A DNA stretch of 57,492 nt, filler included, from Moniliella sp. 'wahieum' (taxonomy: Eukaryota), in assembly GCA_003971905.1 (NCBI GenBank). It is 3 parts of 3 records of this genome, joined end to end, with 100 filler letters (N's around TTAATTAATTAA, not from the genome) between each part and the next. Parts side by side here need not be neighbours in the genome. Positions count along the whole stretch, not along the records: positions 14,350 to 44,957 come from RSEE01000215.1; 2 more parts are not named here. The stretch is one strand, 5' to 3'. This document shows, one piece after another, positions 1 through 57,492 of this stretch; positions within the stretch are counted from its first letter, which is position 1; each line of letters begins with the position of its first letter. A program made the position numbers and the translations under genes. A model generated the notes under the pieces. That model saw only the letters and a program-made list of their open reading frames with translations. It searched no databases and was not told where the DNA came from.

Positions 1-603
1 TAGACTGACTGTAGACTATGACTGTAGACTGGTGGACTGTGGACTCGCGCGCTGGTGGTGTACTCCTCTGGACGCATGGTGCAGCCAACAAGAATGCGCG
101 CCATTCTCCAAGGTCATTCTCCAAGGCCATTCTCAAAGCCCATTCTTACGCTCGGTCGGGCGCGATGAGCGCTCAGAGAACAATCTCATCAATCATCCCC
201 TAGTCGCTTGGCTGTGCTGCGCGGTTGAGACCGAGACAGAAGAGGGGGGGAAAACCCCACTAACTGCAACGGCGCGACTGTCGGATATACGGCGCCACAG
301 TGGTATACAGTTGCAATGATCTTTCTCGACGCTCCCCGCCCATTGGGTCGAGAGCTGTCCATTAGCCCAATGGGAATGAGAATGAGCACTGTTGCGCCAC
401 ATAAGCTCCTCTGCGCGACGTGCGTCCGCGACTACCCTCATGGCACCTTGGTACCTTGGTACCTTGGCACAGGGTACTTAGCTAGAGCACCAACTTTCTA
501 CCTAAGTACTACACCCACAGTCCAGTCCAGTCCAGTCCAGTCCCCCTAACCTAGACCGCACCCGCACCACCACGGACGACTCCACATCCCCCACCATCCT
601 TCC

Positions 604-833
604 GTTCCCTTGCCTTGCGTTCCGTTGGCCTGCCTTACCTTACGTCCCTACCCGTATGCACGCCCAGCTGCCCACTGCACGCTACCTCGACTGTTGGCTC
701 TTTCGGTGCGTAGTAGTGTTCCCTTGCCTTGCCTTCCGTTGGCCTGCCTTACCTTACGTCCCTACCCGTATGCACGCCCAGCTGCCCACTGCACGCTACC
801 CGACTGTTGGCTCTTTCGGTGGCGTAGTAGTGT
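604..833. repeat. Tandem direct duplication of a ~114-bp unit (2 copies)
   Basis: gttcccttgccttgc...ctctttcggt(g)gcgtagtagtgt occurs at 604-717 and again at 718-833, differing by about 3 small changes. Confidence 0.9.
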
Positions 834-1125
834 CAGCGGGTTTGGCGTAGAGCGTGCGCCCGGCCCAGGCACACCAATCCGTTTGTGGCGCGTCGACGGA
901 GAAAAGTCGTTGGGCATGAATTGTATTGCATTGCATTGCATTGAAGTGGAGTAGATTGATTTGGAGTGAATTGAAGTGGAGTGTCGTGGGTGGTACGCCA
1001 TGCAGGTAAATCCCAATTGAATAAAATCGGCTGAAATGGCTGCACTTTTTACCTCAGCTGCCCCGTGACACGTTCCCAGCCACCCGCAGCCGAGTATCGG
1101 TGATATTATTTGCCCTCTCCAGCGT

Positions 1126-1238
1126 GGAACGGTGGACCGGGGGAACGGTGGACCGGGGGAACGGCGGCTAAGGTGGCGAAGGAGGAACGGTGGCTACGGT
1201 GGCGATGGTGGACTGGGGGAACGGTGGCTAAGGTGGCG
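1126..1238. repeat. Degenerate G-rich minisatellite (ggaacggtggaccggg / ggaacggtggctaaggtggcg units)
   Basis: The ggaacgg(t/c)gg motif recurs 5 times within about 110 bp. Confidence 0.75.
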
Positions 1239-1278
1239 CCAGCAGACCGGGCCGTAGGCCCGGTGGTCTCCTATTTAT

Positions 1279-1559
1279 TTACTGCTTATCCGCGACGGGA
1301 ACTCGTGGCCCGTGACGCCTTGAAGCCCGAGCGGAGGTTATCGCTGATGGCCTCGGTCGTGGACGCAGACAAGTCGTGGCCGATGCGGCGCTCGCCAAAG
1401 GCGACGGCCTTGTCGAGCATGTCCTGCTGGCCCGTCGTGCTTTTGGTTGGGGCGTGGCGGTGGCGGGGGCTTGGGAGGAGTTGGTGTTGGTGGGCTGCTG
1501 GTCAGAGGGGGTGTCAGTGCGTGTGGGCAGAATGGGAAGGAAGCACGTACGGCGTCCAT
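1279..1559 (-). CDS. Small (~75 aa) conserved fungal hypothetical protein with one intron (~1498-1550)
   Basis: Minus strand reads ATG GAC GCC|gtacgt...ctgac...cag|. Stitched frames give QPTNTNSSQAPATAT...STTGQQDMLDKAVAFGERRIGHDLSASTTEAISDNLRSGFK.VTGHEFPVADKQ*. This resembles, from recall, small fungal proteins of the D.LDK...EKISD.IR.GFKK.TGKD.PI.DK type. Indels interrupt the frame. Confidence 0.65.
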
Positions 1560-2120
1560 GGTGGGTGCAAGCGCAGAAGCAAGGTGGGGGGGGGCAGGGT
1601 GTGTGGCGAGGGGAATGGTCTGGGGTTAAATAGGAAGGACTGCCTGAGGCAATGCTTCTGAACCTGAACGTGAACGTGAACCTGAGTCTGATGGTGAAGG
1701 GCGCGCGGGCGAGTGTGGAGCGGCTGTTGGGTGTTGGTTGGGCGGGGATGCGCGAGAGTGGTGGACTGGTGTGGTGCCTGGCTGCTGTGCGTGCGAGCAG
1801 CCGCACAAGGCAGTGCATGCATTACGTCACTGGCCACGTCACCCGTAGCACCCATCGCCTCCTATCTGTGATGGAGCGCACACTCCAGTTCGAACCGAAT
1901 TGGAATTGGAATTGGAGTTGCAATTGCAATTGGAATTGCAATTGCATTTCGGTGGCAATGTGAAATGCAAAATGCGAATGCCAAATGTGAAATGTAAAAT
2001 CGGAAGCGTTGGGCCGGGCGGAATGCGCACACACGCGCAGGCGGAAGCGGCGAGAAGATTCCACGCACGGTTTGTGGGATGGATCTTCTTCTTGCCACCA
2101 CCTCCACCTCACTTGTTCCA

Positions 2121-3529
2121 ATGAGTCTTCTCCGCTCGGCTGCTTCCCGCTGTGCTGCGCCGTCTGTGCGCGTGTGTGTGCCTGCTGCGCGTGGGCTCAC
2201 CACCGCCGTGCCGCGTGTGGGCGTTTCCTCTTCGTCGCGGCGCGTTCGGCGCTGCGTTCGCGCGGTCCGCGTGCGCTGCGTGCCGCTGCTCCGCTGGCGT
2301 GCCGGCCTTTGGCCTGGTTGCGTCGCGCGCCTACGCCGACGCGGCTAGCTTCAAGCGCTCCAAGCCCCACATGAACATTGGTACCATTGGCCACGTTGAC
2401 CATGGCAAGACGACGTTGACCGCCGCGATTACCAGGTGCTCCACGACCAGAGTGGCGAGGGCAAGTTTGTGGACTATGCGTCGATTGACAAGCGCCCGAA
2501 GAAAAAGCTCGTGGTATTAACCATTTCCTCGGCGCACGTTGAGTACGAGACGCCCAACCGGCACTAGCGCATGTCGACTGTCCCGGTCACGCCGATTACA
2601 TTCGGAATATGATTACCGGTGCGGCCCAGATGGACGGTGCGATCATTGTGGTGTCGGCGACGGATGGCCAGATGCCCCAGACACGGGAACATTTGCTCCT
2701 GGCCAAGCAGGTGGGCATCAAGAAGCTCGTCGTGTTTATCACAAGGTGGACATGATTGATGATCCGGAGATGCTCGAGTTGGTCGAGATGGAGATGCGTG
2801 AGTTGCTCGATACGTACGGCTTTGATGGGGACAACACGCCGATCGTCTCGGGTTCCGCCTTGGCTGCGCTGGAGAACCGCGACCCGACCATTGGCAAGAA
2901 GCCATTCTCAAGCTGATGGATGCGGCCGATGCGTGGCTCGACATGCCGCCGCGCGACTTGGACAAGCCCTTCCTGATGCCGATCGAAGATGTTTTTCGAT
3001 TGCGGGTCGTGGCACGGTGGTGACGGGCCGTGTGGAGCGGGCAAGATCACCAAGGGTTCCGAGGTGGAGATTATCGGTATGGGCAACGACAAGAAGACGG
3101 TCGTTACGGGGATTGAAATGTTCCACAAGAACCTCGACCATGGTGAGGCGGCGATAACATGGGTGCCTTGTTGCGCAGTATTAAGCGGGAAGATTTGCGT
3201 CGTGGTCAGGTGCTTTGTGCACCGGGATCCATCAAGCCAGCCAAGAAGTTCTCGGCGCAGATTTACATTTTGACCAAGGAAGAAGGTGGTCGCTACACGC
3301 CGTTTAGCAACCACTACCGTCCCCAGCTCTTTATCCGCACCGCCGACGACGGTCTCCCCTCACCCACCCGGAAGGCCCGAGAAGACAAGATGGTCATGCC
3401 CGGTGACAATGTCGAGCTCAACGGCGAACTGGTGCACGAGATGCGCTCGAAGTCGGTTCCCGCTTCACCCTCCGCGAGGGCGGTCGTACCGTCGGCACGG
3501 GTATCGTCACCACCATCACCACTAACTAA
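2121..3529 (+). CDS. TUF1: Mitochondrial translation elongation factor EF-Tu, apparently intronless, with several indel frameshifts
   Basis: Arg/Ala/Ser-rich presequence [10 protein letters not shown]. Motifs seen: [24 protein letters not shown] (G1), [98 protein letters not shown]. Stop TAA at 3527-3529. Confidence 0.97.
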
Positions 3530-5663
3530 ACTGCCGATGCCGTACTTGTTCACCCTCTCCCTCAGCCTCCCTGCCTCTCTGCCTTTTGCTCTGCCTCTGC
3601 CTCGTCCCTCGTCCCTCTGCTCCAGTGGCACGGGGGCCGAGTAGGTGGTGACCCGGCGTCGGGGGGGGGGGAAGGTTCAATCAAGCACGTAAGCACCTAA
3701 GCGTATGGATGTGTCTGCGTTCCATTACGTTGCATCTGTTGCCACATAGAGCTTGTAGTGGACCCATATCCATACCCATCGGGATTCCTCAGTGACTAGT
3801 GACGTGCTCAGTCCTCAGTACCTCGGTGGTGCAGGAAACAGGCGCTGGGAATGGGCAACGGTGAACGGTGAACGTTGGTTGAACGCTGAGTTGAACCCAA
3901 CACGCACCTCACCTGAACGTTTTCAACGTTCAACGTTCAACCCACACACCGAGTCTTCAGACTCAGGAAGAGACCAAGCAGAACTAAAGAAGAACAAGAA
4001 GCAGAAGAAGCACACACGAAGAAGGAGAAGGAGAAAGAGGGGGCACTAGGACAGAGGAGAGAGGCATACTGGGCCGGTGCCCGATGAGTAATGCGTAATG
4101 CATAATGCTTAAGGATTCCAGATCAGCTCTTCGATCGCGCCCGCGTCGCGTCTCCACCTCTTTGACCTTCTCAATCTGAGCCTGCGACTAACCCTCAGAC
4201 TTCAGATGTTGGTCAAAAATCTCCGACGTGAGCCTGAGACGCTTGCCAGCCACTATAGTCACGGCTTGACTGTTGAAGTTCAGCCAGTGGTGCGGTACGT
4301 TTGAATCCACCATGGCTGCTCGTATAGCTGCCTGCCTAGTATAGTACCTCTCGGTTCCTCTCCCTTGCTGCTTGCTTACAGTGGTACGCGGCACGAGGTA
4401 CGGTGGTACAAAGATGAATGAATGAATGAATGAATGAACGGAGCCTATGGCAGCCACAGGCGCTCACTTACTGTTTCGTCCTCTTACTCTCCTCCCGTCC
4501 CCTCCCTTCCTCTCGGCTCGACTGGACTTGATCCGCCTCTCGCCTCGCACCCGCGTACCGCAACTACCACTGCACAGCGCACTGCACGCAGCGCACGCAG
4601 CCCCCAGCAGGGCAGACACGCGCGTCCGTCTTCTCGTTCCCGTCTGCAGCACACTCGGCGTGGAGGCGATAGCACCTAGACTATAGCCTAGCTAGACAGT
4701 CTAGCAGCCAAGTCTTCAGTTGCCTTGGTGACTGGTTGTAGCAAAAACAAGCTAGAGTGCAGGTTTTTGGCTTGCGCGCATTAATTGCGGTTTGGTGGAC
4801 TGATCGCTGTCGCTACACCCTAGGCCAAGCAACATAGTAACGTACACGTAGGATGTAGGATGTAGAGTTTCACGGCCGTGCCGCACGCCTCGTCATCTTG
4901 GACAGCTGGTCGCATGGTCGTCCAGCGTCCTGCTGGACCGTCAGTTTGGATAGTCGGTCTGGGCAGTCGGTCTGGACAGTCAGTCTGGACGGCCCAGGGT
5001 GGTATGTGGGGGAACGGGACGCGGGACGCGGGTCAAACCCAAACGGAGCTGAACCAAGCAAGCCAGGGACCCAACCACACACCGACCATAGACCACCGAA
5101 ACAGACCACCGACCACAGCTACTAGTCACTGGGGGGGAGCCACGACGGCCTGAATTAGTGGCTTCTCTCTGATGTCCAACCGTGGGTATAACTGGTAACC
5201 GGTAACCGTACCCGGCGAGGCAGGTGGTCTGATTAGCACGGATTGCGTTTCCCATTTCCCATTTCCCATTTCGCGGTTGGCGCGGTTGGTGGTTGGCGTT
5301 GCGCGTTGCGCGTGCCCTGATGCGGAGCGAGTGCCACCCGAAGAGTCAGGCCGAGGCCGCACGCGACGTGCGCGGCCTACTTCTCTAACTCTCTCACCTA
5401 CCTCGCTGTGCCATGTGCATCGAGCGCTCAGTGCTCCGACGCCATGCCCACGACAGCCATACGACCACTGCAGGAAGGGACCAACCCGCAGAGTGCGGCC
5501 CACTGCCTGTAATGCATAATGCCTAATGGTCTGGTTACTAGCTCTACTAGTACTAGTACGCTGCTGCAGTGCGTGCATCCTAATTCGCCCCCCTTCGGCG
5601 CGTAGACCTCGAAGGGAAGGGTTACACGATCACTCGGCATCAGCCCGAGGATTGCTCTCACTC

Positions 5664-8600
5664 TCACTCTAGGTGATCCAGCAGCGCATCCAACTCCTCG
5701 TCCTGGTCCGTGTGCTTAGGCTCAGCGCGCGCGGCTAATCGGCGCGACGTTCGTCGTGCAGGCTGCACCGTCGACGCCGCACCAGACGCAGCCGTCGACG
5801 TACCAGACACCCAGACCTCGGCGCACGAGACGCAGCACCAGACGCAACACGGGACGTACGAGACGCACGAGGGGCGTAGCTCGCGTCGTGCTCATCCCCC
5901 TCAGCACTTTGACTTCATCGTCGGGCTCATCGGGCGGAGCTTTCCGTTTCCGTGTGCGCACAGACCGCCGGTGCCGGTGCCGGTGCGGGTGCGGGTGCAG
6001 GTGCACGTACGTGGATACGGGCATGACCTCGCTCGACAGGTGGCCGAACAGGTACCGGATCGCGTGTGGACCGCGTGGATCGTGTGGATCGCGTGGAACG
6101 TGGCTGCGCTGTTCCTGTTTGCCCCGATGGCATTGATTGCCCCGACGAAAATGATGCCAGCGCAGCCATTTCGGATAGGGAAGCGATCCCGCCCTCGGAC
6201 GCGGCTGGTGCAGGTGCGTCAGCAGCTGCTCGTCCCCGGTCCACATCCACATCCATATCCACATCCGCGTCCACGTTCTGGTCGTCAACGTCCATTTCCA
6301 TGTTCGTGTCCATGTTCATGTTGGCGTGTGGGCTCGTCGTTGTCACCTGTTCGGGGAGGTGCATGGGGCGGAGGCGGGGGCGGGTGTGGGTGGGAGGGAC
6401 GTGGACGTATCGGGCGGCGTGGCGTGAGACACGTCCACGTCCTGTGCGTCTCTCCTGTTCCCCACGGTTGCTGCGTTTTGTTGCGGTTTCCACGGTTGCT
6501 GGGTTTGGCGCGTCATGGCTGTACTTGGACACGAGCGCTGCAGCCGGAAGGGTCGATGCGCCCGCGGCGGTAGTCGACGACGGTACCGATGCGTGCAAGG
6601 TAGCACCGCCACCACCACCACCATTGCCGGTCCGAGTGGCTTGTTCCGGTCGGGCACCGAGGAAGAACCCACCTCCTTCGTCCTCGTCCTCGCTTTCGTC
6701 TTCATCTTCGTCGTGGGTACCACTGTCCCTCTTCTTCTCTTCTTCTTCATTTTCTTGATTTCTCTTCTCTTGGCCTTCTGCGCGTGGATGCCCATTGCCA
6801 TTGCGCGTGTTGCGTAGCTGGTGAGCGTGGTGATCGAGTGGATCGAGGGTACCTTCTTGATCTAATTTGTCAGGTTGATTGTGTTGATTGTTGTGTTTAT
6901 CGTACTTGGCCCGGACGCGGGCGGAAATTTGCACGGCATTGATCAGCTTGCGCCACACTGCAGTACTTTTTCTTCCTTGCGTCGTTGGGCCTTGTCCTGT
7001 TCCAGCGCAGCTTGTACACGGCATTCCTGTTTTGTGTCCCCCCCAGGGTAAATTAAGTTAGGTCAGGTTAGGTTCGGTTCAGTTCAGTGAGAGTATGGTA
7101 GAGGGGAGGACAACGCCCAACGCAAAACGCAAAGGGCTACACCCAAAGGGCTACGAAAAAAAGAGAGTACGTACCTCCTCCACCGCGCGCGCGTTCGATG
7201 GGCACGACAATGCCTGAGATCTTGGGTGTGCCACGGAACTTGCGAAACTCGAATCCGGTCTGGACAACCAACAGCCAAGCGTTCGAGCCCATCCGCGGGG
7301 GGGGTTAGCCTCACAACACAACAACAACAACAACAACAACAAGGAAAGAAAGGGGGGTACGCACCACAGCCTCGGCATAGTGTACGCCCAAGCGCTGAGC
7401 GGCGCGCGCGGCACCCGGGAGGTCGACGTGCGCGCCGCCGGGCGGCAACATGGACGGGACAAACAAGTCGAGTCGGCCGTACTGGTTCTTGGTACGCGGC
7501 CGTCGACGACCGGCGGGGCATGGTGGACCTCGGTCTGTGCCAGGGCAAAAAGCGGTTCTTGTTGTTCGCGACCTTCGAGCTCGGCCGCGCGCTGCGCACG
7601 TTTATTCTCAATCGTATACGCACGCGTCTTGATGAACTTGAGTGGCACTTCGTCCTGCTTGATCGCCCTTCCCTGCTGCATCCACCCGCGCGCCGTCTTG
7701 AGCTGCACGACGTGTTTCCGCAGGTACACTGGGACCGTGCCCACTGTGCCGGCCTTGATGAGCGGGTGGATGATCTGGTCGCGCTTCAGGTGCCGCTCGA
7801 GGACGTAGAGCGGGTGATCTTTGAACGCCGCCACGCTCGTTGGCATCGGTTCCTTGGTCGCCATCGCAGCCAACTCTTCGTCCTCCACTGCGTCGCGATC
7901 CAACGCCTCGGGCCTGGAAATCGCACGCACCACTTTGTCCCACCACTCGTTCCCGCCCTCTGCCCCGCCCGACCCCACGCCCGAATCCACACCAGACCCG
8001 CAGGCGGCGCATCTTGGCCACACGCGACTGCAACGTACGCGTGTAGCGCGCAGTCACGTCGCGTGCATACCCATCTTCTTCGTACGCCACCACATACACA
8101 CTTATATCCCGGTCGTGTACCTGCGGTTCCATACTTCGGTTTCCCTGGGCACAACAAAGCCACGGATCGGATCGACGGTCAACCAGCGCTGGAACGGTTT
8201 CGAGAACACTTCTGCCCACACCGTCGGTGGGTGGGCAAGGTTCACCGGCTCCAATTCCCCAGCGTCCTGCGCGTCTTCTCCGTCCTGCGCGTCGTCTCCG
8301 TTGGCGTCAGCGTCAGCTTCGGGACCCTAAGGGCAACAGCTTTCACATCCGCGGACGGTGTGGACGTAGTTTGATTTTGGGCTGGAGCGTACGCGGACGG
8401 TCAGCGCTTGCCACTCGGCCGAACGGTAGTCGTGCACCGCCTTGTCCTTCCCAGCATTGGCGGCCGTCGCGGTCGAGGTCGAGGTCGAGGTCGGCGCTTT
8501 GCCCTACCGCGGCTCTGCCCGTACCGCTCTCCTTGGTTTTGCCCTTCCCCACCACCTTGTCGGTCTTCTTGGGTGTGCCTTGATCCTGCGGACCGGAGCG

Positions 8601-9984
8601 GGGCCGTGCAGGCCGTGCAGAAGAAACGAAACGGAGGGGTCCGAATCGGGGGTCCAACGCGTGCCGACGCACGAGATGGACGATCGCGACGCATATGCGC
8701 ATAGCCCTTTACTGGAGCTGCACCAGCAGACGACATACCAAACGTAGCGATGCGCGCAGTACTTCCGACCGATCCACCAGCCTTAGACGTGGCCACTTTA
8801 GCTGCCCCGACGCTCCACGGACCTACCTGGGGGGAGATGACCAGGCGCGCAGGGATCCCCAGCGAGCGACACAGCGCAACAAATAACGATGCCGAGGTTT
8901 CCCTTGACCCGCGCATGTCCACCGCATGCGTCAACAAGTCTTCCGCCGTGCGCGCGCGTTCAGGAGCCGGCGCAAGACGCAGGTACGCAGGTACCTTGGT
9001 CGTTGCCGAGCCGGGCGGAAGAGGCTGATCTCGATGGGTGCGCGTGGTCGGGGCGGAAGTGGAAGTGGACGCGGACGCGCACGTCCACGCCCACCTGGAC
9101 GCCCACGCGACGCCGAGGACAAAGTCGAGGAAAGAGAAGAAAAGCGATCTTACTACTTCGTTCTTCCAGCGCTCGTTTCCACGCGCGCAACCGTGCAGCA
9201 TGGCGCTTATGTCGCTCAACGCGTTCTGCCGCGCTCTCGTAGATCCAACCATCGACCCTGCGTCCCGGACGGTTCCACGTAGCCCCAGTGCCCGACCAAG
9301 TCACGATCGGCTGGCGCAGCGCAGCCCCCCGGTCTCCTGGGCATCGAGCACGAAGGAACGTTTCCACCACTCGGTCAAGCGCGCAAGGAACGCCTCGAAC
9401 ATACGCACACGTTCGCGCTGGTTAGGCTCTAACTTTGGTTTGATCTTCTTGAGCTGCTGTACCAAGTCGCGAGGAACCGACTCGGCCAACCAGCCCTGTA
9501 CCACGTCGTCCTGTAACACCGCGTTGCGCTTGTGCGCCCACGCAAGTAACGCCAGCACGTGCAGTTTGTGTGCCGCAATCCGTTTCGCTCGGTCTCTGGG
9601 GCGTCACGAGCGATTCCTTTCGTCGCCGTTTTTCTTCTTCGGCACGCAGCTCCTCGGCCGTCTTGCCCCGACAAGGGAAGCGCAATGTTCATCCTCCCGC
9701 CAGCCTGGCCTTTACCGTCGTAGAACATGCGCGGGGCGGGGGACGTGCCGAGCGACCCCCCCCGAGCGGCGAGAAGGCGCTGTCCCTGCGCCCGCAGACA
9801 CAGATACTGAGTCAGAGGCGTACAGCGCGGCATAGTCGTCGTGCGTGTGCTCGGGAGTGCAGGCCCGGGAGAGGCGCGCATCGTGCTCCTCGTCGACCGA
9901 CTCGAAGGACTCGTCGGCCGATTGGACCGACTCGAAGGATTCCTCGGACGCTCCGTCGTCGGCTTCGGCCAGGGAGGAGGGCAT
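5664..9984 (-). CDS. RAD4: Rad4/XPC-family nucleotide-excision-repair protein with introns at ~7260-7364 and ~7027-7174, a long low-complexity C-terminal tail and indel frameshifts
   Basis: Transglutaminase-like region: HKLHVLALLAWAHKRN, RGSRETSASLFVALCRSLGIPARLVIS, WAEVFSKPFQRW.TVDP, YVVAYEEDGYARDVTARY. BHD1: EPMPTSVAAFKDHPLYVLERHLKRDQ. BHD2: VYLRKHVVQLKTARGWMQQGR. BHD3: PPVVDGRVPR...TGFEFRKFRGTPKISGIVVP. Then WRKLINAVQISARVRAKY. Intron donors gtgcgt and gtacgt with ctaac branch sites. Both ends are approximate, and the paralogue identity (Rad4 versus Rad34/Rhp42-like) is not resolved. Confidence 0.9.
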
Positions 9985-10180
9985 GTTGCGCACACGGCGG
10001 GTGGTGGGTGGTGGTAGCGGTGTAGAGGTGATGGTGGTGATGCGGTGGTGGTGGCGACGGACAGATGGATGCTGGGGATGCTCGGCTTCCCAATCGGCGT
10101 TTGAGTTAAAGTGGCGGCCGAGCTGGGCCGCTGGGGTTGTGCTTAGGTCAGCCTCAGCCCAAGTGCGTGTCCAGTTTTCG

Positions 10181-10198
10181 ACGCGCGACGCGACGCGG
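10181..10198. promoter_or_regulatory. Cluster of MCB-like ACGCG motifs in the divergent RAD4/PSF1 intergenic region
   Basis: acgcgcgacgcgacgcg contains three ACGCG cores near the middle of the ~366-bp spacer. MBF/MCB control of replication genes is established in yeasts; function here is inferred. Confidence 0.4.
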
Positions 10199-10350
10199 CT
10201 CAAAGACCAACCCGCCGCGACCACCACCAGTACTACCTCCACTTCCACCACCACCACCACTTCCACTTCCACCTCCACCTCCACCACCACTACCACCTCC
10301 ACTACCACACACCACTTCCACTTCCACCCCCCCCCCCCCACCCCACCGCC

Positions 10351-11277
10351 ATGTTTGGCGACACAGCAATGTGCTCGTGAACGAGTGCCGCTCCACGCAG
10401 GCCACGGGCAACCTGCGTGCGTACAAGTACGTTCTGTCGCCCCTCTGGTCCCTCCCATACCCCCCTACCCCCTACCCCCCGCTCACCTCTTCCTCCCCCT
10501 CTTTCCCAACAGCGACGAAGCATCCGCCTAGTGCTAGTAGAGACTCGCAGCTGCACGAAGCCGTGTGTGCACTCAAGAGCACACTACAAAGTTTCCGACT
10601 GCAATCGTGGAAGGGGATGCGCTTTCCGCCCTGGAGATCCAGTTGATCGTGCACCACCAAGCGGGGCAGAGGAACAAGCGTGCGCTCTTGGCCTACCACC
10701 AGTTCCGGCTCAACTGGCTCCACAAGGCCTTCTGGGGCACAGGCTGTTCTCTCCCCGCTCTTACTCGGTCGGGCGCAGCCTTGGTCCCGGCGGCCTGCAC
10801 GGCGGGGGAAACGCCCCCCCGTTCCTGGCTCGGGACCTGAGGAGCTGGCGCAGGACCCGATCCCAATTCAGGTCTCGATGCCGAAGGCCGGTTGCGGGAT
10901 AAGTTAGCCCCAGCCGAGTTGGACCATATCAAGGCGTATGCCGATTTGTTGGTTATGGACATCAAGATGGAGTATGTGCAGACTGGATGTGACAACGTCG
11001 TTGGTCCAAGCTGGTCCTGGAGCGCCCGGGTCCGTAGCGGCACTAGGTAAGATTGGTACGCTCGGGTCGCGCAGGGTGGTGGTCCAGCTGGTGGACTGTA
11101 CGGTTCAGGTGGTCCAGCGGCCCCGGTCGACTGATGGTCTCGGTCATCTCTCGTGTGGACGCACGCGAAGTCATGACGGATGCAGGCGTCATTTCGTTGC
11201 GCAAGGCAGAACGTATGCGTGTTCGACCGCGGAGATCGAAGTCTCCTGGCTAAGGGGTGCTGCCCCTGGCTGAATAG
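10351..11277 (+). CDS. PSF1: GINS complex subunit Psf1 with one intron (~10427-10512) and indel frameshifts
   Basis: Stitched translation: MFGDTA.VLVNECRSTQATGNLRAYN|DEA.RLVLVETR...LIVHHQAGQRNKRALLAYHQFRLNWLHKAFW...PAELDHIKAYADLL...PGRLMVSVISRVDAREVMTDAGVISLRKAERMRVR. This parallels yeast Psf1 motifs MYGDLGNKLV, RNKRCLLAY and DVRVLKDAGEIQTEYGVFNL. Intron gtacgt...gctcac...cag. Confidence 0.88.
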
Positions 11278-11320
11278 CCACCCAGGCACAGAATGCAGAA
11301 GCATGAACCGCAGCGCATCT

Positions 11321-11407
11321 GCCTCTGCCTCTGCCTCTGCCTCTGCCTCTGCCTCTGCCTCTGCTCTGCCTCTGCCTCTGCCTCTGCCTCGCCTCTGCCT
11401 CTGCCTC
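11321..11407. repeat. (GCCTCT)n hexanucleotide microsatellite between the convergent PSF1 and carrier genes
   Basis: About 14 near-perfect gcctct units are directly visible. Confidence 0.95.
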
Positions 11408-11628
11408 TTCCTCTGCTTCTCTGTACTCTCATCCGCATCTGCATCGATACCCGTCTCTGTTGGTACAGGGGGCAATCCATTGTAGACATGCAAAGTGCTG
11501 TGGAGGGGGTGGGGTATGGGGCAGGGAAAGAAGGGAAAGGAGGGAAAGAAAGGAAGGGAAGAAAGGGAAAAGGGAAGAAGGGATGGAGGGGAGAACACGG
11601 CAGGAGAGGTAGGAGACAGCAGGGAAGA

Positions 11629-12901
11629 TTACCAGTTTGTGCTCGTCAAAGAACTTTTCCATACGTTGTAGATCAAGCTAGCACGCCGAGGCCAGGTGGG
11701 TTAGTACGTTGCACACAGAAACAAGCACAGAGAAGAGAAGCAAAGGCAAGAGAAAGAGAAAAAGAAACATACAAGATGATGGCACTGCTGGGCGCACTAC
11801 GAAGACAAGTGATGCCTGCGCCAGCATACAAGCCGCGAATCCCCTTGGTGCGATAAATCTTGCGGAAGGTCTGAGCAAAGCCCGAGGCCGGTTGGGGCGC
11901 AGCGCCCGGTCGGGACTTGGCCAGCTCCTGCTCCGTCTGGATCGTAGACTTGACACTATCCGCTGGGAAAGGATAAAGTTGTACGCCACCCCTGCCGACG
12001 CACCAGCGGCAATCAACTCGAGCGTCGATAGACCCGTCTTGGTCACCCTTTCAGACCCTGACCGAGCACGCTCGGGCGGCGCACGCACCAAGGTCGCCCA
12101 GAACAGCGGTGCGTACCCTTTGTTACGCCTGTGCGTCATCCAGCGCGTGACCGTCTCAAACGTCAAGAACCACGCCGACACACCGCCGGCTTCACGAAGA
12201 AACGTGCCTGTCTGACCGAGCCAGAGACCGCGGATGCCCTCGCTCCGCACGACAGCAGGGATCATCTGCAAAGGGCCTGGAACCTTCACGCCCGGCTGAC
12301 TGGCCGCGGCAATCATCTGTACTTGCATCCGACACTTGATCAGCTCGACGGGCGTCAGCACAAACGACGCTGCCGTACCGGCCCCAGCGGCAGATAGAGC
12401 CAGCTGCGCCAGACGGTTCCCCCGTATCGAGCTGGAGGAAAGAGAACGCTGACTGCAAAGCATTGTACGTGAAGAATACCGTCGCATTCTCCACTGTCGC
12501 CCCGCCACAGGCATGCTCAGACCGCGGTACAGCCCGCGCACACCTTCGGACCGGATGGTCTGGCGGAAACAGTCGAGCGCACCGCGGTACTGCGGGCCAT
12601 GCCCATGGCCAGTGGTTGCGCGGGCACAGCTTCGCTCGTTGGTCGCACCATGTCGGAGGACGGGCGGGCCGTCTTGGGTCTGGAGTCGCACCTTGACCAA
12701 ATCAAAGGGGTGCTCGAACAGCTTGCTCACCATGCCAGCGACGCTTCCGGCGATGATGTCGCGCGATGCGCGGCCGAGGTGCGCATCGGAGGGGGGATGT
12801 CCATGGGGATGGGGATGGGCTGGTGGTGGTGGTGGTGGTGGAGGAGACGGAGATGGGGTGGCAGCCCAAGTGGTGGAAAAGCGGGCGGCAATTCTTCGCA
12901 T
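11629..12901 (-). CDS. Mitochondrial carrier family (SLC25) protein, ornithine/amino-acid transporter ORT1-like, with a 3' intron (~11678-11772)
   Basis: Carrier signatures HPFDLVKVRLQ and TPVELIKCRMQ. Also YRGALDCFRQTIRSEGVRGLYRG, GQTGTFLREAGG and AGITCLRSAPSSAII. Intron gtatgt...tactaac...tag. Substrate is inferred from motif resemblance. Confidence 0.9.
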
Positions 12902-14249
12902 CCCGCCGGCTGGCCGTCGGCCTTCAACATTCAATATTCAATCTTCATTCAATCTTCAGTCCGACCGAGAAACGCAGGGCGCTTGAACTTGCAATCCAGC
13001 CTTGGCAGTTGAAAGTTGACATGTGACACGTGCCCGTCGGCCCGACTCGGCTCAGGACGATTGGAGGGAAGGTACAGGGAAAAACGCCACGCTGTCAGGC
13101 GTGCACTGCTACGCACTAGCAGCCGGTGGGGCTGCTTCGGATGTACTGGCTGTCTGCCCCGACGGATCGTGTTGGATATGCGTTGCTAGGGATATCACAT
13201 CGGCGCACAGACCAGCCTCGCGCCACAGCCCCCCAGGACGTGATATGTGGCGCCCCGCCCTCAATCACATTATTCACCGTCCAACACTCCCGCTCGTCGG
13301 GTCGCACAAAGCAACATTCCTTTTGGTCCCTGCGGCCAGCCGATGGCCACGGCCACCGAGACGGCGTAGACGTCGGATGCAACGCTGTGCCCGACACGCG
13401 AGGTGGCGGTGGGGCAGCAGGGGCAGCAGCAGCTTGCCACCGCCGACATTGTGCCTCCGCTCTTCGCTCCCCCCCTACCCGCCTGGATCTGGCCGGCTTG
13501 AATTGGCCGCGTGGAGGCTGGCGTGGATCGCGGACACGAGAAGACCCGCATGTGCATCTACCTCTCCCCCTCGCGCCTCCATCGGCCCCATCCCGACCGC
13601 CTTGACCTGCCGCGCGCACGACGGGCCCTTCCTCGTCCTCGTATTCGTCCTCAGAGGGATGCGCGACCCCGGGGTGCCCGTGTGATCTTGGGGACGCCGG
13701 ACGTCCTGTGTTGAAACGACGAGTACGAGTATCGACGGCATCTGGTGCACATCCAATGGCTGGCAGTGCGGGGCATTCTTGCAGCCGAATATAGCTGAAG
13801 CAACAAGAGTTGGAGGAGCTAGTAGGGCTCTCCAGTCTCCAGTAGCCCGCGTAGTGCCAGTGCGTGTCGCCCCATCTCCGTCCGAGCAAGGGCTGGAACT
13901 GGCGGGGCGCACAGCCGGCACCGGAGCACCGCCGCAAAAACGCTACAGGCACCCGTACAGCGGCCCACACCGCCGCCGTGCGCCCCCAGGCGGCCCCCAC
14001 CAGCCACTTGGCATGCCCAACGCGCGTTCGACGCGCACACCAGAATGGGGCGCATTTTTGGCACAGCCATAACAACCGCATATCCCGGTGGGCGAAGGGG
14101 TTATATACTTCCGCTCCGGTGCGCTTCCCAGCTGGCCCTTGAGCCTCTTTGCCCTCTCATCCGTCCTTTGCCCCCTCCTCAGTCCTTCGCACACATCTGC
14201 CCCCCATGCGCTTCTACCTTCTTGCCGCGGCTGCTCTGGCGTACGCACA

Positions 14250-14349
14250 NNNNNNNNNNNNNNNNNNNNNNNNNNNNNNNNNNNNNNNNNNNNTTAATTA
14301 ATTAANNNNNNNNNNNNNNNNNNNNNNNNNNNNNNNNNNNNNNNNNNNN
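14250..14349. other. Artificial contig linker (N44-TTAATTAATTAA-N44)
   Basis: Exactly 100 nt with an all-frame-stop 12-mer at 14294-14305. An identical linker lies at 44958-45057. Confidence 0.98.
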
Positions 14350-17300
14350 TAGAGGCTGCACGAAACAGATCTGGAATAGGTCGAGGTTTGAGCCCTGCAG
14401 GTCGAGTAGAGGGTGATTGTCCGGTCAGACTTTCCACGGATGGTACTCGGTCAGTATTGGTCGGATCGAGATCCGGACCGGTGCTATCGCTTCTCCTGAC
14501 CCAGCTCTACACACCAAGGTACTTCGATTCAGTCCAGGGGTCGGGGTTGAAGGGTGAGTGTTCACTCAACGATGTACGGTGACCGGTGATGCCTGTCACC
14601 CACGTCCCTCCTATGACAGGTACTAGATTCTACAAGGTGATCCTGGATCTGAATAGCCCCAGGTCATCTCCTGACTGGGACTATGCTGTGGGAAGTGGGG
14701 GCTGGAACGGATGAGACCCCAAGTTGGCATGGTCACATCCACCCTGGGTACTATCGGTAGGGCTACGCTAGGGTGCCCACGCGACGCAAGACCAGGCGTC
14801 AGATCGGAGTGAGAGTGGGATCGTTGGAAAGCTACGGCCTGGGGCTATTCAAAAAACAATCACTCCCCCGGTCTGCCAGTCAAAAGTGTCTCAACCCTGA
14901 ATGGGTGGGTGGGGCATGCCCTTGTAAGTATCAGGTCGTACCCCAGGTTCAACTCCACCTCGGTCCGTCAATATTGGTCCGACCGGAATGAAACTACCAG
15001 AGCCTCTAGACCTCGGTCAGGACTAGAGGCCTGCACGAAACAGATCTGGAATAGGTCGAGGTTTGAGCCCTGCAGGTCGAGTAGAGGGTGATGTCACCGG
15101 TCAGACTTTCACGGATGGTACTCGGTCAGTATTGGTCGGATCGAGATCCGACCGGTGCTATCGCTTCTCTCTGACCCAGCCTACACACCAAGGACTTCGA
15201 TTCAGTCCAGGGGTCGGGTTGAAGGGTGATGTTCACTCAACGATGTACGGTGACCGGTGATGCCTGTCACCACGTCCCTCCTATGACAGGTACTAGATTC
15301 TACAAGGTGATCCTGGATCTGAATAGCCCCAGTCATCTCCTGGACTGGACTACTGCTGTGGGAAGTGGGGGCTGGAACGGATGAGACCCCAAGTTGGCAT
15401 GGTCACATCCACCCTGGGTACTATCGGTAGGGCTACGCTAGGGTGCCCACGCGACGCAAGACCAGCTCGTCAGTCGGAGTGAGAGTGGGATCGTTGGAAA
15501 GCTACGGCCTGGGGCTATTCAAAAAAACTCACTCCCCGGTCTGCCAGTCAAAAGTTGTCTCAACCCTGAATGGGTGGGGTGGGCATGCCCTTGTAAGTAT
15601 CAGGTCGTACCCCAGGTTCAACTCCACTCGGTCCGTCAATATTGGTCCGACCGAATGAAACTACCAGAGCCTCTAGACCTCGGTCAGGACTAGAGGCTGC
15701 ACGAAACAGATCTGGAATGGTCGAGGTTTGAGCCCTGCAGGTCGGTAGAGGGTGATGTCACCGGTCAGACTTCCACGGATGGTACTCGGTCAGTATTGGT
15801 CGGATCGAGATCCGGACCGGTGCTATCGCTCTCTGACCCAGCTCTACACACCAAGGTACTTCGATTCAGTCCAGGGGTCGGGGTTGAAGGGTGATGTTCA
15901 CTCAACGATGTACGGTGACCGGTGATGCCTGTCACCCACGTCCCCCTATGACAGTACTAGATTCTACAAGGTGATCCTGGATCTGAATAGCCCCAGGTCA
16001 TCTCCTGGACTGGGACTATGCTGTGGGAAGTGGGGGCTGGAACGGATGAGACCCCAAGTTGCATGGTCAATCCACCTGGGTACTATCGGTAGGGCTACGC
16101 TAGGGTGCCCACGCGACGCAAGACCAGGCGTCAGATCGGAGTGAGAGTGGGATCGTTGGAAAGCTACGGCCTTGGGCTATTCAAAAAAACTCACTCCCCG
16201 GTCTGCCAGTCAAAGTTGTCTCAACCCTGAATGGGGTGGGTGGGCATGCCCTTGTAAGTATCAGGTCGTACCCCAGGTTCAACTCCACCTCGGTCCGTCA
16301 ATATTGGTCCGACCGGAATGAAACTACCAGAGCCTCTAGACCTCGTCAGGACTAGAGGCTGCACGAAACAGATCTGGAATAGGTCGAGGTTTGAGCCCTG
16401 CAGGTCGAGTGAGAGGGTGATGTCACCGGTCAGACTTTCCACGGATGGTACTCGGTCAGATTGGTCGGATCGAGATCCGGACCGGTGCTATCGCTTCTCC
16501 TGACCCAGCTCTACACACCAAGGTACTTCGATTCAGTCCAGGGGTCGGGGTTGAAGGGTGATGTTCACTCAACGATGTACGGTGACCGGTGATGCCTGTC
16601 CCACGTCCCTCCTATGACAGGTACTAGATTCTACAAGTGATCCTGGATCTGAATAGCCCCAGGTCATCTCCTGGACTGGGACTACTGCTGTGGGAAGTGG
16701 GGGCTGGAACGGATGAGACCCCAAGTTGGCATGGTCACATCCACCCGGGTACTATCGGTAGGGCTACGCTAGGGTGCCCACGCGACGCAAGACCAGGGTC
16801 AGATCGGAGTGAGAGTGGGATCGTTGGAAAGCTACGGCCTGGGGCTATTCAAAAAACTCACTCCCCGGTCTGCCAGTCAAAGTTGTCTCAACCCTGAATG
16901 GGGGGGTGGGCATGCCCTTGTAAGTATCAGGTCGTACCCCAGGTTCAACTCCACCTCGGTCGTCAATATTGGTCCGACCGGAATGAAACTACCAGAGCCT
17001 CTAGACCTCGGTCAGGACTGAGGCTGCACGAAACAGATCGGAATAGGTCGAGGTTGAGCCTGCAGGTCGAGTAGAGGGTGATGTCACGGTCAGACTTCCA
17101 CGGATGGTACTCGGTCAGATTGGTCGGATCGAGATCCGGACCGGTGCTATCGCTTCTCCTGACCCAGCTCTACACACCAAGGTACTTCGATTCAGTCCAG
17201 GGGTCGGGGTTGAAGGGTGATGTTCACTCAACGATGTACGGTGACCGGTGATGCCTGTCACCCACGTCCCTCCTATGACAGGTACTAGATTCTACAGGTG

Positions 17301-20300
17301 ATCCTGGATCTGAATAGCCCCAGGTCATCTCCTGGACTGGGACTACTGCTGTGGGAAGTGGGGGCTGGAACGATGAGACCCCAAGTTGGCATGGTCACAT
17401 CCACCCTGGGTACTATCGGTAGGGCTACGCTAGGGTGCCCACGCGACGCAAGACCAGGCGTCAGATCGGGTGAGAGTGGGATCGTTGGAAAGCTACGGCT
17501 GGGGCTATTCAAAAAAACTCACTCCCCGGTCTGCCAGTCAAAAGTTGTCTCAACCCTGAATGGTGGGGTGGCATGCCCTTGTAAGTATCAGGTCGTACCC
17601 CAGGTTCAACTCCACCTCGGTCCGTCAATATTGGTCCGACCGGAATGAAACTACCAGAGCCTCTAGACCTCGGTCAGGACTAGAGGCTGCACGAAACAGA
17701 TCTGGAATAGGTCGAGTTTGAGCCCTGCAGGTCGAGTAGAGGGTGATGTCACCGGTCAGACTTTCCACGGATGGTACTCGGTCAGTATTGGTCGGATCGA
17801 GATCCGGACCGGTGCTATCGCTTCTCCTGACCCAGCTCTACACACCAAGGTACTTCGATTCAGTCCAGGGGTGGGGTTGAAGGGTGATGTTCACTCAACG
17901 ATGTACGGTGACCGGTGATGCCTGTCACCCACGTCCCTCCTATGACAGGTACTAGATTCTACAAGGTGATCTGGATCTGAATAGCCCCAGGTCATCTCCT
18001 GGACTGGGACTACTGCTGTGGGAAGTGGGGGCTGGAACGGATGAGACCCCAAGTTGGCATGGTCACATCCACCCTGGGTACTATCGGTAGGGCTACGCTA
18101 GGGTGCCCACGCGACGCAAGACCAGGCGTCAGATCGGAGTGAGAGTGGGATCGTGGAAAGCTACGGCCTGGGGCTATTCAAAAAAACTCACTCCCCCGGT
18201 CTGCCAGTCAAAGTTGTCTCAACCCTGAATGGGTGGGGTGGGCATGCCCTTGTAAGTATCAGGTCGTACCCCAGGTTCAACTCCACCTCGGTCCGTCAAT
18301 ATTGGTCCGACCGGAATGAAACTACCAGAGCCTCTAGACCTCGGTCAGGACTAGAGGCTGCACGAAACAGATCTGGAATAGGTCGAGGTTTGAGCCCTGC
18401 AGGTCGAGTAGAGGGTGATGTCACCGGTCAGACTTTCCACGGATGGTACTCGGTCAGTATTGGTCGGATCGAGATCCGGACCGGTGCTATCGCTTCTCCT
18501 GACCCAGCTCTACACACCAAGGTACTTCGATTCAGTCCAGGGGTCGGGGTTGAAGGGTGATGTTCACTCAACGATGTACGGTGACCGGTGATGCCTGTCA
18601 CCCACGTCCCTCCTATGACAGGTACTAGATTCTACAAGGTGATCCTGGATCTGAATAGCCCCAGGTCATCTCCTGGACTGGGACTACTGCTGTGGGAAGT
18701 GGGGGGCTGGAACGGATGAGACCCCAAGTTGGCATGGTCACATCCACCCTGGGTACTATCGGTAGGGCTACGCTAGGGTGCCCACGCGACGCAAGACCAG
18801 GCGTCAGATCGGAGTGAGAGTGGGATCGTTGGAAAGCTACGGCCTGGGGCTATTCAAAAAAAACTCACTCCCCCGGTCTGCCAGTCAAAAGTTGTCTCAA
18901 CCCTGAAGGGGGGGTGGGCATGCCTTGTAAGTATCAGGTCGTACCCCAGGTTCAACTCCACCTCGGTCCGTCAATATTGGTCGACGGAATGAAACTACCA
19001 GAGCCTCTAGACCTCGGTCAGGACTAGAGGCTGCACGAAACAGATCTGGAATAGGTCGAGGTTTGAGCCCTGCAGGTCGAGTAGGGTGTGATGTCACGTC
19101 AGACTTTCCACGGATGGTACTCGGTCAGTATTGGTCGGATCGAGATCCGGACCGGTGCTATCGCTTCTCCTGACCCAGCTCTACAACCAAGGTACTTCGA
19201 TTCAGTCCAGGGGTCGGGGTGAAGGGTGTTCACTCAACGATGTACGGTGACCGGTGATGCCTGTCACCCACGTCCCTCCTATGACAGGTACTAGATTCTA
19301 CAAGGTGATCCTGGATCTGAATAGCCCCAGGTCATCTCCTGGACTGGGACTACTGCTGTGGGAAGTGGGGGCTGGAACGGATGAGACCCCAAGTTGGCAT
19401 GGTCACATCCACCCTGGGTACTATCGGTAGGGCTACGCTAGGGTGCCCACGCGACGCAAGACCAGGCGTCAGATCGGAGTGAGAGTGGGATCGTTGGAAA
19501 GCTACGGCCTGGGGCTATTCAAAAAAACTCACTCCCCCGGTCTGCCAGTCAAAAGTTGTCTCAAACCCTGAATGGGGGGTGGGCATGCCCTTGTAAGTAT
19601 CAGGTCGTACCCCAGGTTCAACTCCACTCGGTCCGTCAATATTGGTCCGACCGGAATGAAACTACCAGAGCTCTAGACCTCGGTCAGGACTAGAGGCTGC
19701 ACGAAACAGATCTGGAATAGGTCGAGGTTTGAGCCCTGCAGGTCGAGTAGAGGGTGATGTCACCGGTCAGACTTTCCACGGATGGTACTCGGTCAGTATT
19801 GGTCGGATCGAGATCCGGACCGGTGCTATCGCTTCTCCTGACCCAGCTCTACACACCAAGGTACTTCGATTCAGTCCAGGGTCGGGGTTGAAGGGTGATG
19901 TTCACTCAACGATGTACGGTGACCGGTGATGCCTGTCACCCACGTCCCTCTATGACAGGTACTAGATTCTACAAGGTGATCCTGGATCTGAATAGCCCCA
20001 GGTCATCTCCTGGACTGGGACTACTGCTGTGGGAAGTGGGGCTGGAACGGATGAGACCCCAAGTTGGCATGGTCACATCCACCCTGGGTACTATCGGTAG
20101 GGCTACGCTAGGGTGCCCACGCGACGCAAGACCAGGCGTCAGATCGGAGTGAGAGTGGGATCGTTGGAAAGCTACGGCTGGGGCTATTCAAAAAAACTCA
20201 CTCCCCCGGTCTGCCAGTCAAAAGTTGTCTCAACCCTGAATGGGGGGGTGGGCATGCCCTTGTAAGTATCAGGTCGTACCCAGGTTCAACTCCACCTCGG

Positions 20301-23300
20301 TCGTCAATATTGGTCCGACCGGAATGAAACTACCAGAGCCTCTAGACCTCGGTCAGGACTAGAGGCTGCACGAAACAGATCTGGAATAGGTCGAGGTTTG
20401 AGCCCTGCAGGTCGAGTAGAGGGTGATGTCACCGGTCAGACTTTCCACGGATGGTACTCGGTCAGTATTGGTCGGATCGAGATCCGGACCGGTGCTATCG
20501 CTTCTCCTGACCCAGCTCTACACACCAAGGTACTTCGATTCAGTCCAGGGGTCGGGGTTGAAGGGTGATGTTCACTCAACGATGTACGGTGACCGGTGAT
20601 GCCTGTCACCCACGTCCCTCCTATGACAGGTACTAGATTCTACAAGGTGATCCTGGATCTGAATAGCCCCAGGTCATCTCCTGGACTGGGACTACTGCTG
20701 TGGGAAGTGGGGGCTGGAACGGATGAGACCCCAAGTTGGCATGGTCACATCCACCCTGGGTACTATCGGTAGGGCTACGCTAGGGTGCCCACGCGACGCA
20801 AGACCAGGCGTCAGATCGGAGTGAGAGTGGGATCGTTGGAAAGCTACGGCCTGGGGCTATTCAAAAAAACTCACTCCCCGGTCTGCCAGTCAAAAGTTGT
20901 CTCAACCCTGAATGGGTGGGGTGGGCATGCCCTTGTAAGTATCAGGTCGTACCCAGGTTCAACTCCACCTCGGTCCGTCAATATTGGTCCGACCGGAATG
21001 AAACTACCAGAGCCTCTAGACCTCGGTCAGGACTAGAGGCTGCACGAAACAGATCTGGAATAGGTCGAGGTTTGAGCCCTGCAGGTCGAGTAGAGGGTGA
21101 TGTCACCGGTCAGACTTTCCACGGATGGTACTCGGTCAGATTGGTCGGATCGAGATCCGGACCGGTGCTATCGCTTCTCCTGACCCAGCTCTACACACCA
21201 AGGTACTTCGATTCAGTCCAGGGGTCGGGGTTGAAGGGTGATGTTCACTCAACGATGTACGGTGACGGTGATGCCTGTCACCCACGTCCCTCCTATGACA
21301 GGTACTAGATTCTACAAGGTGATCCTGGATCTGAATAGCCCCAGGTCATCTCCTGGACTGGGACTACTGCTGTGGGAAGTGGGGGGGTGGAACGGATGAG
21401 ACCCCAAGTTGGCATGGTCACATCCACCCTGGTACTATCGGTAGGGCTACGCTAGGGTGCCCACGCGACGCAAGACCAGGCGTCAGATCGGAGTGAGAGT
21501 GGGATCGTTGGAAAGCTACGGCCTGGGGCTATTCAAAAAAACTCACTCCCCGGTCTGCCAGTCAAAAGTTGTCTCAACCCTGAATGGGTGGGGTGGGCAT
21601 GCCCTTGTAAGTATCAGGTCGTACCCAGGTTCAACTCCACCTCGGTCCGTCAATATTGGTCCGACCGGAATGAAACTACCAGAGCCTCTAGACCTCGGTC
21701 AGGACTAGAGGCTGCACGAAACAGATCTGGAATAGGTCGAGGTTTGAGCCCTGCAGGTCGAGTAGAGGGTGATGTCACCGGTCAGACTTTCCACGGATGG
21801 TACTCGGTCAGTATTGGTCGGATCGAGATCCGGACCGGTGCTATCGCTTCTCCTGACCCAGCTCTACACACCAAGGTACTTCGATTCAGTCCAGGGGTCG
21901 GGTTGAAGGGTGATGTTCACTCAACGATGTACGGTGACCGGTGATGCCTGTCACCCACGTCCCTCCTATGACAGGTACTAGATTCTACAAGGTGATCCTG
22001 GATCTGAATAGCCCCGGTCATCTCCTGGACTGGGACTACTGCTGTGGGAAGTGGGGGCTGGAACGGATGAGACCCCAAGTTGGCATGGTCACATCCACCC
22101 TGGGTACTATCGGTAGGGCTACGCTAGGGTGCCCACGCGACGCAAGACCAGGCGTCAGATCGGAGTGAGAGTGGGATCGTTGGAAAGCTACGGCCTGGGG
22201 CTATTCAAAAAAACTCACTCCCCGGTCTGCCAGTCAAAAGTTGTCTCAACCCTGAATGGGTGGGGTGGGCATGCCCTTGTAAGTATCAGGTCGTACCCCA
22301 GGTTCAACTCCACCTCGGTCCGTCAATATTGGTCCGACCGGAATGAAACTACCAGAGCCTCTAGACCTCGGTCAGGACTAGAGGCTGCACGAAACAGATC
22401 TGGAATAGGTCGAGGTTGAGCCCTGCAGGTCGAGTAGAGGGTGATGTCACCGGTCAGACTTTCCACGGATGGTACTCGGTCAGTATTGGTCGGATCGAGA
22501 TCCGGACCGGTGCTATCGCTTCTCCTGACCCAGCTCTACACACCAAGGTACTTCGATTCAGTCCAGGGGTCGGGGTTGAAGGGTGATGTTCACTCAACGA
22601 TGTACGGTGACCGGTGATGCCTGTCACCCACGTCCCTCCTATGACAGGTACTAGATTCTACAAGGTGATCCTGGATCTGAATAGCCCCAGGTCATCTCCT
22701 GGACTGGGACTACTGCTGTGGGAAGTGGGGGCTGGAACGGATGAGACCCAAGTTGGCATGGTCACATCCACCCTGGGTACTATCGGTAGGGCTACGCTAG
22801 GGTGCCCACGCGACGCAAGACAGGCGTCAGATCGGAGTGAGAGTGGGATCGTTGGAAAGCTACGGCCTGGGGCTATTCAAAAAAACTCACTCCCCCGGTC
22901 TGCCAGTCAAAAGTTGTCTCAACCCTGAATGGGTGGGGTGGGCATGCCCTTGTAAGTATCAGGTCGTACCCCAGGTTCAACTCACCTCGGTCCGTCAATA
23001 TTGGTCCGACCGGAATGAAACTACCAGAGCCTCTAGACCTCGGTCAGGACTAGAGGCTGCACGAAACAGATCTGGAATAGGTCGAGGTTTGAGCCCTGCA
23101 GGTCGAGTAGAGGGTGATGTCACCGGTCAGACTTTCCACGGATGGTACTCGGTCAGTATTGGTCGGATCGAGATCCGGACCGGTGCTATCGCTTCTCCTG
23201 ACCCAGCTCTACACACCAAGGTACTTCGATTCAGTCCAGGGTCGGGGTGGGTTGAAGGGTGATGTTCACTCAACGATGTACGGTGACCGGTGATGCCTGT

Positions 23301-26300
23301 CACCCACGTCCCTCCTATGACAGGTACTAGATTCTACAAGGTGATCCTGGATCTGAATAGCCCCAGGTCATCTCCTGGACTGGGACTACTGCTGTGGGAA
23401 GTGGGGGCTGGAACGGATGAGACCCCAAGTTGGCATGGTCACATCCACCCTGGGTACTATCGGTAGGGCTACGCTAGGGTGCCCACGCGACGCAAGACCA
23501 GGCGTCAGATCGGAGTGAGAGTGGGATCGTTGGAAAGCTACGGCCTGGGCTATTCAAAAAAACTCACTCCCCGGTCTGCCAGTCAAAAGTTGTCTCAACC
23601 CTGAATGGGTGGGTGGGCATGCCCTTGTAAGTATCAGGTCGTACCCCAGGTTCAACTCCACCTCGGTCCGTCAATATTGGTCCGACCGGAATGAAACTAC
23701 CAGAGCCTCTAGACCTCGGTCAGGACTAGAGGCTGCACGAAACAGATCTGGAATAGGTCGAGGTTTGAGCCCTGCAGGTCGAGTAGAGGGTGATGTCACC
23801 GGTCAGACTTTCCACGGATGGTACTCGGTCAGTATTGGTCGGATCGAGATCCGGACCGGTGCTATCGCTTCTCCTGACCCAGCTCTACACACCAAGGTAC
23901 TTCGATTCAGTCCAGGGGTCGGGGTTGAAGGGTGATGTTCACTCAACGATGTACGGTGACCGGTGATGCCTGTCACCCACGTCCCTCCTATGACAGGTAC
24001 TAGATTCTACAAGGTGATCCTGGATCTGAATAGCCCCAGGTCATCTCCTGGACTGGGACTACTGCTGTGGGAAGTGGGGGCTGGAACGGATGAGACCCCA
24101 AGTTGGCATGGTCACATCCACCCTGGGTACTATCGGTAGGGCTACGCTAGGGTGCCCACGCGACGCAAGACCAGGCGTCAGATCGGAGTGAGAGTGGGAT
24201 CGTTGGAAAGCTACGGCCTGGGGCTATTCAAAAAAACTCACTCCCCGGTCTGCCAGTCAAAAGTTGTCTCAACCCTGAATGGGTGGGGTGGGCATGCCCT
24301 TGTAAGTATCAGGTCGTACCCCAGGTTCAACTCCACCTCGGTCCGTCAATATTGGTCCGACCGGAATGAAACTACCAGAGCCTCTAGACCTCGGTCAGGA
24401 CTAGAGGCTGCACGAAACAGATCTGGAATAGGTCGAGGTTTGAGCCTGCAGGTCGAGTAGAGGGTGATGTCACCGGTCAGACTTTCCACGGATGGTACTC
24501 GGTCAGTATTGGTCGGATCGAGATCCGGACCGGTGCTATCGCTTCTCCTGACCCAGCTCTACACCAAGGTACTTCGATTCAGTCCAGGGGTCGGGGTTGA
24601 AGGGTGATGTTCACTCAACGATGTACGGTGACCGGGTGATGCCTGTCACCCACGTCCCTCCTATGACAGGTACTAGATTCTACAAGGTGATCCTGGATCT
24701 GAATAGCCCCAGGTCATCTCCTGGACTGGGACTACTGCTGTGGGAAGTGGGGGCTGGAACGGATGAGACCCCAAGTTGGCATGGTCACATCCACCCTGGG
24801 TACTATCGGTAGGGCTACGCTAGGGTGCCCACGCGACGCAAGACCAGGCGTCAGATCGGAGTGAGAGTGGGATCGTTGGAAAGCTACGGCCTGGGGCTAT
24901 TCAAAAAAACTCACTCCCCCGGTCTGCCAGTCAAAAGTTGTCTCAACCTGAATGGGTGGGGTGGGCATGCCCTTGTAAGTATCAGGTCGTACCCCAGGTT
25001 CAACTCCACCTCGGTCCGTCAATATTGGTCCGACCGGAATGAAACTACCAGAGCCTCTAGACCTCGGTCAGGACTAGAGGCTGCACGAAACAGATCTGGA
25101 ATAGGTCGAGGTTTGAGCCCTGCAGGTCGAGTAGAGGGTGATGTCACCGGTCAGACTTTCCACGGATGGTACTCGGTCAGTATTGGTCGGATCGAGATCC
25201 GGACCGGTGCTATCGCTTCTCCTGACCCAGCTCTACACACCAAGGTACTTCGATTCAGTCCAGGGGTCGGGGTTGAAGGGTGATGTTCACTCAACGATGT
25301 ACGGTGACCGGTGATGCCTGTCACCCACGTCCCTCCTATGACAGGTACTAGATTCTACAAGGTGATCCTGGATCTGAATAGCCCCAGGTCATCTCCTGGA
25401 CTGGGACTACTGCTGTGGGAAGTGGGGGCTGGAACGGATGAGACCCCAAGTTGGCATGGTCACATCCACCCTGGGTACTATCGGTAGGGCTACGCTAGGG
25501 TGCCCACGCGACGCAAGACCAGGCGTCAGATCGGAGTGAGAGTGGGATCGTTGGAAAGCTACGGCCTGGGGCTATTCAAAAAAACTCACTCCCCCGGTCT
25601 GCCAGTCAAAAGTTGTCTCAACCCTGAATGGGGGGGTGGGCATGCCCTTGTAAGTATCAGGTCGTACCCCAGGTTCAACTCCACCTCGGTCCGTCAATAT
25701 TGGTCCGACCGGAATGAAACTACCAGAGCCTCTAGACCTCGGTCAGGACTAGAGGCTGCACGAAACAGATCTGGAATAGGTCGAGGTTTGAGCCCTGCAG
25801 GTCGAGTAGAGGGTGATGTCACCGGTCAGACTTTCCACGGATGGTACTCGGTCAGTATTGGTCGGATCGAGATCCGGACCGGTGCTATCGCTTCTCCTGA
25901 CCCAGCTCTACACACCAAGGTACTTCGATTCAGTCCAGGGGTCGGGGTTGAAGGGTGATGTTCACTCAACGATGTACGGTGACCGGTGATGCCTGTCACC
26001 CACGTCCCTCCTATGACAGGTACTAGATTCTACAAGGTGATCCTGGATCTGAATAGCCCCAGGTCATCTCCTGGACTGGGACTACTGCTGTGGGAAGTGG
26101 GGGCTGGAACGGATGAGACCCCAAGTTGGCATGGTCACATCCACCCTGGGTACTATCGGTAGGGCTACGCTAGGGTGCCCACGCGACGCAAGACCAGGCG
26201 TCAGATCGGAGTGAGAGTGGGATCGTTGGAAAGCTACGGCCTGGGGCTATTCAAAAAACTCACTCCCCCGGTCTGCCAGTCAAAAGTTGTCTCAACCCTG

Positions 26301-29300
26301 AATGGGTGGGGTGGGCATGCCCTTGTAAGTATCAGGTCGTACCCCAGGTTCAACTCCACCTCGGTCCGTCAATATTGGTCCGACCGGAATGAAAACTACC
26401 AGAGCCTCTAGACCTCGGTCAGGACTAGAGGCTGCACGAAACAGATCTGGAATAGGTCGAGGTTTGAGCCCTGCAGGTCGAGTAGAGGGTGATGTCACCG
26501 GTCAGACTTTCCACGGATGGTACTCGGTCAGTATTGGTCGGATCGAGATCCGGACCGGTGCTATCGCTTCTCCTGACCCAGCTCTACACACCAAGGTACT
26601 TCGATTCAGTCCAGGGGTCGGGGTTGAAGGGTGATGTTCACTCAACGATGTACGGTGACCGGTGATGCCTGTCACCCACGTCCCTCCTATGACAGGTACT
26701 AGATTCTACAAGGTGATCCTGGATCTGAATAGCCCAGGTCATCTCCTGGACTGGGACTACTGCTGTGGGAAGTGGGGGCTGGAACGGATGAGACCCCAAG
26801 TTGGCATGGTCACATCCACCCTGGGTACTATCGGTAGGCTACGCTAGGGTGCCCACGCGACGCAAGACCAGGCGTCAGATCGGAGTGAGAGTGGGATCGT
26901 TGGAAAGCTACGGCCTGGGGCTATTCAAAAAAACTCACTCCCCCGGTCTGCCAGTCAAAAGTTGTCTCAACCCTGAATGGGTGGGGTGGGCATGCCCTTG
27001 TAAGTATCAGGTCGTACCCCAGGTTCAACTCCACCTCGGTCCGTCAATATTGGTCCGACCGGAATGAAACTACCAGAGCCTCTAGACCTCGGTCAGGACT
27101 AGAGGCTGCACACGAAACAGATCTGGAATAGGTCGAGGTTTGAGCCCTGCAGGTCGAGTAGAGGGTGATGTCACCGGTCAGACTTTCCACGGATGGTACT
27201 CGGTCAGTATTGGTCGGATCGAGATCCGGACCGGTGCTATCGCTTCTCCTGACCCAGCTCTACACACCAAGGTACTTCGATTCAGTCCAGGGGTCGGGGT
27301 TGAAGGGTGATGTTCACTCAACGATGTACGGTGACCGGTGATGCCTGTCACCCACGTCCCTCCTATGACAGGTACTAGATTCTACAAGGTGATCCTGGAT
27401 CTGAATAGCCCCAGGTCATCTCCTGGACTGGGACTACTGCTGTGGGAAGTGGGGGCTGGAACGGATGAGACCCCAAGTTGGCATGGTCACATCCACCCTG
27501 GGTACTATCGGTAGGGCTACGCTAGGGTGCCCACGCGACGCAAGACCAGGCGTCAGATCGGAGTGAGAGTGGGATCGTTGGAAAGCTACGGCCTGGGGCT
27601 ATTCAAAAAAACTCACTCCCCCGGTCTGCCAGTCAAAAGTTGTCTCAACCTGAATGGGTGGGGTGGGCATGCCCTTGTAAGTATCAGGTCGTACCCCAGG
27701 TTCAACTCCACCTCGGTCCGTCAATATTGGTCCGACCGGAATGAAACTACCAGAGCCTCTAGACCTCGGTCAGGACTAGGGCTGCACGAAACAGATCTGG
27801 AATAGGTCGAGGTTTGAGCCCTGCAGGTCGAGTAGAGGGTGATGTCACCGGTCAGACTTTCCACGGATGGTACTCGGTCAGTATTGGTCGGATCGAGATC
27901 CGGACCGGTGCTATCGCTTCTCCTGACCCAGCTCTACACACCAAGGTACTTCGATTCAGTCCAGGGGTCGGGGTTGAAGGGTGATGTTCACTCAACGATG
28001 TACGGTGACCGGTGATGCCTGTCACCCACGTCCCTCCTATGACAGGTACTAGATTCTACAAGGTGATCCTGGATCTGAATAGCCCCAGGTCATCTCCTGG
28101 ACTGGGACTACTGCTGTGGGAAGTGGGGGCTGGAACGGATGAGACCCCAAGTTGGCATGGTCACATCCACCCTGGGTACTATCGGTAGGGCTACGCTAGG
28201 GTGCCCACGCGACGCAAGACCAGGCGTCAGATCGGAGTGAGAGTGGGATCGTTGGAAAGCTACGGCCTGGGGCTATTCAAAAAAACTCACTCCCCCGGTC
28301 TGCCAGTCAAAAGTTGTCTCAACCCTGAATGGGTGGGGTGGGCATGCCCTTGTAAGTATCAGGTCGTACCCCAGGTTCAACTCCACCTCGGTCCGTCAAT
28401 ATTGGTCCGACCGGAATGAAACTACCAGAGCCTCTAGACCTCGGTCAGGACTAGAGGCTGCACGAAACAGATCTGGAATAGGTCGAGGTTTGAGCCCTGC
28501 AGGTCGAGTAGAGGGTGATGTCACCGGTCAGACTTTCCACGGATGGTACTCGGTCAGTATTGGTCGGATCGAGATCCGGACCGGTGCTATCGCTTCTCCT
28601 GACCCAGCTCTACACACCAAGGTACTTCGATTCAGTCCAGGGGTCGGGGTTGAAGGGTGATGTTCACTCAACGATGTACGGTGACCGGTGATGCCTGTCA
28701 CCCACGTCCCTCCTATGACAGGTACTAGATTCTACAAGGTGATCCTGGATCTGAATAGCCCAGGTCATCTCCTGGACTGGGACTACTGCTGTGGGAAGTG
28801 GGGGCTGGAACGGATGAGACCCCAAGTTGGCATGGTCACATCCACCCTGGGTACTATCGGTAGGGCTACGCTAGGGTGCCACGCGACGCAAGACCAGGCG
28901 TCAGATCGGAGTGAGAGTGGGATCGTTGGAAAGCTACGGCCTGGGGCTATTCAAAAAAACTCACTCCCCCGGTCTGCCAGTCAAAAGTTGTCTCAACCCT
29001 GAATGGGTGGGGTGGGCATGCCCTTGTAAGTATCAGGTCGTACCCCAGGTTCAACTCCACCTCGGTCCGTCAATATTGGTCCGACCGGAATGAAACTACC
29101 AGAGCCTCTAGACCTCGGTCAGGACTAGAGGCTGCACGAAACAGATCTGGAATAGGTCGAGGTTTGAGCCCTGCAGGTCGAGTAGAGGGTGATGTCACCG
29201 GTCAGACTTTCCACGGATGGTACTCGGTCAGTATTGGTCGGATCGAGATCCGGACCGGTGCTATCGCTCTCCTGACCCAGCTCTACACACCAAGGTACTT

Positions 29301-32300
29301 CGATTCAGTCCAGGGGTCGGGTGGGTTGAAGGGTGATGTTCACTCAACGATGTACGGTGACCGGTGATGCCTGTCACCCACGTCCCTCCTATGACAGGTA
29401 CTAGATTCTACAAGGTGATCCTGGATCTGAATAGCCCCAGGTCATCTCCTGGACTGGGACTACTGTGGGAAGTGGGGGCTGGAACGGATGAGACCCCAAG
29501 TTGGCATGGTCACATCCACCCTGGGTACTATCGGTAGGGCTACGCTAGGGTGCCCACGCGACGCAAGACCAGGCGTCAGATCGGAGTGAGAGTGGGATCG
29601 TTGGAAAGCTACGGCCTGGGGCTATTCAAAAAAACTCATCCCCCGGTCTGCCAGTCAAAAGTTGTCTCAACCTGAATGGGTGGGGTGGGCATGCCCTTGT
29701 AAGTATCAGGTCGTACCCCAGGTTCAACTCCACCTCGGTCCGTCAATATTGGTCCGACCGGAATGAAACTACCAGAGCCTCTAGACCTCGGTCAGGACTA
29801 GAGGCTGCACGAAACAGATCTGGAATAGGTCGAGGTTTGAGCCCTGCAGGTCGAGTAGAGGGTGATGTCACCGGTCAGACTTTCCACGGATGGTACTCGG
29901 TCAGTATGGTCGGATCGAGATCCGGACCGGTGCTATCGCTTCTCCTGACCCAGCTCTACACACCAAGGTACTTCGATTCAGTCCAGGGGTCGGGGTTGAA
30001 GGGTGATGTTCACTCAACGATGTACGGTGACCGGTGATGCCTGTCACCCACGTCCCTCCTATGACAGGTACTAGATTCTACAAGGTGATCCTGGATCTGA
30101 ATAGCCCCAGGTCATCTCCTGGACTGGGACTACTGCTGTGGGAAGTGGGGGCTGGAACGGATGAGACCCCAAGTTGGCATGGTCACATCCACCCTGGGTA
30201 CTATCGGTAGGGCTACGCTAGGGTGCCCACGCGACGCAAGACCAGGCGTCAGATCGGAGTGAGAGTGGGATCGTTGGAAAGCTACGGCCTGGGGCTATTC
30301 AAAAAAAACTCACTCCCCCGGTCTGCCAGTCAAAAGTTGTCTCAACCCTGAATGGGTGGGGTGGGCATGCCCTTGTAAGTATCAGGTCGTACCCCAGGTT
30401 CAACTCCACCTCGGTCCGTCAATATTGGTCCGACCGGAATGAAACTACCAGAGCCTCTAGACCTCGGTCAGGACTAGAGGCTGCACGAAACAGATCTGGA
30501 ATAGGTCGAGGTTTGAGCCTGCAGGTCGAGTAGAGGGTGATGTCACCGGTCAGACTTTCCACGGATGGTACTCGGTCAGTATTGGTCGGATCGAGATCCG
30601 GACCGGTGCTATCGCTTCTCCTGACCCAGCTCTACACACCAAGGTACTTCGATTCAGTCCAGGGGTCGGGGTTGAAGGGTGATGTTCACTCAACGATGTA
30701 CGGTGACCGGTGATGCCTGTCACCCACGTCCCTCCTATGACAGGTACTAGATTCTACAAGGTGATCCTGGATCTGAATAGCCCAGGTCATCTCCTGGACT
30801 GGGACTACTGCTGTGGGAAGTGGGGGCTGGAACGGATGAGACCCCAAGTTGGCATGGTCACATCCACCCTGGGTACTATCGGTAGGGCTACGCTAGGGTG
30901 CCCACGCGACGCAAGACCAGGCGTCAGATCGGAGTGAGAGTGGGATCGTTGGAAAGCTACGGCCTGGGGCTATTCAAAAAAACTCACTCCCCCGGTCTGC
31001 CAGTCAAAAGTTGTCTCAACCCTGAATGGGTGGGGTGGGCATGCCCTTGTAAGTATCAGGTCGTACCCCAGGTTCAACTCCACCTCGGTCCGTCAATATT
31101 GGTCCGACCGGAATGAAACTACCAGAGCCTCTAGACCTCGGTCAGGACTAGAGGCTGCACGAAACAGATCTGGAATAGGTCGAGGTTTGAGCCCTGCAGG
31201 TCGAGTAGAGGGTGATGTCACCGGTCAGACTTTCCACGGATGGTACTCGGTCAGTATTGGTCGGATCGAGATCCGGACCGGTGCTATCGCTTCTCCTGAC
31301 CCAGCTCTACACACCAAGGTACTTCGATTCAGTCCAGGGGTCGGGGTTGAAGGGTGATGTTCACTCAACGATGTACGGTGACCGGTGATGCCTGTCACCC
31401 ACGTCCCTCCTATGACAGGTACTAGATTCTACAAGGTGATCCTGGATCTGAATAGCCCCAGGTCATCTCCTGGACTGGGACTACTGCTGTGGGAAGTGGG
31501 GGCTGGAACGGATGAGACCCCAAGTTGGCATGGTCACATCCACCCTGGGTACTATCGGTAGGGCTACGCTAGGGTGCCCACGCGACGCAAGACCAGGCGT
31601 CAGATCGGAGTGAGAGTGGGATCGTTGGAAAGCTACGGCCTGGGGCTATTCAAAAAAACTCACTCCCCGGTCTGCCAGTCAAAAGTTGTCTCAACCCTGA
31701 ATGGGTGGGGGGGCCCTTGTAAGTATCAGGTCGTACCCCAGGTTCAACTCCACCTCGGTCCGTCAATATTGGTCCGACCGGAATGAAACTACCAGAGCCT
31801 CTAGACCTCGGTCAGGACTAGAGGCTGCACGAAACAGATCTGGAATAGGTCGAGGTTTGAGCCCTGCAGGTCGAGTAGAGGGTGATGTCACCGGTCAGAC
31901 TTTCCACGGATGGTACTCGGTCAGTATTGGTCGGATCGAGATCCGGACCGGTGCTATCGCTTCTCCTGACCCAGCTCTACACACCAAGGTACTTCGATTC
32001 AGTCCAGGGGTCGGGGTTGAAGGGTGATGTTCACTCAACGATGTACGGTGACCGGTGATGCCTGTCACCCACGTCCCTCCTATGACAGGTACTAGATTCT
32101 ACAAGGTGATCCTGGATCTGAATAGCCCCAGGTCATCTCCTGGACTGGGACTACTGCTGTGGGAAGTGGGGGCTGGAACGGATGAGACCCCAAGTTGGCA
32201 TGGTCACATCCACCCTGGGTACTATCGGTAGGGCTACGCTAGGGTGCCCACGCGACGCAAGACCAGGCGTCAGATCGGAGTGAGAGTGGGATCGTTGGAA

Positions 32301-35300
32301 AGCTACGGCCTGGGGCTATTCAAAAAAACTCACCCCCGGTCTGCCAGTCAAAAGTTGTCTCAACCCTGAATGGGGGGGTGGGCATGCCCTTGTAAGTATC
32401 AGGTCGTACCCCAGGTTCAACTCCACCTCGGTCCGTCAATATTGGTCCGACCGGAATGAAACCAGAGCCTCTAGACCTCGGTCAGGACTAGAGGCTGCAC
32501 GAAACAGATCTGGAATAGGTCGAGGTTTGAGCCCTGCAGGTCGAGTAGAGGGTGATGTCACCGGTCAGACTTTCCACGGATGGTACTCGGTCAGTATTGG
32601 TCGGATCGAGATCCGGACCGGTGCTATCGCTTCTCCTGACCCAGCTACACACCAAGGTACTTCGATTCAGTCCAGGGGTCGGGGTTGAAGGGTGATGTTC
32701 ACTCAACGATGTACGGTGACCGGTGATGCCTGTCACCCACGTCCCTCCTATGACAGGTACTAGATTCTACAAGGTGATCCTGGATCTGAATAGCCCCAGG
32801 TCATCTCCTGGACTGGGACTACTGCTGTGGGAAGTGGGGGCTGGAACGGATGAGACCCCAAGTTGGCATGGTCACATCCATCCCCTGGGTACTATCGGTA
32901 GGGCTACGCTAGGGTGCCCACGCGACGCAAGACCAGGCGTCAGATCGGAGTGAGAGTGGGATCGTTGGAAAGCTACGGCCTGGGGCTATTCAAAAAAACT
33001 CACTCCCCCGGTCTGCCAGTCAAAAGTTGTCTCAACCCTGAATGGGTGGGGTGGGCATGCCTTGTAAGTATCAGGTCGTACCCCAGGTTCAACTCCACCT
33101 CGGTCCGTCAATATTGGTCCGACCGGAATGAAACTACCAGAGCCTCTAGACCTCGGTCAGGACTAGAGGCTGCACGAAACAGATCTGGAATAGGTCGAGG
33201 TTTGAGCCCTGCAGGTCGAGTAGAGGGTGATGTCACCGGTCAGACTTTCCACGGATGGTACTCGGTCAGTATTGGTCGGATCGAGATCCGGACCGGTGCT
33301 ATCGCTTCTCCTGACCCAGCTCTACACACCAAGGTACTTCGATTCAGTCCAGGGGTCGGGGTTGAAGGGTGATGTTCACTCAACGATGTACGGTGACCGG
33401 TGATGCCTGTCACCCACGTCCCTCCTATGACAGGTACTAGATTCTACAAGGTGATCCTGGATCTGAATAGCCCCAGGTCATCTCCTGGACTGGGACTACT
33501 GCTGTGGGAAGTGGGGGCTGGAACGGATGAGACCCCAAGTTGGCATGGTCACATCCACCCTGGGTACTATCGGTAGGGCTACGCTAGGGTGCCCACGCGA
33601 CGCAAGACCAGGCGTCAGATCGGAGTGAGAGTGGGATCGTTGGAAAGCTACGGCCTGGGGCTATTCAAAAAAACTCACTCCCCCGGTCTGCCAGTCAAAA
33701 GTTGTCTCAACCCTGAATGGGTGGGGTGGGCATGCCCTTGTAAGTATCAGGTCGTACCCCAGGTTCAACTCCACCTCGGTCCGTCAATATTGGTCCGACC
33801 GGAATGAAACTACCAGAGCCTCTAGACCTCGGTCAGGACTAGAGGCTGCACGAAACAGATCTGGAATAGGTCGAGGTTTGAGCCCTGCAGGTCGAGTAGA
33901 GGGTGATGTCACCGGTCAGACTTTCCACGGATGGTACTCGGTCAGTATGGTCGGATCGAGATCCGGACCGGTGCTATCGCTTTCCTGACCCAGCTCTACA
34001 CACCAAGGTACTTCGATTCAGTCCAGGGGTCGGGGGTTGAAGGGTGATGTTCACTCAACGATGTACGGTGACCGGTGATGCCTGTCACCCACGTCCCTCC
34101 TATGACAGGTACTAGATTCTACAAGGTGATCCTGGATCTGAATAGCCCCAGGTCATCTCCTGGACTGGGACTACTGCTGTGGGAAGTGGGGGCTGGAACG
34201 GATGAGACCCAAGTTGGCATGGTCACATCCACCCTGGGTACTATCGGTAGGGCTACGCTAGGGTGCCCACGCGACGCAAGACCAGGCGTCAGATCGGAGT
34301 GAGAGTGGGATCGTTGGAAAGCTACGGCCTGGGGCTATTCAAAAAAACTCACTCCCCCGGTCTGCCAGTCAAAAGTTGTCTCAACCCTGAATGGGTGGGG
34401 TGGGCATGCCCTTGTAAGTATCAGGTCGTACCCCAGGTTCAACTCCACCTCGGTCCGTCAATATTGGTCCGACCGGAATGAAACTACCAGAGCCTCTAGA
34501 CCTCGGTCAGGACTAGAGGCTGCACGAAACAACAGATCTGGAATAGGTCGAGGTTTGAGCCCTGCAGGTCGAGTAGAGGGTGATGTCACCGGTCAGACTT
34601 TCCACGGATGGTACTCGGTCAGTATTGGTCGGATCGAGATCCGGACCGGTGCTATCGCTTCTCCTGACCCAGCTCTACACACCAAGGTACTTCGATTCAG
34701 TCCAGGGGTCGGGGTTGAAGGGTGATGTTCACTCAACGATGTACGGTGACCGGTGATGCCTGTCACCCACGTCCCTCCTATGACAGGTACTAGATTCTAC
34801 AAGGTGATCCTGGATCTGAATAGCCCCAGGTCATCTCCTGGACTGGGACTACTGCTGTGGGAAGTGGGGGCTGGAACGGATGAGACCCCAAGTTGGCATG
34901 GTCACATCCACCCTGGGTACTATCGGTAGGGCTACGCTAGGGTGCCCACGCGACGCAAGACCAGGCGTCAGATCGGAGTGAGAGTGGGATCGTTGGAAAG
35001 CTACGGCCTGGGGCTATTCAAAAAAACTCACTCCCCCGGTCTGCCAGTCAAAAGTTGTCTCAACCCTGAATGGGTGGGGTGGGCATGCCCTTGTAAGTAT
35101 CAGGTCGTACCCCAGGTTCAACTCCACCTCGGTCCGTCAATATTGGTCCGACCGGAATGAAACTACCAGAGCCTCTAGACCTCGGTCAGGACTAGAGGCT
35201 GCACGAAACAGATCTGGAATAGGTCGAGGTTTGAGCCCTGCAGGTCGAGTAGAGGGTGATGTCACCGGTCAGACTTTCCACGGATGGTACTCGGTCAGTA

Positions 35301-38300
35301 TTGGTCGGATCGAGATCCGGACCGGTGCTATCGCTTCTCCTGACCCAGCTCTACACACCAAGGTACTTCGATTCAGTCCAGGGGTCGGGGTTGAAGGGTG
35401 ATGTTCACTCAACGATGTACGGTGACCGGTGATGCCTGTCACCCACGTCCCTCCTATGACAGGTACTAGATTCTACAAGGTGATCCTGGATCTGAATAGC
35501 CCCAGGTCATCTCCTGGACTGGGACTACTGCTGTGGGAAGTGGGGGCTGGAACGGATGAGACCCCAAGTTGGCATGGTCACATCCCTGGGTACTATCGGT
35601 AGGGCTACGCTAGGGTGCCCACGCGACGCAAGACCAGGCGTCAGATCGGAGTGAGAGTGGGATCGTTGGAAAGCTACGGCCTGGGGCTATTCAAAAAAAC
35701 TCACCCCGGTCTGCCAGTCAAAAGTTGTCTCAACCCTGAATGGGTGGGGTGGGCATGCCCTTGTAAGTATCAGGTCGTACCCCAGGTTCAACTCCACCTC
35801 GGTCCGTCAATATTGGTCCGACCGGAATGAAAACTACCAGAGCCTCTAGACCTCGGTCAGGACTAGAGGCTGCACGAAACAGATCTGGAATAGGTCGAGG
35901 TTTGAGCCCTGCAGGTCGAGTAGAGGGTGATGTCACCGGTCAGACTTTCCACGGATGGTACTCGGTCAGTATTGGTCGGATCGAGATCCGGACCGGTGCT
36001 ATCGCTTCTCCTGACCCAGCTCTACACACCAAGGTACTTCGATTCAGTCCAGGGGTCGGGGTTGAAGGGTGATGTTCACTCAACGATGTACGGTGACCGG
36101 TGATGCCTGTCACCCACGTCCTCCTATGACAGGTACTAGATTCTACAAGGTGATCCTGGATCTGAATAGCCCCAGGTCATCTCCTGGACTGGGACTACTG
36201 CTGTGGGAAGTGGGGGCTGGAACGGATGAGACCCCAAGTTGGCATGGTCACATCCACCCTGGGTACTATCGGTAGGGCTACGCTAGGGTGCCCACGCGAC
36301 GCAAGACCAGGCGTCAGATCGGAGTGAGAGTGGGATCGTTGGAAAGCTACGGCCTGGGGCTATTCAAAAAAACTCACTCCCCCGGTCTGCCAGTCAAAAG
36401 TTGTCTCAACCCTGAATGGGTGGGGTGGGCATGCCCTTGTAAGTATCAGGTCGTACCCCAGGTTCAACTCCACCTCGGTCCGTCAATATTGGTCCGACCG
36501 GAATGAAACTACCAGAGCCTCTAGACCTCGGTCAGGACTAGAGGCTGCACGAAACAGATCTGGAATAGGTCGAGGTTTGAGCCCTGCAGGTCGAGTAGAG
36601 GGTGATGTCACCGGTCAGACTTTCCACGGATGGTACTCGGTCAGTATTGGTCGGATCGAGATCCGGACCGGTGCTATCGCTTCTCCTGACCCAGCTCTAC
36701 ACACCAAGGTACTTCGATTCAGTCCAGGGGTCGGGGTTGAAGGGTGATGTTCACTCAACGATGTACGGTGACCGGTGATGCCTGTCACCCACGTCCCTCC
36801 TATGACAGGTACTAGATTCTACAAGGTGATCCTGGATCTGAATAGCCCCAGGTCATCTCCTGGACTGGGACTACTGCTGTGGGAAGTGGGGGCTGGAACG
36901 GATGAGACCCCAAGTTGGCATGGTCACATCCACCCTGGGTACTATCGGTAGGGCTACGCTAGGGTGCCCACGCGACGCAAGACCAGGCGTCAGATCGGAG
37001 TGAGAGTGGGATCGTTGGAAAGCTACGGCCTGGGGCTATTCAAAAAAACTCACTCCCCCGGTCTGCCAGTCAAAAGTTGTCTCAACCCTGAATGGGTGGG
37101 GTGGGCATGCCCTTGTAAGTATCAGGTCGTACCCCAGGTTCAACTCCACCTCGGTCCGTCAATATTGGTCCGACCGGAATGAAACTACCAGAGCCTCTAG
37201 ACCTCGGTCAGGACTAGAGGCTGCACGAAACAGATCTGGAATAGGTCGAGGTTTGAGCCCTGCAGGTCGAGTAGAGGGTGATGTCACCGGTCAGACTTTC
37301 CACGGATGGTACTCGGTCAGTATTGGTCGGATCGAGATCCGGACCGGTGCTATCGCTTCTCCTGACCCAGCTCTACACACCAAGGTACTTCGATTCAGTC
37401 CAGGGGTCGGGGTTGAAGGGTGATGTTCACTCAACGATGTACGGTGACCGGTGATGCCTGTCACCCACGTCCCTCCTATGACAGGTACTAGATTCTACAA
37501 GGTGATCCTGGATCTGAATAGCCCCAGGTCATCTCCTGGACTGGGACTACTGCTGTGGGAAGTGGGGGGCTGGAACGGATGAGACCCCAAGTTGGCATGG
37601 TCACATCCACCCTGGGTACTATCGGTAGGGCTACGCTAGGGTGCCCACGCGACGCAAGACCAGGCGTCAGATCGGAGTGAGAGTGGGATCGTTGGAAAGC
37701 TACGGCCTGGGGCTATTCAAAAAAAACTCACTCCCCCGGTCTGCCAGTCAAAAGTTGTCTCAACCCTGAATGGGTGGGGTGGGCATGCCCTTGTAAGTAT
37801 CAGGTCGTACCCCAGGTTCAACTCCACCTCGGTCCGTCAATATTGGTCCGACCGGAATGAAAACTACCAGAGCCTCTAGACCTCGGTCAGGACTAGAGGC
37901 TGCACGAAACAGATCTGGAATAGGTCGAGGTTTGAGCCCTGCAGGTCGAGTAGAGGGTGATGTCACCGGTCAGACTTTCCACGGATGGTACTCGGTCAGT
38001 ATTGGTCGGATCGAGATCCGGACCGGTGCTATCGCTTCTCCTGACCCAGCTCTACACACCAAGGTACTTCGATTCAGTCCAGGGGTCGGGGTTGAAGGGT
38101 GATGTTCACTCAACGATGTACGGTGACCGGTGATGCCTGTCACCCACGTCCCTCCTATGACAGGTACTAGATTCTACAAGGTGATCCTGGATCTGAATAG
38201 CCCCAGGTCATCTCCTGGACTGGGACTACTGCTGTGGGAAGTGGGGGCTGGAACGGATGAGACCCCAAGTTGGCATGGTCACATCCACCTGGGTACTATC

Positions 38301-41300
38301 GGTAGGGCTACGCTAGGGTGCCCACGCGACGCAAGACCAGGCGTCAGATCGGAGTGAGAGTGGGATCGTTGGAAAGCTACGGCCTGGGGCTATTCAAAAA
38401 AACTCACTCCCCGGTCTGCCAGTCAAAAGTTGTCTCAACCCTGAATGGGTGGGGTGGGCATGCCTTGTAAGTATCAGGTCGTACCCCAGGTTCAACTCCA
38501 CCTCGGTCCGTCAATATTGGTCCGACCGGAATGAAACTACCAGAGCCTCTAGACCTCGGTCAGGACTAGAGGCTGCACGAAACAGATCTGGAATAGGTCG
38601 AGGTTTGAGCCCTGCAGGTCGAGTAGAGGGTGATGTCACCGGTCAGACTTTCCACGGATGGTACTCGGTCAGTATTGGTCGGATCGAGATCCGGACCGGT
38701 GCTATCGCTTCTCCTGACCCAGCTCTACACACCAAGGTACTTCGATTCAGTCCAGGGGTCGGGGTTGAAGGGTGATGTTCACTCAACGATGTACGGTGAC
38801 CGGTGATGCCTGTCACCCACGTCCCTCCTATGACAGGTACTAGATTCTACAAGGTGATCCTGGATCTGAATAGCCCCAGGTCATCCTGGACTGGGACTAC
38901 TGCTGTGGGAAGTGGGGGCTGGAACGGATGAGACCCCAAGTTGGCATGGTCACATCCACCCTGGGTACTATCGGTAGGGCTACGCTAGGGTGCCCACGCG
39001 ACGCAAGACCAGGCGTCAGATCGGAGTGAGAGTGGGATCGTTGGAAAGCTACGGCCTGGGGCTATTCAAAAAAACTCACTCCCCCGGTCTGCCAGTCAAA
39101 AGTTGTCTCAACCCTGAATGGGTGGGGTGGGCATGCCCTTGTAAGTATCAGGTCGTACCCCAGGTTCAACTCCACCTCGGTCCGTCAATATTGGTCCGAC
39201 CGGAATGAAACTACCAGAGCCTCTAGACCTCGGTCAGGACTAGAGGCTGCACGAAACAGATCTGGAATAGGTCGAGGTTTGAGCCCTGCAGGTCGAGTAG
39301 AGGGTGATGTCACCGGTCAGACTTTCCACGGATGGTACTCGGTCAGTATTGGTCGGATCGAGATCCGGACCGGTGCTATCGCTTCTCCTGACCCAGCTCT
39401 ACACACCAAGGTACTTCGATTCAGTCCAGGGGTCGGGGTTGAAGGGTGATGTTCACTCAACGATGTACGGTGACCGGTGATGCCTGTCACCCACGTCCCT
39501 CCTATGACAGGTACTAGATTCTACAAGGTGATCCTGGATCTGAATAGCCCCAGGTCATCTCCTGGACTGGGACTACTGCTGTGGGAAGTGGGGGCTGGAA
39601 CGGATGAGACCCCAAGTTGGCATGGTCACATCCACCCTGGGTACTATCGGTAGGGCTACGCTAGGGTGCCCACGCGACGCAAGACCAGGCGTCAGATCGG
39701 AGTGAGAGTGGGATCGTTGGAAAGCTACGGCCTGGGGCTATTCAAAAAAACTCACTCCCCCGGTCTGCCAGTCAAAAGTTGTCTCAACCCTGAATGGGTG
39801 GGGTGGGCATGCCCTTGTAAGTATCAGGTCGTACCCCAGGTTCAACTCCACCTCGGTCCGTCAATATTGGTCCGACCGGAATGAAACTACCAGAGCCTCT
39901 AGACCTCGGTCAGGACTAGAGGCTGCACGAAACAGATCTGGAATAGGTCGAGAGGTTTGAGCCCTGCAGGTCGAGTAGAGGGTGATGTCACCGGTCAGAC
40001 TTTCCACGGATGGTACTCGGTCAGTATTGGTCGGATCGAGATCCGGACCGGTGCTATCGCTTCTCCTGACCCAGCTCTACACACCAAGGTACTTCGATTC
40101 AGTCCAGGGGTCGGGGTTGAAGGGTGATGTTCACTCAACGATGTACGGTGACCGGTGATGCCTGTCACCCACGTCCCTCCTATGACAGGTACTAGATTCT
40201 ACAAGGTGATCCTGGATCTGAATAGCCCCAGGTCATCTCCTGGACTGGGACTACTGCTGTGGGAAGTGGGGGCTGGAACGGATGAGACCCCAAGTTGGCA
40301 TGGTCACATCCACCCTGGGTACTATCGGTAGGGCTACGCTAGGGTGCCCACGCGACGCAAGACCAGGCGTCAGATCGGAGTGAGAGTGGGATCGTTGGAA
40401 AGCTACGGCCTGGGGCTATTCAAAAAAACTCACTCCCCCGGTCTGCCAGTCAAAAGTTGTCTCAACCCTGAATGGGTGGGGTGGGCATGCCTTGTAAGTA
40501 TCAGGTCGTACCCCAGGTTCAACTCCACCTCGGTCCGTCAATATTGGTCCGACCGGAATGAAACTACCAGAGCCTCTAGACCTCGGTCAGGACTAGAGGC
40601 TGCACGAAACAGATCTGGAATAGGTCGAGGTTTGAGCCCTGCAGGTCGAGTAGAGGGTGATGTCACCGGTCAGACTTTCCACGGATGGTACTCGGTCAGT
40701 ATTGGTCGGATCGAGATCCGGACCGGTGCTATCGCTTCTCCTGACCCAGCTCTACACACCAAGGTACTTCGATTCAGTCCAGGGGTCGGGGTTGAAGGGT
40801 GATGTTCACTCACGATGTACACGGTGTGGTGAGGTGATGCCTGTCACCCACGTCCCTCCTATGACAGGTACTAGATTCTACAAGGTGATCCTGGATCTGA
40901 ATAGCCCCAGGTCATCTCCTGGATGGGACTACTGCTGTGGGAAGTGGGGGCTGGAACGGATGAGACCCCAAGTTGGCATGGTCACATCCACCCTGGGTAC
41001 TATCGGTAGGGCTACGCTAGGGTGCCCACGCGACGCAAGACCAGGCGTCAGATCGGAGTGAGAGTGGGATCGTGGAAAGCTACGGCCTGGGGCTATTCAA
41101 AAAAAACTCACTCCCCCGGTCTGCCAGTCAAAAGTTGTCTCAACCCTGAATGGGTGGGGGGCATGCCCTTGTAAGTATCAGGTCGTACCCCAGGTTCAAC
41201 TCCACCTCGGTCCGTCAATATTGGTCCGACCGGAATGAAACTACCAGAGCCTCTAGACCTCGGTCAGGACTAGAGGCTGCACGAAACAGATCTGGAATAG

Positions 41301-44300
41301 GTCGAGGTTTGAGCCCTGCAGGTCGAGTAGAGGGTGATGTCACCGGTCAGACTTTCCACGGATGGTACTCGGTCAGTATTGGTCGGATCGAGATCCGGAC
41401 CGGTGCTATCGCTTCTCCTGACCCAGCTCTACACACCAAGGTACTTCGATTCAGTCCAGGGGTCGGGGTTGAAGGGTGATGTTCACTCAACGATGTACGG
41501 TGACCGGTGATGCCTGTCACCACGTCCCTCCTATGACAGGTACTAGATTCTACAAGGTGATCCTGGATCTGAATAGCCCCAGGTCATCTCCTGGACTGGG
41601 ACTACTGCTGTGGGAAGTGGGGGCTGGAACGGATGAGACCCAAGTTGGCATGGTCACATCCACCCTGGGTACTATCGGTAGGGCTACGTAGGGTGCCCAC
41701 GCGACGCAAGACCAGGCGTCAGATCGGAGTGAGAGTGGGATCGTTGGAAAGCTACGGCCTGGGGCTATTCAAAAAAACTCACTCCCCCGGTCTGCCAGTC
41801 AAAAGTTGTCTCAACCTGAATGGGTGGGGTGGGCATGCCCTTGTAAGTATCAGGTCGTACCCCAGGTTCAACTCCACCTCGGTCCGTCAATATTGGTCCG
41901 ACCGGAATGAAACTACCAGAGCCTCTAGACCTCGGTCAGGACTAGAGGCTGCACGAAACAGATCTGGAATAGGTCGAGGTTTGAGCCCTGCAGGTCGAGT
42001 AGAGGGTGATGTCACCGGTCAGACTTTCCACGGATGGTACTCGGTCAGTATTGGTCGGATCGAGATCCGGACCGGTGCTATCGCTTCTCCCCAGCTCTAC
42101 ACACCAAGGTACTTCGATTCAGTCCAGGGGTCGGGGTTGAAGGGTGATGTTCACTCAACGATGTACGGTGACCGGTGATGCCTGTCACCCACGTCCCTCC
42201 TATGACAGGTACTAGATTCTACAAGGTGATCCTGGATCTGAATAGCCCCAGGTCACTCCTGGACTGGGACTACTGCTGTGGGAAGGGGGGCTGGAACGGA
42301 TGAGACCCAAGTTGGCATGGTCACATCCACCTGGGTACTATCGGTAGGGCTACGCTAGGGGTGCCCACGCGACGCAAGACCAGGCGTCAGATCGGAGTGA
42401 GAGTGGGATCGTTGGAAAGCTACGGCCTGGGGCTATTCAAAAAAACTCACTCCCCCGGTCTGCCAGTCAAAAGTTGTCTCAACCCTGAATGGGTGGGGTG
42501 GGCATGCCCTTGTAAGTATCAGGTCGTACCCCAGGTTCAACTCCACCTCGGTCCGTCAATATTGGTCCGACCGGAATGAAACTACCAGAGCCTCTAGACC
42601 TCGGTCAGGACTAGAGGCTGCACGAAACAGATCTGGAATAGGTCGAGGTTTGAGCCCTGCAGGTCGAGTAGAGGGTGATGTCACCGGTCAGACTTTCCAC
42701 GGATGGTACTCGGTCAGTATTGGTCGGATCGAGATCCGGACCGGTGCTATCGCTTCTCCTGACCCAGCTCTACACACCAAGGTACTTCGATTCAGTCCAG
42801 GGGTCGGGGTTGAAGGGTGATGTTCACTCAACGATGTACGGTGACCGGTGATGCCTGTCACCCACGTCCTCCTATGACAGGTACTAGATTCTACAAGGTG
42901 ATCCTGGATCTGAATAGCCCCAGGTCATCTCCTGGACTGGGACTACTGCTGTGGGAAGTGGGGGCTGGAACGGATGAGACCCCAAGTTGGCATGGTCACA
43001 TCCACCCTGGGTACTATCGGTAGGGCTACGCTAGGGTGCCCACGCGAGCGCAAGACCAGGCGTCAGATCGGAGTGAGAGTGGGATCGTTGGAAAGCTACG
43101 GCCTGGGGCTATTCAAAAAAACTCACTCCCCGGTCTGCCAGTCAAAAGTTGTCTCAACCCTGAATGGGTGGGGTGGGCATGCCCTTGTAAGTATCAGGTC
43201 GTACCCCAGGTTCAACTCCACCTCGGTCCGTCAATATTGGTCCGACCGGAATGAAACTACCAGAGCCTCTAGACCTCGGTCAGGACTAGAGGCTGCACGA
43301 AACAGATCTGGAATAGGAATAGGTCGAGGTTTGAGCCCTGCAGGTCGAGTAGAGGGTGATGTCACCGGTCAGACTTTCCACGGATGGTACTCGGTCAGTA
43401 TTGGTCGGATCGAGATCCGGACCGGTGCTATCGCTTCTCCTGACCCAGCTCTACACACCAAGGTACTTCGATTCAGTCCAGGGGTCGGGGTTGAAGGGTG
43501 ATGTTCACTCAACGATGTACGGTGACCGGTGATGCCTGTCACCCACGTCCCTCCTATGACAGGTACTAGATTCTACAAGGTGATCCTGGATCTGAATAGC
43601 CCCAGGTCATCTCCTGGACTGGGACTACTGCTGTGGGAAGTGGGGGCTGGAACGGATGAGACCCCAAGTTGGCATGGTCACATCCACCCTGGGTACTATC
43701 GGTAGGGCTACGCTAGGGTGCCCACGCGACGCAAGACCAGGCGTCAGATCGGAGTGAGAGTGGGATCGTTGGAAAGCTACGGCCTGGGGCTATTCAAAAA
43801 AAACTCACTCCCCCGGTCTGCCAGTCAAAAGTGTCTCAACCTGAATGGGTGGGGTGGGCATGCCCTTGTAAGTATCAGGTCGTACCCCAGGTTCAACTCC
43901 ACCTCGGTCCGTCAATATTGGTCCGACCGGAATGAAACTACCAGAGCCTCTAGACCTCGGTCAGGACTAGAGGCTGCACGAAACAGATCTGGAATAGGTC
44001 GAGGTTTGAGCCCTGCAGGTCGAGTAGAGGGTGATGTCACGGTCAGACTTTCCACGGATGGTACTCGGTCAGTATTGGTCGGATCGAGATCCGGACCGGT
44101 GCTATCGCTTCTCCTGACCCAGCTTACACACCAAGGTACTTCGATTCAGTCCAGGGGTCGGGGTTGAAGGGTGATGTTCACTCAACGATGTACGGTGACC
44201 GGTGATGCCTGTCACCCACGTCCCTCCTATGACAGGTACTAGATTCTACAAGGTGATCCTGGATCTGAATAGCCCCAGGTCATCTCTGGACTGGGACTAC

Positions 44301-44957
44301 TGCTGTGGGAAGTGGGGGCTGGAACGGATGAGACCCCAAGTTGGCATGGTCACACACCTGGGTACTATCGGTAGGGCTACGCTAGGGTGCCCACGCGACG
44401 CAAGACCAGGCGTCAGATCGGAGTGAGAGTGGGATCGTTGGAAAGCTACGGCCTGGGGCTATTCAAAAAAAACTCACTCCCCGGTCTGCCAGTCAAAAGT
44501 TGTCTCAACCCTGAATGGGTGGGGTGGGCATGCCCTTGTAAGTATCAGGTCGTACCCAGGTTCAACTCCACCTCGGTCCGTCAATATTGGTCCGACCGGA
44601 ATGAAACTACCAGAGCCTCTAGACCTCGGTCAGGACTAGAGGCTGCACGAAACAGATCTGGAATAGGTCGAGGTTTGAGCCCTGCAGGTCGAGTAGAGGG
44701 TGATGTCACGGTCAGACTTTCCACGGATGGTACTCGGTCAGTATTGGTCGGATCGAGATCCGGACCGGTGCTATCGCTTCTCTGACCAGCTCTACACACC
44801 AAGGTACTTCGATTCAGTCCAGGGGTCGGGGTTGAAGGGTGATGTTCATAAACGATGTACGGTGACCGGTGATGCCTGTCACCACGTCCCTCCTATGACA
44901 GGTACTAGATTCTACAAGGTGATCCTGGATCTGAATAGCCCAGGTCATCTCCTGGAC
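14350..44957. repeat. Whole-contig head-to-tail tandem array of ~45.5 copies of a 676-bp unit (clean reference copies 36539-37214 and 39241-39916)
   Basis: The marker at unit position 426 (gtgcccacgcga) recurs 45 times at ~665-680-bp spacing from 14773 to 44387. A partial final copy follows, and there is no unique sequence anywhere in the contig. Confidence 0.99.
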
Positions 44958-45057
44958 NNNNNNNNNNNNNNNNNNNNNNNNNNNNNNNNNNNNNNNNNNN
45001 NTTAATTAATTAANNNNNNNNNNNNNNNNNNNNNNNNNNNNNNNNNNNNNNNNNNNN
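44958..45057. other. Artificial contig linker (N44-TTAATTAATTAA-N44)
   Basis: Same structure as 14250-14349, with the 12-mer at 45002-45013. Confidence 0.98.
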
Positions 45058-45083
45058 TAACCCTAACCCTAACCCTAACCCTA
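45058..45083. repeat. Telomeric repeat (TAACCC)4 at the contig start, consistent with a left chromosome end
   Basis: taaccctaaccctaaccctaacccta starts the contig with the C-rich strand 5', as expected for a TTAGGG telomere. Only four units are retained. Confidence 0.8.
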
Positions 45084-45935
45084 GAATTAGGGGGTAGAGA
45101 GTAGCGGAGAGGAGGGAGTGGAAGAGATGGAAGATTAAGAGCTACGACGCCCGAGGCTTCTAGACGGAACGCTTCTGCCCGAGCCCAACTGGCTGTGCTA
45201 GCTGCTGGAGCGAAGTGGATGGGTGCGCCAGAATCCGGCTATGCCATTGGCACCCTCCTTTACTAGTGTCCCAACAAGCTACAGCCATCCTTGGCCTCTC
45301 CTCTCGTCCATGCCCAACCGTTCACCTCCCCACCGTGTCATCACTCCATCCAGAGGTACCCTTTTCCGCCCTCTCTATACTTCGTGCGAATACCGCTTGG
45401 ACGTATACTAAGCAATCGTTGAGGAACTGCTGTGTGCATCCCGAACCGTTCACCCTATAAAGCATACATAGACATTCACATTCACTAACTGTCATCGCTC
45501 CGCATTGGCTGCTACCCTTTCTCAACAGTTCCTCCCGCGCTAGTCCTATGCAGCCTTCACTACACTTCCAATTATTGTGCCCCAGCCACAGTATCAAAAA
45601 TGTAACAGCAGCTATACGCCGCTTTCCTGAGGAACCGACGGAAGGGGGAAAGGTCCGGGAGTAAGAACAGTATATATATTGGGGGGACAGCCGATCTCAG
45701 AGGAAAAGTGGTGTGGCTAGCGTGGCGAGTTCTCATCAGAATCATTACAGTTGTACATCCTCAGGTTCCTGCAAGAGAGACCCAGGAGGTGTGAGAAGAG
45801 ACAGGGGTGGTGAGACAGCAAAATGGTCGGACGAACCAAGCAGAGTACGAGCCAGAGGTGATATCTGAAAAGGGATATACTGTGGTGCATAGAATAGTAG
45901 TACTTCACACTATCTCTCCCCTAGCACACGATGCG

Positions 45936-47396
45936 TCAGAGCCCAAATAGCGGTACAAAGGCCCCTTGCGCCCCCTGCGACAAAGGGAATATGTATCGCA
46001 GTGCCGCCAATTGGACAAAGAAGTTCGAACGGAAAAATGGAGCACAGACTGTGAAAAAACAAGGGGTTAGTACTATTTTTGGTAGTCTTCTTGTTTTTGT
46101 TGAAAATGGATACGCACACAAGGGGGCCACTGCCACTAAGAATGCGTGGAGCATCAGAAAGGCTGCCCAAGTTGGGATCTTGGCGTTGAGATGAGGATAA
46201 TTGTGCTTGAACCAGGCAGCCAAAACACTATATGATAGGGCCCGTGTTGGGATCAGTGACTCAAGCTCAGTCATATAGGGGGGTCAATGTACGTACGCAG
46301 CAAGGCCATTGATCACGAAGAAGGAAAAGTTCTCGAGCTCGCTGATGCCGAAGGTGAAATAGATCATGTACTCATGAAGGATACCCGAGATGACAAAAAC
46401 AGCCATGGCAGCCAACGCTTTCCTGTGGAAAGGCTTGCTCCCACCTGCATGCCTGGCAGTATCGATAGAGACTGCAGATCCACGGGGCTGCATGATCAGT
46501 CCCTTGGCCATAAAATGGGTGTCCTGTACATCAATCCCATTCATTTTGCGCATATCATCCCTCTCAGTATCGGCAGTTAGACGGGTATGAGAAGTATTGC
46601 CCTTCGTCTTGCTATGCGTCGTCCCCGTCGTCATATTAGAAAAAATTACGCGATGGAGAGTGACGGTGATGGGCTTGTTCCAGGCGGACCAAAAACGTTG
46701 GATGGAGGTGGCCTTGATGACCGAGTCAAACATGGGCGCCATCTCCACATTGAGTAAAATGCTCAGCAGGCCGAGGAACCCGTGACCAAGCAAAGCCAGC
46801 ATGACGAGAAAGTCAACTCCAAGCAAATATGAGTAGAGGTGGTAGGCGAGCTTGGGCATCTGAGCAACCATCTCCTTGGTTGGGACAAAGTAGAGCAAGC
46901 CCTCAAACAGAATGAAAAATTGAAGGACAGCCAGGGGGAGGGCCTTCAGGCCCTCCCAACGAGCGTTGCGTACTCTCCCTTCGATCTTCTCTCGCTTGAT
47001 CAGATCGGCCTCCTCTTTGGGGAATGCCCAAAGGTGTGCCATGAACCTCCGAAAGGACCACGAGCAGACCTCATCAACAGGACGAAGGACAAACACATCC
47101 CAAGAAAGCAAAGCCGAACGAAACCCCAAACCTGGCGGCAATATATCCAGAACCATCACACCTGACCGACTGCGGCATATGGGCCATAAAAGAAACGATA
47201 GCATAAAGGTAAGTGCAAGGCCCATTCGCAGGGAGCGACTCTCTACCGCCTTGATGGCAATATTGGCTGGGCGGCACCCAGGGACCAGAAGATGGTAGGA
47301 CGCATAACACGGCTGCGGGGTTTTTCTAGGATAAACCCGAGTTCCCGGCACACGTAGCGTTAAAGCCACGTATGATCACGGTAGCGTGAGCGCCAT
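45936..47396 (-). CDS. Membrane-bound O-acyltransferase (MBOAT_2 / wax-synthase-like) with an intron at ~46228-46296
   Basis: Multiple hydrophobic segments, plus PMFDSVIKATSIQRFWSAWN and AVFVISGILHEYM (catalytic His context). Intron gtacgt...ctgat...tag restores the frame into VLAAWFKHNYPHLNAKIPTW. Both ends are approximate. Confidence 0.85.
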
Positions 47397-47589
47397 TTTT
47401 CCATTCTCTCTATAATAGATGCTTAGCTTAACCTTGTGCATTTGCGCTAGGGGTATACCTGCGAAATTCGTTTCTGATTGAATCCTAAAAATCCACACCA
47501 CTCTCTATTCCCACGTTATAGGGGCCGCGACAAATGGTTCCTATTCCAAGTGTTCCAAGTGGGTTTTTTCGTTCGATCAAATGCATTTT

Positions 47590-48789
47590 TTAGGTATCTT
47601 TTGGGTGGGTTAGCGTGTCCATTCTGACCTGCGGCCACATCAACTTTCGCCATCGCGGCCTTAAACGTTGCTTCAAACCTGATGCCCCTTCAGCAGCCAG
47701 GACCACACATCCACCATCTTTCGTGTGGCCACCTTCTCCTCCACAGCAATGGGTTAGGTTAGGGGCAAGTAATAACCAGTGTAAGCATAGAAACGTACCG
47801 CCAATAAATCGAAAATGCGACGACGCATGGTCGACCAAGTCGGCTTTAGGAACCGTCAACAGAACTTGGACAAACTTTTTGTCGCATATGGGCCAGGTGT
47901 CCCGGGTCAAAATTGACCTCTTCGAAACCTCGAGGGGAACAAGCCTGTTGCCGACGGAAAACCAGAACTTAAATCCTTGTTGTTAGCCGATCCTGCTCTC
48001 GCGGTGCAGACAAACCCATCCCACGCCCCTTTGTACCATTTCCGTCGGTGGCGATCCCTTCATACAAAGAGAAAATGTCAGTACAGTACAAGGTAATCCT
48101 GGGGTGCGCAGCGAGAGCTGATGGTCCTGACCTTTTGTGCTCCAGCAAGCGATCGAAATACTGGGGTGGGTTGGACATGGGAAAGCTGCTGGCCAGCGAT
48201 TCCTGCTTCGCATTGTTTGACAAAAAGAGCACCCGAAGAGTCTTGATCTCGCATAGACTTTCCTCGCTGAAAGCCGCCACTGGCACCACCTGCGCCACCA
48301 ATGCCCCAGCCAGCCTCACCTTGACCACCGATGCGATAAGAGGGGGAAAGCCAGCAAATTCGTCCTGATTAACGAAACTCTCTTCGTCAGCGTCCATTGT
48401 GCGGGGGTTAAAGGTGTCAGCGTCAAGATCCAGCGCATCTTCATCGTTGTTCGTCGTCGTCGTGTGCTGGTTCGATTGACCCCGCATAATCATTTTACGA
48501 ACAAACACGGGAATCAGGGGGGGAAGAGGGACAACAACGTAACTCTCGGTTCGTACTCCTTTCTTCCCTCTGCGCCGTCGGAGTCGCCGTCGGAATCGCC
48601 GTCGGAATCGCTGTTGACCCCACTGGTGCCACCAGATGGTTCTTCAGGGGACGGTTCGTCACCTTCGAAAGCAGTCTCCACCACGGGCTCCGGCTCAGGG
48701 TTGATAAGAAGTCGTGTGTCCCTCGGCCGGCGAGCAGCGTTGTTGGTCCGCGATGCCTGGGACGTCCTGGTGGTGCGGGAGGGGGGCAT
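47590..48789 (-). CDS. Hypothetical subtelomeric protein, fragmented by frameshifts, with a possible intron near 47975-48025
   Basis: Consecutive protein-like minus-strand ORF pieces (MPPSRTTRTSQASR...SDSDGDSDG; 47969-48508; 47590-47910) and a ggctaac branch-like site near 47985. No family recognised. Confidence 0.45.
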
Positions 48790-49048
48790 TGTAGAGTGGC
48801 AGTACTGGCTCAACAGAAAGATGGTGGCGGGGAAGGTGGTGGGGGGAGGGCATGCAGTTCGCGTAAAGGGGATGCGGCTGTGGTCGCTTCATCCCCAGGG
48901 GCCGTACAAGGATCGAGCTGAGATTTGCGGAGCGAGATTTGACCGTACCACCTCAAATTGAGGCCTGGGGGCGCTGTTTCGTCGATCATCACCCCCAAAA
49001 AGAAGGTGGAATGGGTGATTAAAACACAGAGCCAGTCCGGCGCCCGCT

Positions 49049-49186
49049 GAGTTACCCAGTGCTCCATATTCAATGTCACATGTCAGGCGCCACATCACTG
49101 TGGAGCCCCGCTGGAGTGTGTCCCGCGCGCGCCGAGTTACCCAGTGCTCAATATTCAATGTCAGGTGCCACATCACGGTGGAGCCC
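49049..49186. repeat. Imperfect direct repeat (two ~55-60-bp copies, 85 bp apart)
   Basis: gagttacccagtgctc(c/a)atattcaatgtca...gg(c/t)gccacatcac(t/g)gtggagccc occurs at 49049-49107 and 49134-49186. Confidence 0.85.
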
Positions 49187-49779
49187 AGCTGCCTGGGTGC
49201 CACAGCATGCTGTGCTGTCCTGCGGCGTGGGGCCACCGAGGCCGCTGAGGGGCAGGGTCACTCGCGCGAAGAAAATATTGTCATGCAACTAGTGCAACAT
49301 GTAGTGACCCAGTGGCCGTTCATCGATCATCGACCATCTCGCTCTCGTCGCCTGTCGCGCGTCCCGCTTGTCGAAATAAGCTCTGTAACAAGTTGAATGA
49401 GTACGCGCTGAGAAGGTCATAGCGTGCCAGCGGAGAACTAGGCAACCGGACAGTTCGAGCGCACTTCCCGACACACCTGTCAGCGTGATCACGTAGAATA
49501 AACCCCATGGTTGCATGTGGTTTACGTACCCACTCTGTTATTGACACCGGCTCTCCCCTTTCTATCTACCAGTCCGCCTAGGACTCCTCTGAATGACACA
49601 CCTCCATCTTCCCCATCTCTTACTACTCTTAGCAACACCTGTTCACCTAGCGAAGGAACTCTCCTACAGAGACACCATCACCACCTGTTGGTGACTCCCT
49701 ACTCCATCAAGGTGTGCTGTCCAAGGACCCCCCCCCCCCCCCCCCCCCCCCCCGCTACGCTTGAGGTCCATCTACAGGC

Positions 49780-50609
49780 GCGTCAAGAATCCACCGGGCA
49801 CGCAAGGGCCAAGACACAACAGACGAGGGACCAGCTTCATACCAGGGCACCACTATTGATGCCTTGCAGAGTTTCCCCCCTTTCCAAAGTCGTGTTGCAC
49901 GCGTCGCAACACGACGGGCAAATGGACACAACTCCACCAGCCACGACATTATTCACGTCCTCTTGCGCAAAGAAGTAATCCAACACTGCCTGACCCCTGG
50001 TTTCGCCTTAACTCCATGGCAAAAGGAAACAAGATGGTGCAATTGCCTCGCCCCCGATGCGCCGAATCTGATCGCTCAATGCTTGGCTGATATCAGGGCC
50101 AAAATAACGTGCGGTACGCCCCCTCAGCAAAACAGTTGGCGATTCATTGGTTGCTCGAGGCTAACCATGCACGCATTGCCTGACAGGATATGTTACCTCC
50201 AAAAGCCATCTTCATCAACCAAATCTTGGTTTGAATCGGTACTATTAGGCATGTTGCGCATCTCAAGCATGTCCTGGTGGAGTACGCATTGAAAACCCCT
50301 CCAAAGGGCCATAGCAACCTCAATTTGCGTCCGGGACAAGCGAGCACAGAGCAGCGCGATGCCGAAACACTGGCGCAAGTGATTGCTCAACGCCGCCAGG
50401 CTGCTGTGGGTGCTGCTCCTTCAGCATACCTTCAAGAGGGCGCGAGACGGCGTAGGCCCATTACGCGGACCATTCGCCCATCCCAAGCATCTGTTTTGGA
50501 TGCTACCCAAACGAGGATGAAGAGTCTCAATACGAATGCCGCATCAACTGTGAAGCAGGTGTATGAACCACCAGCGACGAAGACAAAACTCTCTCTCTTG
50601 GGTATGTAG
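49780..50609 (+). CDS. Possible hypothetical protein, fragmented, with a candidate intron at ~50114-50187
   Basis: Overlapping plus-strand ORF pieces (49864-50292 and 50277-50609) and intron-like signals gtacgc...gctaac...gacag. No family recognised and the start is uncertain. Confidence 0.3.
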
Positions 50610-50759
50610 TCGAGCACTGGAACGCCAGTGGCGTTGATATACTAGTAGCCAGCATGCAACCTACAGTAATAGTGGAGGAGATGTCTGCCTTGTTCGCCTT
50701 CGACCCTTTTGGTTTGTGCTTTCGCAGCGGAGACTCTGTGATCCTACAGCTCCTATCGC

Positions 50760-50831
50760 GGCTCGATAGCGTAGTGGTAACGCGTCCCTGACCTATCGGC
50801 GATGTCATGGGTTCGATTCCCATTCGAGCCT
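50760..50831 (+). tRNA. tRNA-like gene or pseudo-tRNA with an unassignable anticodon
   Basis: Perfect acceptor stem GGCTCGA/TCGAGCC, D-arm GCGT-AGTGGTA-ACGC and T-arm ATGGG-TTCGATT-CCCAT. A box TAGCGTAGTGG and B box GGTTCGATTCC are intact. The anticodon arm tccctgacctatcggcga does not form a 5-bp stem with a 7-nt loop. Confidence 0.75.
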
Positions 50832-53314
50832 CTCTTTCCTCACTATTTCCTCCTGGCTCTGCCTTCTCACTCTGGATATTTCCAAGTGGAGGTACTATAC
50901 CGGCAAATAGATGAATGCTACGGCGCCGATTCTGGGAAAACACTAAAGGAAGTTTATATATGCCCCATAGGAAAGCAACGTGCTTTAACCCTAAGACGCA
51001 GAACATGGAAATTTATTAGACAAAGTCCGCAGCCGTGAAGAGAGCACAGACGTCGACATGACAAAGTAGAAAATGCTTCGTGCTGCGGCCCCTGCTTCGT
51101 TGAGAGGAAAGGGGGGAATGTCGATCATCTGGATGGTCGGCGCCAGGTATGTCCATAAGGCCAGAAATGGATCGCAAGTAAGAGAGAGGCCCAGCTTGGT
51201 TCCCAAGTACGAGCCGGTGAGTGTAGACGACAAGGCGCCTAGGTCCGGGGAGGGCACTTGCGAATAGGTGTCAAGCATTGTCAGCAGGCGAAGGTAAAAG
51301 AACAACGGGTGGAGAGATGGTGGCGTCGAGAAGTAGACGTAGTTAATTGGGTGTGTAGTGCGCCTCTCAGTCCCAGCAAAGAGGAGCTAACAATAAATAT
51401 TGGCATTAATATATTACTATAGTTGGAGTAGGGTAAAGCTTAAATGGCTGTGAATTGCCCTGATTATACTCTACCACATGTGCATCGAAGTAAAAGGGGA
51501 TGCGCAAGTGTAAACGGCTCAGCGCTCACTATTGGCTGACGGCATAGGGGCTCTGTCTTGCTTAAAGGTGATGTGGCCCAGCCACCCCAAGCGAAAACGC
51601 GAGCCCCCACGATCGAATCCTAGCCAGGGATCGATGAAACAAAGCAGAAGAACAGGAAAAGGGAGTAGACACTTCAATCATGAGATGAAAAGAAGTTGGA
51701 AATGGGAGCGAGACTAGTTGGAAAACTGGGTATATGGTATAGTCAATCCATGTCTTCAACCAGTTCTTTTCGAGAATGCTTAAGTCCATCCTCGTTTACT
51801 GGCGCTGAGCGAATGGCCGTCCCCGACTGCCCCACCACTAAAAGCCATCAACCCCACCAAGCCTTCCGACGATATGCGGCACACACGTTGATCCGATCCA
51901 CTTGCGCGTATTGCCCAAATCGACCGCGGTGTGAAGAAGGGCTGCGCACTCCCATGCAGAAAGAACATGTGGGAAGCTACTTTTGCAGTCAACGTGGGCT
52001 AGGGAGCTGCCTCCACATCAAACCTACTTATGTGGTGGACTTGGTCTCATTCCATTTGGCAGGGAGCCCAACGAAGATTACACAGGGAAATCGACTGACG
52101 AACCGTAACGGATAATCATGTTCAACGTTCACGATATACAGTTCACTGTTGAGAGCATCTCGAGGGAGACAAGGCGTAATGCACCCTTGGGCCAACAGTT
52201 GACAACGTGTTGTCACAGGGCACTCCGATCATGTCCGGACGCTGAGCGCTGAGTGAAAAGAGAAACAACCAATGTCCAAAGCCAGATAGCCGCGCTGGAT
52301 CATGCGGTGGATCCATGCAGCGCGCAGCGGGGTCGAGGCATGAGGGGGTTGATGGAGCATTCGGGCGCCAAAAAGAAACTGATGTGTGTCGTATCCAAAG
52401 ATGTGCAAGTGAGGGTGATTCATTCAGCCGGATGAGAGACCTGAACAGCATCATGATGCATGTGTTAGGGACGAAGACACCACAGGGGAGAAGCATCAGG
52501 CCAACTAAGCGCGTCGCGGTGTGCTGTGAGCATGCAGGCTCTTTCTCTTGTAGCACATCTGCCACCACGGCACAGTTTTTGGAGCGCACACCAAACACGG
52601 GCACCACGCTCCGACGGGCGTCCGAGGTGTGATGTCTGATGCCTCACACACAACACACGCCGGCCAGGTCGTCGCAGGCGGACACCGAGATGGCACGGGA
52701 GCGTTACAGGGGGCATCGCGTGTGGTGGGGACATGGGTGGCTGATAGTCGATAGCATGTGACATGTGACATGTGATGTGTCCTGGCACGTGGAAGGCGGC
52801 CGGCCACCCGTGGGAGCGCAGGGAGTGGGCGGGACGCGCGCCGGCGGGTGGGGGGCGTACGTACGTGCGGGGTCCATATTCAATATTCAATGGGCAGCGC
52901 AGCGGGGCACTCGCATGTCGCATGTCGCACGTCCCATGTGACATGTGACAACACAAGCGGCCCGTCACGTGACGCGCAGGCAGGGCCGGCGGGCTGCCAG
53001 GGGCACCCCAGGGACACACGACTATCGGGCGGCGATAGTGCATGCAGGCACAGGCGGCAGCCGCCTAATCAAATAAGCTACGCGCTAAGCCGGAGCGCTA
53101 AGCGAGCCACGCTCGCCCCCTGCCTGCGCGACACACTCGCCCCGTGCTGCGCCCCCAATCAATAATCTCCCGATCTAGAACGCAGGCTGCTCCGCTGCGC
53201 CTCCTCTGGCCTCATTGGGGCGGCCATTGGGAGGGCCATTGCCACTGCCATTGCGAGTGTCCTTGCCATTACCACGGCCACTGCCAAAGCCACCCCCCCA
53301 CCACCACACCACCC

Positions 53315-56300
53315 ATGGCCGTCAGCGTCGACGTCCACGCCATGTCGCCCCCCGTGCCCCCCATCCCCTGCCCGCGCGGGGCAAGCCCCTCAACGTCTCC
53401 CTCCCGCGCCTCGCCAGCTCGCCCCCGCACCCGCCCCGCGTCGCCTCGCCCCCGCTCGTCGCTGTCTTCCGCCCGCGCGACCCCTCCGCCGCATCCCGCC
53501 CGCCCGACGCCGCCCCTCGGCCTCCTGCCCGCCCTGCCGCCCGCCGCCCCGCCACCCGCTGGCCCTGCCCCTCCCCGCCCCCTCCGCCCCCGCCATCCCC
53601 GCCCGCCACGCGCACACCCTCCCTCCGCCCTCCCGACCGTTCCCAGCCCCCCGCTCCCCCTCGGACCCGGCACAAGCCCCCGCCGCTCGGCTGCACCTCC
53701 TTCCCGTGCCCGCCTCCCGCCGCTCTCCTCGCCCCCCATCGCCTGCCCAGACGCCACCCCGCTCGACTGCTCCACCTCGGCTCCCCAGCAGGCTGGCCCG
53801 CTCGCCAGCACAGTGAGCCTGCCTTCGCCCTCGGCGGAGATCGCGCCAGAACAGCCGCCCCTCACGTCGGCCAGAAGGGCAAGGCACCTGCCGAGGGCCC
53901 GGCCTCCCGGCCCCCAGCTCCCGCCGCGCCGTCCACCAGCGACAGCTACCCACCGCCGCCGCCCTTGAAACTGGGCACTACCACTCTCACCCCCTGCAGC
54001 GAGACGCCACCGATTTTTCCTCCGGGCCCAGTCTGCCGCATCGTACGCCGAGGCGCTGACCGCATGTGCCTCGTACAGCGACTCCTTCTACGCTGCTGTT
54101 CTCCGCGCTGGTCTCGAGCAGTTTGACTGCCACGGCGACCCGCTCGACATGGCCATGCGTCGTTTCTTCCTTCAGGTGCCACTGCCGCCGGAAGCGCAGC
54201 AGATCGATCGCATGCTCGACAACTTTGCACGCCGGTACCAGGCGTGCAATCCGGATATCTTTGACAATCCTGGTTCGTCTCCCCCCCCGCCCCTCCCCGC
54301 GTTGTGACACGGACAATGCTGACCCCTGCTGCGCTGGCGCAGATCACCCTTACATTTTGGCCATGTCAATCATGCTCCTGAACACTGACCACTTCAACAA
54401 AAAACTCAAGGCGCACATGTCCAAGGCAGACTACGTCAAAACACGGCCGGCACGGTACAGTTGGTTCAAGCCACCGAAATACTGGAGTACTTTTACGATA
54501 ATGTCACTTGCTTTCCCTTGTGTATGGCGACATGTTGGGCAAGATGAAAGGAAAAGTGGATCCCTACGCACTTCTGCCCGGAGGCAGGTACAGCTGCTGG
54601 CACAGGACACTGCGAATCTTTACTCTTCGCTCTCCGTTCCACATGGGGCTGGACTACAGCCAAGTGGACGCAACCCGCATCCTACGATACTTTCAGGATG
54701 CCCCAACGGTTTGCACCATGACCCACCTTCCTTTTTCTGTCGCGGGTGCGGGCGCAGGTGGGGGCGCACGGGCAGTGGTGGACATTGGGATGCAGGCGCG
54801 CCTGTGGTCCAGGCCATGCGGATCACCAAGTTGGATGTGGTGCATGGCAGAGAGGAGCTTCGGGACAAGCGCTACTGGTCTGCGCAGGGAAGGGCCCGTC
54901 GCTGGGGACTGTTGCTGACCAGTGCGCAACTGCTTGTGTTTAAGGACCCGACCTATGCCGACGTGCTCCTCCAACAACTCGTCAAAATGAAGGAAGATCC
55001 GGCGCAGGAGATGCGGTGCCCGGGTTTGCCCCGGATTTGCACCTCTCCCTCGCCGACGCGATTGCGTACTGCGACGAGGAGACCGACCGATTCCACATGC
55101 CTTCAAAGTCCGGCATGAAGTTCCACACATGGGCGGGCGCACGTTTGTGTTGCAAACCTCCTCGGACGCTGACCGGGTCGATTGGATCTCAAGATCAACT
55201 TTTGCGCAACGCTGCGTGGGCTGGCATGGGCCGGGTGGATGCCATGACAGCGGCCGAGGGGTACGCCCTAAGCATCTCAAGGGCAAAGGGAACAAACGCA
55301 ACAGCGTGGCCAGCGCAGGGAGCCGAACGAGCCGGGCCAGCTGGGCCCCGCGCCTTCCAGCGCGAGTGGGTCGAGCGAGCGCGACGCCGAGGGTGGAGTC
55401 GCGGCTGGGAGAGCAAGCTGGCCGCCACCAACGACGACATGGACGCGGCCATGCGGCGTTGGTGTCATGCTGCGGGCCGCACGACATACAGCGTGTTGAC
55501 GCCCCTGCAGAAGAGCACAAAGGAACGGTTGATGGCGACGGCGGGCCAGCTCGCGTCCCAGTGACTGAGCTGCATCTCGACGTGCTCAAGGCCCAGATCC
55601 GTCGGCGGTGCTGCTCCTGCCGGTGGAGGTGCGCCCGCGGGTGTCGCGTTCAGCCGACTGGCGCAGCTGCATGCGTTCTCTTTTCGCCCGCCGTCGGCCG
55701 AGCGGGAGAGAGACGGTGCGCCGCGCGTTCGACCGCTCGGCTGCCTCCAGCATCACGCCCATGCACCTGGGGCCACCCACGCCGGGACCAGCTGGGCAGC
55801 GTCTCGTCGATTACCACTGCTGCCACCGCGCCAACGAGCGCGTCTAGTCCACCCGGCCGCCCGGTTCGCTGGCAGCAGCACCTGCGGCTCATCCCCTCCC
55901 TTCTTTGGACGCCGACGAGAAACGCATGGCGGCCGCCCGCACGAACGGGAACTGTCGCTGTCCCAGCAGCTGATGCAAGTCCACTTTTCTCCCGCCCTCC
56001 GCGTCCGTTGGCAGCCCTCTGGCTCCACCCTTCCTCCATCCCTTCGCCCACCCCATCGGCGCTTTCACAACGCCCACGGCTCCGCTCCGTCGCGGACGCG
56101 CTTGCAGGCACCAAGGAGTTGGCGCGTGTGTTCAGCACTGCTTCCAAGCCCACCCCCGTCTCCGCTCCCGCCCCGAGCACCATCGACCGCCGTCTCTCCA
56201 CTCAGTGACAACATCGGCTCGGGATCCGCTGAGGTGCACGACGTGTATCGCCAAATCATGTCGTCCGCTCGGGCGGCGGCCGAGGACGCAAATAGGCGAT

Positions 56301-56499
56301 CCTGGTGCGAGCTCAACCGAGCGTTTCCTTTCTCGAGTCCCTTACCACACGGGTGTCTGGACCGTCGCGGCCCCTCCTCATCTCCCAGCCACGCCCCTCT
56401 CCACCTTCAATTCTCCCCCCATCCCACGCCCATTTCGCATCCCTCTCGCCTCCCCTTGCTACTTGGACTGTAGATATGTTTGGTCTTTGGAATAGTTAG
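53315..56499 (+). CDS. Sec7-domain plus PH-domain ARF guanine-nucleotide exchange factor (Syt1-like) with an intron at ~54273-54342 and many frameshifts
   Basis: Sec7 glutamate finger in GDPLDMAMRRFFLQVPLPPEAQQIDRMLDNFARRYQACNP, followed after the intron by DHPYILAMSIMLLNTDHFN...MSKADYVK. PH-like segments RRWGLLLTSAQLLVFKD and TFVLQTSSDADRVDWIS. Pro-rich N-terminus; both ends are approximate. Confidence 0.88.
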
Positions 56500-56530
56500 T
56501 TTGACACATCCATCTCTCTCAATCGCACTC

Positions 56531-57492
56531 TCATTTTGGTCGGAGCAGACCTTGGAGCATATCAAACGAGTTGCCATCCGGCATGAGATGATAAAGCCCG
56601 AGTCCCCCATGCGGCCGGATCGACGCTGCGGACGGGACTGGTGAGAGGGACGGTGCGCAAGAGGCCAAAGTCGCTCGTGATGCCCACGATGCGCACGCGC
56701 TCTTGCGTTTCGCCGGCCAAGGCGACCTCCTGGTCCGAGTGACCCATGCTGTGGTACAGCGGCGAAGGGGGCAAAGCCGGGCGAGAAACACGTCGAGCAA
56801 ATGCTCCATCGTAGCCAGGTACGCGGCCAGGACCTGCTTTCCCGGAGCGGGGGCAAGGTGGCGCCGGTCGCATTGGCTTCGTCGACCAAGGTGGAGGCAG
56901 GTGGTCGGCCGGGTATTGTGCACATTGACACGCATCCGACCACGAGGCGCATTTCCTGGTCTACAATGTGCGACGTGACCAGCACGCCGGCAACTTGGCG
57001 TACCGTTTTCCACCGCGTTCCCACCCGTCCTCGCGCTCGCGCGCAATCGGCATACACGTCGTTGGGCCACTTGATCTTCACCTTATCCTGCAGCGCGGCG
57101 TATCCCGGGCCGAGGAAGGAGAGTGCGTGGACCAAGGCGAGGTGGGAGAGGTACTGAATGAAAACACTGCTCGGCGCTTGGGACACGGGCAGAACTAGCA
57201 CATAGCTGAACTGCAGACAGCCGCGAGGCGAGATCCACCGGTTGCCCCCGCGGCCCGGCCAGCAATTTGGTGCGTGGCGACGACGATGTGCGGAGGGCAC
57301 GGCGCGCAAGAGCGGTAGGTTTCTAGGGGGGGGGGTCAGCACGAGCAGGGCCAGAGGCGGGATGGGGGGGGAGCAAGGGAGTACGAATCAAGCATGGTCT
57401 GGGTGTGGGTGGACGACTTGGCCATAGATCAACGACGGGGCCAATGGCCCGCTCCGGGGTGGGTTGAATGGTCAAAGGGGGGGGACGAGGGG
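56531..57492 (-). CDS. BPL1: Biotin-protein ligase (holocarboxylase synthetase), C-terminal catalytic part, with an intron at ~57323-57384; the 5' part lies outside the window
   Basis: LIYGQVV...TQTMLD, GRGGNRWISPRGCLQFS, IKWPNDVYA, VAGVLVTS, RIVGITSDFGLL and MPDGNSFDMLQGLL. Confidence 0.95.

What the first reader, a model, noticed from the sequence alone, without database searches (positions are those of the whole stretch)
14350..44957. A 30.6-kb contig made only of near-identical 676-bp units: candidate small circular or multimeric element rather than an ordinary satellite
Seen: about 45.5 head-to-tail copies with no unique flank. Copy differences are overwhelmingly 1-3-nt indels, often in homopolymers and denser at both contig ends. 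I saw almost no substitutions and no subfamily or higher-order pattern. The unit is complex sequence (hand count G200 C177 A151 T148) and lacks the GCGC tetramer that is abundant in the host genes. Known: chromosomal satellites normally accumulate substitutions, whereas small circles and rolling-circle or reverse-transcribed multimers assemble as perfect tandem contigs. Examples are the Neurospora mitochondrial VS satellite plasmid and tandem retrozyme repeats. Inference: the true copies are essentially identical, pointing to a 676-bp extrachromosomal replicon, its concatemers, or a very recently amplified array in a fungus. A library spike-in or amplification product remains possible.
Basis: partly seen in the sequence, partly recalled or inferred. 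Interest (0 to 1): 0.85.

Follow-up and report, generated by a model that had tools for sequence, protein, structure and literature searches.

The report
Homogeneous 676-bp satellite contig in fungus
One whole assembly contig of a basidiomycete fungus consists of about 45 almost identical head-to-tail copies of a 676-base non-coding unit, most likely an unplaced piece of a chromosomal satellite array, which is uncommon in fungi, and not a free mini-plasmid.

Summary
Window 14350-44957 is a separate 30,608-bp contig of 45 full copies plus a 318-bp tail of a 676-bp unit. The differences between copies look like long-read consensus errors.

The unit is non-coding. It has no Rfam family, no tRNA, no internal subrepeat and no viroid-like fold. 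It matches nothing in the plasmid, phage, viral, prokaryote-genome or metagenome-contig collections.

Two features stand out. Each unit carries a 31-nt dyad hairpin. Its composition is unlike the flanking fungal contigs: GpC o/e is 0.48, CpG o/e is 0.65, and GCGC is absent against 8-11 per kb in the flanks.

One 151-bp contig in a wastewater metagenome is 100% identical to part of the unit.

The scan found a 676-bp satellite before, on another contig of this genome, where it abuts an LTR-like repeat (e1-7649786). I could not fetch that contig, so this is an untested lead.

My best reading is an unanchored stretch of a very homogeneous chromosomal satellite. Consensus collapse exaggerates the identity between copies. 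An extrachromosomal concatemer or foreign DNA is not excluded, because no reads were available. The VS-plasmid and retrozyme analogies failed their tests.

The parts
14250..14349 (.). Contig separator (N44-TTAATTAATTAA-N44). It is not biological sequence.
14350..44957 (+). Whole contig made of a 676-bp tandem unit: 45 full copies plus a 318-bp tail. GC is 0.556-0.559 and GC skew +0.058 to +0.074 in every 2-kb window from 16001 to 44000.
36120..37568 (+). Longest stretch identical to the periodic consensus (1,449 bp, 2.14 units).
36542..37217 (+). One error-free unit in the phase of my consensus (it starts AGGCTGCACG).
36516..36546 (.). Dyad in each unit: AGCCTCTAGACCT-CGGTC-AGGACTAGAGGCT. 12 of 13 arm positions are complementary. 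As single-stranded DNA it folds at -11 kcal/mol.
   Evidence: I3; 1 of 300 shuffles reaches 12/13; z -3.94; 1 of 200 shuffles folds as well
36584..36589 (.). PstI site CTGCAG, once per unit. BglII, SphI and XbaI also cut once per unit.
36444..36594 (+). Part of the unit found 100% identical, with no gaps, in one 151-bp Logan contig (depth 2) of wastewater metagenome run X1.
44958..45057 (.). Contig separator. It is not biological sequence.

Best explanation
The contig is an unanchored interior stretch of a chromosomal satellite array of the fungus. The array is made of a 676-bp non-coding monomer.

**Why it stands alone (inferred).** Long reads lying wholly inside the array share no unique sequence, so the assembler emitted them as a separate repeat-only contig.

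**How the array stays uniform (inferred from established knowledge of satellites).** Unequal sister-chromatid exchange and gene conversion keep the copies alike. Excision of circular multimers, rolling-circle copying and reinsertion may add to this, as proposed for tandem repeats in general. The residual indels are consensus errors. Part of the apparent perfection comes from averaging misregistered reads.

**Origin (inferred).** The unit's odd composition and the reported LTR junction suggest it arose from transposon-related or otherwise atypical DNA, not from ordinary host intergenic sequence. The 31-nt dyad in each unit is the most likely site for protein binding or for cruciform or recombination activity.

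**Shown:** the array, its homogeneity, its non-coding nature, the dyad and the composition.
**Inferred:** chromosomal location, the homogenising mechanism and the origin.
For: - **Array and error profile.** 45 units of 662-681 bp give a 676-nt consensus. Differences are indel-dominated, enriched in homopolymers, concentrated at the contig ends and show no transition bias.
- **Non-coding.** The longest frame is 139 codons stop to stop. It has no Pfam match at E<=0.1 and no homologue in the 5.8-billion-protein search. No Rfam family appears at E<=1 and no tRNA lies in the array.
- **Not a control or vector in the collections searched.** There is no blastn match in plasmids or phages.
- **Exists outside this assembly.** One 151-bp contig in a wastewater metagenome is 100% identical to part of the unit.
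- **Flanking contigs are fungal.** They carry mitochondrial carrier, Sec7 and lipoate ligase domains. The best named relatives are Tilletia, Malassezia, Meira and Acaromyces. Contig 3 starts with a TAACCC telomere.
- **Lead, not tested by me.** Note e1-7649786 reports at least 26 copies of a 676-bp non-coding unit on another contig of this genome, starting at an LTR-like repeat.
- **Precedents.** Long-read contigs of the basidiomycete Microbotryum break at putative centromere-specific tandem repeats (PMC5962589, passages). Satellites can arise from LTR-retrotransposon tandem repeats (PMC7004042, abstract).
Against: - I saw no junction of this unit with unique DNA. The anchoring rests on an unchecked AI note about a contig I could not read.
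- The unit's composition is unlike the host DNA in the window. GpC is 25 against 52.5±5.3 expected and CpG 34 against 52.4±5.3; 0 of 5000 shuffles are as low. GpC o/e is 0.48, while the lowest of 76 host windows is 0.75, and all 26 one-kb host windows lie at 0.78-1.26. GCGC is 0.03 per kb against 8-11 per kb. This would fit foreign DNA as well.
- The unit has no similarity to the two flanking contigs; the best blastn E-value is 0.63.
- A survey of 49 fungi, 32 of them basidiomycetes, saw no satellite centromere architectures and suggests fungi may not maintain satellite arrays (bioRxiv 10.64898/2026.09.17.752431, passages). The prior for a long fungal satellite is therefore low.
- No read data were available to test depth, junctions or true variation between copies.
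Confidence: 0.62

Rival explanations
1. The contig represents long head-to-tail multimers (circular or rolling-circle linear) of a 676-bp non-coding DNA. They are maintained outside the chromosomes, either as an autonomous host-replicated element or as abundant eccDNA spun off a chromosomal array.
For: - The contig has no unique flank, and the copies are indistinguishable once errors are set aside.
- Each unit carries a significant 31-nt dyad that could act as a nick or origin hairpin.
- The composition is foreign to the host flanks.
- Tandem repeats in general shed circular multimers with rolling-circle intermediates (PMC3225859, abstract).
Against: - There is no Rep or any other ORF.
- There is no ribozyme or known RNA family, and the fold is not viroid-like.
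- The hairpin loop is only 5 nt, and the two AATATT/AGTATT motifs do not sit in hairpin loops (read by eye).
- No similar element appears in the viral collection with 4 patterns, nor in the plasmid or phage records.
- A repeat-only contig is what any unresolvable chromosomal array gives (inference).
Confidence: 0.12
2. The array is not the fungus's own DNA. It could be the abundant satellite of another eukaryote that contaminated the library or flow cell, or a laboratory product such as a rolling-circle amplification concatemer or spike-in.
For: - The dinucleotide signature is an outlier against the fungal flanks: GpC o/e 0.48, CpG o/e 0.65, no GCGC.
- The unit has no similarity to the other contigs of the window.
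- The only other public holder found is a wastewater metagenome, an unrelated sample type, with one 151-bp contig at depth 2.
- Highly abundant satellites are the first thing to assemble from trace contamination (inference).
Against: - There is no match to plasmid or phage records, which is where lambda or phiX controls should lie; I did not check that they are held there.
- There is no match to prokaryote genomes with 2 patterns, nor to metagenome contigs with 2 patterns, whose single hit was a chance 22-mer.
- I could not search eukaryote nucleotide databases, UniVec or synthetic-control sets, so this rival stays open.
Confidence: 0.15
3. The unit is a retroelement-derived module, for example an LTR plus a short internal region of a small non-autonomous LTR element. 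It would have been amplified in tandem by LTR-LTR unequal exchange. This is a specific origin within the chromosomal-satellite reading.
For:
- The unit holds two related 19-nt motifs, GTCAATATTGGTCCGACCG and GTCAGTATTGGTCGGATCG, of the form ...CA-N4-TGG... that recalls an LTR end plus primer-binding site.
- LTR-derived satellites are documented in plants (PMC7004042, abstract).
Against: - There is no purine run of 8 or more on the + strand and only two of 8 nt on the - strand.
- The only tRNA in the window does not match the putative primer sites (by eye).
- There is no gag/pol remnant.
- Eight CA-N0-5-TGG sites occur on the + strand, so the pattern is common by chance.
- No LTR pair lies in the flanking contigs for comparison.
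Confidence: 0.15

Closest known systems
Satellite DNA arrays, including those derived from LTR-retrotransposon tandem repeats (Lathyrus sativus; Vondrak et al. 2019, PMC7004042; abstract read)
   Same: It is a long head-to-tail array of a non-coding monomer that assemblers cannot place.
   Different: The host is a fungus. The monomer is complex, with no subrepeats. Divergence between assembled copies is essentially zero. I did not see any LTR link.
Putative centromere-specific tandem repeats of Microbotryum anther-smut fungi (PMC5962589; passages read)
   Same: The host is a basidiomycete. Long-read contigs break at tandem repeats, leaving repeats at contig ends.
   Different: The sequences were not compared because none was available to me. 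A centromeric location is untested here. The unit is 55.8% GC, only slightly below the 58-64% of most host windows.
Extrachromosomal circular multimers of chromosomal tandem repeats (Cohen et al. 2010, PMC3225859; abstract read)
   Same: Exact multiples of a tandem unit and rolling-circle intermediates offer a route to homogenisation.
   Different: Those are by-products of chromosomal arrays shown on 2D gels. Nothing here shows circles.
Neurospora VS satellite plasmid and plant/animal retrozymes
   Same: They have a small non-coding unit found as head-to-tail multimers.
   Different: No VS, hammerhead or other self-cleaving ribozyme appears at E<=1. The fold is not strong. At 55.8% GC the unit is unlike fungal mitochondrial DNA (recalled).

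Membership tests
Satellite DNA | Long head-to-tail array of one monomer | tested here: met
   45 units plus a tail over 30,608 bp
Satellite DNA | Monomer is non-coding and carries no gene or known RNA | tested here: met
Satellite DNA | Array embedded in a chromosome (junction with unique DNA) | not testable with these tools
   No genome or reads are held. There is only the untested note e1-7649786.
Extrachromosomal circular replicon or eccDNA multimers | Circular topology and excess depth over single-copy genes | not testable with these tools
   No raw reads of the source were listed. A tandem contig fits either topology.
Extrachromosomal circular replicon or eccDNA multimers | Own replication protein, or a rolling-circle origin (hairpin with conserved loop motif) | tested here: inconclusive
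   There is no ORF or Rep. A significant dyad is present, but its loop is 5 nt and has no nonanucleotide-type motif (by eye).
VS plasmid, retrozyme or viroid-like multimers | Self-cleaving ribozyme in the unit | tested here: not met
   Rfam 15 gives no match at E<=1 on 2.1 kb, both strands.
VS plasmid, retrozyme or viroid-like multimers | Unusually stable (rod-like or branched) circular RNA fold | tested here: not met
   z is -1.64 (+ strand) and -0.18 (- strand) against 60 shuffles each.
LTR-retrotransposon-derived satellite | Monomer shares sequence with, or abuts, an LTR element | not testable with these tools
No LTR element lies in the window and there is no similarity to the flanks.
Sequencing control or cloning vector | Match to plasmid, phage, lambda or phiX records | tested here: not met
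   blastn 'distant' gave no match in 72,556 plasmid and 50,697 phage records. UniVec and synthetic spike-in sets were not available.

The most novel reading that the evidence does not exclude
The 676-bp unit is a selfish, non-coding DNA that lives in a fungus partly as extrachromosomal rolling-circle multimers initiated at its 31-nt dyad. It reinserts into chromosomes, for example next to an LTR. This would explain both the perfect homogeneity and the foreign composition. It would be a plasmid-like satellite with no gene of its own.
Probability: 0.06. Interest if true: 0.85.

Novelty: new member of a known kind. Interest (0 to 1): 0.4.

Why it matters
Long homogeneous satellites are rarely reported in fungi. 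A 2026 survey of 49 fungal genomes saw no satellite centromere architectures and suggested fungi may be unable to make or keep such arrays (bioRxiv 10.64898/2026.09.17.752431, passages).

An array of at least 30 kb made of a complex 676-bp monomer in a smut-related basidiomycete would therefore be a useful counter-example. It would also be a handle on how such arrays arise and stay uniform: from a transposon edge, by circles, or by unequal exchange.

There is a practical point too. Repeat-only contigs of this kind should be checked against reads before they are called plasmids or contaminants.

Tried and rejected

- Tandem Repeats Finder cannot see the array because its longest period is 500.
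- The whole genome is not held, so I could not search for other copies, junctions or helper genes.

**Searches for the unit elsewhere**
- The sequencing-run search gave only wastewater run X1, with a word share of 0.14, and two same-study runs with none. No RNA holder was listed. X2 and X3 laid nothing. This says nothing about expression or absence.
- Metagenome contigs: a 26-mer gave no hit. A 20-mer gave one hit, L001, which is a chance 22-mer in a 42% GC contig with no further similarity.
- Four patterns in viral contigs and two in prokaryote genomes gave no hit.
- A full-text search for six 19-20-nt strings of the unit found 0 papers. A search for '676 bp' with 'tandem repeat' and 'satellite' found 7 papers, none on a fungal satellite judging by title or abstract start.
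- Earlier findings looked up by sequence and by relatives gave nothing.

**Structure within the unit**
- Internal subrepeats: the best self-match scores 24.0 bits, against a shuffle maximum of 26.8 in 40 shuffles. The autocorrelation peak at offset 179 is only about 3.3 sd among 338 offsets. I rejected this idea.
- A tRNA-like or SINE origin, suggested by a GGTTCAACTCC stretch: ARAGORN finds no tRNA in the array.
- A geminivirus-type or deltasatellite origin: the CAATATTGG and CAGTATTGG motifs are not in hairpin loops (by eye).

**Host mutational scars**
- Exact 7-bp duplications occur at 1.05 and 0.48 per kb in the flanking contigs and not at all in the unit. With under one expected in 676 bp, this is uninformative.

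**Error rate in unique regions**
- I tried to gauge it from adjacent ORFs in different frames at 55118/55129. Frameshift and intron could not be told apart.
Full report
**What is there**

The window is three assembly contigs joined by artificial N44-TTAATTAATTAA-N44 spacers at 14250-14349 and 44958-45057. The finding is the whole middle contig, 14350-44957, of 30,608 bp. Tandem Repeats Finder lists nothing inside it only because its longest period is 500. Base composition is flat across the contig: GC 0.556-0.559 and GC skew +0.058 to +0.074 in every 2-kb window from 16001 to 44000.

A 19-nt anchor with up to 3 errors occurs 46 times. It cuts the contig into 45 units of 662-681 bp plus a 318-bp tail, or 45.3 unit lengths. 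Aligning the 45 units gives a 676-nt consensus of G200 C177 A151 T148.

**Nature of the copy differences**

Against the consensus there are 185 deleted, 52 inserted and 68 substituted cells.
- 71 of the 185 deleted bases lie in homopolymer runs of 3 or more, which make up 17% of positions. One C5 run is shortened in 15 copies.
- 56 of the 68 substitutions are in the nine first and six last copies. The 30 central copies have 12 substitutions and differ from the consensus at 5.6 positions per kb.
- Substitutions show no transition bias (30 transitions, 38 transversions), and 19 of 68 lie within three columns of an indel.
- Only five columns carry the same substitution in two or more copies.
- 83.6% of all 31-mers equal the consensus, and 1,449 bp (36120-37568) are error-free.

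This is the profile of long-read consensus error with coverage thinning at the contig ends. There are no subfamilies and no higher-order repeat.

**What the identity does and does not show**

The assembly alone cannot show that. Reads lying wholly inside such an array have no unique anchor. They are laid in arbitrary register, and the per-column consensus drifts to the family majority. Private variants at the level of a percent or so would be erased. This is my inference from how long-read assemblers work; no reads were available to test it. What the data do exclude is strong divergence or a structured higher-order pattern.

**What the unit is not**

- It does not code. The longest stop-to-stop frame is 139 codons and contains no Met. 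Five frames gave no Pfam match at E<=0.1. The 139-aa frame has no relative among 5.8 billion proteins; 31 candidates were scored and none reached E<=0.001.
- No Rfam family reaches E<=1 on three units, both strands. So it holds no 5S, snRNA, VS, hammerhead, twister or HDV-like element.
- ARAGORN finds no tRNA in the array.
- Folded as a circular RNA it is no more stable than shuffles, with z -1.64 and -0.18.
- It has no internal subrepeat beyond chance: best self-match 24.0 bits against a shuffle maximum of 26.8.
- It has no similarity to the two flanking contigs; the best E-value is 0.63.

**What the unit has**

1. *A dyad.* Each unit carries AGCCTCTAGACCT-CGGTC-AGGACTAGAGGCT (36516-36546 in a perfect copy). 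Only 1 of 300 shuffles reaches 12 of 13 complementary positions. As single-stranded DNA it folds at -11 kcal/mol, z -3.94.
2. *Strand-biased short words.* GGTC occurs 13 times against 3.4 expected, while its complement GACC occurs 7 times. GGTACT and GGTGAT occur four times each and never on the other strand.
3. *A composition foreign to the neighbouring fungal DNA.* GpC is 25 against 52.5±5.3 expected and CpG 34 against 52.4±5.3; 0 of 5000 shuffles are as low. GpC o/e is 0.48, while the lowest of 76 host windows is 0.75, and all 26 one-kb host windows lie at 0.78-1.26. GCGC is 0.03 per kb against 11.4 and 8.1 per kb in the flanks.

**Host**

The flanking contigs carry eukaryotic genes: a mitochondrial carrier, and Sec7, MBOAT and lipoate-ligase domains. 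The best named relatives of the carrier are Tilletia, Malassezia, Meira and Acaromyces at 38-47% identity. Agaricomycete proteins follow at similar scores. The host is therefore a basidiomycete, probably a divergent member of the Ustilaginomycotina. Contig 3 begins with a TAACCC telomere and holds no satellite.

**Elsewhere**

- There is no blastn match in 72,556 plasmid or 50,697 phage records.
- There is no exact match to four patterns in viral contigs or to two in 185,579 prokaryote genomes.
- Two patterns in metagenome contigs gave only a chance 22-mer.
- No paper holds six test strings of the unit.
- The index of public runs lists one holder, wastewater metagenome X1. Laying it shows a single 151-bp contig of depth 2, identical at all 151 positions to 36444-36594. 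So the sequence exists outside this assembly. One read-sized piece cannot tell whether the fungus, another carrier or carry-over is its source.

Finding e1-7649786 reports that another contig of the same genome ends in at least 26 nearly identical copies of a 676-bp non-coding unit that start at the edge of an LTR-like repeat. If that is the same unit, as length and genome suggest, the satellite is anchored in ordinary chromosomal DNA. The present contig would then be the part of an array that could not be joined. I could not read that contig, because no genome is held. The by-sequence look-ups returned nothing. It is therefore a lead, not evidence I tested.

**Interpretation**

My best reading, at about 0.62, is an unplaced stretch of a very homogeneous chromosomal satellite.

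*Mechanism (inferred).* Unequal sister-chromatid exchange and gene conversion would keep the copies alike. Tandem repeats are also generally prone to shed circular multimers that show rolling-circle intermediates (PMC3225859, abstract), and this could contribute to homogenisation. The dyad is the obvious candidate site for protein binding, cruciform formation or breakage. The odd composition and the reported LTR junction point to an origin from transposon-related DNA. Such an origin is known for plant satellites (PMC7004042, abstract).

*Rivals.*
- Free concatemers or an autonomous non-coding element, about 0.12. Nothing tests topology, but there is no Rep, ribozyme or known origin motif. Monomer circles alone could not give a 30-kb tandem contig.
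- Foreign or laboratory DNA, about 0.15. The composition and the wastewater hit favour it, while the reported junction argues against it. Eukaryote nucleotide databases, UniVec and spike-in sets could not be searched.
- A tandem small-LTR-element module, about 0.15, as a specific origin within the main reading. The two CA-N4-TGG motifs are suggestive, but such sites are frequent and no polypurine tract accompanies them.

**Comparison with what is known**

The array works like, and meets the testable criteria of, satellite DNA. Chromosomal embedding remains untested here. The VS-plasmid and retrozyme analogy fails its defining test, since no ribozyme is present.

In basidiomycetes, Microbotryum has putative centromere-specific tandem repeats at which long-read contigs break (PMC5962589, passages). 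In contrast, a 2026 survey of 49 fungi, 32 of them basidiomycetes, found no satellite centromere architectures and suggested fungi may not generate or maintain satellite arrays (bioRxiv 10.64898/2026.09.17.752431, passages). A homogeneous array of at least 30 kb in a smut-related fungus is thus uncommon. It is still a new member of a known kind, not a new kind.

**Verdict**

The exotic interpretation is not supported but not excluded. Interest is moderate at 0.4, because the object is real and unusual for a fungus. Against that, the scan has already met what is very probably the same satellite, and the decisive data (reads, junctions, gels) are out of reach here.

Noticed in passing
window 45058-45083 and 45058-52000: Contig 3 starts with (TAACCC)x4.3, so it is a chromosome end. 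The first ~7 kb behind it have lower GC (0.50-0.57) and lower CpG o/e (0.63-0.95) than the gene-dense DNA further in. No copy of the 676-bp unit lies there.
   Followed up: partly
window 1-14249 and 45058-57492: Exact 7-bp tandem duplications occur at 1.05 and 0.48 per kb in the two flanking contigs, for example CATGTGA x3 at 52755-52775 and TTCAACG x2.9 at 3922-3941. This fits the many earlier notes on heptamer arrays in this genome. The satellite unit has none.
   Followed up: partly
window 604-833: A 114-bp unit is repeated twice at 97% identity near the start of contig 1.
   Followed up: no
window 49728-49753: There is a run of 26 C in the subtelomeric contig. It could be a real homopolymer or a long-read artefact.
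   Followed up: no
window 50760-50832: This is the only tRNA gene in the window, called tRNA-Gly (anticodon ACC) by ARAGORN.
   Followed up: no
window 11318-11420 and 10220-10328: TCTGCC x17.5 and ACC-rich 6/12/24-bp repeats lie in contig 1. The second overlaps ORFs, so it may encode a low-complexity protein stretch.
   Followed up: no
window 54066-56208: Two long + strand ORFs (54066-55118, with a Sec7 domain, and 55129-56208) follow each other in different frames. This is either a short intron or an uncorrected indel in a unique region.
   Followed up: partly
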